This document shows, piece after piece, positions 1 to 64,000 of a DNA stretch of 64,000 nucleotides (position 1 is its first letter; every line of letters starts with the position of its first letter). This DNA comes from a virus (lineage: Duplodnaviria > Caudoviricetes): the IMG/VR virus record IMGVR_UViG_2645727545_000002, positions 32,001 to 96,000 of that record. One strand, written 5' to 3'. The translations under genes and the position numbers were made by a program. The notes under the pieces are model-generated. The model was given only the letters and a program-made list of their open reading frames with translations, had not been told where the DNA came from and did no database searches.

Positions 1-443
1 GTAAGCTCGTAATACATTCCATCAGAAATATTTGTACTTAATAATGCTTTATGATTCTGTAGCGTTTTGCAATACCACACAAGATAGACATCTTCCTGTG
101 TAATAAGTACGTTGTCTGTTTTATCAGCATTTTCATTGAAATAATTCACTACGTTTTCTTTGCATAAAGCAATAAATTTTTCACTACTCATAATCTTATT
201 CTCCTTTTTTCTTTCTAAATTTCTTACAATTTCTCTTGTGTCTTCTAATATCTTCTTTAATTTTAAATAAGATTCATTTGGAGCATATTCTTCAGGATGA
301 TCTCTTGTAAACGATACACATTTACCATTAGCCTTATCTTCTACAATTAAGAATTCACCTTTATTTTTAATAGCTTCAAACTGTTCATGCCAAACCTTTA
401 CATGTCTTACATTACTAAAATCTAACCCTGATGGTACTGACAT
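1..443 (-). CDS. Hypothetical protein with C-terminal DUF6275-like domain (runs off window; internal RBS+ATG at 191)
   Basis: Open frame from ATG 443 (RBS GGAGG) to window edge; VWYCKTLQNHKALLST..DGMYYELT is a typical phage DUF6275 motif. Confidence 0.6.
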   Translation of the reverse strand, partial: MSVPSGLDFSNVRHVKVWHEQFEAIKNKGEFLIVEDKANGKCVSFTRDHPEEYAPNESYLKLKKILEDTREIVRNLERKKENKIMSSEKFIALCKENVVNYFNENADKTDNVLITQEDVYLVWYCKTLQNHKALLSTNISDGMYYEL

Positions 444-611
444 ATTATTTACCTCCTACGAAACGAAAGTTTCATCTTAATATTTTTCTAAATACTGCAT
501 ATAGCGGTGACACCATATGCAGCTAAATTTATTTACGTTTTCTTCCAAAAAAGAACCCAATGCAAGTTGCCATTACGATACACACAATAAATACCCATAT
601 ATTTAATACAA

Positions 612-1364
612 TCATTTATTACCTCTTTTTCTTTTCATTTCTTCAATTGTTTGTCTTGCATTTCGTTCTCTCTCGCTTGCTTCAAGTCTCATGTCTTGAG
701 CTTGTACACTGGAGTCAAAAGCAATTCTACTTCCTTCTGCTCTTCGCCTCGTTTTCTTGGCTCCTTCTCTGACTCTCTCTAGCATTCTTTCACTCTCATT
801 ATTCATATTCATACTGTCCATACTTTGATGGAGTTCAATAATCTGACTATCTGCTTCCATCTGGAATAAAACCTGTTCTTTTTCCTCTTTTAATTTCTGA
901 AGATCTGAACTTGCCTGATTCCTAATTTCTTCCTGATGCATTTTAGCTTGTTTCATTTCTTCTATCGTATCTTTTAATACCTTGATTTTGTTCTCTACTG
1001 TTTCTTTTTTCATAGCATATTGCATTGCAGAATTTTCATCATTATTATCTAAACATGCGTTAATTTCTTTTGTGATACGCATAATTTCTTTATTCGCATT
1101 GTATAAATCCTTTTCTGCGCTGTCTAATCTTCCAGAAATCTCCGCATATGTTGTAGATGCTTTATTATAAAACTCTTCTTTATCACGAATAGCTGCATTG
1201 TAATAATCTTTTGCCCCTTCTGGAGTAGACGCATCTTGTCTCATTACTTCGTCTGTTCTTCCTTTTAATTTCACTCTTAATTGTTTTCCAAACGAAGAAT
1301 TTAAGAAAATAACGACTAAAATAACAACGATTGCAACCAATACAATAAACATAAAATTTGTCAT
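612..1364 (-). CDS. PspA/IM30-like coiled-coil protein with N-terminal membrane anchor
   Basis: Hydrophobic N-terminus then ~220 aa charged coiled coil; at the distal end of the Ter operon. Confidence 0.55.
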   Translation of the reverse strand: MTNFMFIVLVAIVVILVVIFLNSSFGKQLRVKLKGRTDEVMRQDASTPEGAKDYYNAAIRDKEEFYNKASTTYAEISGRLDSAEKDLYNANKEIMRITKEINACLDNNDENSAMQYAMKKETVENKIKVLKDTIEEMKQAKMHQEEIRNQASSDLQKLKEEKEQVLFQMEADSQIIELHQSMDSMNMNNESERMLERVREGAKKTRRRAEGSRIAFDSSVQAQDMRLEASERERNARQTIEEMKRKRGNK

Positions 1365-1376
1365 ATACTTATTCTC

Positions 1377-1957
1377 CTATTCAACATCAATTCCGTATGT
1401 GCGACATAACGCTTCAAGCCCACCGTTATAACCACTTCCAACTGCTTTAAACTTCCATTCATTGTTGCGTCTATAAATTTCTCCAACAACAATCGCTGTC
1501 TCAGTAGAAAATCCTCGCTCAAATCATATCTTAATAGCTGTTCTCCTGTTTCTTCGTCTAATACTCTGATGTACGCATTTTCTACCATTCCAAAATTTTG
1601 TAACCTGTTGTTTGCATCATAAATTGTTACCGCAACGGATATTTTTTCACTATTATTCGGCAAATTCTGAAGATTTACTTTAATTACCTCATCATCACCT
1701 TCTCCATCGCCAGTTCTGTTGTCACCTGTATGGATGACACTTTTGGTTGCGTTTGAAAGGTTTCCATAAAACACAAAGTCCTTGTCATTACCAACTTTTC
1801 CGTTTGCGCCTGTAATAAATATAGACGCATCTAAATCGAAATCAGATTCTCCATCATAATGATTTGTATCCCATCCAAGTCCAATAAGAAGTTTATGTAA
1901 TGATGGTCGATCTTTTGTTAGATCTACTCTTTGTCCCTTCTCAAGATTAACAGACAT
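1377..1957 (-). CDS. terD: TerD-family stress protein (1-nt shift near 1510)
   Basis: [35 protein letters not shown]; alternative frame restores [20 protein letters not shown]. Confidence 0.9.
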
Positions 1958-1974
1958 TTCTCGCACCTCATTTC

Positions 1975-2546
1975 TTATCTGTAATTTTCTGTTAATTCGC
2001 TAATACTTTTATCTGTAGTTCCTGTTCCAATAGCATTGAATTTCCACTCATTATTCTTCTTATACAATTCTCCAAAAATCATTGCAGTTTTACCAGCGTA
2101 ATTATCGGACAAATTGTATCTACAAATTTCATTTTTGCTAGACTGATCTACAATTCTAATAAATGCATTTTTAATCATCCCAAAATCTTGTTTTCTTGCA
2201 TTACATGCATAGATGTTAACTACAAATACAATTTTACCAACATTTTCTGGAATATTTTTAAGTCAACTGTAATCTGTTCATCATCTCCGTCACCATTTCC
2301 TGTCAAGTTGTCTCCATGATGTAAAATGCAACCATCACTTGACCGGCGTGATCCGTAATAAACAACATCCATATATTTATCTTCGTTGCTTAAAACAATT
2401 GCTGAAGCATCACAATCAATATCATGTGTTCTACCAAACAATCCTTTTTTCGCCGCATCCCAACCAAGACCCACAACTACTTTCTCAAGACCATTTACTT
2501 CTTTTGATAAACTGATTTTCTGACCTTTTACTAAATTTACCGACAT
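1975..2546 (-). CDS. TerD/TerZ-family protein (split into ORFs 2220-2585 and 1975-2178)
   Basis: GLGWD, DCDASA, GDNLTGNGDGDDE, then [15 protein letters not shown] in the next frame. Confidence 0.85.
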
Positions 2547-2577
2547 ATTCTTATTCTCCTTTTTAATTCTTTTTCTT

Positions 2578-3156
2578 TTATACATTCAATCCAAAGTTCT
2601 TTGCAATAGCTACAAATCCATCATTATATCCGCATCCAATTGCGTTAAATTTCCACTCTCCATTTTTACGATATAGCTCCCCAGCAACGATACCTGTTTC
2701 AAGAGAGAAATCTTCATCTAATTCATACTTAAATAGTTCTTCATTTGTATCAGCATCATATGCTCTAATATATGAATTGGACACCATCCCAAAATTCTGA
2801 AGCCTATCTTCGGCGTTATAAATTGCTGCAGCAAAACTGATTTTTTCAATATTCGATGGAATCTTATTCAACTCTACTTTCATTGTTTCGTCATCGCCAG
2901 CTCCTTCGCCGGTTCTGTTGTCACCAGAATATACAACTGCTCCACTTAGATGACATGGCTGGTTATAGAAAATAAAGTCCTGTTCACCAGTTACTTTACC
3001 GTTTACATCTGTTAAAAATGCAGATACGTCAAGATCAAATGGTGCATTCCCATCATATTTGTTCGTATCCCATCCTAAACCAAATACAACCTTTTTCAAT
3101 CCGTCATTTCCTTTTGTTAAATCAACTTTCTGACCCTTTACTAAACTAATTGACAT
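2578..3156 (-). CDS. terD: TerD-family stress protein
   Basis: [46 protein letters not shown]. Confidence 0.92.
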
Positions 3157-3172
3157 ATTCATGTTCTCCTTT

Positions 3173-5773
3173 TTAATTATTTGTTTTTGTAACTGCTTTT
3201 CTTACTAAATCAACTGGTATTACCATAAACGCAAGAACTACAATAATTAACCAATGATTGAAATCTAACGGTGTTACCTTAATCAATTCACCTGCAAAAT
3301 TGCAAAGTACTACTGTAATCATAAAAATGCTAATTGCGATATATCCAAATAATTTATTTTTTCTAATTCCTTTTAATAGATTGAAACTATCTGTTCTAAT
3401 ATTAAATCCGTTAAACACTGCCATAAAACATAACAATGCGAATCTCGCAGTCATTGCCTCTACATCTGTTGAAAACATTTTAGAAATAGGACTAAGAATG
3501 ATTACTCCATATAATGCAATAAAAGATATTGTACTAACTGCAATTCGTGTTTTGGCTCCCCTTATAAATAATCCGGAACCTTTTTTAATTGGCTCTTCAT
3601 ACATGTATTCTTCTTTTGGTGGCTCTCCTCCAAAAGAAAGTGAATTCAACGAATCCATAATAATATTTACAATAAGAATCTGTACCGATGCTAGTAATGA
3701 TCCAACTGCTACAATCGGATACAACACACTCAAAATAAGTAAAGAAATGTTGATCGGTAACTGGAACTCTAAAAACATCATAATGTTGTGCATAAATGTT
3801 CTTCCTAGTTCTACCGCTTTTACAACTGAAGCAAAATTATCGTCTGTAAGCACAATGTCTGACGCTTCTTTTGCAACATCGCTTCCTGTTTGCATTCCAA
3901 ATCCAACATCAGAACGTTTTAATGCTGGCGAGTCATTTACCCCGTCTCCTGTCATCGCAACAGATCTACCAATCTCTTGAGCTAAAGTAACAAGTCTCAA
4001 TTTTGTATTCGGAGAGCATCTTGAAATTACTCTCAATGATGGGATAATTTCTTTGACATCTTCATCACTCATATTTTCGAATTCATCATTTGTGAGAGCT
4101 ACATCACCATCTTTGTAAATTCCGCATTCTTTTGCTACCGCAATTGCAGTTTCAATACAATCTCCTGTAATCTCAATAACTTGAATACCAGCTTTATGTG
4201 CAATATTCACTGCGTCTGGAACCTCGTCCCTAACAGGATCAACGACTCCAATAATACCAAGTAATGACATATCTTCCGGTAGTTTATTCTCTTCTAACTT
4301 TTCATTTTTAGAAGACAACGCAATACATCTCATAGATTTCGTTGTCATTTCTCTAAGTTTATTCTGAATCGCTTCTTTGTCCTTAGATGTAAAAGATTTT
4401 CTATTTCCTTCCTCATCAATCATAAATGAACACTTTTCAATAATTCTCTCAGGTGCTCCTTTATAATATGTAAGGTTGTCCTTTGTAGTAAACGCTGAAT
4501 ATTTATTACTACTGCTAAACACTTGCTTGTCCAACATTTGAATATTCTTATTAATATTTTTGTATTCATCTGAATTAACTAAGGACATCATGGCTCTATC
4601 GATTGAATTTCCACCAGTGATCATCCCATCTTTGTCAAATGTAGAACTGTTGTTCAAAACAATGTTGTTTTTCATTTCATTCCACAATTTTGAATTCATA
4701 TCAATTTCTTTTGTATTTGAGCCAATAATTGTCTTTGGAGTCATAACACCTGTTGTCAATGTTCCCGTCTTATCTGTACAAATAATGTCAACATATGCTA
4801 ATTCAGGAATTTTACCTGGATTCTTGGCAAGGATATTGAACTTCTCCATTGTTTTTACGTTCTGTTTGGTAACAAGTTTTACAATTAATGGAAGTCCTTC
4901 CGGAACTGCAGCAACAACAATGGTTAATGCAACTGAAAAATTCTGTGCAAATTTCTGAATTAAATTGAAAATGTCATCCGAAAAATATTTTGAAACACCA
5001 ACTTCCATAATTCCAGAAACGGTAAGAACAATAAACGTAATTGATGCTGCAATCGTTCCCCACTTAGAAATAAAGCCACTTAAATTATCTAACGCAATAT
5101 CAAGAGCTGTTTTAGGAGCCTCTAGTGTTTGCATTTTTACCAATGTATCTCCATTGACTGTATTTACACCAACATCTGTGACAATCATTTTTCCTTCGCC
5201 GGACATCACGGTTGTTCCTGCAAACAAACAATTCTGATTTGTATACGCATCTGTCGATGTTGTTTTCTTATGAATATATCCATCAATCGGCGTTTTCTTA
5301 CACTCTTTTGTTTCTCCATTAATTGCAGCATTGTTAACTGAAATTTTACCTTCCATAAGATATCCATCTGCAAAAATCTCTTGTCCCATTCCTACACAAA
5401 CAACATCTCCCACAACCAATTCATCTTTATTGATTGTTTGCAATTGACCATTTCGTATTACATCACAATGCCTAATAGATGTTTTTGCTCTTAATTCTGC
5501 TGCTGATTTTTGTACACCCAACCCTGTCTTAACCGCGATACAAGTTACAATTGCAAGAACAAAGATAATCATAAGCGGTTCAGATAATTCCATTACACCT
5601 AAAAACCCCAACACCATTTGCAACATGGCAATTGCAATTAAAATCATAGTGATTTTTTCACATAGAGCATCTTTTGCAAAATGATACCATTTTTTTAATT
5701 TCGGTTCTGGTAATTTATTAGAACCGTACTTTTCTCTGTTTTCAACAACCTGTTCATTTGTTAATCCATTCAT
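3173..5773 (-). CDS. P-type cation-translocating ATPase, type II (Ca2+-like)
   Basis: PEGLP, DKTGTLT phosphorylation site, KGAPE, TGD, GDGVND, multiple TM segments. Confidence 0.93.
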
Positions 5774-5774
5774 A

Positions 5775-6325
5775 TTACTCTCCTTTTGCTCCTTTTTCTT
5801 TATGTAAATCACCAATCTCTTTCATGGCGCGTACATACGCTTCTTTCTGAATATTAATTGCTCTTTCACGTTTTTTCTTATCTCTTTTCACTTTTCGCTT
5901 ATGAGCATGTCTCTTTTTCATTGCTTCTTCATGTTTCTCATTCTCTGCTTCAACAAGCTTTCTATCATGTTCTTTTATTGCCTTATCGACCATCTTTACA
6001 TATTTCTTTTGATAAGAAAGTTCTGTTGCCATATGCTCAATTCCTTCTAAAGTATATTTGTCTTTATACATGTTTTTGATAAAGCAACGAATAAACCTCG
6101 CCGCAAATCAAAAGTGTCCTTATCATCGCAAACAACTTTCTCCTGTGTGTTATCACTAAAATCAACTCTAATTACTTTATTTGGAAATAAAATTTCAAAA
6201 CTAGAAATTTCAATGTTATTATTATCTTCGTATACAGATGATTTAGAAATTTCTAATCCAATTCCACTGCACATCTCCTTACATAGATCATAAGCCGTCT
6301 TTACTTTATAAAAATCTTCCTTCAT
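5775..6325 (-). CDS. Hypothetical phage protein (split by frameshift)
   Basis: Overlapping ORFs 6047-6325 and 5775-6071 read as one protein. Confidence 0.5.
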
Positions 6326-6411
6326 TCTTCTATCCTTTCTATTCTATCTGTTTTATAATCTCTATAACAATATGAGTCAAAAAATAATAAAGCCTTCACA
6401 GACTTAAATAT

Positions 6412-6835
6412 TTATTCTATTACATATCCCACTAATTTGCCGCGACACCATGTTTCAATATTGTCTACATCGGTTAGACTCAGTGGTTCATCAATCAGAG
6501 CTACTTCGTATCTATGACCTTTTAAATGTTTACTTCCTACTACGATTGCTTTTTGGTTTCCGCTTTTTAAAATATTGAGGTACATATTTCGGCACATACT
6601 CTTCTATAAACCTCTTACACATATTATTTTTGACAAATACAGGAATATCATATTTCGCTGATAGTCTAGCCACTGAAACAGACTTACCAATTCCACGATC
6701 ATATTTCGTTGTATAATTCACCAAACTACCTTTTTTGTTTTTTAGCACCTGATTCAAGTGGTGTTTCAATTTCAAATATGTAGATTCATATTTTAACCGA
6801 TATGATAAATAGCTGCATAACTTATATAATTTCAT
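6412..6835 (-). CDS. Hypothetical protein with P-loop-like RGIGKS (split)
   Basis: ORFs 6530-6835 and 6412-6597; RGIGKS and ALIDE motifs. Confidence 0.45.
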
Positions 6836-7223
6836 CTTCGTTTAATTCCTCTTCTTTATTCAACTTTTTCTTCACACCAATGTTTGCTATTTTATAAAGA
6901 ATGTCATATATCCATCCAAAAATATTATCCTTTTTACTACTCAATTTGTTAGAGATATAAATTACAAAAACTATTATTGGAGCTAGATAGCCAGTTGCAA
7001 AACATACAAGTGTCCAATCTGTGTAATCAAAGAATTTTTTTAAATACTTTTTATTATATTCCGTTTTTCTTAAATAACTAAAAATTAAAAATAGCAAAGT
7101 AAGAAATCCAACCAAAAGCCATAATAAAAAGAATCTAATAACCTCTTCGAAATCATTTTTCGAGATATTACTTAATATAATCAACTCATCTTTCCCCTTT
7201 CTCTTACTGTAATATAAAACCAA
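6822..7223 (-). CDS. Hypothetical membrane protein
   Basis: Two hydrophobic segments. Confidence 0.5.
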   Translation of the reverse strand: MVLYYSKRKGKDELIILSNISKNDFEEVIRFFLLWLLVGFLTLLFLIFSYLRKTEYNKKYLKKFFDYTDWTLVCFATGYLAPIIVFVIYISNKLSSKKDNIFGWIYDILYKIANIGVKKKLNKEEELNEDEII

Positions 7224-7227
7224 GAAT

Positions 7228-7470
7228 TTATCTTACAATAATAAATGATTCTCCATTTTGGTTCATAGCACTGATACTATGTTTTCCTTTTAATAACCGC
7301 ATGATACTAGCAACTTCTTTTTCACATTCATGGCACAAATCTTTTTGCTTAGAATTAGGTGTTACATTTTGAAAAGATCCAACGGATAATTCCGGTAATA
7401 CATAATTAGGTGTATGTTCACACTCTTTACCACATAGATCACAATAATATTTTTCTTCAACTTTTTTCAT
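7228..7470 (-). CDS. Small CxxC zinc-binding protein
   Basis: YYCDLCG and LCHECE. Confidence 0.55.
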   Translation of the reverse strand: MKKVEEKYYCDLCGKECEHTPNYVLPELSVGSFQNVTPNSKQKDLCHECEKEVASIMRLLKGKHSISAMNQNGESFIIVR

Positions 7471-7473
7471 GAT

Positions 7474-7674
7474 TTAATTCTCCATTTCTTCAAGTATTCC
7501 TCTTATCTCTTTATTTTGTTCTTGTCTTAATTTTGATTTGAACATTCTTCGGTTTTTCTTTTTCATTTTAGACCATCCATTATGATTATTCGCCCAACAT
7601 GCATACTGTTTGCTAAACCACGACTGACCATATTCTGAAAACTGTCTTCGAGAGACTTCATTCGACTTCTTCAT
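7474..7674 (-). CDS. Hypothetical basic protein
   Basis: ORF with RBS GAGGTG, in operon. Confidence 0.5.
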   Translation of the reverse strand: MKKSNEVSRRQFSEYGQSWFSKQYACWANNHNGWSKMKKKNRRMFKSKLRQEQNKEIRGILEEMEN

Positions 7675-7683
7675 TTATTCACC

Positions 7684-8436
7684 TCAGATCTCAATATAAT
7701 TCCATCTTTTATTACCTTCATATTTCCATTGAATTTGTCCTTGGTAAATTCTTGTCTCGATATTCTCTACATTTTCCATACCTAGGATAAATTCTCTATA
7801 AGCATCAATATCTCTTTCTGATAAATCATGAATCGCTTTAAAAATATCTAAATTCTTACAAATATGCTCTACTGACCATTCATAATCCGTTAGAGATAAT
7901 TGTCTTTCAAACTCTTTCACATTATCATCTACTTCAGATTTTGCTTCTTCATATGTAAAATAGACTTTATCAGGACGAATTGAAACATGATCAATATGAT
8001 GCTGCCACATAGGATATTTCTTTACAATTCTATATCCTTCCTTAGTTATTTCTGCTTCAATAACTCCATGGAAAATTGTACAGTCCTTTACCAAATATCC
8101 AAAATCATATCCTTTCTTAATCATTTCTGGTTTCTTGAAATCGATAAGAAATGAAATTTCTTCGTCTGTTAAACCAGAATGTGTAATTTCAAATAACCTA
8201 GTATCATATGTCCAACCTTTTGGAAGTTTCTTGTATTTTGTTTCGCTCTCAAACTCATCAATTGGGATTCCATTTACTAATCTTCTTTCCCTTGCAGTTA
8301 AATAATCAATCACAACCGCATCAGAAAACTGCTCATCTACCATTCCATATTTTACTGTATATCTTCCATTCCCCTCACTGTGACACCAATAAACAATGTC
8401 TCCATTTTTAAATCTTTTCTCAAATCCCTGTTTCAT
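7684..8436 (-). CDS. Hypothetical phage protein
   Basis: 250-aa ORF with RBS AGGTG. Confidence 0.7.
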   Translation of the reverse strand: MKQGFEKRFKNGDIVYWCHSEGNGRYTVKYGMVDEQFSDAVVIDYLTARERRLVNGIPIDEFESETKYKKLPKGWTYDTRLFEITHSGLTDEEISFLIDFKKPEMIKKGYDFGYLVKDCTIFHGVIEAEITKEGYRIVKKYPMWQHHIDHVSIRPDKVYFTYEEAKSEVDDNVKEFERQLSLTDYEWSVEHICKNLDIFKAIHDLSERDIDAYREFILGMENVENIETRIYQGQIQWKYEGNKRWNYIEI

Positions 8437-8768
8437 ATTTCACCTACTTTCTAAGAAACCTATACGGATCTCCAATTCCACATAACTTTACAATCTCAAT
8501 AGCAATATTAACTGGAATATAAACAGTTTCATCCATTGAATTATCTCCGCAAATATATTTTCCATTTAATGCTGCGTATAATCGTAATTGCTCAATAACC
8601 ATATCCATGTCAAAAGCTACCGGCTGCTCTTGATTCCGCTTTCATTTCATCAAGTTCTTCTTCTGATAGCTCGTAAAACACCTTAGAACTAACAATATTT
8701 TTCTCTATCTTTTTCAAAACAAAAATTACCTCAACATACTATTTGAAAATTGTATTTTATCAGTCATA

Positions 8769-9322
8769 TTATTCTTCTTTCAGTTTACTAATCTGTTCTT
8801 CCAATTCTTTAATCTGCATCTGTTTTCTTCTGGTGGCATAATTTTTTAAAAACTTATCATATGTGTTTTTATAATGAGCATATGCCTCATCTCCATTATC
8901 CACTGAATAATACAATGCGTGATTCAACACGTCTTCGTATTTAGGTTTTACATTATGTAGCTCTTTATAAAACTCTTCAAAATATTCAACATCATAATAA
9001 TCACCAAAAATATAACCTCCAGTTCGGAAAGATATTTTTAATAATTCTTCCTCGTCAATATCACCATAATTTGTAATATTTTTAAATCTGAAAATTCCTA
9101 TTCCATATTCAATTTCTGTAAAACCTTTATACGCCATAACATTTTTATCAATGTTCCATTTTTGTATTTATATGCAATACTCAATAGCTTCTTCGTTAGA
9201 GCATATAATTCTGACAAGTCACTGTTATACATCCCTTTATCAAATCCATTTTCTTCTAGAATCTGCCGTACTTCTATCAGTGCGTCTAATACTTTTAAAT
9301 ACTCTTCTTTGTAACTTTTCAT
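8769..9322 (-). CDS. Hypothetical protein (split)
   Basis: ORFs 9098-9355 and 8769-9137 overlap; RBS GAGGTG before ATG 9322. Confidence 0.5.
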
Positions 9323-9525
9323 TTTATTTTTCACCTCATAAAACAGACAATTCATTCTTTATACTTTTATCAAAATTGCCATCCAATAAGGAAAGCAATT
9401 GTCACCTGAGATACCATAATAGCCACATGAGCATGATTTTAACTCATATCCATATTCTAAAAATGATCTCACTTTTCGTTCATAATCTTCTTGACAGTCC
9501 GTATTTATTGTTATAACATCCATAT

Positions 9526-10267
9526 TTATATTCCTATTCTTTCTTTCGCTATTTCAAAATACTTCTCATCTTTTTCAATGCCTATAAATCTTCTATTTAA
9601 ATTCTTACAAGCTAATCCAGTTGTACCGGAACCAATACAACTATCCAAAACCAAATCTCCTTCATTAGTATAAGTTTTAATCAATTCTTCTATCAATGCC
9701 AATGGTTTTTGCGTTGGATGTAAAGCTGATTTTTGAACATCCTTTGCAAATTTCCATACAGATCTCGGATATCTTTCTGTGCTATCGTATGTAGTTAGTC
9801 CATGTTCTCCATAATCTGTTGTATTCTTACATCCAACCTTATGTTCTGCTTTACTCACTTTTCTAACATGTCCAGTTGTTTTTGAGGATTGTATACAGGA
9901 GGTTTTTATAAAAAATACAAATATCTTCATGACTTCTTAAAGGCATTTTCTTAGCATTTAGAAACCCTGTTGGTTGTGTCTTCTCCCAAATCAAATTGTA
10001 TCTCCACATTTGTTTGTTACTCATCATCAGTTCTGCAGTAAACATGCCATTTGCAAATAAGATAATTGCAGCATTGTCTTTTGCAATTCTTTTATACTGT
10101 TCCCACAATGGTTCAAATGGGATAATTACATCCCATTTGTTTCTGGAAGTTTGTTGGTATGGAAGATCTGTAACAATGCAATCTACTGATTTATCAGAAA
10201 TGTTATTCATTAGTTCAAGGCAATCTCCACATTGTAAACTAATGCTACTCATGGGAAACACTGCCAT
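9526..10267 (-). CDS. Orphan N4-C/N6-A DNA methyltransferase, beta class (frameshift near 9900)
   Basis: GDCLE, TDLPY, WEK, HPTQKP, DSCIGSGTTG, FIGIEKD. Confidence 0.9.
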
Positions 10268-11002
10268 TCCATTTGAATAATTTTTCTGTGGCTTTAACTC
10301 TTTTGTTATTGTCTATCGTTCTATTAACTTCCTGTTCCCAAATACATTCAAAATCTTGCGGTGCGTTTTGTTCGCTGATAAGAACAATATTTTTCTTGCT
10401 TAATTTTCTACACCATTTCCAAAATTCATCATGATTAAAATTCTTACTTATACCATATTGTTTTACATTTTGATATGGTGGATCACAGTAAAACAAAGTA
10501 TTTTCATATTCTACTCCATTAACATACCAAAAATTATAATCATAATTAATAAATGAAATGTTTTTAATATCATCTCTCTGTGCTAATAAATTTCTCTTTG
10601 CTTCATCATAATAATTTCTTGTTATACCTGATTTTGTATCTACTAATCCTGCATATCCACCATCAAAAAACCTTCCATTATAACTCGCCAAAAACCCTAT
10701 AGCTCCAATATACCAATCTTCAAACTTCTATCTCTTTTATTGAAACTGTTTCTTACTTCTGAATAGTGTTCTTTTGTAACAAACTCTGGAAGTGAATCAA
10801 TCTTATCAAGATTATCAAATAGAGCAATAAGGTATTTGTGTTTGTCAGCAGCAATTTTATGATTACACTTAATTTTATCTATAACATTTAATCCACCGCA
10901 AAACGGCTCTATGTAATACTCAATATTGTTTTCATCTATATATTTCTGAATAATCGGAACAATGTATTTAGCTATTCGAGATTTACTTCCCATATATTTC
11001 AA
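10245..11002 (-). CDS. Orphan Dam-family DNA adenine methyltransferase (split near 10700)
   Basis: KYMGSKSR, EPFCGG, YCDPPY. Confidence 0.88.
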
Positions 11003-11074
11003 TTTTTTTCACCAGAAAGGTGACATGTCCTTAGTAGCTACCCTAACTTTTATCCTTTCTGATTTAATTTCTAT

Positions 11075-11500
11075 TTAATAATTTTCTTGGTCGATATATT
11101 TGAACATTTCTGTTGCACCATCAAAAACAATTTTTACCAAATAATTTATGCCGTTCACATATAAGTATTTATAAGAAAGAGCATCGTTATTTTCTATTCT
11201 ACATTTAATTCCAAAAGATTTTACCCATAGTTCCCATTTCCTTAAATCTGTCATATTTTTAATATCCGTCAATGTTTCAAAATTTCTACAAAGTTTCATA
11301 ACATTCCATCCGTCGCTAAACTCTCTTAATGTATATTTTTCAGACAAATCATGATACTCAAGCCATTCTGAAACTGATTCTCTAAGACCATCTTCATTAA
11401 TTTCATATGCTCCTCCTTTATCAGAACCATGTACAATAGCTTCTCGTATAATACTGTTAATCAATTTAATCTCTTTTTCTTCATTAAATTCGACGCTCAT
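11075..11500 (-). CDS. Hypothetical protein
   Basis: ORF in operon with RBS. Confidence 0.6.
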   Translation of the reverse strand: MSVEFNEEKEIKLINSIIREAIVHGSDKGGAYEINEDGLRESVSEWLEYHDLSEKYTLREFSDGWNVMKLCRNFETLTDIKNMTDLRKWELWVKSFGIKCRIENNDALSYKYLYVNGINYLVKIVFDGATEMFKYIDQENY

Positions 11501-11503
11501 TTC

Positions 11504-11794
11504 TTATTCTCCTTCATACTTGTCCGGTAATTCCATCCAAGCAATCACTTTACTAATTACTTTCATTTTTCTGCCGCCTGTTCCATATGCAAACCAATAA
11601 ACTTCATTTTTCCATTCCTTGTTCGCGTACATTTCTTTTCTACAATATGCTACAAACCGCTCACCTCGTTTGGTTTGAATTAGAACTTCTTTACTTTTAT
11701 ATATAGAACTGAAATTGGTTGTTGAAATTTCTTCCAATTTAGGTAACCCAACTTTTTTAATTGAAATCCAGTTTTCATTTGATAATTCACTCAT
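11504..11794 (-). CDS. DUF551-like protein
   Basis: WISIK..LP N-terminus and VIAWMELP C-terminus. Confidence 0.6.
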   Translation of the reverse strand: MSELSNENWISIKKVGLPKLEEISTTNFSSIYKSKEVLIQTKRGERFVAYCRKEMYANKEWKNEVYWFAYGTGGRKMKVISKVIAWMELPDKYEGE

Positions 11795-11957
11795 TTATTT
11801 TCTCCATATCTTTTTTGTGCTTTTTCTTTCTTTTCGTTTCCATGCATATCTCATACCGGTAGCAATCTTCACACTCCCCTGGATAAGGAGAATATTCGTC
11901 ATATTTTTCTTCATTAAAATATCCACAATCAGGATATATTTTCATTTCCGCTCACCC

Positions 11958-12488
11958 CTACAACACTTCAGTAAGAATCCTGAAGTCTTTAAATGTATTG
12001 TCTTCTATGGTTACTTCAACCGGCTTGTTAATAAGTTCTGATACGTAATTCACTTTTGCGTCTTTCAAAATCTGATGCACATTTCTCACCGAGTCTGCAA
12101 TTATGCTTTTTTGATCTATATTTTCGTCATTTTCATAATCAATAAATACTGTATATTTTCCTCCATCTTCGACCATTTTACATCCGATAGAAAAACCAAG
12201 TTGTAACCCAATTTGTTTTGAATAATCCTTTAAAATTCCATATTCTGCAAAAATAATTTTTCCTAGTTGTTTAGTTGTCTTTATAAGACTTTCAAACATT
12301 TCATCAGTCCAAAACCAGCCATTATCTTCTTCTATAAAATAACTTTGATCTTTAGCATATATTTCTTTAATTGTTACAACTTGTCCGCATAAAGTACACA
12401 TTTCGTCAACGACCTGAGTCGTACCATATTTAGTATCTGTTCTTAGGTCTGTACGTATTTTAACTTTATCACCAACTTTATATTTCAT
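11958..12488 (-). CDS. Hypothetical phage protein
   Basis: MKYKVGDKVKIR...WTDEMFE phage motif. Confidence 0.65.
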   Translation of the reverse strand: MKYKVGDKVKIRTDLRTDTKYGTTQVVDEMCTLCGQVVTIKEIYAKDQSYFIEEDNGWFWTDEMFESLIKTTKQLGKIIFAEYGILKDYSKQIGLQLGFSIGCKMVEDGGKYTVFIDYENDENIDQKSIIADSVRNVHQILKDAKVNYVSELINKPVEVTIEDNTFKDFRILTEVL

Positions 12489-12663
12489 TTACCGCACCTC
12501 TTTTCATTAATATTTTGTATCCTGGACAACTATTTTTCCCACAATCGTAGTTGTCTTTTTTTAATACCCAGCATTTGCATGTCTTTTTTAGTTTTGCTCC
12601 ACATGCAATACAAAAATTATCTTCTTCCTTTATTTTCGTATTTCCACATTTATGACATTTCAT
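12478..12663 (-). CDS. Zinc-ribbon protein
   Basis: CHKCG, FCIACG. Confidence 0.55.
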   Translation of the reverse strand: MKCHKCGNTKIKEEDNFCIACGAKLKKTCKCWVLKKDNYDCGKNSCPGYKILMKRGAVNEI

Positions 12664-12676
12664 CTTGTTCTCCTTC

Positions 12677-13510
12677 TTATTCTTCAAATTCTGTTTCTTC
12701 AGTCACTGTCGAATTATCACAAATTGTTACTACTGTATTTTCATTTGGGATGATGAATACTTCTTCATCACCTAGTTTCCAAAATGAAATTTGTTTACCT
12801 TTTCCGTGTAATAATTCACCATCCCATTCAAGAACATCTGTCGATAATTTAACTTCTCCAGGAAGAAGTGTAATCAATTTTGCTCTCTTTCCTATATAAT
12901 CAATATTCTCCACTATCTGTTCAATTTCCGGATAGATTTCACATACTTTTCTATATATGTCAGGCATAAGTCTTTTTAGTTGATCACAAAACTTTGGAAC
13001 ATATTCTTTCTGATAAGAAGAAATTACTCCACCCATGAGCGCATATGGTTTATATTTAATAAGCTCTACAATGAAGTCAGGTGTAAAATCATCTTTTTTA
13101 ATCATGTCATCATCTACAAAGAAATCACTATTTCGAATTGGATTATTATATCCATTAAGATGCGGTAATCCAAGAAAAACATAATCTCCAATTTCACATA
13201 CAAAATTTAATGATTTTAACGCATATTCAACATCTCCGTATTTTTCCTTATATTCACTTACTAAATATCCGCATTTACGTGCTGCTTTTGTAAAACCTTC
13301 TTTCTTTTCAATTGTGCCGTAAGGACAACTATGTCTCCAAATCCCATTCAGCATCACGCATTTCTTTTTCTTATATGCATTACAATTTTCGCAATTGCTA
13401 CACTTATAAACTGAAACACGTTCTCTGTCACTTTTCCCAGATTTAAAAATGCTGGTTCTCGGATCATAATATGCAAAGTTAATTGGCTTGTACTCTCCTA
13501 TAATAATCAC
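12677..13510 (-). CDS. Hypothetical phage protein
   Basis: 277-aa ORF, Cys cluster near N-terminus. Confidence 0.7.
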   Translation of the reverse strand: MIIIGEYKPINFAYYDPRTSIFKSGKSDRERVSVYKCSNCENCNAYKKKKCVMLNGIWRHSCPYGTIEKKEGFTKAARKCGYLVSEYKEKYGDVEYALKSLNFVCEIGDYVFLGLPHLNGYNNPIRNSDFFVDDDMIKKDDFTPDFIVELIKYKPYALMGGVISSYQKEYVPKFCDQLKRLMPDIYRKVCEIYPEIEQIVENIDYIGKRAKLITLLPGEVKLSTDVLEWDGELLHGKGKQISFWKLGDEEVFIIPNENTVVTICDNSTVTEETEFEE

Positions 13511-13551
13511 TCCCTATCTATATTTAATTTTCTCAATTTGGAAATCAATGC

Positions 13552-13668
13552 TTGACTAAACATGTAAAGATATGTAATATAATAAATGCATTGGATTCCA
13601 AATTATTCAATGTATTTGTGTTTATAGACACACATCGAAGTTTGGTCGCGGAGATGTGTGTCTTTTTT
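13552..13668 (+). ncRNA. Putative small antisense RNA unit A (promoter + two hairpins + terminator)
   Basis: TTGACT-17-TAATAT; hairpin AAATGCATTGGAT/ATTCAATGTATTT; terminator AGACACACATC...GATGTGTGTCT+T run with TTTGGTCG loop. Confidence 0.55.
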
Positions 13669-13674
13669 ATTCAT

Positions 13675-14001
13675 TCATTTTTTATGTTTCATTATGTATC
13701 TTCTTCTGGTTGTTTCTCTCAATGCATGTCCACCATGTAATCTTCTGTAGTTATTTGTGATTCCATATAATGCCCAAAAGAGTTTCTTCCTATTTAAATA
13801 TGTAAGTTCACATGTAAAATGTGGTGTTTTAGAAATATCAAGCTTACCAGTAGGTTCCCGCTCATTAACATCCTTGCTTTCGCCCAATGTCGATACTTCT
13901 GCATTTTCTATATTTATCTTCTTTCCAGTTTTAAGATCTACAAAGCTTGCATTTTGAATTCCACGTATTTCAAAACCACTCATAAATTTATTCTCTTTCA
14001 T
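13675..14001 (-). CDS. Hypothetical protein
   Basis: ORF in operon. Confidence 0.55.
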   Translation of the reverse strand: MKENKFMSGFEIRGIQNASFVDLKTGKKINIENAEVSTLGESKDVNEREPTGKLDISKTPHFTCELTYLNRKKLFWALYGITNNYRRLHGGHALRETTRRRYIMKHKK

Positions 14002-14587
14002 TATTTAAAATTTCTTTCAATGTTACTGGTGTATAATTCCACAACATACACCCTACATTTTTTGCTACGCACTTAATTTCATATTCACTGTTTAGTTTTT
14101 TGATATACTCTTGATAATAATCTTCTTCTATAGAATTATGTACATGTCCATATAAGTGAACAGACCACACTTTATGCTCTTTTCCATTTCTTCTGTAATG
14201 ATGCTGATGATTCCAAAAAGCCAATGGAAAGTGAGACATTACGACATGATGCTCTTTTCCGTCAATCATATCTTTCGCTTCTTTATAATTTGCTATTTCT
14301 ACAAATAACTGTTTATATCTTTGATCTGTTGCTTTATCGTGATTGCCAAGAATTAGATGTTTATTACCACGCAATGTACTAACAAGTTTAATCGCATCTT
14401 CGTTTTCCTTCCATGCCAAATCTCCTAAAATATACACATGATCCGCATTTGTAACTTTTGAATTCCAATTTTCCTTAATCACTTTATGCATTTCTTCCAA
14501 TGTATCAAATGGTCTATTGTCAAAATTAGAACCTTCATTCGTCACATTCTTATGGAATAAATGTAAATCACTAATATAATAATTCAC
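13988..14587 (-). CDS. Calcineurin-like metallophosphoesterase
   Basis: SDLH, ILGD, GNHD, SHFP, GHVH. Confidence 0.88.
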   Translation of the reverse strand: MNYYISDLHLFHKNVTNEGSNFDNRPFDTLEEMHKVIKENWNSKVTNADHVYILGDLAWKENEDAIKLVSTLRGNKHLILGNHDKATDQRYKQLFVEIANYKEAKDMIDGKEHHVVMSHFPLAFWNHQHHYRRNGKEHKVWSVHLYGHVHNSIEEDYYQEYIKKLNSEYEIKCVAKNVGCMLWNYTPVTLKEILNNERE

Positions 14588-14597
14588 TTTTTCACCT

Positions 14598-14942
14598 CTA
14601 TTCTTCTTGAAATTTCAATGTTCTTCCAACAAACCGTTTTAGTCGTTCATTGATGTCTTCAGAAAAACATCTACTCTTAGATATTACATCATCATAAATA
14701 CAACATTCAGTAATTACATTTTCGTCGTCAAACTGAATGCATCCAATTGTTGATCTTGGCATACGAATCGCTATTGTATTATTGCACCAGCTTCTGCAGT
14801 CATATATGTAACATCTAAAATAATGATTAAACTTACCATAATTTTTCCTAATGTATTCATCCAGATATTCCGTAATTTCGCACCAGTATTCTACATCAAT
14901 TATATTCGGCTCTCTTTTACTTAAAACAATTACATTCATCAT
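14598..14942 (-). CDS. Hypothetical protein
   Basis: ORF with RBS. Confidence 0.55.
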   Translation of the reverse strand: MMNVIVLSKREPNIIDVEYWCEITEYLDEYIRKNYGKFNHYFRCYIYDCRSWCNNTIAIRMPRSTIGCIQFDDENVITECCIYDDVISKSRCFSEDINERLKRFVGRTLKFQEE

Positions 14943-15365
14943 TCCATTTCCTCATTTGTAAATGTAATCAAGTAATCATTTTGCATACATCTCTTGCCAC
15001 AATTACAATGTTTATCTCATTATTATCTTTGCAATACAAGATTCTGCTATCTTTTCTGCAGATCTTAGCAGTTTTATCAATAACATATCTGATCACGTCG
15101 TCAACTCTTTCCTGAGACATATCCCAATTTCCTTCAAATATGGTTCCTGCCAACAATTTTGATACAATCCATAGCAACAATAGCTCCATTCAGCCATACA
15201 CGAATGCTTGTATTGCTTTAGTAATTTATGTAATGTATTTTTTGATAAATGCTTAAACTCATAGTCACGATTAAAATCCTTTGAATACTGATCTTTTGCA
15301 TGTAAAAGTAGTTTATACCTGTCTTTTTTCTTCATTATTTCTCCTTTTGAAATCACAGTTTCATA

Positions 15366-15848
15366 TTAAAAATATAATTTTGGAATATGTTTATATTCTT
15401 TAACAACATCTGCATATCCTAAATCAGATAACAATTTTAATAGTGTATTATCCGCATATTCATGATAATTTATTGATCTACATTCTTTTAATATCTCCAC
15501 ATATTTATCAGATAACCCCTGTACAAAAGTAGACTTTTTATTTTTACTAAAATGCTCTGTTTCATAATCAAAAATCCATTCCCCAATTTCGGTAATGTCA
15601 TTGTATGAATAAAATCCTAAATAGTCTGCGGCATATTGTAAATCAGACAACTCTTCTTCTGAATGAAGAATAATTTTTTCACAATTATTATATGTATCTT
15701 CATCCATTAGATCTGTCATTTTTTCTCCGTCTTTATTGTACGCTTCAATTGTTTGAAGATGTGGATGTTTCAACTCAAATTCATGATGTTCGCATTCATA
15801 CTCATCTTCAAACTGTTTTCCATCGTCTGCAATATATACTGTTCTCAT
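15366..15848 (-). CDS. Hypothetical phage protein
   Basis: YIADDGKQFEDEYEC phage motif. Confidence 0.65.
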   Translation of the reverse strand: MRTVYIADDGKQFEDEYECEHHEFELKHPHLQTIEAYNKDGEKMTDLMDEDTYNNCEKIILHSEEELSDLQYAADYLGFYSYNDITEIGEWIFDYETEHFSKNKKSTFVQGLSDKYVEILKECRSINYHEYADNTLLKLLSDLGYADVVKEYKHIPKLYF

Positions 15849-15880
15849 ATTTAATCTACTCCATTATTTTATTTTTGTTA

Positions 15881-16636
15881 TCAACTTTTATCACTCTCGT
15901 GTTTAAAACTAAACGACGGCATCATTTGCAATTTAAACAAATTCTTTTCGTGCATCTGGTCAATTTTCTTCTTTAATTGTTTATCATCAATTAGACCTGT
16001 TCTGATATATTTATCGAGAACTTCATATGTAAATCCTAAATTATCTTCATCTGTTTTATCGCAAAGACCGTCTGATGGAATTTTCTCAATGAACTCTTTC
16101 GGAAGTCCAAGTGCATATCCGACTTCTTTAACTTCTGTAACAGTCAGATTAGACAATGGGCTGAAATCACCAACACTATCTCCCCATCTCGTACTATATC
16201 CAATCCAATCTTCAGATAAATTACATGTATTTGCAACTCTTCCATTTACAGTCTGAGACACGGCATACAATGTAGCCATTCTAACTCGCGCTGGTAGATT
16301 GATAGAAGACTGTTTGCTCCAGTGATCATTTAATTCGGGCTTCACTTCATGCTTAATATCACGCACTGCATTAAAAATATTTACTTCAATACTTTCAATT
16401 CCGAGATGACTAACAACTTTCTTCGCGACGTCAATATCCTTTTGTTCCCCGTTTGGCATAAGAACACCCAATACTCTTTCTTTTCCTAGAGCTTCAACGC
16501 AGAGTGCAGCAACAATCGTCGAATCCTTCCCTCCTGAAATACCAACAACTGCTTTACATCCACGACCATTCTCTTTAAAGAATTTTTGAATCCATTCAAT
16601 AATTGCAGTTTTAACTTCATTTGCATTAAAATTCAT
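15881..16636 (-). CDS. nadE: NH3-dependent NAD+ synthetase
   Basis: VVGISGGKDS, NLPARVRM, NLSE..GYST..GD, PSDGL, TDEDNLG. Confidence 0.92.
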   Translation of the reverse strand: MNFNANEVKTAIIEWIQKFFKENGRGCKAVVGISGGKDSTIVAALCVEALGKERVLGVLMPNGEQKDIDVAKKVVSHLGIESIEVNIFNAVRDIKHEVKPELNDHWSKQSSINLPARVRMATLYAVSQTVNGRVANTCNLSEDWIGYSTRWGDSVGDFSPLSNLTVTEVKEVGYALGLPKEFIEKIPSDGLCDKTDEDNLGFTYEVLDKYIRTGLIDDKQLKKKIDQMHEKNLFKLQMMPSFSFKHESDKS

Positions 16637-16637
16637 T

Positions 16638-17155
16638 TCAATCTCGCCTCTCTTTCCCTAATCTCCATAATTCCACATCACAGTTTGAAAAAATTTCTTC
16701 AATCATTTTATAAACATCATCCCCAATTTGCGCCACCACGACAGCATCCAATTTTATATGGCATTGCAATTTTATTTCCATAATGACCATTCTTTAGGAA
16801 TGTCAAAATCTTCAATGATTGCATGCATTTCCTTAATGCATTAATATTTGTGTACTGTTTACCATCATATCCATAATTGTTTTGGGCGAACATGTTACAT
16901 ATAAATTGTTCGCTCTGAGGAATTATAATGCTACCAGTGTCATAACCATTCCATCTGCTATTAATAGGAACAACTTGAATTTTTCCAATCATTTCTTCTG
17001 AACATACTTTTATGTACTCATTATATACATTTGGATATTTCTTCTTAATCTGAAGTGCAACTCCTGATCCCATTTTTCTTTTGACAGTTTACCTGGTGCG
17101 CGATGATTCGAGCATCTGATTGGAACAAATCTCCATTGATAATTTTTATAGGCAT
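16638..17155 (-). CDS. Macrodomain ADP-ribose-processing protein (frameshifted)
   Basis: MPIKIINGDLF..IAHQVNC, then MGSGVALQIK, IAMPYKIGCCRGGANW. Confidence 0.85.
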
Positions 17156-18638
17156 TAAAATTCACCTCCATGTAGTCTGTCTCTGATTTCTTTTAACGAT
17201 TGTTCTTTTAATAACTCTCCGTCTTTAAATACCGGAATTAACATATTCACGCGTTTTTCATAATCAGCAGCCTGTTCCCATGTAAGCTCGTCCTCATAAT
17301 AAATGCTTCCATCGCATCGGTATATACTCTACAACATCCTTTCTGGGATTTCTTAAATCCTCCATCTTTTGGATTTTTAAAAATTGGGAATGGCTTGCCG
17401 TCAATTTCACAATATGTTGCTTTAATACATGAACTGAAAGTATCTCTTGTAAATGGTTTTAAAAATCCATCTTCTTCGATGCACTGAAATGAAAACGATC
17501 CAACGCCTAACGCCACATTTGAACATGCAAATCCGTTTTCCATGAGAATTTTGTAAATTTCTTCACATCTTTGTACTGTAATTGAATCACCATAAATTGC
17601 TTTTACATGTGGATCAAGCACTTTATACCCCTTGCTATTAACTGTTCCGCCGAATTCTTCCCATAATTTAAATACAGTTTTTGTTACAACTTCTACACAA
17701 TCTCCAGAATCTCCGCGCATTAACATGCATCCGTTATGATTCATAATTTCTGTTTTTAACTGAGGAAGAATATTATCGATGATATTCCAATAATCATAAG
17801 AGTCAAGAACTGCTGAAAAACTTGTGTTTGGATAGATTTCGGTAAGTAATCTTCTTAATAATGTAATCTCATCTCCATCGACTGCATAATTACTACACAT
17901 TACGGAATGCTCTGTACTAGGACTCCCATATGCAACAGATTCTTTTGTACAATCACAAAAATAATTCTTCTCAAGATAAGGAATAGTTGGAACGGTTGCC
18001 GTATTTAAAAATGATAAGCACCACCCAGCTCCTGCTTTTACCGCTGATTCTAAACACTCTTCTCCCCGGAAGTCAAATGCACCAAGGGCTTTTGATCTTG
18101 GAATATTATCTTCACAAGTTAAATCATAATAGTGATTAACAATTCCACGGTATGTCATTCCTACTGTTGCTGCCAACATTGGATGCCACATTTCTGCTGA
18201 GATAAGACTTTCTAAACTCTGAGGCAACCATGCAAAATCTTTATGTGTATTTGTAATACCAAACATAGGCACATGCATTGGAACAATTGTACCTTCTGGC
18301 AATGCAACAATCTCAATTGGCAAATATCCCAATTTATGTAGACTCTCAATCTTGTCAATTTTATACGCATCTTTCCCAAGTGATGCATCCATAATTCTTT
18401 TATATTCATAAATAATTTCTTCAAAAGGCTTATCAAAGAACTCTTCATTGAAATAATCAATCAGATACGTTTTAATAAACCCCTGTAATCCAAACATTAC
18501 TACTTTATCCCATCGTTTTACACGACTCATTCTAGGAGTAAAATAGGAAACTGATTTTGTAATATTTTTAGGCAGCATTTCTGCATGAACCGCTTTATAA
18601 AAGTCAATTAATAACATTGGACTTGTCTTATTCGTCAT
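17155..18638 (-). CDS. NAMPT/NAPRT-family phosphoribosyltransferase (Namat-like); C-terminal frameshift
   Basis: IDFYK, FDFRG, STEHS (phospho-His), VLDSYD, RGDSGD, IYGDS, KKSQKG; other frame gives VFKDGELLKEQSL. Confidence 0.9.
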
Positions 18639-19443
18639 ATTCAAATACCTCTACTTTCTCATGTTCTTTTGTAAAAATACTATTTGTCGTGAACACTCTG
18701 TCTATCAATCCACTACTCAATACTTCTCCTTCGAGAATTGTATTTTCACAATGAGATACATATAGATAAATTTCTTTTGCACCAAGTTCTTTTAGCTTCT
18801 TTGAACTATGATAGAATGTACCACCACGACTTGAAATATCGTCTACAATTAAAATCTTTCTGTCTTTTATTAATTCTGTCATACCTGAAACATCTAACCC
18901 TTTAATTTCTCCTGTTTCCCAGTCACGCTTTTTAATGCCAAAAACATATGGAAGATCAAACATTGTAGAATAACGTTTCATAGCTCCTTCATCCGGAAAG
19001 AACATTGTAAGATTATTTGTGCCACCGATGTATTTGCTTTCGATTGCTTCCCACACATACTTGTCCGGATGCTTAATTACGATTTTATCAATAAGAGCTT
19101 CGCTTACAGATGAATGTGGATCTAATACTGTTACAGAATCAAAATTCAGCCAATTAATAACTTCTGCAAAATACTTTAATGTAAATACATCTTCTGTTGT
19201 TTTAACACGATCTTGACGACTGTTTGGAATATATGGCATATTCAAGTACAAATTTGTAATACCGTGAGAATTAAGATGTTTGACAATATAAATCAATGTC
19301 ACCAATTCTTCATTATCCTCAAACAACCAGGTAATAGTTGCTTCTCTGTAATTTTTAAAATCATAAGGAACATCCTCTTTGAGCAAGAGAGTTCCATCTG
19401 GAAACTTCTTTACATTTAATACCTCTCCATTAATTTTTATCAT
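18628..19443 (-). CDS. Ribose-phosphate pyrophosphokinase-like protein (Prs/Adps-like)
   Basis: FPDG, MPYIPNSRQDR, LDPHS, FPDEGA, IVDDISSRGGTF. Confidence 0.9.
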   Translation of the reverse strand: MIKINGEVLNVKKFPDGTLLLKEDVPYDFKNYREATITWLFEDNEELVTLIYIVKHLNSHGITNLYLNMPYIPNSRQDRVKTTEDVFTLKYFAEVINWLNFDSVTVLDPHSSVSEALIDKIVIKHPDKYVWEAIESKYIGGTNNLTMFFPDEGAMKRYSTMFDLPYVFGIKKRDWETGEIKGLDVSGMTELIKDRKILIVDDISSRGGTFYHSSKKLKELGAKEIYLYVSHCENTILEGEVLSSGLIDRVFTTNSIFTKEHEKVEVFEYDE

Positions 19444-19974
19444 AAGAATTTTCTCCAATCACATTAATCTGGCAAGATTTCATTACTTCTAATGCAGCTC
19501 TATGCTTTTCAGGAGCGACACCAGCACAGCACGACGCATCAACTGTAATTTCCATTTCTGGCACCCATGCTTTAATTAACAGAGCATTCGACACTACACA
19601 AATATCAGTACATACACCAACAAGTTCAACGCTATCATAATCATTACTAGAAAAACCACCCTGGATACATTCTGCAAGGTAATTACTTCCAAATCTATCT
19701 TTATTAATTACGTGTTTTGCGTAAGATTTTAATTCATCTACAATTTCCCATCCATTTGTTCCAATAATACAATGCTCTACAGGCAATTTTTTACCTTCCT
19801 GTGTATCTAAATAATCGTCCCAATGTGTATCTTTTGTAAAGAAAACTGCGTCCCCATTTTTTAAATATTCCTCAACTTTACATTTCACATTCGGAACAAT
19901 CTCCAGGGCTTCTTTTGTTCCGAGACTTCCTGTAACAAAATCATTTTGCATATCTACTACAACTAAAACTTCAT
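19430..19974 (-). CDS. pncA: Nicotinamidase/isochorismatase-family cysteine hydrolase
   Basis: VVVDMQNDF (start shifted), KDTH, PVEHC, K..FGS, GVCTDICV. Confidence 0.8.
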
Positions 19975-19979
19975 ATACA

Positions 19980-20261
19980 CTATTCTCCTTCTATTAATTC
20001 TAAACACTCTTTCAGAAAATTTCTCACTCTATCATGTCCATTTTCGCAATATATACCTGTATAACATACCGGCTTATTCCAGAACGCCATCCATGCTCTT
20101 TTAAATCTTCCAATAACTCCTTTAAAATCTCCACCACAATATGAATCCTCAAAAGAGATTTCAAAATCAGTTGAATTTTTCATTGTATACTTAGAAAATA
20201 CAACTGATTCTGCATTATCGTCACATCTAATTGTGACTGTTTTTACATTGTCTTTCTTCAT
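19980..20261 (-). CDS. Hypothetical protein
   Basis: ORF in operon. Confidence 0.55.
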   Translation of the reverse strand: MKKDNVKTVTIRCDDNAESVVFSKYTMKNSTDFEISFEDSYCGGDFKGVIGRFKRAWMAFWNKPVCYTGIYCENGHDRVRNFLKECLELIEGE

Positions 20262-20484
20262 ATATTAGTTCTCTCTTTCTACGTTTGAAATTCTGCTTTC
20301 ATTATTTAACTAAGTTATCAATATTTACAGAAAATCCATCAAACTTTCCTGTTAATAAATATTTCTTTGTATCAAAAACATTATTTTCTTTTCTGATAGC
20401 CCCATAGAAACACCATTATCTATCAATGATTTTCTCAATAAATCCAGAACAATTTGCAACTGCTCTTTTGTATCTTCTGACATG

Positions 20485-20940
20485 TTATTCCTTTCTCATA
20501 GGTTCTGGTAGTGGCTGCCATGCTACAACCTTTTCATACCCCAATTCATCATTTGTTTTAAACACCGTATCAACGAATCCTAAACTTGTCGAATCGTAAA
20601 TATCATGCCAAAATCCAAATCCATATTCACTATCATACTGGCAGAACATCGGCAAATCCTCTTCGTGATTTTCGACAATACACATATAGAATCTCATATC
20701 ATCATCTTCCGGCAATTTCTCGCTTACCGGAATCCAACCGTCATTTTTCTTCCCATCTTCATATCCTTGCATATAAAATTTTCTTCGGCTGCATTCTCTG
20801 CACTTCGGAACATCGCCCATATGAGAACGGATAATGTCTTTTGCCCAACCAACACTTACATAATCATCACACATTCCGAATGATTTAAACTCTATCGCAT
20901 GATCTTCAATCTCTTCCAAGATCTTCTCTAGTACGTTCAT
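20485..20940 (-). CDS. DUF551-domain protein
   Basis: GWIPVSEKLP...VVAWQPLPEP. Confidence 0.75.
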   Translation of the reverse strand: MNVLEKILEEIEDHAIEFKSFGMCDDYVSVGWAKDIIRSHMGDVPKCRECSRRKFYMQGYEDGKKNDGWIPVSEKLPEDDDMRFYMCIVENHEEDLPMFCQYDSEYGFGFWHDIYDSTSLGFVDTVFKTNDELGYEKVVAWQPLPEPMRKE

Positions 20941-21128
20941 TCCACATTCTCCTTATCTGCATACTTCTCCACAATATCTACTGCACAAGTCAGCCCATAA
21001 AGATAGCTTTCCAGCTCTTCTGCTGTTTTGCTCGCTCCATGTCTTTTCTTTTCTTCCTTCAGTGTTTCGTAGGCGTCATTTTTCATGGATTCGATTTCTT
21101 CCACGATTTTCTCTAATGCGTTCATCAC
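20937..21128 (-). CDS. Hypothetical phage protein
   Basis: Overlapping stop/start with neighbours. Confidence 0.55.
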   Translation of the reverse strand: MMNALEKIVEEIESMKNDAYETLKEEKKRHGASKTAEELESYLYGLTCAVDIVEKYADKENVE

Positions 21129-21580
21129 TCCACCTCCAACAGCTCTGGATTGTCAAAAATGTTTCCGTTAACTTCCGTTCTATTTGGATTCCGATTATAT
21201 TTAAAAACATCGTTATTGGTGCATTTTTTATTTCCTCGTCCACATACTGCCCATGATCCCCTCCATTCGCTCCAAAACACAGCACCTGCACGATATTTTA
21301 TCTCTTCGCCATCTTTTAAAAACGGACTTCCATCATAGTCATAGCTATATCTAAGAATATCATTCTCCCAGATCTTCTTACCATTCTTGTCGGTAAGTCC
21401 TGTGTATTGGCAGAGGGTGTCAGGATCAATCAAGTCATTAAATATATTAGTTCCGTTACAAATCAGATGTTTTATCGGCTTGCCATCTTCTGTTAGTGGA
21501 TTGGTAATATATACGTACTGACCTTCTACCCATTCACCGTTATCTTTTCTCTTTGCTTTAAAAAGGATTTCTCTACTCAT
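21125..21580 (-). CDS. YopX-family protein
   Basis: REILFKAKRKDNGEWVEG, CQYTGLTDKNGKKIWENDI, GNIFDNPELL. Confidence 0.88.
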   Translation of the reverse strand: MSREILFKAKRKDNGEWVEGQYVYITNPLTEDGKPIKHLICNGTNIFNDLIDPDTLCQYTGLTDKNGKKIWENDILRYSYDYDGSPFLKDGEEIKYRAGAVFWSEWRGSWAVCGRGNKKCTNNDVFKYNRNPNRTEVNGNIFDNPELLEVE

Positions 21581-21736
21581 CTTCCTTTCCTCTGTTCTGT
21601 CGCATCTGCTCTATGTAAATATTTGTGGCGCATCTTACAATCTCTGATTTCACTCCATCGTAAACAGTTCCTTGTATAAAATGTTTGTCACACGATCTTT
21701 TAATCATGTATAGGATATCTTCAAATGCCTGTTCTT

Positions 21737-21916
21737 TCATTCTTCCACTCTCCTATTCCACATTCCCCTAGCCGTAGCTTCTAAAGCACAATTTCGTGTT
21801 GCAACTCCGCATTCTTTGCAGTACACAAAAGTTGATATAACTTTTCCATCAAATCCGTAATTGATTTTCAGCATTGCTTCTCCACCACAAAATGGGCATT
21901 TCTTTAATTCTTCCAT
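21737..21916 (-). CDS. Lar-family restriction-alleviation-like zinc protein
   Basis: LKKCPFCGGEA...CKECG...WNRR. Confidence 0.7.
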   Translation of the reverse strand: MEELKKCPFCGGEAMLKINYGFDGKVISTFVYCKECGVATRNCALEATARGMWNRRVEE

Positions 21917-21917
21917 G

Positions 21918-22259
21918 TTACTCACTCCAATCTAATCTCTGTCCACAATGATTGCAGCAATCAGAATCCCAATAACAAAACATTTCTATATCTGCCATAT
22001 TTCCAAACAGTCTTTTGCATCTAGGACACGACGCTTGTCCATTCCAGTTTTCTACTTTTTTCGGCAACTGCTTTTCCAGTGCTTTGATTGCTGTTTCATA
22101 CAACCCAATTGCCAAATCCAATGTTTCATTATGTACAGGATTGCAATATTCATCGTATTCTTTTTGTGCATCTAATGTGCGAATTTTTCTTTGCAGAAAC
22201 TCTATCGCTTCTTTAACTTTCTTTTCGTCCACTTTCTGCACCCTTTCTAACCCTAACAA
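21918..22259 (-). CDS. Hypothetical zinc-ribbon phage protein
   Basis: AIKALEKQLPKK, CPRC, CNHCGQRLDWS. Confidence 0.7.
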   Translation of the reverse strand: MLGLERVQKVDEKKVKEAIEFLQRKIRTLDAQKEYDEYCNPVHNETLDLAIGLYETAIKALEKQLPKKVENWNGQASCPRCKRLFGNMADIEMFCYWDSDCCNHCGQRLDWSE

Positions 22260-22410
22260 CCTCTTTGTCTGTCTCTTTTACTACTCTTCCACTTGCACAT
22301 TTCACACATTTTATTCTCCAACCGCCATTGTGTCTTTCAAAGTGTCCAAATCCAGGTTCTATCCATTGACCACAACAATAACAACGCCCTGCATATTTAT
22401 TTCTTGCCAT
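22213..22410 (-). CDS. Hypothetical zinc-finger protein
   Basis: RNKYAGRCYCCG. Confidence 0.55.
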   Translation of the reverse strand: MARNKYAGRCYCCGQWIEPGFGHFERHNGGWRIKCVKCASGRVVKETDKEVVRVRKGAESGRKES

Positions 22411-22476
22411 CTTCCATCACCAAAATCCCTTCATCAATCAAATTATTTACTGTTTTCAACAAGTCTTCCTGTACTT

Positions 22477-22794
22477 TTAAATCATTTTCGTGCTCGATAT
22501 CTTCAGATCTAAAAACTTGTTAAATTTATAAGTACTCATTCCTCCCAAACAATTACAATAAACACGAATTCTACTATTGTAATATGGCTTATCATATATA
22601 CCTATCCAAAACTCGTTATCAGTGCCGTACTGTATATCTTTATCAGTCCCAACCGTTCCACTAATACACCATGCATTGATAACATTATTTCTCCAAAATA
22701 AAGGTTCCTTAATTTGGGACTCATCACCAACTTTGAGTTTTTTAATTTTCTTCATTGTTAAGTTGTATTTATTTTCTACTTTAGTTTTCCTCAT
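22477..22794 (-). CDS. Hypothetical protein (probably shifted near C-terminus)
   Basis: ORF in operon. Confidence 0.5.
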   Translation of the reverse strand: MRKTKVENKYNLTMKKIKKLKVGDESQIKEPLFWRNNVINAWCISGTVGTDKDIQYGTDNEFWIGIYDKPYYNSRIRVYCNCLGGMSTYKFNKFLDLKISSTKMI

Positions 22795-22941
22795 TGCTTT
22801 TCCCTATTCGTAGGTTTCCCACCTAACAAATTTCCGTCTTCGTCTCTGTCATATTTCCATATCAAATAATCACACCAATTATCATTGTTAAAATCGCTCA
22901 TGTTGTAAAACGGATCTGGATTATCTATAACATATTCTTTT

Positions 22942-23343
22942 TCAAATTCCTTTAATTTTCACATTTACATCATCTACAATGATTCTTTTCGATAATCTAC
23001 AAATCCACTTCACAAATTCTTTAAAAGTTTCTTCAAACCATCTATCGCGCAATGCAGCGTCTACTACGAGGATATATTCATCTTGCATTTGTAACGATCC
23101 TCGTTTTCGACTTCTGTCTCCAAATCTATCTCTTAAGTTATTTGTTCTCTCAAGAAATTCGTCAGAAAAACTTGAACAATTATGTCCTCTTTTTTGAATC
23201 ACATATACTTCCATATCTCTTTCTGACCCTGTTACGACAGGAAGATGATCGAGTACGGTTTCAAGAATATATCTCTTTTCATGTTGTGTCCTACCTAGAG
23301 GAGAAACAACAATTGTTCCATGTACATATGTCCAACTGCTCAT
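22942..23343 (-). CDS. Hypothetical phage protein
   Basis: MSSWTYVHG..LPVVTGSE..LRDR motif. Confidence 0.6.
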   Translation of the reverse strand: MSSWTYVHGTIVVSPLGRTQHEKRYILETVLDHLPVVTGSERDMEVYVIQKRGHNCSSFSDEFLERTNNLRDRFGDRSRKRGSLQMQDEYILVVDAALRDRWFEETFKEFVKWICRLSKRIIVDDVNVKIKGI

Positions 23344-23591
23344 TTGATTTACCTCTTTTAATATTAATCACATCGGTATTTACAATCTTATATCACATGC
23401 AGCTCACAAACATTTTCAAATAGCGACAAATGAAATAGTTTGTTGAATCAACGTTTACAGTTTCTAAATATTTGATTTACTTTAGGTGATATTTGATTAT
23501 AAACACCAATGAAAAATCATATGCAGAACTTTATGTATCTTATTTTATTGGAGTCATGAAACATGTATAGGAAATTGTTCCGCATATGAAT

Positions 23592-23660
23592 TATGGATAA
23601 AGGATTTGAACCTTTTCTAATGCGTCACGCTTCATCGTGCTACCAGTTACACTAATCCAC
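23592..23660 (-). pseudogene. Degenerate tRNA-like element
   Basis: Acceptor GTGGAT/ATCCAT, D arm GTGT-AACTGGTA-GCAC, T arm AAAGG-TTCAAAT-CCTTT, but no canonical anticodon arm. Confidence 0.45.
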
Positions 23661-23817
23661 AACTTTTAGGATGGAAAATAGGTCATCACCACTTAAGAGA
23701 CATGTTTACACCATAAAAATTTTATTATTAAGGAAATTAAAACAAATATGAATATCAAAAAATTAACAAGAAAAGACTATGCAGCAAAGATGAATCTTAA
23801 ATTAGTAATGACCTAAA

Positions 23818-23889
23818 TGGATCATTCGGGACTTGAACCCGAACCGATCGGTTATGAGCCGATTGCGCTCACCATTGCGCCAATGATCC
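23818..23889 (-). tRNA. tRNA with CAT anticodon (elongator Met or Ile2)
   Basis: GGATCAT/ATGATCC acceptor, GCGC D stem, ATCGG-CTCATAA-CCGAT, TCGGG-TTCAAGT-CCCGA; G1:C72 so not initiator; CCA not encoded. Confidence 0.92.
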
Positions 23890-23921
23890 TTATTCTGTGC
23901 CACTCGTAGCAGCACAAATTT

Positions 23922-24104
23922 TTAATTGAAACTTCTATAAAAATCTCCTGTTTTATCAATGCTCCTACAAACCATAGATTCGATTTCTCGTTTCATTTCT
24001 TCGCCACATTCCGGACACATATGTCCTTCTCCAACGTATTCCTTCATCGACATCGTAATAACTTCTTTGTGTCCACATTTTGGACATTGAAATGGATATT
24101 TCAT
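23922..24104 (-). CDS. FmdB-like zinc-ribbon protein
   Basis: YPFQCPKCG...CPECG. Confidence 0.65.
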   Translation of the reverse strand: MKYPFQCPKCGHKEVITMSMKEYVGEGHMCPECGEEMKREIESMVCRSIDKTGDFYRSFN

Positions 24105-24109
24105 ATTAT

Positions 24110-24562
24110 TTATTTCTCCTTTTCACTCTCAAGTTCTTTTAATTGTTTCACAAGCTCTCCCAAAGTTTCGTTATCTGAATACTGTTTTACCATATTTTCA
24201 TAATACTCAATGTTTTTCCTTTTTGAGATTTCCTTATCAATTTTCTTTTTAATTTTACGTTTGAGTTTTTCGATATTATTAATACGCTCTTCCTCTTTAT
24301 GTCTTTTGGCATATGCATCCATATTCACAACACCAACAACCTGCGCAGTAGGCTTCTTACCGTATTCTTCTAAAGATACTATATCTTTTACTTCTCCCAA
24401 TACTCTTCTTTCTTTTCCACATGCATTAACAACCACAAGTGTATTTTTAAAATTTGCTGTTCTGAGTAACTCAAACTCTTCCTTATATAAAGCAAAACCA
24501 TAATCTTTATTGTTCCAATCTTCTAACAAGTTTACAATTGCTACTAAATCATATCCTGTCAT
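24110..24562 (-). CDS. Hypothetical phage protein
   Basis: 150-aa ORF with RBS. Confidence 0.65.
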   Translation of the reverse strand: MTGYDLVAIVNLLEDWNNKDYGFALYKEEFELLRTANFKNTLVVVNACGKERRVLGEVKDIVSLEEYGKKPTAQVVGVVNMDAYAKRHKEEERINNIEKLKRKIKKKIDKEISKRKNIEYYENMVKQYSDNETLGELVKQLKELESEKEK

Positions 24563-24577
24563 TGTTTATTTCTCCTT

Positions 24578-25210
24578 TTATTTTAATAATGCTTTGTCAA
24601 TAATTTGAAAGTTAGCTCTATGTATATACAATGCTTTTCCATCAATCATTAGCTTTGTCATTTTAGGTAGATCATTCGGAATCTCCCAATATACTTCTTC
24701 TCCTGAGTATGCTGTAATAGGTTGTCCAAGCTGTGATTTAATAACGACCACCCGCGACTTCCCAAACATATTTTTGTATTTATTTACAAACTCAGCAACG
24801 AATGTATTATCAGAAAATGAACCATCTGTCATACTTTTAATTCTCTCTTCGATAAAATCAACTTCGCTATTTAGTCCATCCTGTACAAAAATACAAGTAT
24901 CTCCGCAACTTTCAATTTCTTTACCGTCAATTGTAATTGTAATTACAGATGATAAATCATAATTAGTGGATATAGATCCATCACTGCTGTAACTCGTAGT
25001 CTCCACTTTGATCCCAGAAATATTGATTTTGTCTCCTGATGTTTCTAGCACCTTTGAACCATAATTATCATATGTATTAATACGATATCCATTTCCAATC
25101 AATGAACCTTTGATATCGTTAAATTCCGATTCCAACATTGCACATCCAGATAGAGCTGTAATAAAGCAACTCATTGTTACTATAGTTACAATTTTCTTAA
25201 TTTTTCTCAT
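24578..25210 (-). CDS. Lipoprotein (DUF5052-like)
   Basis: Signal peptide with LSGC lipobox. Confidence 0.65.
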   Translation of the reverse strand: MRKIKKIVTIVTMSCFITALSGCAMLESEFNDIKGSLIGNGYRINTYDNYGSKVLETSGDKINISGIKVETTSYSSDGSISTNYDLSSVITITIDGKEIESCGDTCIFVQDGLNSEVDFIEERIKSMTDGSFSDNTFVAEFVNKYKNMFGKSRVVVIKSQLGQPITAYSGEEVYWEIPNDLPKMTKLMIDGKALYIHRANFQIIDKALLK

Positions 25211-25308
25211 TCATCTATTCTCCTTCAAATTTTTATATGCCATATATAGTATTTAAACAAGTTGCAAACTACTATATATTGTGCTAAATTCCGAATGAAA
25301 TCGAGATT

Positions 25309-26348
25309 TTAACTTGATAATATCTCATCTATCATCTTATCCATCTCATATGTAAATTTGACACAATTACCATGTGAAATATGATTCTTCCAAGATTCAT
25401 AAGATTCTAGGAATTTTCCTTTTGATAACTTATTCTCTTTTACCATCTTTGCCATTTTTCGATATTTTCTTTTTCGCTTTTTCTCTTTTTTTCATTTGTA
25501 AGTTTTCTAATTACTTTTCCATCTTTTGTGACATATGTATGAAAACCACAAAATTTAATTCCGTTTTTAAAAGGTATAATCTGAGTTTTGCCGTTCAATT
25601 CAAGATTTAGTGTGTTTACAAAATCTTCTATTGCACACAAACAATATTTTGCATATTGCTTTGATTCCACAATTAAATAGAAATCATCCATGTATCTTCC
25701 ATAATATTTGACACCCAACTCTCCAGTTATAAAATGATCAAAACCAGACAAATATAATAAAGCAAATACCTGACTAACTTGATTTCCAAGAGGCAAGCCA
25801 TTTCCGCTTGTGCTATCAATAAATTTTTCACATAACCAGTACGTATCTGGATTAGATATAAAATATAAAACAATATCTTTCAGAATATTATGATCAATAT
25901 TATAGAAAAATTTTTTAATATCACCTTTAATAATCCAACAATCATATCCGTATTTCTGATATGCTAAATACATTTGATATTTCAGACAATCCAAACCAAA
26001 CAATGTTCCTTTTCCTATTTGTCCGGCATAATTCGTATATATAAATTCATTACTTAAAATAGGAAGAAGCACATTATCACATAAACTGTGCTGCACAATT
26101 TTGTCTTTAAAACTTCCTGCTTCTATAATTCTCTCTTTCGGTTCATATACTTTAAATCTGTTATATCTATCTACTTCATATTGCTTTGATTCTAAAAGTT
26201 TCTTAATTTGATAAATTCCATCAAGAGCAGATAATTCAAATTTAATTCTACTTTTCGTAAAACCTTTGCCACTTTTTGAATCTCTGTATGCTTTATATAA
26301 ATTTTCAAAATCAATAATCTTATCAAAAACTGTGCTATCTTTTATCAT
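25309..26348 (-). CDS. DGR reverse transcriptase (A-run shift near 25480; true stop at 25309)
   Basis: KERII, DKIVQH, GKGT, GDIKKFF, GLPLGNQVSQ, RYMDDF, FCGF; alternative frame adds SYESWKNHISHGN typical of DGR RT C-termini. Confidence 0.95.
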
Positions 26349-26465
26349 GATATATTTTACCTTTGTATTTATCCTGTCTAGTAAAAGACAGGAAAGGTTG
26401 TTTGCTCTTTTGATATCGGGACTCTAATTTCAGCGTTTCTCTTACTTTATTTCGTCTTCCGACCC

Positions 26466-26549
26466 AAAACGGACGAACTCCATAATCGTTCCAATTGCAA
26501 TCGTTGTAGTTCACGTTACCATTACTGTTAACAATCTGAACATAGGAAG
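26466..26549 (-). repeat. DGR template repeat (TR)
   Basis: 84 bp between avd and RT, rich in AAY codons; differs from VR1 and VR2 only at TR adenines. Confidence 0.97.
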
Positions 26550-26574
26550 TCATATAGCAAACAACCGTTAAGAA

Positions 26575-26928
26575 TCATCTTGTTTTATCTTTGTTTCTCC
26601 AGGCTATTGTCATATATTTAATATCACATATCTTCTTCTGCCAATGTTCAACTGTATCAGATCCTATAAGATTTAGATTCATTGACAATTCAACATAACA
26701 AGATAATTTATCACATGAAGAAATAGATCTAGTTTGCAAATCTAATCTCTTCTGTTTTTCTGCATTTATTTGTATTCTATTTGCGCTCATCAGGAAATCA
26801 TATATATTCATACATTCATTCTGAATTCTTTCTATAAGCGTTTTGTATTTTGCCGGATATCTCTTTTTATTCGCTGTCACGGAATATGTATATTGCATTA
26901 AGTCGATAGCTTTTGTAATAACTTCCAT
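26575..26928 (-). CDS. avd: DGR accessory variability determinant (Avd, four-helix bundle)
   Basis: YPAKYK..LIERIQ..ANRI..R..Q...HW..I..MTIAW; position between target and TR. Confidence 0.88.
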   Translation of the reverse strand: MEVITKAIDLMQYTYSVTANKKRYPAKYKTLIERIQNECMNIYDFLMSANRIQINAEKQKRLDLQTRSISSCDKLSCYVELSMNLNLIGSDTVEHWQKKICDIKYMTIAWRNKDKTR

Positions 26929-26973
26929 ATAAATCACTCCAATCTTGCTGAGTTTTGCTCTTCGAATACTTAC

Positions 26974-26995
26974 GAACAACGCTTACGCATTGTTC
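26974..26995 (-). other. Hairpin downstream of VR1 (candidate DGR homing stem-loop)
   Basis: GAACAATGC-GTAA-GCGTTGTTC on coding strand. Confidence 0.55.
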
Positions 26996-27037
26996 TGTCT
27001 TCATCTCCACAAAACGTTATCGACAAGATAAACAGAT

Positions 27038-27802
27038 TTAAGATTCGGTGATAAAAAACGGACGAACCCCAAAATCGTCCCAACTGCAAACGCTGCAGTC
27101 CACGTCACCACTACTGCCAACAAACTGAACATAGGAAGAATCTTTTCTTGATTTCGTCTGATTTGGAGTTGACAGCCAGTGTGGATAATTGATTAGTGGA
27201 AGTTTTTCACCACATTTTCTGAATAAATCAAAAGTCGGAATAGACAATACATCATCTTTTACAACACCATAATCATTAAATCCATCCATACTAAGCAAGT
27301 TATTTTCAACTGGAGTAATACTATTTCCATATTTACATTTAATGTCTTTTGCAAGCTTGCACTCTTTAAGATATTTTCTTACAGAAGATTCTGCGTAATT
27401 ATTATTGCTGCCAAAACTCATCCTCGTAAGAACTCCATACATAAAATGATATATCTTTCCATCCATTCGAATGTTTGTCCAATAATATCCAAATTCCTCT
27501 TTAAAGTGCTTGTTCATAAAATCTTTAACGGATTCTCTAAATTCATCTTCATATCTCTCTGGATCGTTACTATACCATTCTGGTACAATATCCTGATCGA
27601 CTTTATAAGTCCACTTTGAAATATCAGAAGTGATAACATATTTCTCTGGCGGAATTAATTCTGCTCTCACAAATTTCTTAGAAGCATTAAATTCATTATC
27701 TTCTATATCCAATTTTTCAAGCAAACTTGAATGACTTTCATTCTCTAAGGGTGCAAGTTCCACCCTATTCTTAAAAATAATTCCACTTTTAAACTCACAC
27801 AT
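27038..27802 (-). CDS. DGR target protein 1 (C-terminal CLec-like/DUF6273-like domain)
   Basis: Contains VR1; WLSTP...GVRPF ending. Confidence 0.9.
   Translation of the reverse strand: MCEFKSGIIFKNRVELAPLENESHSSLLEKLDIEDNEFNASKKFVRAELIPPEKYVITSDISKWTYKVDQDIVPEWYSNDPERYEDEFRESVKDFMNKHFKEEFGYYWTNIRMDGKIYHFMYGVLTRMSFGSNNNYAESSVRKYLKECKLAKDIKCKYGNSITPVENNLLSMDGFNDYGVVKDDVLSIPTFDLFRKCGEKLPLINYPHWLSTPNQTKSRKDSSYVQFVGSSGDVDCSVCSWDDFGVRPFFITES
27055..27138 (-). repeat. DGR variable repeat VR1
   Basis: 13 mismatches to TR over 84 bp, all at TR adenines. Confidence 0.97.
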
Positions 27803-27825
27803 AATTTATTTCTCCTTTTCCTTAT

Positions 27826-28419
27826 TTAGACAATTTCAATTTCTTCTCCAATCAGTTCTTCTAACTTTTCGCGCATTTCTTCCACTGTCATTTTCTTTGG
27901 TTCTTTGCGCTCCCAGATGAGTTCGAGGTTATCATCATCCATAATATGTTCGAAGTTTCTTTCATTTTTAATCTTATACACTCTGATGATGCTAAGTTGG
28001 CTTTTTGCATATCCTTGTGTTAAGTCATTCTCGTAGGCTTCGAGTCTATGGCTCCCCTCTTCTCCAATTAGCATATTTCCAACCACCATTCTCTTTCCAT
28101 AGTCCTTGCATCTGTATTCCACCACCATTCCGTCTTTTAGATCTGACTTTGTAAATTCTTTCTGCATGTAATCACTCCATTCCAGGATTTTATACCCTTT
28201 GCTTTTATAGTACTGATACGGCGAAAACTCTCCTCTGATATAGCACATTTCTTCTTCGCAGAATTTGTAATTTGTCTCTTTCAGGTAGCTTTCGCCTGAA
28301 CACCACTTCATTCCTTGCTTATGCATTTTTTCGCAAAAGTCTTTCGCTTCCTCTTCTGTCTTGCAGTGTACTGCAATCTTATTGTCTGTATCCTTAAATT
28401 CGTCCCAGTTAAATCTCAT
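27826..28419 (-). CDS. Hypothetical phage protein
   Basis: IAVHCKTEEEA, FTKSDLKDGMVV, LIWER..KKMTVEE motifs. Confidence 0.7.
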   Translation of the reverse strand: MRFNWDEFKDTDNKIAVHCKTEEEAKDFCEKMHKQGMKWCSGESYLKETNYKFCEEEMCYIRGEFSPYQYYKSKGYKILEWSDYMQKEFTKSDLKDGMVVEYRCKDYGKRMVVGNMLIGEEGSHRLEAYENDLTQGYAKSQLSIIRVYKIKNERNFEHIMDDDNLELIWERKEPKKMTVEEMREKLEELIGEEIEIV

Positions 28420-28610
28420 CTTTTTTTACCTCATTCTTCCTCTTTTATATATTTTGCTACAAACATCAATGCCCCAACTCCTAATACAAACCCGTAGAAA
28501 AATGCCTCTTCTCCAAGTTCATATAATCTGGCACCGGCTAAACAGGATGTAATCAACCCACCAATTGACATTATGTTCCAAAAAGTTTTCTCCATATGTA
28601 ATTCACCACC

Positions 28611-30074
28611 TTATCCTACAAGTTCATACTTGTTCCTTAAAAATTCACCAATATCATTTACCATGTATGTATAATTTTCTTTTTGATCTTTAATATATGT
28701 AGAATTTCTGTTAAAGAAACTTACCATCCACTCCGGAATTTCTAAATCTATGTTTGTTTCAAAGCTGTACGCAACAACAGCAAGTAAAGAATTCATGTTT
28801 TCAGGTTCAAGAAGTTTCGATGAGTTATCAACCTCTACTGTCCAGTCATCTAACTGAATTTTATATAATTCGATGTCTTCATCAATCACATCTTCTTTAA
28901 CATTTTCTTTGATAAATTCAAGAGCGTTCTGGTCTGAAGAAGCATTATCTATTACATTATTCTCTCCCACTTCGACAAGACATTCTTCATCTTCTTTAAT
29001 ATGTAAATACTCTTTCATGAGAGCAGTTAAGATGTTAATTTTCTCTTTTAAAATAGCCTTACCTTTTGTATGACGATCCTCATTTAATTTGTCAAATGTT
29101 ACTCCATTTACATCTTTTTTATATAAAGACTTTTCAAATTCTTCTACAAAATCCTTAAACTTAATATCATCTAATCCAAATTTAGCAAACTCTTTAAACA
29201 CAGGGATCCAAACAATAACATTTTTTGGCACAAACACTTCTGTGAAATTATCTTTGCACACAGATTCAATCCTGCTAAAATATTCATTTACAGTATCAAA
29301 GTGTTCTTCCGTTGCGTTCTCATTTAGATATTTGCTCATGTTCTTTATTGCACTTTTCCAGTTATCAAAGAAAAACGTTGTCATGACAGATTCACATACA
29401 AGTCTTTCTCTAATACCTTTCGATTGCTGCTTACCGGAACAAGACATACAATTTTTAAAGAATTTATTTTTCTCAGATATTGTCCTTATTTTTCTTGCAT
29501 GTAAATCAATATAAGTAAATGCTTTCTGAGATGTATTCATTCCCAAATGATTGTTGTATCTTCTCACCAATTTACTAATCTGTGACATCGTACAATGCTG
29601 ATGTATTGTAATGTCAATCTGATAATCATCAAACATTTTTTTCAATTCTGGCGGTAACATTTCATATGTTTTTCTTCTCAAATCATATTCAACAGATTCC
29701 CAAATAACTTTTCCGTATTCATCTTTACAGATTTTATTATTTTCATCTTTCTTTTTTCTCTGATATTGGATAATCGGATCTTCTAAAGTAGCTGTAATTT
29801 TATAGTTTTCATGCTTAAATTTAACCAACGCAGAACTTCTTTGCATTCCATCAACAATGTATTGCTGCACAACGTCTTCGTCCAAATCTTCTTCTCCTAA
29901 GATAATTGGTGGAATATAATCATCAGTTAATACAGTTTTGATTAACTCATTCACCATTCCATTTTCCCAACAAAACAGTCTTTGAACGTCCTGATTATCA
30001 CTAATATCTTCTTCCACAATCTTCTCTAAATAAGAATCTAGCGATAATGTCTTTTTTCTAATTTTCTTTGCCAT
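28611..30074 (-). CDS. DUF262/ParB-like domain protein
   Basis: QR..W, IPPIIL, IVDGMQR. Confidence 0.7.
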   Translation of the reverse strand: MAKKIRKKTLSLDSYLEKIVEEDISDNQDVQRLFCWENGMVNELIKTVLTDDYIPPIILGEEDLDEDVVQQYIVDGMQRSSALVKFKHENYKITATLEDPIIQYQRKKKDENNKICKDEYGKVIWESVEYDLRRKTYEMLPPELKKMFDDYQIDITIHQHCTMSQISKLVRRYNNHLGMNTSQKAFTYIDLHARKIRTISEKNKFFKNCMSCSGKQQSKGIRERLVCESVMTTFFFDNWKSAIKNMSKYLNENATEEHFDTVNEYFSRIESVCKDNFTEVFVPKNVIVWIPVFKEFAKFGLDDIKFKDFVEEFEKSLYKKDVNGVTFDKLNEDRHTKGKAILKEKINILTALMKEYLHIKEDEECLVEVGENNVIDNASSDQNALEFIKENVKEDVIDEDIELYKIQLDDWTVEVDNSSKLLEPENMNSLLAVVAYSFETNIDLEIPEWMVSFFNRNSTYIKDQKENYTYMVNDIGEFLRNKYELVG

Positions 30075-30094
30075 GATTATATTCCTCCAATTTT

Positions 30095-30720
30095 TTATTC
30101 GCACAATAACACTTTTACATTTTCATAAAGACGCATAGTCCCAAGTATATTGTCTTTATATTCTCTTTCTGTTATGTTTAATTCTTCAATAATTTCATCT
30201 TGAGTGTATCCATCGCATATGAGATCGACCGCCTTTTGTTGCTTATAAGATAAATTGCTCTTATACATTTCAATTTTATCTGTTGTGGGGTGAAGTCTAT
30301 TTATAATTTCCCCTTCTAAATTAAATCCAGAAGAAATGCCTTCTTCCAACGTGTAATCTTCATCTGGATCAACTTTCATATGTATGGATATATCTGGAAT
30401 AACTATAGGATTTCCGTCCTTATCTCTCATAATTTTTCCTTTACTATCTGTTACAAGATTACATCTTTTAAACCTTATACAATCTCTTTTCCACGTTTCT
30501 TTTCTTCTTACAAGGTTTCCATAGAAATATGTACTAAATTTACAGTTTTTCGACTCATCATATGTATCCATACTCTTCAGAAGAATATCGACAGCTTTAT
30601 CATAATAATCATCCAATACATTTTCGGGATATTTGTTTTGGAAATGATTTTGTCGCATATTTTACGAATTTTTTTCATATCATTTCCGATATAGTCTTCG
30701 AGAATTTTATTCTTGTCCAT
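30095..30720 (-). CDS. Phage sigma-factor-like protein (N-terminus frameshifted)
   Basis: YDESKNCKFSTYFY (region 2-like), LSYKQQKAV..GYTQDEI (region 4 HTH). Confidence 0.7.
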
Positions 30721-30892
30721 CTTTATGACCTCTTATACAAAATATTTAGATATCTATTTTTTATATTCGCTTTTATGAATACAACATACACCACATCTGA
30801 ATATTTGTCAATAAATATATTCACATATCTGAATATTCCTCCATTGACATATGAATATATAATGTTATAATCTAAATATTAGGAGGTGTAAT

Positions 30893-31099
30893 ATGTTTTC
30901 ATACAAACCTTTGCTGAAGCTGCTTATTGATAACGACTTAAGCAAAACTCAATTTCGTTTAGAAACCGGAATAAGTATGGCTACATTAGCCAAGATTGGT
31001 AAAGATGAATATATTTCTATGTCCACTCTTGACACCATTTGCAAATATTTCGATTGTAAAATTGAGGATGTAGTCAAATTTATCAATGATGATAAGTAG
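30893..31099 (+). CDS. Cro/C1-type HTH regulator
   Basis: SYKPLLKLL..ISMATLAKI..ICKYFDCKIEDVV; RBS AGGAGG. Confidence 0.88.
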   Translation: MFSYKPLLKLLIDNDLSKTQFRLETGISMATLAKIGKDEYISMSTLDTICKYFDCKIEDVVKFINDDK

Positions 31100-31125
31100 T
31101 TTCATACAACCTGATTCTATTATTA

Positions 31126-31776
31126 CTATGAATCAGGTTGTAATTCATCAAAGAAATCATCGTCTTCAATGATTCTTATCTCAAATCTTCTAGTACCAAG
31201 ACGATTAAAAGTCTTTTCAATATTCTTAATCCCAATCGTACATTTTGTATTGTCCAGGACAGATTGAATAATTACCAACTCATCTTTAATCTGTCTTCGT
31301 TTTTCAAGAATTTCTTTTTCCAACTTATATAATTTGTATCCATCACAACCTGACTTCCATTTTTCTAATTCAATCTGATGCATACAGTTTGACAATTCAC
31401 GATCAACATTTGCCAATTTTTTATGTAATACTGCTCTTCTTCTCGTAGCGTCTTCCACAAATTCGCTACACTGTCTTGATTTTTCGATCCACTGTACAAC
31501 CTCGTCGCACGGTATGTACGAATCTTTTCTTATGTATTTCTTCTCTTCTGATTGCACATTATCTGTTTTTGTTTTGTTCTGAGGAACTTCCTGTTCAGAT
31601 TGTGGAACAGGTTTTACTTTAAAATGAAAGTTCTTCAATACTTTTGGAAGATTCTTTAGAATATTATCCGCCTTGTCCTTTTCAAATACTTGAGCGTTGC
31701 GTTTAGAACAAGTTACAGGAGAACCATCAGAACTTAACCTAATGTACAATTTGTCGTTCGTCACGACATAATTCAT
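31126..31776 (-). CDS. Hypothetical coiled-coil protein downstream of an SOS promoter
   Basis: Long ORF; HQIE..Y..L..RR..KDE motif. Confidence 0.65.
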   Translation of the reverse strand: MNYVVTNDKLYIRLSSDGSPVTCSKRNAQVFEKDKADNILKNLPKVLKNFHFKVKPVPQSEQEVPQNKTKTDNVQSEEKKYIRKDSYIPCDEVVQWIEKSRQCSEFVEDATRRRAVLHKKLANVDRELSNCMHQIELEKWKSGCDGYKLYKLEKEILEKRRQIKDELVIIQSVLDNTKCTIGIKNIEKTFNRLGTRRFEIRIIEDDDFFDELQPDS

Positions 31777-31941
31777 TTCAACCACCCTTTCTTTTTTACT
31801 TTTCATTGCGTTATTCACTGTTTATTTCACTCCTATTTAAAAAATTGCATCAGAAATAAACGTTTAGAAACTTGTCCACACGAATAAAAAGTAAATTTCA
31901 ATATTCAGTTTTCCAATATTTGGAATTTTTAGCTGATACGC

Positions 31942-32095
31942 TTGACTACTTTGAAAAAAATATGTATTATACTAGTAGGGATAGCGCAAGCTGTTCTTAG
32001 CACTCCCATTTTTGGGAAATGCGTTTTTTGGTTTTAGAAGAGCCGGAACCGGAGGTGTTGGCGCACCTGTGATGGATTTCCGTCTCTTCTTTTTT
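31942..32095 (+). ncRNA. Putative small antisense RNA unit B
   Basis: TTGACT-17-TATTAT; terminator AGAAGAG...CTCTTCT+T run with apical GGTG-TTGGCG-CACC. Confidence 0.55.
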
Positions 32096-32113
32096 ATTAT
32101 GTTTACAAAAAGT

Positions 32114-32164
32114 ATATTAACACGAACACTTGTTCTTGTCAATAGTTGACAGAACGTTTGTTCG
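32114..32164 (-). promoter_or_regulatory. Sigma-A promoter with two LexA (Firmicutes SOS) boxes
   Basis: TTGACA-17-TAATAT with extended TG; boxes CGAACacttGTTCT (32123-36, in spacer) and AGAACgtttGTTCG (32151-64). Confidence 0.8.
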
Positions 32165-32452
32165 ATTTTTTGTTCTTTTCTGTTCTTCTGTATCCGGGAA
32201 AGGATCATGAACTAATATTGTACTCATAGTTCCGATAGGTTTTATGTTCATCAAATCTAATTGTTTTTCAGAAAACACTCTTAGCTGGTTTAAAAAGTCA
32301 TCACAAATTTTTGCTATTGTTTCAGATCGCTCGATAATATCCTTGCATTCCTGAAAAGTTTTTCTTTCAAAACCTACCACCTCATTATTTTCAAGGTCTT
32401 GTTCTGCAACTAAAACTTTTTTTCCCTTTACAGTGCTTAACAGCTTCTTCAA
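32117..32452 (-). CDS. Hypothetical protein
   Basis: ORF directly downstream of MazF. Confidence 0.45.
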   Translation of the reverse strand: MKKLLSTVKGKKVLVAEQDLENNEVVGFERKTFQECKDIIERSETIAKICDDFLNQLRVFSEKQLDLMNIKPIGTMSTILVHDPFPDTEEQKRTKNRTNVLSTIDKNKCSC

Positions 32453-32470
32453 TGTCCATCAATACATATC

Positions 32471-32843
32471 TCATGCCACATCATCTCCCCACATAAAATT
32501 TGCGTCACATGCAATCTTTATTGCACGTTTATCGTCCATAGATGTTATCTTTCCAAGGTATTTTTCTATTCTTAATTCTGAAATATTTCTTATGCATTCG
32601 CACAAAACAATAGAATCTTTTACCAACCCTGTACCTCTTCCCTTTTTGATAAGAGTATGCGTAGGTTGGTTTATCTTTTTTAATTTTGTACTAAATGGTA
32701 TAACGATGGTTGTTGCAGCGAAATGATTTCCTATATCATTCTGTACAATAATTGCTGGTCTTTTCCCGCCTTGTTCACTTCCTATAGTGTTATCTCCAAA
32801 GTCAACCATTACAATATCAAATTTTTCAAATTTTAATTTTCAT
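32471..32843 (-). CDS. PemK/MazF-family endoribonuclease
   Basis: VDFG..GSEQGGKRPAIIVQNDIGN, DSIVLCE.IR. Confidence 0.88.
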
Positions 32844-33016
32844 AATTACGCATCCTCCTTTCTCCTAATCTATGTACTTCTCTCTTTCGATATCATAAGT
32901 ATATACTCTTTACAGTATATTGTCAAGAGTATATTCAATAAAATATATTTATTTTTTAAAGAATATATGCTAAACTATATACTGTAAACAATATATAACG
33001 AACAGGTGGTGAATAC

Positions 33017-33283
33017 ATGCGCTTAGATATTAAAGATCTGGTAGATAAAAAATTTCAGAATAAAAATCAATTTGCAAAAGCGATCGGGGTCGGGTATCCT
33101 GCGGCATGTAAACTTTACGATGGAGATACAAGCAAAATAAATTTTGACACACTAGAAAGAATATGTATCGCACTAGAATGTACTCCAACTGATTTATTCA
33201 AATCTGAGGATCCAGCGTTAAATAGACTTCTTTTATATTATTGCAAGTTACATGAATCCAATGAAAAAGACGATACAGAATAA
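33017..33283 (+). CDS. Cro/C1-type HTH regulator, divergent from MazF
   Basis: NQFAKAIGVGY..LERICIALECTPTDLF. Confidence 0.85.
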   Translation: MRLDIKDLVDKKFQNKNQFAKAIGVGYPAACKLYDGDTSKINFDTLERICIALECTPTDLFKSEDPALNRLLLYYCKLHESNEKDDTE

Positions 33284-33649
33284 GTATCGTCTTACATATA
33301 TTTATTACATCTTTATTATTTCTTTAGCTTTCCTAGCTGCTATATCCCAGTTTACTTCTATCCCGGAACCAATGCTATACCATGTATCTTGGCTTTCACT
33401 GTACTGCAACACATTCCAACACCATAAGTTTGACTTTTCTTTGTGCGGTTCTAAAACTACTTTTCTCATAACATTTACACCTCCCAGATGAAAGTTAAAT
33501 TCTATTTATATTTATATGTTGATAATTTCGACATCCTCCTTTGGAACGGTATGCCAATCGTCATAGAAGTAAATATATAATAAATCTGGATTAGGATGTA
33601 CTCTATACGCAACATATTTATTTACTTCTAAAATCCCAAATTGTTGTTG

Positions 33650-33855
33650 ACCTCATAAATTATCAAAATACTGATTTACTTGCCTGTCTCTGAATTGACC
33701 TGTATACTGTCATCAGCATACAAAAAGGAAAAAGGTCTCAGAGCACCCTCCTGGAAACAGGCGGTATTGCCTAACTGACTGGTGACAGAAAGTTAAGCAA
33801 GTGAGCGTCAACTGATGTGAGCAATCTGGTGACAGCTCATGAAATCACTAACACC
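33650..33855. mobile_element. 203-bp structured non-coding insertion with ACC direct repeats
   Basis: Removal restores minus-strand ORF MVKKCLLKRF-G-QQQFGILEV...; GC-richer, GNRA hairpins. Confidence 0.6.
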
Positions 33856-33926
33856 AAATCTTTTAAGTAAACATTTCTTTACCATACAAAATCACCAACA
33901 TTTTTATATTTTTAAATAATTTTTAT

Positions 33927-34262
33927 CTAACATTCTTCCATATATGGATTATCTTTTAACCTATAATCACATCCTTTTGCTAACAAAAATTGTTCCCATT
34001 TCAATTTATCTTCGCTTGTTAAAGAAAAATCCACTTCCAAACCACAATCATAAACTGTTGGCATCTTTAAAGTGATTATATCCTCTATCTCAAATTCTCC
34101 ACCTTCGCCATCATCCCAACCACCAGTTGTCATTTCTACTGTGATTTTATTCCATTCTTTGTCTCTTTCAATGTTTACAATCTTAGTAGGATTGAACATT
34201 TCAGTAAGAATAAATTTAATTTCTTCATCTGTTAAACTAAGAAATTCTCTGTATTGTAACAT
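33927..34262 (-). CDS. Hypothetical protein
   Basis: ORF with RBS GAGGTG. Confidence 0.6.
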   Translation of the reverse strand: MLQYREFLSLTDEEIKFILTEMFNPTKIVNIERDKEWNKITVEMTTGGWDDGEGGEFEIEDIITLKMPTVYDCGLEVDFSLTSEDKLKWEQFLLAKGCDYRLKDNPYMEEC

Positions 34263-34282
34263 ATAATTACACCTCACGGATT

Positions 34283-34699
34283 TTAATCTTTTGAATAATA
34301 TGGTTTATTTATAACATAAGAACCACATGGAACATATGTATTTTTGCAAACTTTACATACATTAACAGAGCATTTACCGTTTTCGTCCATATAAGCACAC
34401 TCATGACTAACTACTTCTTGTACAGCTCTTATAATATCTTTATCTTCTTCTTTTTCTCCCAAAGAATACCAATCAATGCCGGAAATAGATTTTTTATCCA
34501 ATTTCCATTCATTACCAATAAGTTCTACTGTCGCAGTATAAAAACCACAACCACAATCATTGTCTTCATACTCAAGTTCATTATCATAAAATCCAAACAA
34601 TATAATTCTCTTTATGCTTGTATTCGGATATTTTAATACATCGTTGATATAATACCATTTACCATTCACTTTAAATCCTGAACCATTAACCGATAACAA
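34283..34699 (-). CDS. Hypothetical protein
   Basis: TTG start with GGAGG. Confidence 0.55.
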   Translation of the reverse strand: MLSVNGSGFKVNGKWYYINDVLKYPNTSIKRIILFGFYDNELEYEDNDCGCGFYTATVELIGNEWKLDKKSISGIDWYSLGEKEEDKDIIRAVQEVVSHECAYMDENGKCSVNVCKVCKNTYVPCGSYVINKPYYSKD

Positions 34700-34727
34700 T
34701 ATATTACCTCCTCATTTGATATAAAAC

Positions 34728-35438
34728 TTAGAATTCAACCGGATTTTTTAATTTAACAAACTTATCTCTATTTTCCACAAGAGCAGCTTGAGCAATGCTA
34801 TTAATCTTATTTTGACAAAACGCCTCGATCTCTCCTTTTGCTTCAAGAGCTGTTCTATCCATCTGTTCATCAAATTGTTCAACACAAAAATCTAAATTAC
34901 TTCCAATATTATATTTTACTTGTCTAAGTTGCGAAATAATTTCCTTGCGGTCTTTAACTCCAAGATTCTTTTTGTTGTCAATTGATTCCTGGATCTGATT
35001 TATTTGAGCTTGAACCTGTTCCATTGCTTTTGATATTGTATTACTAAATTCATTTCTAAATTGTTCTCTTTTCGAGTTGTTTTCTTTGATATAAGGAATA
35101 TTTCCGTCTTTTTCCGTAAATCGAATTGTACATGGAACTCCATCACCAACATTTAATGTAGAAATGCATTCTGCGAATTGAGAATAACTCATTTCTACCT
35201 TTGTTATTAAGCCACAACCATAATACCAATCATCATGTAAATGTCTGTCCTGTTTTCCATGTTTTAATGTCATAATAATTCTATCATTATGTTTAATACT
35301 ACTTCCAAATAGTGTGTTTTCTCCACCACTTACTCTTGAAAACCCAATCATTCCAAACGCAGGATGTTTAAATGTTTCTCTTTCCAAAGAAGCTCCCTGT
35401 TTCTCTACTGTTCTTTCTATTTCTTTATATTCAATCAT
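34728..35438 (-). CDS. Hypothetical phage protein
   Basis: HPAFGMIGFSR..LFGS..VEMSYSQFA..GDGVPCT conserved-looking motif. Confidence 0.7.
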   Translation of the reverse strand: MIEYKEIERTVEKQGASLERETFKHPAFGMIGFSRVSGGENTLFGSSIKHNDRIIMTLKHGKQDRHLHDDWYYGCGLITKVEMSYSQFAECISTLNVGDGVPCTIRFTEKDGNIPYIKENNSKREQFRNEFSNTISKAMEQVQAQINQIQESIDNKKNLGVKDRKEIISQLRQVKYNIGSNLDFCVEQFDEQMDRTALEAKGEIEAFCQNKINSIAQAALVENRDKFVKLKNPVEF

Positions 35439-35713
35439 AATAATCTCCTTTATATTCTTCCATAATAATCAATCCTACATTTCTTCCATTTCTTTTTACT
35501 TTAATAAACATCTTTTTCCGGAGTATTTTATTACAGTTTATACACCTTCGTCTTCTACTACAAAATTCTGTAATATCTTCAGAAGCTCCACATGGCTCAT
35601 CATTGTAATCAAAAAGCAAATCTCTAATTACTCTTTCTGTTATATAGTATCCCTTTTCTGAACCACAAAACGGGCATATTTTTTGTTCTTTCATAATTCC
35701 TCTTCACTTGAAA

Positions 35714-36808
35714 TCAATCTTTCAAACCATTTAATATTTCCAATCGTTTCTTGAACATTCCAACATATTCCGGGAAATATTCAAACCACTCATAATTCAC
35801 TTCTTTGATTTGATTTAATCCAATTTTTCCAACAGCATACAATGCAGCTTCTTTCTGGTTGACCTTTTTTCCGAAGCAAGTCTGACAATTAGAACCTTCT
35901 ATTCCATCATATGAGTTAAACGTCTTATTAAAATCCATCAGCGGATGAAGTGAAACTGGCTTGTTGTTTGCATTATTTACCAGAACTCCCCAGTTTCCCC
36001 AATGACGATCGGTATTTCCTACAAGATAGTCAACGATGTTCATCATATAATAATCATGTTTATCTAGCGACAAAATATATTTACGGATATTTCGATCATG
36101 GTTCTGTGAATAAATTTCAAATGCTTCCATAGACACAATGGAAAAGTCCTTTGATGTGATATTTTCACTTATAGTTACCGGTTCTTCAGCAAATACACTT
36201 CTGTTGTATATGACCTGCTTTACATCAAAACACTGACAAATTTTACTTGATAGAAGTTCCTTCTCGACAACTTCTATCCCTCCGTCTTTCAACAGAGAAA
36301 ATCCTTTTTCTGTCCGTTTCCAGGCTTTTGGGAAAACACCATTCGTAGATAAGTCTTTCGCCAGATCTTCATTATTTACCGTATATTGTTTTCCTCGCAG
36401 AGCAATATCTATAAAAATATTTTCAAGATGGTTATCATATAAATTGACTTCAGAAAATGTTATCTTTTCACCTTTATTTCTTACCCAGAAAACATCTGTC
36501 AATGATGTACACCTATATGATAACGCCACTTTTGCTCTATCCTTGTCCGTTACAGCCTGATTCATTCCTATACTGTTCAAAATTTCTTTAGCGTATTTTC
36601 TATCCAATGTGAGAACTCTTGTTGCACACCAATAATTGAAATTTGTAATATTATTAACAAGAGTATCAACATCTTCTTCTTCTTCAAGATATAGGTTATA
36701 CGGCATAAAACTTTTGTAATACACCTTACATCTTCCAGAAGAATCAATTCTTGCAACTCTTCTATCTTTATGCATAATTTCAAAAATATCGCTGTTCATA
36801 TTATACAT
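35714..36808 (-). CDS. HipA-like kinase
   Basis: STNGVFPKAW, DYLVGNTDRHWGNWG, PLMDFN. Confidence 0.8.
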   Translation of the reverse strand: MYNMNSDIFEIMHKDRRVARIDSSGRCKVYYKSFMPYNLYLEEEEDVDTLVNNITNFNYWCATRVLTLDRKYAKEILNSIGMNQAVTDKDRAKVALSYRCTSLTDVFWVRNKGEKITFSEVNLYDNHLENIFIDIALRGKQYTVNNEDLAKDLSTNGVFPKAWKRTEKGFSLLKDGGIEVVEKELLSSKICQCFDVKQVIYNRSVFAEEPVTISENITSKDFSIVSMEAFEIYSQNHDRNIRKYILSLDKHDYYMMNIVDYLVGNTDRHWGNWGVLVNNANNKPVSLHPLMDFNKTFNSYDGIEGSNCQTCFGKKVNQKEAALYAVGKIGLNQIKEVNYEWFEYFPEYVGMFKKRLEILNGLKD

Positions 36809-37151
36809 TCCTTTTCAAAATTTCCGTTACCTGCTGCGTAGTAACTCCATATACCTTTGCAACTTTTTTCTTGTCTTTGTATTTTTCATATTCTTCTATA
36901 ATGTCATTCTCTGTCCAGTTCTGTTCAATCGGCTCATTCATAAAGTTTTCCATCATGGTTTCTCCAATTTTCCAATTTTCCAAAATACTCTCTACGGAAT
37001 CATACGGACAAAACAACTTCCCGCTTCTCAACATAATTACATCAACCTTTTTCTTATCTCTGTAGATTTTCGTAAGTTCTGTGCTTATCTCATATGTTTG
37101 TCCTGTGCGAAACCCCATACTTCCGTCTCTACCAATATATTTTCCTCTCAA
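36801..37151 (-). CDS. Hypothetical protein with C-terminal HTH
   Basis: KKVAKVYGVTTQQV. Confidence 0.5.
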   Translation of the reverse strand: MRGKYIGRDGSMGFRTGQTYEISTELTKIYRDKKKVDVIMLRSGKLFCPYDSVESILENWKIGETMMENFMNEPIEQNWTENDIIEEYEKYKDKKKVAKVYGVTTQQVTEILKRNV

Positions 37152-37186
37152 TATCGTACCTCCATTACATATTATTTTAACACATA

Positions 37187-38187
37187 TTACAAATCAAGTA
37201 CAGCATCTGCTATAGTAGATTCATCCATGTGTACATAGTATCTTGCTGCTGTTTCCAAATTCTTGTGCCTTAATTGTCTTTGAACAAGAACAATATCTTT
37301 TGTTTCTTCATACAATTTACTTCCAACCCAATGTCTTAACATATGTGGGTAAATTTCACCTTCCGAATATAAATTAAAAAACCCTGTAATTGCACCTTTA
37401 CTTAATCTGTTATTTTCATTTGATAAAAACAATGCATTATCTTTAATTTTTCTCTCTGTTACGAAAAAAGTTCTAATTTTCAAATACTCCTCAATATTCA
37501 TTCTAGCCTGTTCAGACATATAAACTTTATCATATTCTTGTATATTTCCCTTTCCAAGAATCATCATATACGGTCTTTTTTCTTCGTATAGATGTAAATC
37601 GGAAATATCCATATTTATTAGCTCTTCTGAACGAATACCACTTCCTTTTATAAGTTGAACAATGGCAATATTTCTAATAATATTAAATTCATTTTTATTT
37701 CCATTCTGTGATATTTACTAAGAATTTTTCCACTTGCTCATCTGTAGGGATTTCTACTTCTTTATATTTTTTTTCAGATTTATATAGATTGCCAGGTATA
37801 TGTGAAATCACATTATCATCGACATATTTATTTTGTCGTAAATAATTCCAAAAAGCACTGAATACATTCTTCTTTGTATTGATAGAATCCAGTGAATTTG
37901 TTCTTCCTAAAAATCCATTTTTTAATTCGTTAAGATATTTAATAAGATTATTACTAGTAATAATCTGCATATCTGTTTCATTGATTTCTGCTATGCTTTG
38001 TTTATTTATATATTTATTATTGATCATCCAATTAAGCATGTCTCTAATATATATCCAATTAACTCTCTTTGTAGCCGCTGATTTATATCTATCAAAAAAA
38101 TCTGATATAAAATCAGGAATATCTTTTAATTCTTTTGCAAGTTTTTGTTTCTATTTTTTCTTTTGTTTTTCAATTTTTATAACACAT
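37187..38187 (-). CDS. Tyrosine recombinase (split in three by 1-nt shifts)
   Basis: RNIAIV..GSGIRSEEL (catalytic R), GKG, HMLRH, LRH, RYY; N-terminal core-binding domain. Confidence 0.88.
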
Positions 38188-38198
38188 ATAATATTCTC

Positions 38199-38444
38199 CT
38201 AAAATCCCAATGCTTCTGCAATATCTATTTTCTTTTGTAAATATTCTAATGCAGACAATCGTTCTGCAAATTCTTTTGATTCTTTTCCATGAAAATAACT
38301 AATCTCCCACAAGTCTCCATCATCTGTTCTATAATATTTCTGTTCTTGTGGCTTATTATTCCGAGTAAGGTATTCATATACATTTCGACAATACAATTTT
38401 TCATATTCTCCTAATAGAATATCTTCTCTTTTAATCTCCTTCAC
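38199..38444 (-). CDS. Hypothetical protein
   Basis: ORF in operon. Confidence 0.5.
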   Translation of the reverse strand: MKEIKREDILLGEYEKLYCRNVYEYLTRNNKPQEQKYYRTDDGDLWEISYFHGKESKEFAERLSALEYLQKKIDIAEALGF

Positions 38445-38770
38445 ATTTAATACCTTCTTTCTTTAAAATCGTGTTCCATGTAATAAACCTTCGGCTTTCA
38501 TTTCTGTAGCGAATTCAAAATCAACGTTGCAAATGTTGTAACTGTTATACATGGAGTTCTCCATATTCTTTATTCCCCTTTTTACTCTTTTACTTTGTTC
38601 TTTGAACAAATATTCCATGCTATCCTTTTCTCTTCTCATAATATTCCTCCTGTTTTTGCAATAAAAAACAATCAGATATCCCCGATTGTTTTAATTGATT
38701 AGCTTTCTTTTCTTATATACACTACAAAAGTCACCAGGACAATTTCTGATGACTTCTAACTATACATACA

Positions 38771-38908
38771 CTATCTTCCTTTTTTTGCTTTCTTCCATTC
38801 ATATTCCCATCGTTCATCTTCTGACATTTTACTTGTCTTATGATCTTCCGCCAATGTAAACAAACCTCCAATAACAAGAACAATCAACCCAAAAATAATT
38901 CCACCCAT
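38771..38908 (-). CDS. Small single-TM peptide (45 aa)
   Basis: RBS GGAGG; MGGIIFGLIVLVIGGLFTL followed by charged tail. Confidence 0.55.
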   Translation of the reverse strand: MGGIIFGLIVLVIGGLFTLAEDHKTSKMSEDERWEYEWKKAKKGR

Positions 38909-39028
38909 AATGTTTACCTCCAAATATTTTTTACTTTAAACTATCACTGAGATTTTCCAAAAACGCACATAGCATCAATAAAAATATTCCTCCAATTAAC
39001 GCTCCCATATGCATATCCCCACCCTTCA

Positions 39029-39580
39029 TTATCCATTATATATGTAAGCACACTTATGTGCAACACCACTCTGCGTTCTTCCTAACTCTTTTGCAACTTC
39101 TCTATAAGACATTCCTCTACGCAACATGGATTTTGCATAGTTTATTTCCATATCTGTCCAGTATTTTCCTTTGTTTGGTCTGTCATATGAGAATTTTTCA
39201 CACCTTACCCACGCCGGTTCCAAAGCCAATGTCATACAATTATACCTAGACCAGTTGATAATATCCTTATGCTGTTCAGCCCATTTCCAAAAATTTTCAA
39301 GATCAATCATATATTTTGTGCAGCACGAACATTTAAATTTCCGACATGGAAGATCATATTGATTTATCCACTTCATGACTACCTTATGAGTAACATTGAA
39401 ACCCTCAGCAAGTTTATTCACGCTTAAAACATCATGCACCTTGCTCAAGCCCATATCCAAAGCCTTTTTTACAACTGCACGTTCTGTTCTATTAAGTCTT
39501 TTTGCTGTAATTGACACAGCCTGATTCAAATATTTTGATTCCAAGTACTTTATTTCTCGTTCTGTCCATCTTCTAGCCAT
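39029..39580 (-). CDS. Multi-HTH (Myb-like repeat) DNA-binding protein
   Basis: WTEREI..AKRLNRT and WTDMEI..AKELGRT. Confidence 0.7.
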   Translation of the reverse strand: MARRWTEREIKYLESKYLNQAVSITAKRLNRTERAVVKKALDMGLSKVHDVLSVNKLAEGFNVTHKVVMKWINQYDLPCRKFKCSCCTKYMIDLENFWKWAEQHKDIINWSRYNCMTLALEPAWVRCEKFSYDRPNKGKYWTDMEINYAKSMLRRGMSYREVAKELGRTQSGVAHKCAYIYNG

Positions 39581-39582
39581 AT

Positions 39583-39891
39583 CTACACAATCTCTCTTGG
39601 AATATAATCTGCTAAATAATCTTCTTTCCTCTCTTTGAAACGTATTTTTAAATATCCAACATAGTGGAATTTAATTCCATTCTCTTCGAGCAATCCCTTA
39701 AAAATATCTCCAATAGGTTCACATACATCTGTACATGAATTAAACTTTCTAGTTGCTTCTCCGGCAAGACTCTCCACCTCTCTCTGTCTATCTAATGGAA
39801 TCTGATATACTTCTGGTCTTGCTCCGTAACCTTCTTTGTATTCATTGTTATAGGTTCCATCAAAATCCAATACAAATAATGTCCACATCAT
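39583..39891 (-). CDS. Hypothetical protein
   Basis: ORF with RBS. Confidence 0.55.
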   Translation of the reverse strand: MMWTLFVLDFDGTYNNEYKEGYGARPEVYQIPLDRQREVESLAGEATRKFNSCTDVCEPIGDIFKGLLEENGIKFHYVGYLKIRFKERKEDYLADYIPREIV

Positions 39892-39965
39892 AATTTCTTA
39901 CTCCTTTATTTCCTGCTGCCAATTCTTTTAATATTGTCATTTCTCTCTCAAAAGAAATGTGAATT

Positions 39966-40202
39966 TCATTCTGCTTCCTCTAGCTTAACCGCTACGAGTT
40001 CATCTCCTCTAAATGTTGTAAATCCAAATGTAAACTGGAAATTGTAATCTTCCCTAAAACCTTTTTTAATCATATCTCTTATATCTTTAATGGTTTTTTC
40101 AGTATCTTCTTTGTTGTCATCTTTTTCAAATATAATTTTTTCATCAATTACATTTCCATTTCTCAAATAAAATTTACCTACAATTGTTACTTCCTTATCC
40201 AT
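39966..40202 (-). CDS. Hypothetical protein
   Basis: RBS GGAGG; bracketed by junction motifs. Confidence 0.55.
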   Translation of the reverse strand: MDKEVTIVGKFYLRNGNVIDEKIIFEKDDNKEDTEKTIKDIRDMIKKGFREDYNFQFTFGFTTFRGDELVAVKLEEAE

Positions 40203-40247
40203 TATTTTTTCCTCCAATTCTACAATAAGAAATGCGACTTTCATTAG

Positions 40248-40490
40248 TTATTTAATATACCATGAGTCTGTTTCAACAAACTCGATATGCTCCAAGTTAG
40301 AATTATATTCCTTTAATTTTTCCTTGTATTTATCTAATAAACTTCCGCCTTTACCTATCATAAATCCAGGTTTATCTGTACAAACTTTAATTGTATCTCT
40401 TAATTCTGGGAATACTCCAAGGAGAATCATTCCTTTTACTCCTGCTTCTTTCTTCCATTCTTTAAAAATGCTTGAAATTTCTTCTCTCAT
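40248..40490 (-). CDS. Stand-alone type II KH-domain protein (uS3-like)
   Basis: VCTDKPGFMIGKGGSLLDKYKEKL. Confidence 0.65.
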   Translation of the reverse strand: MREEISSIFKEWKKEAGVKGMILLGVFPELRDTIKVCTDKPGFMIGKGGSLLDKYKEKLKEYNSNLEHIEFVETDSWYIK

Positions 40491-40847
40491 ACTATATAAA
40501 CCTCTTTTCTTGAAATACGAGTTTCAAAGAAAACCCATCAACTGATTTTCTAACATTTCTTCCAATTCATCATCTACACTACAATTATGATCACATTCTG
40601 GATTGCAGCAAACACACCGTACTTCTGGATAATGTTTGCATTGTCCTGTTTTATTAATATTCTTTCTATAACTTTTTCCATCTTTTTCGATTATTTGAAA
40701 AGCCATATTAAAAGCCCCCTTAGATAAATTTCCGATTTTATCTTGAGATACTATCCTTTGTAGCCTTCGTATTTACACAATAATCAACTTCAATTTCTGC
40801 CACTTCTCCGTCTTGTAAATTACTAAATACAGTTCTCTCATAATTAT

Positions 40848-41225
40848 CTAATGTGATAATTTTGTGATTTTAACAATCCCATCTTCGTTATATACTTTTA
40901 TTTTCATATCAAACCTCCTAATAAAATCCTGATTTCCTATTATTATTTTATTTTTAATTTCTGTTCCGCATATAGGACAGAATTTTACTTTATCCATATC
41001 TGTTCCAAAATCATAACCACAACAAGAAGTTACACCGTCTACTAGATATGAAAACTCATTCATTTCATTTGTTTCGAACCATGAATTTGTACAATTATAT
41101 GGTGCTTGTCTACGTCCTTCAAAAATATCATTCTCTACAATCTCTTCCGCTTCTTCTTTACTATTTGCTTCTACTTCATATGATTTGCTATATGTTTCAT
41201 AATAATCTACAATATATTTTGCCAT
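40848..41225 (-). CDS. Hypothetical protein (DpnD/PcfM-like N-terminus, zinc ribbon)
   Basis: YEVEANSKEEAEEIV; FCPICG. Confidence 0.5.
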   Translation of the reverse strand: MAKYIVDYYETYSKSYEVEANSKEEAEEIVENDIFEGRRQAPYNCTNSWFETNEMNEFSYLVDGVTSCCGYDFGTDMDKVKFCPICGTEIKNKIIIGNQDFIRRFDMKIKVYNEDGIVKITKLSH

Positions 41226-41237
41226 AATCATTTCCTC

Positions 41238-41597
41238 CTATAATCCCATCAAATCTTTTCCGACACTAACACCATAAGTTTCTTCAAACCACTCCCAAAT
41301 TTCCTCTCGGTGTGTTCCTGCGGCAAATCCGTTCCACTCTTCCTCAATACATTCTGTTTCAGGATTCATTGGAACGTCTCCGAATTCTAACCACAAATTC
41401 TCGATATATTCTGCACGCCTGTATTCAAAGCTATCGTTCAGACCACGATTAACGATACATGCTAAATCAGCATCTGTGATTAAGAATTTCCGTTCTGTGC
41501 AATAGTCCATTATCGCATTGTATTCCTTATCACAAAATTCTGTATCATCTTCAATCTGATCAATTTTCAGTTCTTTTAGATATTCTCTTAATGACAT
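41238..41597 (-). CDS. Hypothetical protein
   Basis: LW..FGDVP..F.AGTHREEIWEWFEE motif. Confidence 0.6.
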   Translation of the reverse strand: MSLREYLKELKIDQIEDDTEFCDKEYNAIMDYCTERKFLITDADLACIVNRGLNDSFEYRRAEYIENLWLEFGDVPMNPETECIEEEWNGFAAGTHREEIWEWFEETYGVSVGKDLMGL

Positions 41598-42519
41598 ACT
41601 ATTTTCCCTCTTTCCAATGTTCCATATCTTCATTTTTCAATGCGATCATTTCCAACATTTGCAGCGTACTGAAACATTCATTTTGTTTTAAAATTTCCAG
41701 TTCTTCTGTGATACACTTTACTTCTTCATCTTTGTATTCTAAAGAGTCCGCATAATCCATATCTAAAGACAGATTATATAATATTTTCGCAATTTTCTGT
41801 GTGTCCATGTTGTTTCCCTCTCTAAAATCTGTATTTCAATTAGAATCGCTTATTGCACACGAATCAGCTATGAAAAGTTTTCCATTATATATACTTGCAT
41901 TTGTATCACTGTCTTGATACATTCTTTCATTTTGAAAATCGTAATTACTATATCCCTCACAACAAACAAAAACTTGCGTATCGTCTGACATATCTTTAAT
42001 AAATTCTCTTAATTCCCCTACTGTCACTATTTTCTTATTTTCGTTCATAATCTTTCCATCCTATCATGTAAATTTTATAAAAATTCATTCCCGGTAATCA
42101 CAAGCAGCACATTATATAACACTCTGAAGCAATCCTTATTATATTCTTTCTGTGCCATTGCTTGTAAAAGTGTTACAACGCATTTTATTTGATGCTATAA
42201 TTTGCAGAATTCGGAAAATTAAAAACATCCCATTTTTAGCCTTGTTATAACGGTAATAATTTTTTCTATTACTGTTATAACAAGGATTCCGGGGGTTCGG
42301 GGGATGGAAGATCCCCGTATTATTTCTGCACTATTTATTTTTCTGAAAATGGCATATTATAATGTGCTGATCAACATAAAAGATCTAAACCATTTTTCAA
42401 TTCTTGTTTCAATTCTTCTGATCGTTCCAGATTAGATAATTCAATCAACTGTTCTACCACATCTTCAATGTCATAATATGAATTTTCTCTGTACTGCTTT
42501 AGTTCTTCCATAATCATTT

Positions 42520-42774
42520 TTATACTTTTTCACCTTTTCTTTCTAATAAGTTAATTCCTTTATCAAGTAGATAAAATGTATCTGCTTGAATTGATTTACA
42601 TCCTTTATCTACATATCCTAATTCACATAGTTTTATTAATTTTCTATATGTAGTTGGTCTTGATGTTTTTGTAATTTTCATAATTTCCTGAATTGTCATA
42701 CCCTCAATAAAATTAGTACACTCATTCTTTTTCAGTAACTTCATAATAACAACGTCTAATCTGCTAATTTCCAT
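42520..42774 (-). CDS. Winged-helix protein
   Basis: MTIQEI..SRPTTYRKLIKLCELGYV. Confidence 0.65.
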   Translation of the reverse strand: MEISRLDVVIMKLLKKNECTNFIEGMTIQEIMKITKTSRPTTYRKLIKLCELGYVDKGCKSIQADTFYLLDKGINLLERKGEKV

Positions 42775-43097
42775 TATTTCTCTACCCTTTTCACTTTATC
42801 GTTTGAAAGCGTTCTTTTATTGTGTTACTGGATATAGGCAATCAGATTATTTTCTGTTTCGTCTGCAATCTGATAATCTAACCACCATTCGTGTATGGTT
42901 TCTTCTAACTGTTCTTTAGATATTGTACGCTTTAGATCATCCACTTTAGGCTTTAATTTTTCCGTTTCATATTCAACTACGAGACGTTCCTGTTCTAACG
43001 TCATGTCATCGTATGTAATAGTTTTTAATAACGATTCAATTAGTTTTGTTTTAATTTCTTCCATAGTAATGTCTCCTTTCAAAAGATATAGCAGCCG

Positions 43098-44266
43098 TTA
43101 AGCTGCTCTATCAAGTTGTGTTTTAAAATTTTCAATATAATTTTCTCCAGCAATATTGATCGGAAGAATCAAGAAATTGTACCCGTTTCCATCAATGTAC
43201 ATTGGAGCATTTCCTTGGCTTCCTCTGAATACCGGATTCTCTGAATCAATAACTGATAATGCATCCATAAGATAATGTGAATTGAATCCAATAAATAAGT
43301 CCTCGTCCATTACAAGATTTTTCGTTTCAATCTCGTCAAAAGTTTGATATCTGGAAGTCTGCAAATATGTGTAAAGTTTTCCGTTCTCACTATGAAAGAT
43401 AGTAGGTTTCTTTTCTTCTTTTACCATATCTGCGTTATACTTCATAATTTTTAACATTTCTTCCCTATCAGCATTGAATACAAAATCTCTGCTATCGCAC
43501 AACATCTGTTCAATATTGAAATATTGTCCATCAATTCTTCTGATAACGTATGTAAAATCTTTTCCGGAAATTCTGATATATTTCTGATCCTGATATACTT
43601 TGACTCCCGCATCTGATTTTTTATCCATGATTTTCTTGAATACTGGCAAGCATTTCACATGGAGTTTTACAGTGTCAAATGGATTTTCCGTCACTGTTAT
43701 AATCTCCTGGCTATCAAGTGATCTCATCCCAATTCTGCGATTGTCCATAGCCTCTACACGCTTCCGCTTTGTGTTGAAGTTGAATACATTCAGCATTTTA
43801 TTAACGTCATCTCCTGTAACAAATAAAGAAAGATTGGCGATTGTTTCCAATAACCAACTCTCCGTTGTTGTAATAATGTGCGCTTCTGTATCATCCATTG
43901 CTGGAAGAAAAATATCTGTATTCGCATACCGTGGAATAGTAACAATCTTTTTTCCGCACTTTATGTTTATTCTCTGCTGCATTTCCGCGCTAACATCTTC
44001 CAGCGTAACATCTCCGCTCATTTTGGAAATGATCTTGATATCGTCAATGTCAATCCCCAAACGCCTGGACTTGTGTTCCATGTGTTGTCTGTCTTGACTT
44101 CTGCAAAATGTTCCATATCAGTTCCCCACATTTTCACCGTTCCATCTTCTTCGACCTGAATATATAACTTTTTCAAGCTGTCAAGTGTTGCTTTCTTGTT
44201 AATAGCTGCCATTCCTTTTCTCATAATTTCTTTTAAATCTTTTGCATTCATTGTAAATTTTAACAT
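43098..44266 (-). CDS. DNA polymerase III beta (sliding clamp)-like protein (split near 44060)
   Basis: WGTDME, AMDNRRI, RRIDGQY, IGFNSHYLMDAL, FLILPI. Confidence 0.8.
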
Positions 44267-44305
44267 TATTACCTCTCCTGCTCCTTATATAAAACATCAC
44301 TTTCC

Positions 44306-44593
44306 TTATTGCACGAATTCGATTTCCCACACATTAGATTGTTTGCAAACACCATCTTCAAATTTCCAATCAGAGGACTTTCCGTATTCTATCCAACTTC
44401 CTTTTCCATTGTTAGCTAATGTAATTTTGCTACCTGGTTTTCCATCTTCAATACTGTAAAATCCGTTTGTCTGTACTACATTCGGCTTTCTAATCTGCCC
44501 CTCACATTCTGATCTGATATAGTGTTTTCTAATAATAAATTTACGTCCCTCTTTGATTACTCTTTTTAACTGTGCTAAATTTTTAATTTCCAT
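44306..44593 (-). CDS. Hypothetical protein
   Basis: ORF with RBS. Confidence 0.55.
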   Translation of the reverse strand: MEIKNLAQLKRVIKEGRKFIIRKHYIRSECEGQIRKPNVVQTNGFYSIEDGKPGSKITLANNGKGSWIEYGKSSDWKFEDGVCKQSNVWEIEFVQ

Positions 44594-45017
44594 GTTTATT
44601 TCCTCCCAATAACTAATCCCTGTTACAATAATCTAAAAAAGCGCCTATTGTTTCTTCTGCTTCGCACCTAGTCAAATATCTTCGCTTTTTACTTTTCTTT
44701 CTATGTAATGGTAATCCACACATCTTGCGTTCATTATTTCTTAATAACATTTTGTCCGTTTTTTGTTTCTTCCTGGTATTTATGTTCATACTCATTTCAC
44801 CTCTTAAAATCGTGCTTTCATCTTATTTACATTTTCATACACTCAATACAATTTTCAGCAATGTTACTCTCTGTTTTCCACTCGTCAATTCCAATACAAC
44901 GATTTTCACATGTTTCTTTCTCGTTACAACAAATACAACATTTTTTACATTTATCATTTTCTGGAACTGATATATCAATTAAGCATCTAAGCATTTTTAC
45001 TACCTCTCTATTTAAAA

Positions 45018-45500
45018 TTATCTTTTCATAGGTATCAATTCATCTTTATCAGCCACAAATTGATTAGCATTTTTTCTGTCGTTACAGTTTGGAAAATCAT
45101 CAACAGACACTTTTACTCTATCCATTGTTTCTAGCCCAATAACAGTAACAATTTTCCCGCAATGAGGATGTTCTACTTCAACCTGCTTCGTTGCTCTATT
45201 CATAGGATGCCATATAAATTTCATTCCTTCTTTGTATTCCAAACCATCTTTCATGTACTCTTTGCCTTGCCACTTATCAAAAGGAGTCCAATCATTTACT
45301 ACAAAACCACATCCATAAAAAGAACCTTCTGATACAAGATAATAATTTCCAGCTTTGCATACTCCAAAATCTTTCTTACAATAAATAACTTCACTTCCAT
45401 CAATGAAAAAATATTTTTTTAAATCCTGATATCCATAATCTTTTCTTTTATTACTAAATCTATAGGAATTACATTTCCAATTTTTAAATCTTTCCATCAT
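45018..45500 (-). CDS. Hypothetical protein
   Basis: ORF with RBS GGAGG. Confidence 0.6.
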   Translation of the reverse strand: MMERFKNWKCNSYRFSNKRKDYGYQDLKKYFFIDGSEVIYCKKDFGVCKAGNYYLVSEGSFYGCGFVVNDWTPFDKWQGKEYMKDGLEYKEGMKFIWHPMNRATKQVEVEHPHCGKIVTVIGLETMDRVKVSVDDFPNCNDRKNANQFVADKDELIPMKR

Positions 45501-45542
45501 TATTTCCTCCTAATAAAATCATTATTTGTTTCCATAACATAC

Positions 45543-45563
45543 GGAACAGCAAAAAGCTGTTCC
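45543..45563. other. Hairpin downstream of VR2 (candidate DGR homing stem-loop)
   Basis: GGAACAGC-AAAAA-GCTGTTCC perfect 8-bp stem. Confidence 0.55.
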
Positions 45564-45584
45564 TGACTGTTCCAAAGTTCTACG

Positions 45585-46226
45585 TTATTCAACAGATACA
45601 CAGATTGAAGAATCTAAAGAACAAAACGGACGAACCCCACAAACGTTCCAATCGCAACCGTAGTAGCGCACGAAACCATCACAGTAAACAACCTGAACAT
45701 AGGAAGATGAACACCCGTCTGGTGTATCTAACCAAAACGGTTTTTCATTTTCTGTCCTAAACATACCATTCTTTCTGGCTTTTCTGTAATCATCAAAAGT
45801 TCCTAAATGTACTTTACAATTACATGTTCCGTAAGTGTCCAACCCATCCATAGAAAGTAAATCAACTGTATCTAATAATACATTTTCTTTTCCAAATCCT
45901 TTGTAGATATCAGACAGAATTTTCCCATTTTCATCATTCAGTACATTCTTGATTTCAGAAGTTCTAAAGTCATTTGACCCATTGTCAAATTTATAAGTTC
46001 CGTCAATAAGCTCTTTTTTCCAAACTTTGGTTCTATTGTTCTCAATATCCTGTTCCACCACATACCATTCATTTCCAATGTCGTCTACAATCACGTTTCC
46101 AACCTTGCATTCATAAAGTGGTTTGCTCTGTCTTATTCCTAAAGATTTCCTTAATTCTTCCGTTAATTCGATCACCAGGTTATTTCCTTCTACTTTTACA
46201 TTTGTCTTATTTACTTCGATATTCAT
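45585..46226 (-). CDS. DGR target protein 2 (remote; paralogous C-terminal domain)
   Basis: LLSMDG, TFD..RK, WLDTP, SSYVQ...GVRPF shared with target 1; contains VR2. Confidence 0.9.
   Translation of the reverse strand: MNIEVNKTNVKVEGNNLVIELTEELRKSLGIRQSKPLYECKVGNVIVDDIGNEWYVVEQDIENNRTKVWKKELIDGTYKFDNGSNDFRTSEIKNVLNDENGKILSDIYKGFGKENVLLDTVDLLSMDGLDTYGTCNCKVHLGTFDDYRKARKNGMFRTENEKPFWLDTPDGCSSSYVQVVYCDGFVRYYGCDWNVCGVRPFCSLDSSICVSVE
45623..45706 (-). repeat. DGR variable repeat VR2
   Basis: 14 mismatches to TR over 84 bp, all at TR adenines. Confidence 0.96.
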
Positions 46227-46258
46227 AATATTTTCCTCTACTTTCTTTCTAATAATTC

Positions 46259-46507
46259 TTACTTACAAAATGGTTTCCAGTACACGATCAGCGCCACACC
46301 TAATACAGTAATATATACTTTTGCATCCGTTTCTGTCATAAACAACGCGATAAGAAGCAAAATCAATCCAGAAAACTTTTGAAAGTTCAGTCTGCGCTTC
46401 CACCGTTTAAACTTCTGGCTCGTAGCAGCTATAACATATCCTTCTAACCATTCTTTATTATGTTTCTTCCATTCTTTTTCCGTCATAACTGTTTCAATCA
46501 CATTCAT
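46259..46507 (-). CDS. Small membrane protein
   Basis: Two C-terminal TM segments. Confidence 0.55.
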   Translation of the reverse strand: MNVIETVMTEKEWKKHNKEWLEGYVIAATSQKFKRWKRRLNFQKFSGLILLLIALFMTETDAKVYITVLGVALIVYWKPFCK

Positions 46508-46749
46508 TTCTTATTTCCTCCATTCCTCATATACTTGTTCACTACGTTGTTATACTCCCATTTTTCCACCACTGATACACTGCCTTTTGTTCTTACTGTA
46601 CAATATTTCTTTCCGTCAATTGTAAATTCGCTCAAAATCTCCATTGTATTATTCTCCTTTTGTTGTTGTGTTTATTTGTTGTATTTTTTATTTCCCTGAA
46701 ATCATTCTGCAAGCTGTGACACTCACAGAACGTAATATGTAAGTTTTTC

Positions 46750-47694
46750 TTATGCAGTCTTTGCTACTGCTTTTCTTGATGTTCTTTTTCGTGTTGTCTT
46801 AGACTCAATTGCCAGAATATCAATATTTCTTTCGATCACACCGGAAAGGAAATCAAATAATGAATCTTGCCACTTCTCTGATAAATTATCATTAAAATAT
46901 TTACTTCCTTTACAGTTATTCAACAGAACTCTTTCCATGTCTGTCTCTCTTCCAGAGTAGTAGGCATATAATTTTCTAAATACTCTTAATACTTTCGCGC
47001 TGAATGCCTTTCCTTCGCGATAAGTTTTACCTCCGTTCCATTGTAGTTTTACGATAAGTTGTAAAATTCTGTCTAATAAATCCGGACAAACTCTCGACAT
47101 CTTTGCACCGTCAGAGACAGAAGTTAAAATACCAATAGGATTTTTTACTGGGTTCCTGTCTCCCTTAACAGCAATGTGGTTTCTGTCACAGATAGATTTT
47201 AATGTAACATATTCTTCTTTTTTAGCTACAAGCGCCGCACTGTAGATATCGACAGGAGTCATGGTTTTTCGATCGTCTTGCTGTGACAAGAATAAGTCAA
47301 CCGCTTCTGCTTCTGTAATTCCGATCAATACTTCAACCTGAATCAATTTCATGTTTCCAAAATAAGCGCCAATGATTCTGTGCATACCGTCAACAACATA
47401 AAATTTATCATTCTTGCACATAATCTTAGGCAAATCCCACTTATAAGAGCTAAATTCAGATCCGATTTTCTTTGCAATAGATACCCTTAATTCTCTTTGC
47501 CAGTTTGGTACATGGATAAGCAATGGATTAATGCTGATAATTGCCTTTTCTCTTCCATCATGTTTCGATCTTGCTTCTTCCATCTTGTCAGATACGATCA
47601 TTCTTTCTCCAACTTCAATGATATTGTTTAGCATTCTTGCTTCATTCATCATTGTTTCCACTTCCATAGGTTCAAGTTTTCCGTTTCTACTCAT
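46750..47694 (-). CDS. ParB/Srx-like domain protein
   Basis: WQR, FYVVDGMHRI, EAVDLF. Confidence 0.7.
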   Translation of the reverse strand: MSRNGKLEPMEVETMMNEARMLNNIIEVGERMIVSDKMEEARSKHDGREKAIISINPLLIHVPNWQRELRVSIAKKIGSEFSSYKWDLPKIMCKNDKFYVVDGMHRIIGAYFGNMKLIQVEVLIGITEAEAVDLFLSQQDDRKTMTPVDIYSAALVAKKEEYVTLKSICDRNHIAVKGDRNPVKNPIGILTSVSDGAKMSRVCPDLLDRILQLIVKLQWNGGKTYREGKAFSAKVLRVFRKLYAYYSGRETDMERVLLNNCKGSKYFNDNLSEKWQDSLFDFLSGVIERNIDILAIESKTTRKRTSRKAVAKTA

Positions 47695-48113
47695 TTTTCT
47701 AATCTCCTTTAATATGTAAAGTTTTCTATAATAAAAAGCACCTGTATAATTACAAGTGCTTTCTATACGTATACATCTATGTTGCATTGTCGTTCTTCAT
47801 TTTCGATATGAACATCTATCCATGTTCTACCGCGTCTGTATGAACTGCTTCCCAAAATATCCAGTGTTACGAGAGGATTCTCCCGAATCTGCTCACACTC
47901 TTCATTCGTTAGTATATTCTTATCCAAGGCTTCCAATTCATCAAACGTATAATCTGCTAAAGATTTTCCTACTGTTATCATAATCATGGCTCCTTTCCTT
48001 CTGCTTCGTTTCGCTTCTTTCAACCGAGATCAGCTCAATCTTGTGTTTCCTCTGTGTAATATTGATCAACTGTATCTGATGCTTGTTATAAAAATTTTCC
48101 ATCATGTCTCTTC

Positions 48114-48491
48114 CTATTCCATTCTTTCCGCTTTCGTATTTGTTGTATATGGCTCTTTGCTGATTATCCAATCACCTACAGATAGATATACTTTTTCATC
48201 ATCGTTCCAGGTTTCCCAACCTTTTATATCATTTACATTGATATATCCGCTATCCGGTGTAACGTCTGTTTCGATATAATAGCCAGTTCCGTCCGTAAAA
48301 TTTAACTCCAATCCCTCTGTTCCTATAGTAACGCTTTCGATTTCTTCTGTATCGATATATGTCTCCGGCATTTCTGTGACTGTTTCTTGAGCTTGTTCCG
48401 ATGTGTTTTCAATCGAGTTTCTTCCTATTATAAATGTGGTAAAAGAAATAATTGCAACAGCACCGATATATAATATTTTCCGCTTCATCAT
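48114..48491 (-). CDS. Secreted or membrane-anchored hypothetical protein
   Basis: N-terminal signal/TM segment. Confidence 0.55.
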   Translation of the reverse strand: MMKRKILYIGAVAIISFTTFIIGRNSIENTSEQAQETVTEMPETYIDTEEIESVTIGTEGLELNFTDGTGYYIETDVTPDSGYINVNDIKGWETWNDDEKVYLSVGDWIISKEPYTTNTKAERME

Positions 48492-48767
48492 TCAAACCTC
48501 TTTCTATAAATCCTTTACGTTTCCGACTACTTCCCAATCTGTTATTGAGTCCGTTGTATTTAGCTTTTCCAGTGGTAGACGCTCAATATTTCCATTTCCG
48601 GCATTATATGTATATCTGTATTTCCGTGTATCAATGATTGATTCACTGACAACACGTCTTAAAAATCTATTTGTCATAGTTTATTTCTCCTTACTATGCG
48701 TAAATTTTCCCATTTGTGCCTGTTTTATAATTCTTAAAGATAACAACTGGATTTTTAAAACAGTTCT

Positions 48768-49313
48768 CTAAATCATCAATATACCTACTGTCAAAGCAGC
48801 CATATTTTGATTTTTGTAATTTTTACATTTTTTATTATCTTCAAGAGTTTCTTTTATTTCCTCTTCTTTTAAATCCTGCCAACCTTCAAAAATCATCATA
48901 GAACAGTTATAGAAGAGTTTTCTATATTGTGTTCTTTTTCGGTATGGTGTAAAAATCATTTCCATAACATCACTATACTGTGCATATGTTTTTGCTTTCA
49001 TGGAATGGAAAGTAATTTTTTGAGCTACTGGGAAGCCGAATTCGTTCAGATATACAAGTGTATATCTTTTTCCTTCCTGTAATTTGTTATAAAGTGCTTT
49101 CTGTAATGGTTCCGCGTATTTCATAAACAGATCATCAAATACTTTGATAGCTTCGATTTCCGTTGATACTGTTTTACTTTCTAATTCTTCGTCATCTTCA
49201 TACATTGCCATGATTTCAAATTCTCCGAAAATCTCACAGGCATCAATGATTGTTTTCTTTCCCATTGTATACCCTCCTTTTAACTCTTCGTGTTTGATTG
49301 TTCTTTTTAACAT
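48768..49313 (-). CDS. Hypothetical protein
   Basis: ORF with RBS. Confidence 0.55.
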   Translation of the reverse strand: MLKRTIKHEELKGGYTMGKKTIIDACEIFGEFEIMAMYEDDEELESKTVSTEIEAIKVFDDLFMKYAEPLQKALYNKLQEGKRYTLVYLNEFGFPVAQKITFHSMKAKTYAQYSDVMEMIFTPYRKRTQYRKLFYNCSMMIFEGWQDLKEEEIKETLEDNKKCKNYKNQNMAALTVGILMI

Positions 49314-49733
49314 TCTATTTTCCTCCTATTTTACTTGTGTATGCTTTTCCGCTTATAAAAAAGACAAATGTTCAAATTAGAATTAAAACTATCTTCTAAA
49401 TGATCCATATTGCCCACTTTTATAAGCGGAAAATTTCCGCCTATATTCTATATTAGGTCTATTAATCTTACTCCATGATATTCTGATAATTTTATGATTT
49501 TTTTAAATCCATTTTCAATCATCCAATTTTTCAAAAACTTTTTTCGTTGTTTTAAATTTTGTAGATCCGAAAAATGGAAACGGATTATAACCGCTTATCT
49601 CTATCCATTCCTCTGTATTTGTGCTTTTTATCCACACATTAGTTATTTTACCGTCCTTAATCCATTTTGTCTGTTTGATTGTCATTATCTTTTCCTCCTA
49701 ATATGTAATAATTCTATTTAAAAGTAGAAAAAC

Positions 49734-50402
49734 TTATACTTCTACTGTAAAAATCCTTCCTTTATCCCAATTTGCTTTTTGTAAAGCCTGATCAGATACA
49801 GATATTCTTACTTCTAATTCGCCATTATTATTGATATAATAGCTAGTATTATCATATTTTTGATTGAACAATTTTGAAAAATATTTCTTCATGTCCTCTA
49901 CTTTTTCAATTCTTTTTTCCGTCAATTCCTTGTTATAGTTAAATTCATCACCGTAATTATATCCTGCAAATGTATCTCGTTTCCCATCTGAAAAAACTCT
50001 GAACCCTGCCAAATCATCAAGTATAACTATTTCATCGAAATCAGCGTTGCAATATTTATTAACAAAATTTAAAATATTTTCTTTAGTGTATTTAACTTTT
50101 TCGATGTTGGAATTTCTTTCGCATTCTAATCTTGATTTATTGCAATCATCAATTTTCGGATCATCTGTAATATAATGACAATAATCGCAAGTCAAGTAAC
50201 CTTTTTCCGAAATTGTTTTCGGTTGTTTTAATTTCCTTCCGTTCTTACCATATTCAACAACTGTATGTTTGTAACCGCTTATAAATTCAATATAAATCTT
50301 TTTTCCTTCTTTATTAGTAAATGCTGTTCTGATTCTACAATTTTCCACGTCATTACATGGTACCCAACCTGCACCTTCAAAATACAATACTTTCTTGCTC
50401 AT
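49734..50402 (-). CDS. Hypothetical phage protein
   Basis: LYFEGAG..NCRIRTAF motif. Confidence 0.65.
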   Translation of the reverse strand: MSKKVLYFEGAGWVPCNDVENCRIRTAFTNKEGKKIYIEFISGYKHTVVEYGKNGRKLKQPKTISEKGYLTCDYCHYITDDPKIDDCNKSRLECERNSNIEKVKYTKENILNFVNKYCNADFDEIVILDDLAGFRVFSDGKRDTFAGYNYGDEFNYNKELTEKRIEKVEDMKKYFSKLFNQKYDNTSYYINNNGELEVRISVSDQALQKANWDKGRIFTVEV

Positions 50403-50479
50403 AATTTCCACCTTTTTAACCTTTCTTTTATATATCTGCTTTGTTATTCTCTGTACATCGCTGAATTATCTCAAATTTT

Positions 50480-50905
50480 TTATATTTCCAAATCATCCAT
50501 TGACTCACTATAAAGCGATTTGTATTTTACCTGCATGTTTCCGTATTCATCATATATGCTGTTACGCTCTGAATGAGTGTGTATAATGCTTGTAAACTGC
50601 ATAATGTTGTATAAATGTTTTCCCTCCTTTGAAAATACTTTATGAGGAATATATAAGGCTCTTCCAATACAATTTTTAAATAAATCATATTCAGCGCCGT
50701 AGAATGATTCTTTACTAAAAGAACATACATTTTTTAGCGCATCATTCTTGATTATATCTTTTTCCCATTCCTCAAGATTTATATTATCCAGTTCTGAGAA
50801 GTCAAACAGTGTTTTAGTAGTTGCAAGATTATTTTCCGCTATTAATAAATTATTTTCCTCCGCTGTCTTCTTTACTGTTTTAAAAAGTTTATATTGCTTT
50901 GTCAT
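50480..50905 (-). CDS. Hypothetical protein
   Basis: ORF with RBS. Confidence 0.55.
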   Translation of the reverse strand: MTKQYKLFKTVKKTAEENNLLIAENNLATTKTLFDFSELDNINLEEWEKDIIKNDALKNVCSFSKESFYGAEYDLFKNCIGRALYIPHKVFSKEGKHLYNIMQFTSIIHTHSERNSIYDEYGNMQVKYKSLYSESMDDLEI

Positions 50906-51339
50906 AAATTTTTCCTCCTTACCATTTATAAATATTTCCTTCAAAGTCATATAAAATTACTGTTTCTCCATCATCAGCAAGTTCCCATTGTGAAATATTT
51001 TCCAATGCATACTCCATTCGCTCAATGTGTGATTCTGGCTTTGCATGATCTGATGTGTTTTTTCCAACAAAAAAGCAACCGATTGCAACGGCTGCTAAAG
51101 TGACTATATATGCAATTTTCTTTTTCATATGTTTTTCCTCCATTTTATTATCTATGTAATATTAATCCACTTTTTATCATGTCAAAAAACCATTCCTGAA
51201 AGTCATGGTATTCTGTTTTATCTACAATATCACGATAAACCTCTTTGAGCTGATCCTCTGTGAATGATCTGTCCATTACTTCCGGAAGTGATTCCCGGTT
51301 ATCTTCAGAAAAATAATATTTGTTTACCATCGTCTTAAT

Positions 51340-52330
51340 CTCCTTTGCTTATTTGATTATTCGCTGTTTTTATTCTCATCTATGCAAGCCATGTGTGAAA
51401 ATGTTATGCCTTGCATAGTCAAAATAAAAATGAGAGTTGCGCTTTCATCGGGTTAGTTGGCGCTCCCACTGCTCCGGCTCTCTCGTTCCGGCTTATTTGT
51501 TTTCAGTACTCTTTATAATACTTTAGGAAGTTACCGGCTTTTTAACACTCCTTAAAGTGAACCGGTTTCGCTCATTATGTTCGCTCCCTGCCTGCATTTT
51601 CTACCCCGTTCTACGTAGGCTGACGGCTTTTAACTTTTTCGGCTGTTCTCATACCGTGTATAATCTGTTTTAAAAAGGAGATATACAAGCTCCTTAATGT
51701 CAGCACAACTATGAGGCATTGCTGATCTTGAGCCTTTCGGAAGTGTTAGCCGTTCCGATGCTTTTGCAATTCCTAGTTATTTTTATGTGTACTCCTTGCA
51801 ACCGTCACATATCTTTCGCATTGTTTTACTTCCTGGAAAATCTTAATATGGAAGTATTTCACTTGTAAGGACTTACTCGTGTCGTGCCTATACAAGATTT
51901 TGCTTTTTGTAATATTATTTTTTAAATAGTTGACTTATGCAAAATCATGTTCGCTTGTCAATCTTATATGCGTTTGAGTGTCTACATTTTTCAGAACCGC
52001 CTAACCTGTGGACACTACAATAATTGTAGCGGTTATATTTTTCATATAACAGATTCAAGGTACGTTTCATTTCGCTTCACTCTTTCCCTTATAAGATAGA
52101 GAAATCACCTTATACCTACATTTCGCATAATTATTTTACTGTTAGCAATACAAACTATTTTCGTATCGGTTTTAAGTTTAGGATTTTGTAATTGACTTTT
52201 ACCAAAGAAATGACTATAATAGAATATGTCAATAACACATAGAGTTATTTGTACATTAAAGAGGTTGATGAACTTTGGTCGGTTAGCAACCTCTTTTTTG
52301 TTTAACTCGTTTCCCTTAACTTGATTATAT
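51340..52330 (-). other. ~1 kb non-coding, hairpin-rich leader of the leftward operon
   Basis: No ORF of 60 aa or more; promoter TTGACA(52357-52)-17-TAAGAT with ACTACAT/ATGTAGT operator; GC-richer stems. Confidence 0.55.
52192..52299 (+). ncRNA. Putative small antisense RNA unit C
   Basis: TTGACT-17-TATAAT; terminator AAAGAGGTTG...CAACCTCTTT with TTTGGTCG loop. Confidence 0.55.
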
Positions 52331-52381
52331 CTTACTACATTTTTATGTAGTTGTCAATATATTTTTTAAAGTTTTTTATTT

Positions 52382-52597
52382 TTATTTTGTAGTTTTATCA
52401 TCTGGAATATACTCTAATATATCTCCGGGTTGACAATTTAAAACTTTACATATTGAATCAATCGTTGTAAGGTTTACTGGTCTATTTTTTGAAATACTTG
52501 CCATAGTGACAGGACTACACCCAATCGCATTTTGCAGATCAATTTTTTTCATGCCCTTACGATTGAGCATATCAATTAATTTATAATATGCTATCAC
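52382..52597 (-). CDS. Cro/C1-type HTH regulator
   Basis: YYKLIDML..ICKVLNCQPGDILEY. Confidence 0.88.
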   Translation of the reverse strand: MIAYYKLIDMLNRKGMKKIDLQNAIGCSPVTMASISKNRPVNLTTIDSICKVLNCQPGDILEYIPDDKTTK

Positions 52598-52983
52598 GTT
52601 TTAACCTCCTATTATATAATAAAGTAATTATACCAAAAATACTCCGGCATTGCCATACTCTATTATAGCCACATCTTCAGTTGTCAAAGTACAAAAGTTT
52701 GGGGATCACTCAGTCAGATTTGACTTTGTTTTTCAGATATGCTACACTTTAGTTGACTGATTTATGTATTGTGCAGTGTATCTGTACACCCTATACAAGT
52801 TTTACGGCTGGTATCTTGTTTACAATCTCATTTGTTATCTGTATGCCTGTCGTTTAACTTGTATTTATAATAGCATAGGTTTAACCTATAGTCAATAGGT
52901 AAAACCTGTTTTATTGTTTTAATTTAGTATAATATTATTTTATTAATTATTGTTATGTGTTTTTTGAAAGAAAGTGGGATATT

Positions 52984-53160
52984 ATGTCATATAATGCAAA
53001 AGCTGACGAAAATTATAGAAAAAAGTGTAAAACAATCGGACTCAAATTTACTTTGAATGAATTAGATTTTTATGAAAATATTGTTAAACATTGTGAAAAT
53101 AACAATTTATCTCTACAGGGATATATAAAAAATCTAATACGCAAAGATTTAGACAAGTAA
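52984..53160 (+). CDS. Ribbon-helix-helix-like small regulator
   Basis: TIGLKF..SLQGYIKNLIRKDL. Confidence 0.65.
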   Translation: MSYNAKADENYRKKCKTIGLKFTLNELDFYENIVKHCENNNLSLQGYIKNLIRKDLDK

Positions 53161-53220
53161 GAAAATACTGCTATTGCTTCATATTTTAAAAATAAAAGAT
53201 TTAGATAAAGAGGTATTACA

Positions 53221-53487
53221 ATGAATAAACATGATTTTTATACAATTATTACATCTATTTTAAGTGCAAAAAATTTAACTTTTGCCGATCTGGCAAAATA
53301 TTTAGAAATAAGTGAATTGAGTTTAGCAAGAAATATAACTAAAAACAAAACAATTAATATTGACTTATTGTTAAAAATATTTGATTTTTTAGATATATCT
53401 TTTGTGGATAATAAAACTGGTAATATAATTACGCTCAAAACCAATGAAGATATTTTATCAGACGCACTAAATGATATTAACTCGTAA
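53221..53487 (+). CDS. HTH regulator
   Basis: LTFADLAKYLEISE. Confidence 0.7.
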   Translation: MNKHDFYTIITSILSAKNLTFADLAKYLEISELSLARNITKNKTINIDLLLKIFDFLDISFVDNKTGNIITLKTNEDILSDALNDINS

Positions 53488-53682
53488 CAAAACAATAATT
53501 TACATATAAAATAAGAAGCAATAGTGTATTGTATAAAGTGTTAAAATCTTTTTTATATGTATTATTATGCTATGACCCTTTAGACGGCAACGCATTACTA
53601 CTATTATATAGATAGTATGTGCTAATTTGATTTTATTGTGATATAATTATTTATATAATGATAGTAAAGGAATAATATAATA

Positions 53683-53886
53683 ATGTTTTTATATAAAATA
53701 GATATATTAGATACACTCAAAGAAAAAGGATACAATACAAATAGGTTGAGAAAAGAAAAGCTACTAGGAGAAAACGCAATACAATCAATACGGAATAATA
53801 AAATAGTCGGAATGAGTGCGCTTGAAAAGATATGCAGTTTATTAGACTGTCAGCCAGGTGATTTGATTGAGTATATAAAAGAATAG
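53683..53886 (+). CDS. Cro/C1-type HTH regulator
   Basis: LEKICSLLDCQPGDLIEY. Confidence 0.88.
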   Translation: MFLYKIDILDTLKEKGYNTNRLRKEKLLGENAIQSIRNNKIVGMSALEKICSLLDCQPGDLIEYIKE

Positions 53887-53946
53887 AATTACATTACTAA
53901 TAATGTAATTTGCATTGACTTTACATTATTAGTAATGTAATATGAT
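53887..53946 (+). promoter_or_regulatory. Promoter with twin palindromic operators TTACATTA-N-TAATGTAA
   Basis: Two copies flank and overlap TTGACT upstream of the TA pair. Confidence 0.65.
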
Positions 53947-53987
53947 TGTAGTTAGTAAATGTCTCATATATTATTAAGAAAGGATGA

Positions 53988-54308
53988 TTGTACTTGATTG
54001 ACATTGAAGTATTGCAGAAATTAAATGTACCTAATAGGATAGTATTGACAAAACATGCAAAGGAAAGGTTGATAGAAAGAAATATCGCTATCACGGATAT
54101 TATAAACGGCATTAAGACTGGCGAAATTATAAAACAATATGAAGATGATAAACCTTTACCTAGCTGTTTGATACTAGGATTTTCGGTAAATAATAAATAT
54201 ATTCATATTGTAGTTAGTCACGATAGTGATTATATTTATTTGATAACAGCATACTACCCTAACACAGATCAGTGGGAAATGGATTTCAAAACAAGAAAGA
54301 AGGTTTGA
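53988..54308 (+). CDS. DUF4258 (RelE-like) toxin
   Basis: TKHAKERL.ER, YEDDKPLPSCLILG, IHIVV, ITAYYP..QW. Confidence 0.85.
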   Translation: MYLIDIEVLQKLNVPNRIVLTKHAKERLIERNIAITDIINGIKTGEIIKQYEDDKPLPSCLILGFSVNNKYIHIVVSHDSDYIYLITAYYPNTDQWEMDFKTRKKV

Positions 54309-54312
54309 TAAT

Positions 54313-54549
54313 ATGTTATGTATTGAATGTGGCGCAGTTACTGAAAAGGGATATACAACGGACGTTACGGACTTAGGAAACTGCCTTGTTATTATTCGGA
54401 ATGTACCATGCTATAAATGTACAGAGTGTAATGAGATTATTTATACTGGAGACGTTGTACAAGAGATAGAAAAAATTGTTAATACGGCCAAACAATGTTT
54501 TCAGGAAGTATCTATCATTGATTATAATAATTACAAACAAGTTGCATAA
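54313..54549 (+). CDS. YgiT-type zinc-finger antitoxin (MqsA N-terminal-like)
   Basis: CIECG..IIRNVPCYKCTECNE. Confidence 0.85.
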   Translation: MLCIECGAVTEKGYTTDVTDLGNCLVIIRNVPCYKCTECNEIIYTGDVVQEIEKIVNTAKQCFQEVSIIDYNNYKQVA

Positions 54550-54815
54550 ATATGATAGCGATACTGTTATGGTGTCGCTATTTTTTGTATGTTATCGTGT
54601 CAGTGTGTATGTTAGTGTATATTAACTTGTGTTATGACTGTATAGTTATAGTATGTTATATGATACACATGTAATACTTGTGTAATAATAGTGAGTATAG
54701 TTGTGTGTTTGTGTGGACTGCATCACGTTGTTGTGTAGGATGTTTAGGTAAACTAAACTAGGAATTATTACTTTTATTAGTGTAGTATTGTTTTGTGTAT
54801 TGTTTTGATGTATAT

Positions 54816-55050
54816 TTATACACAAATTATTGCATAGTTATACACATGATGTGGATAAGTTTAATTTTAAAAAATGGTATAAAAGTGGTGATGTGGTACT
54901 CATTTGTAGGTTATTTTGGATTGCAAGTGGGGAATATGTGTTGGTTTTGGTTTGATTTTGTGTGTCTAGTGGGAAATTTTGTTTTGAGGTAAGTTTTAAG
55001 GCAAAAAGTTATCCACATATTATTTTGAGTTATCCACATTATGTGGATAA
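54816..55050. promoter_or_regulatory. Cluster of six DnaA boxes
   Basis: TTATACACA 54816 and 54838, TGTGGATAA 54850, TTATCCACA 55009 and 55030, TGTGGATAA 55042. Confidence 0.75.
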
Positions 55051-55849
55051 GTTTTTTATTATTAAAAATTTTCACCAAAAATCCGAACTTGTCCAGAAAT
55101 CCATGAATTTGAGTCTAAAATCCCACCTGATGCAATGTTTCATTGCTACGTAAAAGACACACACAAAAATCAACAGATTGTCCATAAAATCTCTATATAC
55201 CGCCCCCTGTTTTCAGATCTTTACAATCAAAACTTTTGCACTTTTCATCAATGTGCCAAAAGTCCCTAAAGCAACATAATAGTGTAGTATTATGCCATTC
55301 CATAATAGGGGCGGTATTAAACATTTTTGACGTATGTTATGCATCAAATATAGCAGGTATGGGTTCTATCCACACCTCACTACCAAAATTTCGACCTCCG
55401 ATTTCCACACCAAAATTTTCATCTCCCACTTCAAAAAAACTCAAAAATTACCAAAAAATACTTCGGTAACTCTCTCGACTAACAAGGCATAAACACTGCA
55501 TTTCTACCATTCTAAACAGTCCAAAAATAACCAAAATCCACCACAATATCCATTCAAACCCCAAACAAACTCTTGCCGTTACTGCATTTTCCCGAACTCA
55601 ACTTATATTCCAAAAAATTACATATAAAACACACTATCAAAATCCAGAAAACCACGTCGCCTTATCCCTCAGTGTACCCACATAAATACTGGCATCCCCC
55701 GGTATAAAAACATTACACAAAATTACCTCTCTACCGAAGTGCCATATTTTCAAAATTACTGACACAAAAAATAAGCAGCCAATTCCTAAGATAAGTCCTT
55801 AAAAACCAACTGCTATTATTCATAATCACCCTATAATCATCCAATACCT

Positions 55850-56278
55850 TCAATAATATTTATTAAATATATCCCCATCTATATCACTAATATCATGAAC
55901 CGGTACCTCAGTTCCATTTTCAAATATTACAACATTTCTGTATTCGTGTACCTTCTTCACTCTCCCACTCATTGTAATATACTTTCCACCATCTTTCTTT
56001 AAATCTTTTTCAAAATATGTGATTCTAACATCCGGATCAACATCGCCGTCATCTAAACATTTTCTTAAAATACTCACTCTCTCATTCAGTCTATTCAAAA
56101 CATCCTCATCAAATTCAATCCTTTTATCTGTTAATCTTGCAGTCTCTTTAATTTCTGCATCATAACCTGTCAATGCAGCAAATGGAGAAAATTGAGCAGC
56201 TCTATCTCGCATACTCATTTGAGGATATTTTTTAGAGACAAAATGTGGCAAATCAATAATATCATCGTATTTACCCAT
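55850..56278 (-). CDS. YolD-like protein
   Basis: KYDDIIDLPH..MSMRDRAAQFSPFAALTG; downstream of UmuC-like gene. Confidence 0.85.
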   Translation of the reverse strand: MGKYDDIIDLPHFVSKKYPQMSMRDRAAQFSPFAALTGYDAEIKETARLTDKRIEFDEDVLNRLNERVSILRKCLDDGDVDPDVRITYFEKDLKKDGGKYITMSGRVKKVHEYRNVVIFENGTEVPVHDISDIDGDIFNKYY

Positions 56279-56287
56279 AACACACTC

Positions 56288-57818
56288 CTATGCTTTATGC
56301 CCACCAATTTGATTATTCCTATCTATTGCAGTAGCTCCTTCCTGTAAGCTCATACCTTTTAAAATTGCATTCTTCCCAAATTTTTTTCTTTATGTCTAAA
56401 ACAGCTTTTTGTATATCTTTTTCTTTCTGAAGTTTCTCCTGGTCAACTTTCTTTTCATCAGATTCAATCATATCAAACAAATTGATCTGTTCATATCTAT
56501 CTTGCTTTGCCTCCTTTTCATTGATCACATGATTTGCTGACATATTAATTCTTCTAACAAGTAAATCTTCATCCACAATTCTATTAAATAAATCAAGCAC
56601 TGCTCTTACAATCACATTAGTAGACGATGTATAGCTGTCTAAGTTTATTGTACCATGTGCATGTTTTGGAATTTTTCTTCCGTATTGATCAATAGAATAC
56701 TCCCCTTTATAATTTCTCATCCTCACAGGATCCATTAAATTTTCTCTATCATACCCTACTGTCAATACAATCTGATCTGTTACAAGATTTTTGCTCACCA
56801 AATCTAAAACCAACATTTCCGTCATTTCACGCACAATAATTTTCGTTTTATCAAAATCGGTTCCACAGTGTAGAATTTGTCCACTTCCTATGCTATTATT
56901 GTCTGGTTTATAGTTCTTAATATCTGTAATTGTAACAGGCTCCCATCCCCAAGCATGATCAATCAAAAGTTCTGTATTCTTGCCAAACATTCTACGCAGC
57001 AAACCTTCATTATAATAATCCTCCTCTTTTCCAAGAGAACATCTTGCAATATCTCCCATTGTATATAACCCAACAGATTCCAACTTTTTTGTATATCCTC
57101 TTCCAATACGCCAAAAATCTGTCAATGGTTTGTGCTCCCACAATTGTTTTCTGTAAGATATTTCGTCCAGTTCTGCAATTCTTACACCGTGTTCATCAGC
57201 AGGAATATGCTTTGCTACAACATCCATTGCAATCTTAGCCAAATACAAATTCGTTCCAATACCTGCGGTCGCTGTAATTCCTGTTTCATGCAGCACATCC
57301 AGTATAATTTTCTGTACCAATTCTTTTGCAGATAACCCATACGTATTTAAATAAGAAGTTGCATCTATAAACACTTCATCAATAGAATATACATGGATAT
57401 CTTCTGGAGCAATATATTTTAAATAAACATTATAGATTCTGGTACTGTATTCCATGTAAAACGACATTCTAGGAGGAGCTACAATATAATCAAGTTTTAG
57501 ATTTAAATCATCATCCAATTCTTTCTTATTATAGGAGAAATCAGAGAATTCACGCTTTCTTAAGTTATACAATCTTGTAGCATTGATTTCTCTTACACGT
57601 TGCACAACTTCAAATAGTCTTGGTCTTCCGGATACACCATATGATTTTAAAGACGGAGTTACTGCAAGACAAATTGTTTTCTCTGTTCTGCTATTATCAG
57701 CAACAACTAGATTTGTTGTCAATGGATCAAGTCCACGTTCTATACACTCTACTGATGCATAAAAGCTTTTCAAATCAATTGCAATATATGTCCTATTCAC
57801 GACAATAACTCCTTCCAT
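56288..57818 (-). CDS. Y-family (UmuC/UvrX-like) error-prone DNA polymerase; C-terminal shift
   Basis: IDLKSFYASVE, YSIDE, GIGTNLYLAKIAMD, FWRIG; shifted frame ends RNNQIGGHKA. Confidence 0.92.
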
Positions 57819-58128
57819 TTTTCTTTCTTAATATTTATGATACCAGAAAGCTATAAATTTATCCACAACAAAATCGAAGTATGTTCAGTATTGTTATAAA
57901 ACGTTTTCAATGGTAAATTTCGATTTTATGTTGTTACTCTATAAAGTGTCCACATTATTATACAAAATTGATTTTATATATTAAAAACATGTTTTTACTC
58001 AACAGATTACATATATAAAATTTTCTTGCCTATGTGGAACGCATGAGTGAATAAGTATATGCACCTAGAAAACAGCAAATTATTCAGTTATAATAGACGA
58101 TATAAAATATTATGACTGGAGGAATACG

Positions 58129-58866
58129 ATGGAGGAATTATACGATTTTATGGTTTGGGGAGATTATGATGCTAAAATAGAATATTTAGCAAATATGACA
58201 GATGAAAACTGGAATTTTCATGGAAAAACAAATAACCTTATTTTGAAAAATTACTTAAAGTATACCACAAAAAAATTAGAAGAAGAAAATAAGATTATGA
58301 CAACAGACAACCACTGTATTATCAACACAGGATTATTTACACCATATTATGAGCCGATATATATTTATGCTGAAAAAAATTTGTCTGATAGTAAACAAGA
58401 TTGGTGGTTTAAATCATTTTCCACATCTTATGATTTAGGAAATCTTGGTATCACAGAATTACCGGAAAGAGCAAATTACTTTCAGGATCCGTCACAACTT
58501 GTATTTGATGTAAACTGTAAAATTAACGTGCAGTTTAAGCACATTTATGATGATGAAGATAATAGAAACAGAATTCCGAAAGAAATCGTTAATAGCAAAA
58601 ATATTCATTCTATATTTAAAGGTGCTATTGATACAATGGTGAAGAAAGTAACAGCAAACTATAAAATAGCGGTTCCACAATACTTTAACGGCAAAATACA
58701 ATTACTTCTTCCTCTATGTTTAGTAGATGAATCCATTCCTGATTTGGCTCTTGTTGTTACAAAAGTCAATAATGTATATCAAGGTCATACCTGTCTTACG
58801 ATGGAAATGGCTTACAACAATGCTAGACTGATTGCAAAACCAGAAAGTAACTGGTTAGTTCCTTAA
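58129..58866 (+). CDS. DUF3825-domain protein
   Basis: ILKNYL.YT, NTGL, VPQYF..IQLLLPL, LTMEMAYNNARLI. Confidence 0.8.
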   Translation: MEELYDFMVWGDYDAKIEYLANMTDENWNFHGKTNNLILKNYLKYTTKKLEEENKIMTTDNHCIINTGLFTPYYEPIYIYAEKNLSDSKQDWWFKSFSTSYDLGNLGITELPERANYFQDPSQLVFDVNCKINVQFKHIYDDEDNRNRIPKEIVNSKNIHSIFKGAIDTMVKKVTANYKIAVPQYFNGKIQLLLPLCLVDESIPDLALVVTKVNNVYQGHTCLTMEMAYNNARLIAKPESNWLVP

Positions 58867-58986
58867 ACAAAAAAAGAGAAAGCGGCTGATTTCACGAAGG
58901 GGAGTGAAAACCAAACTGCTTTCTCTTAAGCAACTATGTATTTATAATATCAGATGTTTCGACAAATAACAAGCATTTTCTACAAA

Positions 58987-59484
58987 TTAAAATTCGATGC
59001 TACATTTTAATCTTATTGAAAAATCAATATCAAACACTTTTCTTTCAAGAATAATCCCCTCTAATGGATCAAATTCAATTTTATGTGTCGAATCTTCAAA
59101 CACACCAACTACTTCTGCTTTAATATTTTCTTTTTTAGACAACTGGTTGAGTGTATCCATATATCCATAATAATAATCCTGATCGTATATATTATAATAT
59201 ACTCTCACACGATAATCACCTTGTCGATTAAAAATTCCAACATTCTCCCTATATTCGTATTTCTTATATTTTCCAAATAAATAACTAGATGGATATAAAT
59301 CGTCAGCATAAAATTTCATATATCTTTTTCCGCATATTGTTTCGTAATCTCCATTTTTAGCCTTTTCTCTGATCACATTTTTAATATGATCTATTGTGCT
59401 TATCGCCCATTTCTTTCCATCATTATATGATTCTATCTTCTTTTCTGCAGCAGCTTCTTCCGGTGTTTTTGATATTTCATTCAA
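58987..59484 (-). CDS. Hypothetical protein
   Basis: 165-aa ORF. Confidence 0.55.
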   Translation of the reverse strand: MNEISKTPEEAAAEKKIESYNDGKKWAISTIDHIKNVIREKAKNGDYETICGKRYMKFYADDLYPSSYLFGKYKKYEYRENVGIFNRQGDYRVRVYYNIYDQDYYYGYMDTLNQLSKKENIKAEVVGVFEDSTHKIEFDPLEGIILERKVFDIDFSIRLKCSIEF

Positions 59485-59686
59485 TTCATCTAAAAACTCA
59501 TAGCGCTACTCTCCTACTTCTTTTGATATTTACATAATAACACAACAGTGTAAGTTTTCACAGATATTTTTATATTGATAAGAGAATAAATGTATGAAAT
59601 AAAGAAGCCGTTAAAATATTTTAATAAAAGGAGAAATGATATGAAGAAATTATAAAAAATTTTTTCTATTTCAATTTAAATTGTAT

Positions 59687-60138
59687 CTTTGCGTCAGCAA
59701 AGACTTTGCGAAGCAAAGTGAAACGGAGACACGAAGAAAGGGTCGCTTGCGGCTCTTTCTGAAGTGGATCCAATATTACCTAGATCTCTCTATATATAAG
59801 TAATTACAAATTTATATAAAAATTATTTATAAAGAGAGAATTATTAACTGGGGGAAAGAAGACCAAATTCATAAGTCTTACTACGCAGCTTGTTCGCCAA
59901 GGCTCACAACCAGCTAGTGCGACTAAATGAATTATGATCTTTTTTGCATTTCCCCCAGACCCCCTTTGCGTACTATTTTATGGATAAAAGAGATAATTTT
60001 TTTCAACTAAAATCCTTGTAAACCCTTATAAACACTGGGTTTGTGACGAAAAACATCATTCAAAGTCTCCCTATATTATATATATATTAGGGAGAAATGG
60101 AATGATGCGAAAACTCTGTAAACCTTATAAACACTGGG
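59687..60138. other. Putative replication origin
   Basis: GC hairpins incl. GCGAAGC minihairpin; direct repeats TGTAAAC(C)CTTATAAACACTGGG at 60017 and 60117 flanking an inverted repeat with an AT core. Confidence 0.6.
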
Positions 60139-60195
60139 GAAATTGACATTTTAGGTGTGCAAAAAATGAAAAAAACTAATTTAAGGAGAAAACAC

Positions 60196-61301
60196 ATGAA
60201 CAAATTAAAATATCAAAAAAGGAAAAATTACAGAAAAAAAGTTAGTAGATTTATACGGAAGTGATGCACAAAAAAAATCTTATAAAGAATATGGTAGATT
60301 CATTGGTAACTATAAAAAGACTTTACTTACAAAAATGTCTCGATATTGTAACATTGAAGATTTAGGTGGTAGAACATATAGAATCACAAAAGTATACGAC
60401 TATCCTCTTCCATCAAATTTCAATAAGATGACAAAATCCTTGTATCAATATATTGTACCACTATTACTTACAAATCTGATTAATGGTCACGATGAGAATA
60501 ATAAAATTGATATTACAGTCGGTAAATGGGCTAGAGAAATAAATATGGTAAACAAAAATTACAACCTTGTTAAATACAACAAAGAAGACACTAGTAAAGA
60601 AACACAATGCTCTCTTGATACCATTAATGAATTTTATGACAAAGCAGATGACATGATTGAATGGTACATAACAAATGCACTTGATTATTTAAAATCTGCA
60701 GGATTAGTTATCTGGAGAGAAGTTTATAGAGTAAACGAAGAAATATCAAGCGGTAAAAATATTATTGATGAAAGCGGGAATATACACGTTGATATTTCTA
60801 TTGATAGTCATCAAGCATCTGAAGATGAAATGAACTACTACTCTCATTGTGTTTCAATTGCTGATAAAGCAGCAAAAATAGAAAATGCTGGAGAACGATA
60901 TTATAGCAAAAAATCAAAATTATTTGGAGAAGTATTAAAGAAAGAACTATATAAAAAGAAAAATCAAATGTGTTTTCAAAACATATGAAGCATATTATGT
61001 AGATCTTAATAAATGTAATTTTATATTAAAACAGTTTGGTAAATTCAAAATGAATAATTTAATAAGTGAATTTAATAAAGAGTTTACAGATTTATTGGTT
61101 GGAAATGCAGAAAAAAGGTTTGATAAAAATCCGGATAAATATTTTTCTTATGCGGAAAAGGATGACTACAGCTTATGTTTTCAAAATTTATGCGAAATAA
61201 CGATTGATAAAAATACAGAATATCTTGGAAACAGAATAAGAGAAAAAACAATTGACGATAATTATACCTTAAAAATCACATCATCAAAGAAAGGAAAATA
61301 G
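60196..61301 (+). CDS. Putative replication initiator (split by several shifts)
   Basis: Between origin-like repeats and helicase; ALDYLKSAGLV wHTH-like segment. Confidence 0.45.
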
Positions 61302-61305
61302 ATAT

Positions 61306-63151
61306 ATGAATTTTAATAAACAACAAGAAGAAACTATTAACACAATAGAAGGAAACGTGGCAGTTATTGCATCTGCCGGTTCCGGGAAAACAACTGTTCT
61401 TACGAATAGAATCAAAAAAATGGTTGAAGAACATAATATATTACCATCTTCTATCCTGGCAATTACCTTTAGTAAAAAAGCAAAAGAGAATATAATCGAA
61501 AAACTAATGGGACTTAATATATCGAATGTATCTGTAGAAACTTTTCATTCATTTGCATTGAAGATCATCTCCTCTGTGTATGGAATCAAAAAATTTAAAA
61601 TATGGACAGCTTCATGGGAAAAAGAGAAAACAATAAAATGGATTTGTAGCGACTCTTTGTTACTTTGTGATTCTGATAATGTTCCATACAACGAAATTAC
61701 ATCGTTTATTGCATTGCAGAAAAATAACATGAAAACGCCAAATGATGATTTAATTTACACTCCTGATATCCCATTTAAAGAAGAGGATATGAGACAAATA
61801 TACAAAACTTATGAAGAGTATAAAGAAATCAATTCACTTATTGAGTTTGATGATTTTTTGAACATGGCAAATAAAATTTTTGATACTGATTATTATACTT
61901 TAGAAAAGTATCGAAATATTTTTCAGTATATATTAGTTGATGAATTTCAGGATATTTCAATTTCTCAAGCATTACTTTTAAGAAAATTAAACACAAAAAA
62001 CACAATGATCGTCGGAGATCCTCTTCAGGCTATTTATTCATTTAGAGGTGGTGATAGCAGATTTATTCTAAATTTTGATACTGATTATAAAGATGTAAAA
62101 GTTATTAATCTAAATACAAATTATAGATGTAGCAAAGATATTGTATTTACAGCAAATAAACTTGCGTTAAGTATTCCTGATTCTCAACACAAAAATTATG
62201 TAGAGAGTATTTCAAATAAAGAAAATTTTCAAATTCCTGAGTTAAGACATTTCCCTGATGATTATGAAGAATGTTTATGGGTTGCATCAAAAATAGGAGA
62301 ATTAAAATTTAAAGGATACGATTACAACGACATTGCCATCCTCGCCAGAACAAATGCTCAATTACAAAAACTAGAGTCAACGCTGCATGATGAAGATATA
62401 GCATTTGAAATTGTTGATGGTAAAACTTTTACAGAATTACCAGAGATCAAATTGATAATTTCTTACTTTAAACTTGCGTTAAACACAAATGATAATGAAT
62501 CGTTTTCTTATCTATACAATAAACCAAATCGATGGTTAGATAAAAAATTTTTAAAAAGAAGTAACAGATAACAGTTTTAAAAGAAATATATCATTATACA
62601 ATTCAATGTTCACGATTGATAGGAGAAATTGGAGATTCAAAAAAGGTATCGATGAAATCATTGAAGTAATAAATTATTTACAAAACAATCAGAATTCCAA
62701 CATTTCAGATTTGGTAAGATTTTTGAGAAACAGATTAGACATTGATAAATTTGTTACAAAAGGAAAGCAATCAGATGATGGAAGTTATATTGAACAAATC
62801 GACAACCTTAACAGTTTTGAAAATATTTGTTCCAAATACTCTTCCATTAAAGAATTTGTTTCATACATAGATGAGTTAAATACAGAAATGGAGAATAAAG
62901 ATAATGATAAAGTCAAATTACTTACAATTCATAAGTCAAAAGGTATGGAATATCCTGTCGTGTTTATCATTGGATGCAATGAAGAAATCCTGCCACACTA
63001 TAAGAATGAAAATGTTGATGATGAACGTAGGTTATTCTATGTCGCAATTACAAGAGCCGAAAAAGAATTATATCTATCATATGTTGATTTATATAATGGT
63101 CAAACAAAATTGATAAGCTCTTTTATTAAAGATGTTGAAAATACAAATTAA
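61306..63151 (+). CDS. UvrD/PcrA SF1 helicase (split near 62560)
   Basis: ASAGSGKT, TFH, VDEFQD, VGDPLQAIYSFRG, NYRC, TIHKSKGMEY, EERR-like LFYVAITRA. Confidence 0.93.
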
Positions 63152-63613
63152 AAATTATAAAAAACGAAAAAATAAGTGGTGAATAATAAGTAATCCTACT
63201 TTATGTATTTTGTTTCTAAATGGTGAATTAAAATATGTCCCACATTCAATAAACATCATTTAGGAATTTGTAACTTGAAAATCAAATTTCATTTCATTTA
63301 AAGAAAGGAGTTATGTGAATGAAAACATAATTATATTTTCTATCACATTAGAATTGCAGCGAAGATATCCCTAGAAAATATCTTCCATCGCACAAGTTTT
63401 TGTGGATGTTTCATCCACGGTTGGTTTGGATTATTGCGGTAAGTCAGAATCTAACGTTCCAGACTGCTGCTCTGATCCAAAAGAAATGATGCAATTAGTT
63501 AATAGTCAAATTTAAATAAAGAGAATAAATATATGAAACTTATAGTCATCACTCAATTAAAGGAGCGAGTCCAATGACAAACAAAAATTATGAAAACAGA
63601 GGAGATTTAATTT

Positions 63614-63841
63614 ATGAAAACAAGTACATATGTAACACCAGGAAGCCATAATCTTCAGATTCCAAATCGGAGCGAATTACACAAGTATCTAATTGAAAAC
63701 ATTACAGTTGGTGATTTTAGTACAGGTGGTTGTGCAGATGGTGGAACAAAAATTAAGAAAATTGCACACGCAATCAATTGGTCAAAGGCTATGCATAATA
63801 AATACTATATTAAGAAATTTTCAGAAGAAAATAGAAAATAA
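63614..63841 (+). CDS. Hypothetical protein
   Basis: RBS GAGGAG. Confidence 0.5.
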   Translation: MKTSTYVTPGSHNLQIPNRSELHKYLIENITVGDFSTGGCADGGTKIKKIAHAINWSKAMHNKYYIKKFSEENRK

Positions 63842-63863
63842 GTTTGAAAGTGAGGTCATTACT

Positions 63864-64000
63864 ATTTTAACTTGTAAATTAGGAAACGAAATCATCAATT
63901 GTTATGATGGAACACATGATAAGGAGCAGCTAAAAAAGTGGGCAGAAAAGAAAATTCTACTTTGTACTGTTTGCAATAAACCATACGAATACTGTCATGG
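63864..64000 (+). CDS. CoiA-like protein N-terminus (partial; possible ATT start)
   Basis: LLCTVCNKPYEYCHG zinc motif after RBS GAGGT. Confidence 0.45.
   Translation, partial: MLTCKLGNEIINCYDGTHDKEQLKKWAEKKILLCTVCNKPYEYCH

Follow-up and report, generated by a model that had tools for sequence, protein, structure and literature searches.

A 16-base palindrome at gene junctions delimits swappable gene units in a large SPbeta-like gut prophage

Background

Integron cassettes carry attC sites, which are 57-141 bp long and cassette-specific, share a GTTRRRY core and adopt a single-stranded fold with extrahelical bases. Heterospecific lox and FRT sites are engineered sites that serve in recombinase-mediated cassette exchange and have arms of 13 bp around a spacer of 8 bp; as only sites with the same spacer recombine, the order is kept and the contents are exchanged. 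In T4-type phages, promoter-early stem-loop (PeSL) cassettes of about 100 bp consist of a sigma-70 promoter and a stable G+C-rich terminator hairpin (PMC2839356, PMC4122927). The stoperators of Cluster A mycobacteriophages are 13 bp long, asymmetric, oriented with transcription and bound by the immunity repressor (PMC3029335), and the ESAS of Cluster K mycobacteriophages have arms of 17 bp around a variable spacer of 4-13 bp and go together with a 13-bp start-associated sequence (SAS) containing the Shine-Dalgarno (PMC3203893). The master repressor of SPbeta, MrpR, is a protein of tyrosine-recombinase fold in which catalysis has been lost, and its operator, SPBRE, is a 15-bp promoter-associated element (PMC10516654); recombinase folds of this kind therefore act as plain DNA-binding regulators in SPbeta-like phages.

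Here we describe a 16-base palindrome, TGAAA-N6-TTTCA, which lies at approximately 20 gene junctions of a large SPbeta-like gut prophage, between the stop codon and the ribosome-binding site, and of which no published description was found in the literature. Like the PeSLs, it is a reiterated short intergenic element that sits between the stop of one gene and the Shine-Dalgarno of the next, is clustered in hyperplastic regions rich in small genes of unknown function, and is a point on which insertions, deletions and replacements between related phages end; PeSLs have been proposed to steer recombination to harmless intergenic places. The palindrome differs in being 16-18 bp long, in having neither a promoter signal nor a stable hairpin, and in having a centre specific to its genome position. 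With dif/Xer sites it shares a 6-bp central region between inverted arms, arms like those of difH and difSL, which end in GAAAA (PMC5357621), and a nearby Xer-like recombinase gene, whereas Xer arms are 11 bp long with asymmetric XerC and XerD halves. The many pdif sites of Acinetobacter plasmids similarly flank adaptive genes in accessory regions (PMC6449649), but pdif modules move among plasmids and positions while the phage cassettes keep their slot.

The likeness to integrons lies in the arrays of mostly promoterless, co-oriented small genes with an inverted repeat of recombination type after each gene, and in the tyrosine recombinase in the neighbourhood. The phage sites, however, are 16 bp long, slot-specific and without selection for pairing, and no attI/Pc platform was seen in the phage. 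As with stoperators, a temperate phage carries 20 to 30-odd short sites of repressor type in the short gaps between its genes, frequently at stop and start codons, although the site described here is palindromic and its binder putative. SAS/ESAS are likewise inverted repeats that directly precede the ribosome-binding sites of some genes, are linked to unrelated gene families and lie only in the non-structural half of the genome; departures in their arms argue against an RNA hairpin. They differ from the palindrome, which has 5-bp arms and a fixed 6-bp spacer, and have no reported link to mosaic breakpoints. Heterospecific lox and FRT sites also combine identical arms with differing spacers, an analogy of logic only.

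Results

The window (the whole 64,000-nt stretch of DNA that was analysed) has a G+C content of 32%. Its palindrome consists of two 5-bp half-sites with a centre-to-centre distance of 11 bp, and the fuller consensus is W-T(G/A)AAA-N6-TTT(C/T)A-W; the conserved part of each arm is only 5-6 bp, and extended symmetry is absent at every copy. GAAA-N6-TTTC occurs 12 times in the window compared with 3.7 +/- 1.9 times in dinucleotide shuffles. In the 136-kb contig there are 10 exact copies of TGAAA-N6-TTTCA, against 0-2 at spacings of 2-5 and 7-10, 0-2 for reversed and everted controls and 1 for the backwards control. The 627 distinct upstream regions (-48 to -6) of the phage and its 20 relatives contain, at a spacing of 6, 26 exact copies and 51 with one mismatch; each other spacing gives no exact and only 2-15 one-mismatch copies. 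When all palindromic 4- and 5-mer dyads with gaps of 0-12 were scanned without bias, the TGAAA-N6-TTTCA dyad ranked first (p about 1e-33). The initial annotation, made from the sequence alone, had listed 23 copies, and the sequences it reported are present at all 23; the positional enrichment on which it had made its proposal depend is strong against AT-matched backgrounds and specific to the 6-base spacing.

The copies and associated genes are collected in Table 1. Fourteen of the 23 listed sites differ from the consensus at no more than one position. Another six (33490, 34723, 40724, 40921, 44291 and 45515) are weaker, degenerate copies, whose versions in relatives are near-canonical or equally degenerate, and those at 7216, 9340 and 57913 are weak candidates. 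The site at 63277 is an exact palindrome, but it belongs to the plus-strand arm and is 110 nt away from the next start.

Table 1. Palindromic sites and associated genes in the window
Feature	Position	Strand	Remarks
Palindrome	459..474		1 mismatch; 15 nt ahead of start of gene 3-443(-)
Palindrome	8744..8759		1 mismatch; left arm TAAAA
Palindrome	15348..15363		Exact; upstream stop 2 nt away, start 12 nt away
Palindrome	20286..20301		Exact
Palindrome	25296..25311		1 mismatch; overlaps stop of small ORF downstream of reverse-transcriptase gene
Degenerate site	33489..33504		TTTAAC type; 2 mismatches; same degenerate form in relatives; replacement joint in run X7
Degenerate site	34722..34737		TCTAAG type; 2 mismatches; exact in relatives L005 and L018; replacement joint in X7
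Palindrome	35709..35724		GATTGA type (coding strand); exact; spacer contains upstream stop
Xer-like tyrosine recombinase Rec1 (Pfam PF00589)	37187..38187	-	Split by a frameshift in this assembly
Palindrome	39953..39968		1 mismatch; TGA is stop of gene 39966-40202; replacement joint 39970 in X7
Palindrome	40228..40243		GTCGCA type; 1 mismatch; 6 left and 4 right flanks in relatives
Palindrome	40511..40526		CTCGTA type; exact; 3 left and 5 right flanks in relatives
Degenerate site	40724..40739		TCGGAA type; precedes 60-aa gene 40524-40706; five left flanks meet its 5' edge in relatives
Degenerate site	40922..40937		TCAGGA type; 2 mismatches; replacement joint 40914 in X7
Palindrome	41823..41838		TACAGA type; 1 mismatch; in relatives, partner of GAACGC site in single in-register join
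Palindrome	42804..42819		GAACGC type; 1 mismatch; after clamp module; five right flanks in relatives
Sliding-clamp gene	43098..44081	-	Module bracketed by GCACGA/GTGATG and GAACGC sites
Degenerate site	44290..44305		GTGATG type; 2 mismatches; precedes clamp module
Palindrome	44805..44820		GCACGA type; 1 mismatch; replacement joints 44820 (X16) and 44821 (X21)
Palindrome	45013..45028		AGATAA type; 1 mismatch; 7 left and 7 right flanks in 11 combinations in relatives; joint 45011 in X16
Degenerate site	45514..45529		TAATGA type; 3 mismatches; exact copy in L022 and L023; seven different genes found downstream

Genes in the site-bearing arm are on the minus strand, and it is on this strand, across 74 sites, that the geometry of stop, site and ribosome-binding site described in the initial annotation is matched: the coding-strand order is upstream stop, motif, 3-12 nt, Shine-Dalgarno and start. 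The upstream stop is the left-arm TGA in 17 of the 74 sites and lies within the spacer in 16, being mostly 1-9 nt upstream in the remainder, and the distance from the motif end to the Shine-Dalgarno that follows is 3 nt in about 40% of sites. In nearly all junction copies the gene starts 13-27 nt beyond the motif with its own Shine-Dalgarno, and the ATG of the motif is not the start; a few matches (24088, 8420) are real start codons. Nearly all of the well-placed copies are in the accessory arm, within co-oriented operons, and the motif marks roughly one sixth of the junctions of the accessory and early gene arm. Successive sites do bracket single genes at 39.9-41 kb and 44.8-45.5 kb, as had been noted. 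The coding strand is G-rich and C-poor.

The phage is SPbeta-like, sharing with SPbeta homologues of the YonO RNA polymerase, terminase, YonG, YonJ, YonN and YorL. SPbeta itself contains 34 exact copies of TAAAA-N6-TTTTA, against 0-3 at other spacings, in the same position between stop and Shine-Dalgarno. The motif is a lineage-wide element of SPbeta-like phages, conserved from SPbeta to the gut phages studied here, and the common homologues together with the 34 copies imply that a partner has probably been conserved too. SPBRE is also a repeated intergenic element of this phage family; however, it is promoter-associated with approximately 10 sites, and its core (about AATATGTATA by our own extraction) is another sequence. 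Identity of the palindrome with this MrpR operator was rejected, since the sequences differ and most of the 34 SPbeta copies lie away from the 10 MrpR ChAP-seq peaks.

Related loci were fetched using the sliding-clamp gene as a conserved anchor. Across the 20 related IMG/VR contigs, both the 6-base centre of each site and the order of the sites are retained, while the flanking genes are swapped for unrelated ones. Several left and several right flanks were found for 14 of 34 spacer types, and a flank cluster nearly always goes with one spacer type only (78 of 80 clusters on the left, 84 of 85 on the right). The cassettes therefore behave as alleles of a fixed position and do not move from position to position; a site is a property of the slot and not of the cassette that fills it. 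Among the 23 sets with a common left flank, variation affects the left arm in 4, the right arm in 14 and the spacer in 3 (p = 0.002), and among the 16 sets with a common right flank, it affects the left arm in 11, the right arm in 3 and the spacer in 2 (p = 0.02). Since each arm follows its own flank around a constant centre, exchanges resolve within the central 12 bases.

Homology breakpoints between related phages coincide with the sites, a check that the initial annotation had proposed. Within 6 nt of motif edges, 95 of 845 blastn segment starts and 78 of 814 ends were found, compared with 0-11 for spacings of 4, 5 and 8, and in runs of other studies 8 of 20 ends of replacement joints fall at most 8 nt from a site, although sites make up 2.6% of the stretch. 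Only one case of different site types joined in register was observed, TAAAA-GAACGC with the TTTTA arm of a TACAGA site. Gene-boundary mosaicism was seen at 88% of junctions with the motif and 53% of those without, a difference that is not significant at the gene-family level. At the 45514..45529 site the crossover falls outside the spacer, after the Shine-Dalgarno and ahead of the start codon. The sites thus delimit swappable gene units. This part of the earlier proposal of excisable or shufflable cassettes stands; its integron-like mechanism remains a conjecture, and several expectations of it fail: the sites are slot-bound with arms of 5-6 bp, there is one cross-type join, junctions lacking the motif are mosaic too, and one crossover is outside the spacer.

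The initial annotation correctly placed a tyrosine recombinase inside the array (Rec1, which matches PF00589). Rec1 is intact (331 aa) in 15 related loci, its full R-K-HxxR-H-Y set is readable, and its best solved relative is XerH (E = 7e-11); it is apparently catalytically complete. The sites are intact although Rec1 is frameshifted in this assembly, which may be an assembly error, as run X1 differs there by indels. Rec1 has no significant similarity to YopP or YopR of SPbeta. A second, YomM-like recombinase, Rec2, is common to the phage and SPbeta, and each of the relatives examined carries either one or two PF00589 genes. No large serine recombinase was found in four relatives at least 92% complete, so the tyrosine recombinase of the array may simply be the prophage integrase or a dimer resolvase.

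Discussion

The reading that we favour, which in our estimate has an even chance of being right, is that the palindromes are operator-like linkers at which short-homology exchange resolves, as with PeSLs. A protein of two-fold symmetry would bind the palindrome as duplex DNA, and the primary role of the element is most likely operator-like, the dispersed sites serving a phage- or host-encoded regulator in the manner of stoperators or ESAS. No promoter signal was found beside the sites (68 promoter-like matches against 69.5 in shuffles, and a flat upstream logo), so that a classical operator role is not evident; the sites might conceivably act as roadblocks. Each copy forms an island of 12-18 bp of identity, with its own 6-base centre, amid otherwise unrelated genes, and homology-guided exchange would therefore resolve there when related phages or prophages meet. 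The outcome would be addressed linkers in fixed order with interchangeable gene cassettes between them, the PeSL logic of T4-type phages, and the joins would be made by general recombination, not by a dedicated enzyme. A generic mechanism is enough, given that junctions lacking the motif are often mosaic and one crossover lies outside the spacer. Counted against this reading is that general recombination would have to work on a very short identity, of 12-18 bp, and that the precise abutment of cassettes, the 5-N6-5 geometry, the difH/difSL-like arms and Rec1 fit site-specific recombination at least as well.

True site-specific recombination is a serious explanation that we nevertheless consider rather unlikely. 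A tyrosine recombinase would attach to the inverted arms and swap strands where these meet the 6-bp centre; Rec1, the YomM-like Rec2 and the XerC/D of the host, as known from the pdif sites of Acinetobacter, are candidates. Because strand exchange needs identical centres, sites within one genome would not recombine, and equivalent sites of co-resident phages would; this would be a natural spacer-addressed cassette exchange, like that of heterospecific lox sites. It would account for inverted arms enriched at a single spacing, an invariant centre with each arm going with its flank, exchange almost only between same-centre sites, the one in-register join of GAACGC and TACAGA types, and motif edges at which heterologous cassettes start and end. 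The XerH-like Rec1 with its readable catalytic residues, the PF00589 genes of the relatives, the GAAAA ends of the difH (AGTTATGAAAA) and difSL (TTTCCGAAAA / TTTTCTTGAAA) arms beside the central region (PMC5357621), and the precedent of pdif modules with many Xer sites flanking accessory genes (PMC6449649) also favour it. However, the conserved arms lack extended symmetry and fall short of the 11-13 bp of Xer, Cre and FLP, and the sites persist where Rec1 is frameshifted, unless that is an assembly error. Rec1 does not resemble YopP or YopR although the motif is common to SPbeta, and with no large serine recombinase in the four near-complete relatives, Rec1 or Rec2 would be needed for ordinary integration or dimer resolution. 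The crossover between Shine-Dalgarno and start, and the mosaicism of motif-less junctions, likewise argue against it.

An mRNA-level signal, either a small hairpin or a sequence signal just 5' of the Shine-Dalgarno, acting as a processing site, 5' stabiliser or translational operator for a subset of early genes, is improbable. The frequent 3-nt distance to the Shine-Dalgarno and the near-exclusive location in co-oriented operons of one arm would suit it, as would an excess of right-arm C-to-T changes, which are G-U compatible, over left-arm G-to-A changes (22 against 10), but that asymmetry matches the composition of the coding strand. Pairs at positions 1 and 14 (G/C 23, G/T 22, A/C 10, A/T 9) vary independently (Fisher p = 1), with A-C mismatches as frequent as independence predicts and no covariation. 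Folding energies predicted for the RNA hairpins range from 0 to -3.7 kcal/mol and for the most part do not improve on those of shuffles, two sites lack any fold, and an Rfam search of the motif gave no family match. The independent half-sites and weak hairpins point to a putative duplex-DNA site for a two-fold symmetric protein instead of an RNA structure, the same reasoning by which the ESAS authors doubted hairpins (PMC3203893). The palindrome could also be a functionless by-product of AT-rich composition and of ATG-AAA (Met-Lys) starts read on the opposite strand, as plus-strand TTTCAT is coding-strand ATGAAA, a few matches are real starts, and the G+C content is low. This is extremely improbable and already contradicted by the spacing controls: enrichment is absent in reversed, everted and other-gap controls of identical composition, the motif ATG is hardly ever the gene start at junctions, and the element is conserved across the lineage.

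Phage and accessory arm

The source contig, 136,328 bases long and approximately 32% G+C, represents an estimated 81% of the phage genome; the window covers its bases 32001-96000. Genes lie on the minus strand up to approximately 59 kb of the window and on the plus strand beyond. The minus-strand arm contains many small genes of unknown function, together with genes for a P-type ATPase, a NAMPT-like enzyme, a GmrSD-like protein, a reverse transcriptase, a sliding clamp, a Y-family polymerase, a HipA-like protein and a tyrosine recombinase. No named close relative was identified; a megablast comparison with known phages gave no match, and a single 0.6 kb stretch resembles phages of Ruminococcus gnavus. 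As it has in common with Bacillus phage SPbeta a YonO-type RNA polymerase, a terminase (39% identity), YonG, YonJ, YonN, YorL and a YomM-like protein, the phage belongs, as a distant member, to the SPbeta-like phages. It is also temperate, since a fraction of 0.96 of its sampled words is present in one isolate-sized genome run (and part of them in other isolates and in gut metagenomes) and one relative is classified as a provirus.

Several further features of this region are listed in the table. The reverse transcriptase, GmrSD_N-like and HipA_C-like genes, all in the accessory arm, are candidate defence or abortive-infection cargo of the cassette region. The split helicase, the split recombinase described below and many single-base differences from X1, a sequencing run from another study, suggest either assembly indel errors or real pseudogenes. 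One intergenic stretch has the look of a MITE, an IS end or a similar multi-copy element, and another stretch is probably also a repeated or mobile sequence.

Features of the phage and of related records. Positions are those of the window unless another record is named; X1, X7, X16 and X21 are sequencing runs from other studies.
Feature	Position	Strand	Observation
Second tRNA-like match and tRNA-Met (CAT)	23591-23661 and 23818-23889		second match by Rfam only (43.6 bits), not by ARAGORN
Reverse transcriptase	25440-26348		RVT_1
GmrSD_N-like gene	28611-30074		weak match
Replacement ends in independent runs	33499, 34724, 39970, 40914, 41818, 44820/44821, 45011
Probable repeated or mobile sequence	33642-33853		depth approximately 300-490 against 42 for the rest of the phage; many loose contig ends (X1, X7)
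HipA_C-like gene	35714-36799		weak match
Rec1, Xer-like tyrosine recombinase	37187-38187	-	frameshift-split
Intergenic stretch, possible multi-copy element	42171-42376		approximately 200 bp; at contig ends and raised depth in X1, X16 and X21, with unrelated flanks in each
Hairpin in the preceding stretch	42298-42317		G+C-rich
Sliding clamp	43098-44081		anchor for fetching related loci
UvrD-type helicase, ORF 1	61306-62571		N-terminal and first C-terminal parts
UvrD-type helicase, ORF 2	62606-63151		remaining C-terminal domain
Well-placed palindromes	source contig, 30,978-77,013		almost none in the other arm
Second tyrosine-recombinase-like gene	contig G000, 111392-112411 (locus L043, 93-1112)		outside the window
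Conserved non-coding leader	locus L005, approximately 3700-4110		300-400 nt, 5' of gene families 51/59/67/84; promoter-like boxes; absent from the window
Palindrome TAAAA-N6-TTTTA of SPbeta	AF020713, 76171-76186		5' of aimR (yopK), approximately 25 nt upstream of the SPBRE of the aimR promoter

Anatomy and enrichment of the palindrome

For the palindrome W-TGAAA-N6-TTTCA-W, whose six central bases (the spacer, or centre) name each site type, every coordinate given in the initial annotation has the sequence reported there. Its position at gene junctions is likewise as described there when read on the coding (minus) strand, where a stop codon is followed by the motif, a few bases, a Shine-Dalgarno sequence and a start codon. 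A logo of 74 distinct sites gave a left half of A/T, T, G (64 sites) or A (10 sites) and AAA, a centre of five bases of weak information followed by A (74%), and a right half of TTT, C (52 sites) or T (22 sites) and A. Spacing is strictly 6, information content per arm drops to background past 5-6 bp, and no copy has longer arms, extended dyad symmetry or the long symmetry of a master site. In 17 sites the left-arm TGA itself serves as the upstream stop codon, in 16 the stop falls within the spacer, and in most of the others it lies 1-9 nt 5' of the motif; start codons are located 13-17 or 20-24 nt downstream, and in the close-spaced class a G(G/A)AG(G/A) block is found 3 bases past the motif. 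Of the weaker sites that had been proposed, six are degenerate copies, and the same sites in relatives are near-canonical or equally degenerate. Two exact sites flanking a recombinase gene of a relative (G002) both lie inside ORFs and were uninformative.

The proposal of a real repeat in this DNA depended on enrichment over an AT-matched background, and a spacing-6 excess was obtained against both shuffles and same-composition controls. The window has 12 copies of the core GAAA-N6-TTTC where shuffles have 3.7 +/- 1.9, and TGAAA-N6-TTTCA occurs exactly 10 times in the whole contig, against 0-2 times for spacings of 2-5 and 7-10 and for controls of equal composition in which the motif was reversed or everted. 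In 20 related contigs, retrieved by means of the clamp protein, spacing 6 gave 31 exact copies and 171 with one mismatch, compared to 0-18 and 55-93 at other spacings. In four whole relatives, exact copies number 3-12 and those of the backwards control 0-3, and a 99%-complete relative gave 54 against 24-37. Throughout the analysis the gene calls are home-made and the related loci are phylogenetically non-independent, so that fewer independent events underlie the counts than the figures suggest. Among 627 distinct upstream regions, 26 exact and 51 one-mismatch copies were found at spacing 6 and no exact copy at any other spacing, and the dyad ranked first among all palindromic 4- and 5-mer dyads with gaps of 0-12. 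Approximately 20-25 copies per genome, in short intergenic gaps, exceed background. With these controls, the idea that the motif is a product of chance is scarcely credible.

Since the motif holds only approximately 11 bits of information, weight-matrix refinement drifted to noise, and sites were scored by mismatch counts and spacing controls. A search for islands of any 12-mer between unrelated flanks was unusable because chance repeats dominate in AT-rich DNA. The motif was absent from distant loci of Lachnospiraceae, where the clamp is 28% identical; these are probably chromosomal dnaN regions.

Exchange at the palindromes among relatives

The initial annotation had suggested that the sites delimit the cassettes of an integron-like system. 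Comparison of 21 loci, with genes clustered into families, upheld one part of this proposal, as replacement breakpoints between relatives do fall on the sites, whether judged from blastn segment ends, from sets of arms and flanks, or from independent runs. The integron-like mechanism was not upheld. Integron attC sites are 57-141 bp long, with an R''/L''-L'/R' structure and a GTTRRRY core, and are cassette-specific, whereas the palindrome is 16-18 bp long without that core, and its spacer is tied to genome position.

The sites follow a fixed order (AGATAA, GCACGA or GTGATG, GAACGC, TACAGA, TCAGGA, TCGGAA, CTCGTA, GTCGCA or GTTATA, and onwards), each with its own six-base centre, and between them lie either conserved blocks or alternative, unrelated gene sets. 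At the AGATAA site 7 left flanks and 7 right flanks occur in 11 combinations, and 14 of 34 spacer types have several left and several right flanks. Conversely, a single spacer type was found for 78 of 80 left and 84 of 85 right flank clusters. Of 23 sets with a constant left flank, 4 showed variation in the left arm, 14 in the right arm and 3 in the spacer (p = 0.002); of 16 sets with a constant right flank, 11 varied in the left arm, 3 in the right arm and 2 in the spacer (p = 0.02). Since arms travel with their own flanks while the centre is common to both, exchanges resolve within the central AAA-N6-TTT, and the crossovers map between arm positions 1 and 14. Blastn segments began within 6 nt of motif edges in 95 of 845 cases and ended there in 78 of 814, against 0-11 for spacings of 4, 5 and 8. 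In the independent runs, the ends of replacement joints fell within 8 nt of a site in 8 of 20 cases, the sites making up 2.6% of the stretch. One in-register join of two sites was observed, in which the left arm and centre of GAACGC are joined to the right arm of TACAGA with the loss of three genes.

Other results weigh against a dedicated cassette system. Short intergenic gaps force any gene-sparing breakpoint into or beside the motif, and one-sided homology, seen at 88% of motif junctions, is also seen at 53% of motif-less ones. The difference in junction variability at the gene-family level was not significant, and a four-gamete-like cycle rank of 3 in 110 motif edges, against 1 in 216, gives thin support for repeated reassortment; with numbers too small, neither test supports a unique hotspot. 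At the degenerate site at 45515, seven different downstream genes are joined past the Shine-Dalgarno sequence and not in the spacer. Cassettes also keep their slot in the comparative data, with no movement between slots.

Recombinases

A tyrosine recombinase does lie inside the array, as first annotated. This gene, Rec1, is located mid-array with no obvious attI or promoter, and no dif-like sequence was found beside it. In 15 related loci the gene is unbroken and has its full set of catalytic residues, and since indels at Rec1 distinguish run X1 from the window, the frameshift in this assembly may be an assembly error. Against solved structures the best match was XerH, XerA and XerD also matched, and no integron integrase was matched at E <= 0.001.

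With 27.5% identity over 236 aa, the product of the second tyrosine-recombinase-like gene is a homologue of SPbeta YomM. The catalytic tyrosine motif expected at its C-terminal end is missing, perhaps through another frameshift. The YomM-like protein is a candidate for a family-wide partner of the palindromes. As no large serine recombinase was found in four near-complete relatives, the two tyrosine recombinases probably include the ordinary integrase or resolvase. There was no significant similarity between Rec1 and YopR or YopP, or between a 361-aa neighbour and YopR or YopQ.

Nature of the site and possible roles

Positions 1 and 14, which would be hairpin partners, vary independently (G/C 23, G/T 22, A/C 10, A/T 9; Fisher p = 1), predicted hairpins range from 0 to -3.7 kcal/mol, most z-scores lying within the range of shuffles and two sites having no fold at all, and Rfam has no family for the motif, matching only a tRNA and a second tRNA-like sequence. 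Terminator or hairpin function was rejected on the weakness of the folds, and a function in RNA of any kind is very unlikely; RNA-library contigs spanning several sites were uninformative on single transcripts. Promoter function was also rejected, as sigma-70-like promoters were not enriched beside sites (68 against 69.5 in shuffles), the logo contains no -35 or -10 element upstream of the motif, and in the close-spaced class a transcript start would not fit before the Shine-Dalgarno sequence. Given the lack of pairing covariation, the weak folds and the absence of an Rfam match or promoter signal, the simplest reading of the motif is a duplex-DNA site of two equivalent 5-bp half-sites, their centres 11 bp apart, that would be bound by a two-fold symmetric protein. 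A separate element, the conserved leader of L005 and other related loci, contains a conserved block, CTAGTCTATCGGTA..GATACTGA.., and may be a structured RNA.

We give an even chance to the palindromes being operator-like addressed linkers at which short-homology exchange resolves. By analogy, the closest site types would be the stoperators (PMC3029335) and the ESAS of Cluster K mycobacteriophages (PMC3203893). Stoperators also occur in many copies in the short intergenic gaps of a temperate phage, but they are asymmetric and have one orientation to transcription, whereas the palindrome has equivalent and independent half-sites. Stoperators are bound by the immunity repressor; in SPbeta, the element of the master repressor differs in sequence from the palindrome. 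Like the palindrome, ESAS is an inverted repeat that shows no hairpin covariation and immediately precedes the ribosome-binding site in a subset of non-structural genes; it has arms of 17 bp, a variable spacer of 4-13 bp and an accompanying 13-bp SAS, compared to arms of 5 bp and a fixed 6 bp here, and the 74-site logo has no SAS-like conserved block beyond an ordinary Shine-Dalgarno sequence. As a place of exchange, the closest described kind is the PeSL of T4-type phages (PMC2839356, PMC4122927), where, as here, the indel and replacement breakpoints that separate close relatives in hyperplastic regions coincide with the element; unlike the palindrome, PeSL has a sigma-70 early promoter and a stable stem-loop (terminator or attenuator).

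True site-specific recombination addressed by the spacer, for which pdif modules (PMC6449649) are the closest parallel, is possible but unlikely. As in dif/Xer and pdif sites, the central region, where strand exchange would occur, is 6 bp (6-8 bp in known cases), and the crossovers map between arm positions 1 and 14; the difference is in the arms, which are 11 bp in Xer sites and conserved over 5-6 bp here. The Xer-like gene present in the array would be a candidate for acting on the sites. In difH and difSL the arms finish in GAAAA beside the central region (PMC5357621), and the likeness to the motif arms is suggestive. A more specific and rather doubtful version is natural cassette exchange in SPbeta-like phages, only like with like, through minimal tyrosine-recombinase core sites. 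Dozens of sites that share the same arms but differ in their 6-bp centre from one genome position to the next would then be recombined by Rec1, the YomM-like recombinase or a host Xer, with co-resident phages as partners, and accessory genes would be reassorted slot by slot with gene order undisturbed. Roles other than linker, recombination, RNA or chance are improbable.

The linkers bear on the long-standing debate over whether phage mosaics arise from modules joined at special linkers or from joins at random places on which selection then acts as a filter. The phage family considered here ranges from SPbeta, a laboratory phage, to prophages of 160 kb in gut Lachnospiraceae-type hosts, and the whole of it has a compact linker with a position-specific centre, at which past exchange of accessory neighbours is demonstrable, candidate defence, repair and metabolic genes among them. 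Should a recombinase prove to make the exchanges, addressed cassette exchange would be known in a new, natural form, and the linkers might supply orthogonal recombination sites.

A second repeat family in SPbeta

The SPbeta record contains 34 exact copies of TAAAA-N6-TTTTA, against 0-3 at other spacings, placed after stop codons and before ribosome-binding sites. The published SPbeta repeat, SPBRE, is the binding site of the master repressor MrpR, which has a tyrosine-recombinase fold without catalysis (PMC10516654). MrpR and SPBRE were rejected as an explanation of the palindrome, since the ten MrpR-bound promoters have in common a different sequence, approximately AATATGTATA; the palindrome is thus a second, apparently undescribed repeat family of SPbeta-like phages, and no paper giving its consensus was found in the literature. 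Its retention from Bacillus to gut Clostridia-type hosts, with lineage-specific arm variants, argues for a conserved protein partner. As SPbeta is genetically tractable, the binder, the regulation and the need for a recombinase are directly testable there. The two families are sometimes side by side in SPbeta: in addition to the copy near aimR, palindromes precede yorE and yosX, which are likewise MrpR targets.

Follow-up and report, generated by a model that had tools for sequence, protein, structure and literature searches.

Introduction

Several routes by which phages restore NAD+ have been described. NARP1, known from phages SPbetaL1, Bas63 and ICP1 and from Paenibacillus foliorum, consists of Adps and Namat, the latter yielding NAD+ from ADPR-PP and nicotinamide (bioRxiv 10.1101/2024.02.11.579819, PMC12774641, PMC13586617). 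NARP1-AP, from Vibrio phage Gary, adds to this pair the macro phosphatase Adpp, an ADPR-1''-phosphate phosphatase (bioRxiv 10.64898/2026.01.28.702374). NARP2, typified by Vibrio phage KVP40, comprises Nampt and NMNAT/Nudix, and NARP3 comprises PnuC and NadR (PMC13464706). In bacteria, the repressor NrtR, whose likely effector is ADP-ribose, controls a pncA-pncB-nadD-nadE operon in C. acetobutylicum and prs-nadV operons in Shewanella and Acinetobacter (PMC2330246).

Here we document the gene identities, clade membership, pocket changes and gene linkage of a five-gene cluster from a large gut phage. We consider it probable, though by no means settled, that the cluster represents a nicotinate-type form of NARP1; the substrates of its Adps-like, transferase and NadE steps and its role in counter-defense are inferred.

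Results

A packed five-gene cluster without an adenylyltransferase

The DNA analyzed (the window) is a 64,000-nucleotide stretch of IMG/VR record IMGVR_UViG_2645727545_000002. It contains five packed minus-strand genes, in the order pncA, Adps-like Prs homologue, Namat-like transferase, macro domain gene and nadE, with neighbors overlapping or separated by 1-2 bases (Table 1). This composition had been proposed in a preliminary description made without database searches, and Pfam and PHROG matches identify all five genes as proposed. The hallmark of NARP1, an adjacent Adps-like and Namat-like pair, is present, with the two genes overlapping at 18628-18644, and the same pairing was found in all relatives with full flanks. 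A megablast search of the cluster against isolated phages returned no match. Promoter and terminator scans of the cluster gave hits at chance level only and are therefore uninformative regarding operon structure.

Table 1. Genes of the cluster, with window coordinates and supporting family matches
Gene	Coordinates	Strand	Match
pncA (nicotinamidase, 181 aa when intact)	19430..19974	-	Pfam Isochorismatase, E 2e-23
Adps-like Prs homologue (271 aa)	18628..19443	-	phrog_619, E 1e-69
Namat-like transferase (NAMPT/Namat-like, 494 aa when intact)	17155..18638	-	phrog_448, E 8e-147
Macro domain gene (171 aa when intact)	16638..17155	-	phrog_335 'phosphatase', E 4e-20
nadE, single-domain NH3-dependent NAD+ synthetase (251 aa)	15881..16636	-	Pfam NAD_synthase, E 4e-54

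The preliminary description also remarked on the lack of NadD/NMNAT in the window. Our search for the corresponding CTP_transf_like domain (PF01467) extends this to the entire 136-kb record, where none was found; in three complete relatives the domain was absent from two, and one complete relative does encode an ORF with weak NMNAT similarity, distant from the cluster. The conserved module thus has no adenylyltransferase. This distinguishes it from NARP2, with which it shares phage-encoded NAD+ restoration and a homologous type II phosphoribosyltransferase. The single phosphoribosyltransferase it encodes is Nampt/Namat-like and a PncB-type NAPRTase is not present, so that the module fails to meet the definition of Preiss-Handler salvage (PncA-PncB-NadD-NadE), which includes both PncB and NadD. 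NARP3 likewise restores NAD+ from a phage genome, but the module contains no transporter or kinase, and we rejected this unrelated PnuC and NadR pair as its identity.

Frameshifts affect three of the five genes in this record and, if real, would mean that the module is dead in it. Relative to a near-identical contig (L003), in which all five genes are intact, the cluster shows four one-base homopolymer indels (window positions 19970, 17319, 17073 and 16721) and zero substitutions across these 4.4 kb. In L003 the intact pncA, Adps-like, transferase and nadE genes lie at 5670-6215, 6202-7017, 7007-8491 and 9008-9763, respectively. A missing A at about 19970 shifts pncA after codon 2, L003 reading ATGAAAGTT (MKVLVVVDMQNDF) and the window ATGAAGTT. 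The indel at about 17319 puts the final ~50 codons of the transferase gene out of frame, and the macro domain gene carries two breaks, caused by one surplus A (about 17073) and one surplus G (about 16721). Given the intact, near-identical contig and the restriction of the differences to homopolymers, we infer that all four indels are probably sequencing errors; on the same comparison, we rejected the possibility that the macro domain gene is a real pseudogene.

The central pair belongs to the Adps and Namat families

The suggestion that the Prs-like gene is of the Adps type was upheld: its product shares 43% identity with the assayed Adps of SPbetaL1 (E 1e-57) and scores no more than 58 bits against any solved PRPS. 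Its PP-loop, DDISSRGGT, resembles that of the SPbetaL1 type (DDLSSFGGT). Residues F18, R87, H121, D161, K185, D212 and D213 of ICP1 Adps, mapped via an ICP1-like sequence, are all kept; since true PRPS conserves them too, they do not discriminate between the families. By homology, and in the absence of activity data, we assign the protein as an Adps orthologue rather than a true PRPS, predicted to convert ADP-ribose and ATP to ADPR-PP.

The transferase matches Namat (9w5w) with 384 bits and human NAMPT with about 141 bits. Its predicted structure (pLDDT 92.9) superimposes on Namat crystal structures with TM scores of 0.92-0.94, the best being 9w5x/9w5w. A phylogeny, which the preliminary description had put forward as a check, was built with two NARP2 Nampt proteins as outgroups; Namat and the window-type enzymes split from these with 100/100 support. 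In both fold and tree position, then, the transferase belongs with Namat, whose enzymes use ADPR-PP, and not with Nampt. Contacts to the ribose-phosphate and most contacts to adenine are retained, including D361, T398, R399, D400 and the aromatic at 392 (F392), with R40 mostly kept.

One region departs from this pattern. The adenine-clamp motif of Namat, GSxxxxxxTRD, appears in the window as GSFSFQC-IEEDGFLKP-F-TRD, which retains the aromatic at position 3, has Cys at position 7 and contains an inserted 9-residue beta-hairpin not found in NARP1. The window's clade has also lost Namat Tyr396, and the motif criterion for NARP1 is not met. Use of ADPR-PP is consequently less secure in this clade than in that of the code-15 phage Phass-1, where the motif is near-intact (GAYTYQYVTRD, Ala replacing its Ser).

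The interrupted clamp lends some weight to an alternative in which the cluster performs ordinary Preiss-Handler-type salvage: the Prs-like enzyme would make PRPP, the transferase NaMN, host NadD would adenylate this and the phage NadE would finish the route. NadD is present in every host, the NCBIfam name of the transferase family is 'nicotinate phosphoribosyltransferase', Namat is published to accept PRPP in vitro as well, and crystal structures of human NAMPT contain nicotinic acid together with PRPP, or NaMN (6ta0, 6ta2). The first step, however, is assigned to a protein whose relationship to an assayed Adps is close and to PRPS remote, and the second to an enzyme inside the Namat clade whose adenine and AMP contacts are conserved. 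Moreover, the Phass-1 lineage combines the Namat clamp motif with the same remodeled base pocket described below. We regard this alternative as unlikely, while still taking it seriously.

A remodeled base pocket is linked to pncA and nadE

In SPbetaL1 Namat, Asp215 (human NAMPT Asp219) hydrogen-bonds nicotinamide, and the published D215A substitution lowers NAD+ output 8-fold. The preliminary description had judged by eye that the GTDT motif containing this residue reads NTAT here, with the Asp lost; alignment to SPbetaL1 Namat (9w5w/9w5x) and the translation agree. The residue is Ala in the window (Ala214, codon 17997-17999) and Ser in a jumbo-phage lineage. A second residue, Ala242, is replaced by Ser in the window (Ser241, codon 17916-17918) and in all 22 clade representatives. 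Only six of 491 positions (187, 213, 215, 239, 242 and 304) separate the Asp/Ala type from the Ala/Ser type perfectly, each lying no more than 3 residues from nicotinamide contacts. Window-type enzymes thus differ from NARP1 Namat by these two substitutions and four more that line the pocket.

Whether loss of the Asp goes together with pncA and nadE had been left to be settled, and among unique homologues with full flanks the association is nearly complete. Whereas in NARP1 Adps and Namat form the whole system, the window-type pair is accompanied by pncA and nadE, with 99 of the 103 Ala/Ser or Ser/Ser loci carrying pncA, nadE and adps; pncA or nadE occurs at none of the 58 Asp/Ala loci. The Asp is lost at every one of the 103 loci with pncA. 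The Asp/Ala control loci were fetched by a pattern that contains Ala242 (ATEHSVM), so a combination of Ser242 with Asp215 could not be detected in this sample.

Four Ala/Ser loci seemed to lack nadE. At L293 this was mistaken, a glutamine-type nadE missed by the first search being present in the locus. In the bacterial genomes L300 and L302 a glutamine-type nadE lies elsewhere, and L051, where no nadE was seen, is a phage record only 54% complete.

The linkage persists, despite altered gene order, in three deep lineages: the window's clade, Phass-1 and the jumbo phages. Nonetheless, the Ala/Ser type is set apart by just one branch (SH-aLRT 99), which makes the co-occurrence one evolutionary event and not many. 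As judged from this tree, the split is one ancient event retained across very different phages and bacteria.

These data bear on a further possibility, in which the base used by the transferase is still nicotinamide, alone or besides nicotinate, as in canonical NARP1, and PncA and NadE are separate helpers that boost host deamidated salvage or remove nicotinamide. In its favor, a pair of Adps and transferase would suffice for a complete NARP1, and the 8-fold loss in D215A Namat is not total. Against this, the Asp is missing at every one of the 103 loci with pncA, five further pocket-lining positions change together with it, a nicotinamidase in the same operon would consume the substrate of the transferase, and NadE would be left without a phage-made substrate. 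We find this explanation improbable.

PncA, NadE and the macro domain protein

Aligned to its P. horikoshii counterpart (1ilw), PncA retains Asp and Cys at the catalytic positions and the Asp/His/His set of the metal site. NadE exceeds the cut-off of the equivalog model TIGR00552 (180 bits) and matches P. horikoshii NadE (2e18) with 138 bits; its SGGxDS loop is conserved among unique homologues (136 of 137). In phages generally, NadE is rare (51 of 50,697 records).

In Francisella, a NadE homologue amidates NaMN to NMN. That the NadE here does likewise, with an adenylyltransferase encoded elsewhere completing NAD+, is very doubtful: the second-best solved relative is 3fiu, which we take to be the Francisella enzyme, and there is the weak NMNAT-like ORF noted above, but the best solved matches are ordinary NH3-dependent NAD+ synthetases, TIGR00552 is passed, the module has no conserved adenylyltransferase partner, and its bacterial copies have a standard glutamine-dependent NadE.

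Solved structures matched by the macro protein include yeast Poa1p (6lfq, E 2e-6) and the macro domains 5m3i and 5m31. Among relatives the gene is optional, occurring at a minority of loci of both Asp and Ala/Ser types. Its match to Poa1p and its place between the transferase gene and nadE recall NARP1-AP, although here it accompanies a putative nicotinate-type transferase. Judged from these matches alone, without a direct comparison with the Gary protein, it is probably an ADPR-1''-phosphate phosphatase of the Adpp type, a role already published for NARP1-AP.

Bacterial chromosomes carry the same operon beside NrtR

In gut Clostridia the same operon is chromosomal and adjoins the gene for NrtR, which phage copies lack. 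Its native role is thus probably the recycling of NAD+ breakdown products, and the module would be a bacterial NAD+ recycling route carried by phages, not purely a phage invention. The outer enzymes, PncA and NadE, and the association with NrtR are shared with the C. acetobutylicum operon; in place of PncB and NadD, however, the module has the Adps-like and Namat-like genes. The pairing of a Prs paralogue with a NadV-family gene recalls the NrtR-regulated operons of Shewanella and Acinetobacter.

Discussion

We propose that nicotinamide released by NADases would be converted to nicotinate by PncA, while the Adps-like enzyme would pyrophosphorylate ADP-ribose. The Namat-like transferase, its base pocket remodeled by the Asp to Ala and Ala to Ser changes, would then join nicotinate and ADPR-PP directly into NaAD (deamido-NAD), with no NaMN intermediate and no need for NadD, and NadE would amidate NaAD to NAD+. 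The predicted product of the transferase thus differs from that of NARP1. Where present, the macro protein may feed the route by converting ADPR-1''-phosphate to ADP-ribose. A nicotinate route of this kind was the central suggestion of the preliminary description; it is supported in that each part testable in silico held, while the formation of NaAD from nicotinate and ADPR-PP remains an inference. In our literature search, we found no description of the reaction of nicotinate with ADPR-PP to deamido-NAD and PPi, and no link of NARP1 with nicotinate, PncA or NadE.

Taking phage and bacterial copies together, we lean slightly toward a broader view. The Ala/Ser Namat homologue would make deamido-NAD and PPi from nicotinate and ADPR-PP and, with PncA, Adps and NadE, constitute a NadD-independent way around the Preiss-Handler pathway, returning both halves of cleaved NAD+ to use. 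The operon would be a housekeeping one of gut Clostridia, induced by ADP-ribose through NrtR, and several unrelated large gut phage groups would carry a regulator-less copy against NAD+-depleting defense.

If this is correct, the Nampt/Namat fold would gain a new enzyme activity, and a two-residue signature (Asp215 to Ala or Ser, Ala242 to Ser) would sort thousands of 'NAMPT' annotations by substrate. NAD+ could be rebuilt from ADP-ribose via the deamidated branch without NadD, and there would be a reason why pncA and nadE, seldom seen in other phages, recur in gut phages. It would also tie a phage counter-defense to an operon that abundant gut Clostridia have on the chromosome beside an ADP-ribose-sensing regulator, a link relevant to models of gut niacin and NAD+ metabolism.

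Gene content and integrity of the cluster

Within the window, which covers bases 32001-96000 of its source record, a head-to-tail run of five minus-strand genes occupies positions 15881-19974, each gene overlapping its neighbor or separated from it by 1-2 bases. The packed pncA, Prs-like, NAMPT-like, macro domain and nadE cluster of the preliminary description is thus real, and the absence of NMNAT or NadD that it noted extends to the entire source record (IMG/VR; 136 kb, estimated completeness 81%), where a search for the CTP_transf_like domain (NadD, NadR, NMNAT) that was positive in 14/14 control genomes detected none. An ORF with a cytidylyltransferase-like domain lies ~70 kb from the NAD module in the record of one complete relative (L081:1501-1917); it scores weakly against NMN adenylyltransferase models (44 bits; cut-off 181), and two other complete relatives have no such ORF.

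Features of the NAD module and of its chromosomal counterparts
Feature	Location	Strand	Match or remark
pncA		minus	Isochorismatase, E 2e-23
Prs-like (Adps-like) gene		minus	phrog_619, E 1e-69
NAMPT-like transferase gene		minus	phrog_448, E 8e-147
Macro domain gene		minus	member of the five-gene cluster
nadE		minus	NAD_synthase, E 4e-54; TIGR00552 score exceeds cut-off
Small unknown ORFs	window 15366-15848 and 19980-20261		inside palindrome-bracketed block
Chromosomal operon copies, gut Clostridia isolates	L297:5623-11315 and L270:5630-10222		NrtR gene at end

In this record the macro gene is split into three pieces and the apparent start of pncA is an internal Met, which leaves out the catalytic Asp; all five genes are intact in a near-identical contig (L003). 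Over the 4.4 kb of the cluster the two differ only by one-base homopolymer indels (19970, 17319, 17073 and 16721), and over 6 kb (14709-20700) by 1 substitution and 7 such indels. Because the indels come without substitutions and every one falls in a homopolymer run, they point to probable sequencing error in this record, and protein work was therefore based on the L003 reading. If real, they would break pncA, the transferase tail and the macro gene in this phage. Further homopolymer indels occur farther out (22511, 11821 and 9159); false frameshifts may affect other genes of the window, which would fit its scarcity of long ORFs. A 302-aa ORF at 25440-26348 matches a phage reverse transcriptase (phrog_1423, E 4e-101), probably that of a diversity-generating retroelement, and a single tRNA-Met gene (anticodon CAT) lies on the minus strand at 23818-23889.

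The palindrome TGAAA-N6-TTTCA is present in 7 copies in the window versus 0.54 expected, two of which (15348-15363 and 20286-20301) bracket the NAD module and two small ORFs. This block lies within the stretch near-identical to L003, the flanks of which are 93-98% identical, suggesting that it is exchanged as a cassette.

A Namat-like transferase with an altered base pocket

The transferase belongs with Namat, the NARP1 enzyme that joins nicotinamide to ADPR-PP. Its score is 384 bits with Namat (9w5w) as against ~141 bits with human NAMPT, and crystal structures of Namat give the best superpositions (TM 0.92-0.94) for its AlphaFold model (pLDDT 92.9). A tree rooted on two NARP2-type Nampts adjoining NMNAT genes places it with Namat, across a branch supported at 100/100. 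Nicotinamide is hydrogen-bonded by Asp215 in SPbetaL1 Namat, where the D215A mutant yields 8-fold less NAD+; a review attributes substrate specificity to the human equivalent, Asp219. The loss of this Asp, proposed earlier from an alignment by eye, holds: where SPbetaL1 has Asp215 and Ala242, the window transferase has Ala and Ser.

Requiring a perfect split between the Asp and Ala/Ser types and at least 99% conservation in the Asp type, we found six type-separating positions among 491 aligned (187, 213, 215, 239, 242 and 304). All six lie no more than 3 residues from published nicotinamide contacts, as do ~40 of the 491; by our own arithmetic, six of six would arise by chance at ~2e-7, although the true figure is less extreme because the positions cluster in four segments. 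Both types conserve the contacts D361, T398, R399 and D400 and an aromatic residue at 392, and most sequences of either type retain R40. Judged from the alignment, such changes with kept contacts are the pattern expected for an altered base and the same donor. The Namat adenine-clamp motif is interrupted in the window clade by a 9-residue insertion, modeled confidently as a beta-hairpin, but not in the Phass-1 clade.

In PncA the nicotinamidase-typical residues are kept, both for catalysis (Asp and Cys) and at the metal site (Asp/His/His); these motifs are present in 124/143 unique homologues. NadE is of the short NH3-dependent type, its closest solved relative being that of P. horikoshii (138 bits). 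The Prs-like protein is 43% identical to the assayed SPbetaL1 Adps (E 1e-57), and shares its type of PP-loop; no solved PRPS gives it more than 58 bits. Yeast Poa1p is among the macro domains matched by the macro protein. The macro gene is optional beside both transferase types in the sampled loci, much as Adpp, the macro phosphatase of NARP1 operons that gives NARP1-AP, occurs in ~15% of NARP1 phages (bioRxiv 10.64898/2026.01.28.702374).

Pocket type and gene neighborhood

Viral-contig loci were fetched with four queries (the window, canonical Namat, Phass-1 and jumbo-phage transferases), extra loci came from species-representative genomes, and the counts cover only transferases of unique sequence whose 7-kb flanks were complete. 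The expected link between Asp loss and pncA plus nadE is borne out: pncA, nadE and adps accompany 99 of the 103 transferases with Ala or Ser at 215 and Ser242, versus pncA or nadE in 0/58 loci with Asp215 and Ala242, where adps is present in 57. Four exceptions are accounted for by a glutamine-type nadE overlooked by the first search (one), nadE located elsewhere in bacterial genomes (two) and a half-complete phage record (one). NadE is rare in isolated phages, occurring in 51/50,697 records. One caveat is that the pattern of the control scan included Ala242.

Since one well-supported branch sets the whole Ala/Ser type apart, the switch is, as inferred from the tree, one ancient change and not repeated convergence. 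The four genes stay linked, in altered order, in three deep lineages: the window clade, the recoded gut phage Phass-1 (transferase 31% identical) and jumbo phages (194-412 kb). These data show that the four genes are retained together. Phass-1, a published phage of the code-15 clade (OQ749652.1), carries the same five genes at 3486-7924; the first three are annotated as nicotinamidase, ribose-phosphate pyrophosphokinase and nicotinamide phosphoribosyltransferase and the macro and NadE homologues as hypothetical, so the NAD pathway evidently went unrecognized.

Chromosomal operons and relation to NARP1

Relatives at 69-86% identity occur in gut and rumen Clostridia genomes, chiefly Lachnospiraceae and Ruminococcus. 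Pseudoruminococcus massiliensis has, between chromosomal flanks, pncA, adps, the transferase, a 648-aa glutamine-dependent NadE and NrtR; in isolate 0.1xD8-71 the operon is flanked by phosphofructokinase on one side and NrtR on the other, DNA polymerase III alpha being encoded upstream and a SpoU methylase downstream. An NrtR gene (Nudix plus winged-helix) is present in 61/80 genome loci and absent from every viral locus. This repressor, whose likeliest effector is ADP-ribose, is known to regulate the pncA-pncB-nadD-nadE operon of C. acetobutylicum and, in other bacteria, prs-nadV operons (PMC2330246). The present operon shares the outer genes pncA and nadE with that of C. acetobutylicum, whereas Adps-like and Namat-like genes occupy the positions of pncB and nadD.

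In the literature searched, NARP1 was not found together with nicotinamidase, PncA, NadE or NaAD, and "nicotinic acid" stood beside it only as a general background mention in one paper. A gut jumbo phage survey lists NAMPT, pncA and nadE but places them in conventional pathways. With enzyme reactions inferred and no assays, the best-supported reading remains that of the preliminary description, a nicotinate-type NARP1 in which PncA and the Adps-like protein would supply a transferase joining nicotinate and ADPR-PP into NaAD for NadE, without NadD. On this reading the module represents a not previously described version of the known NARP1 pathway, its biochemistry being inferred only.
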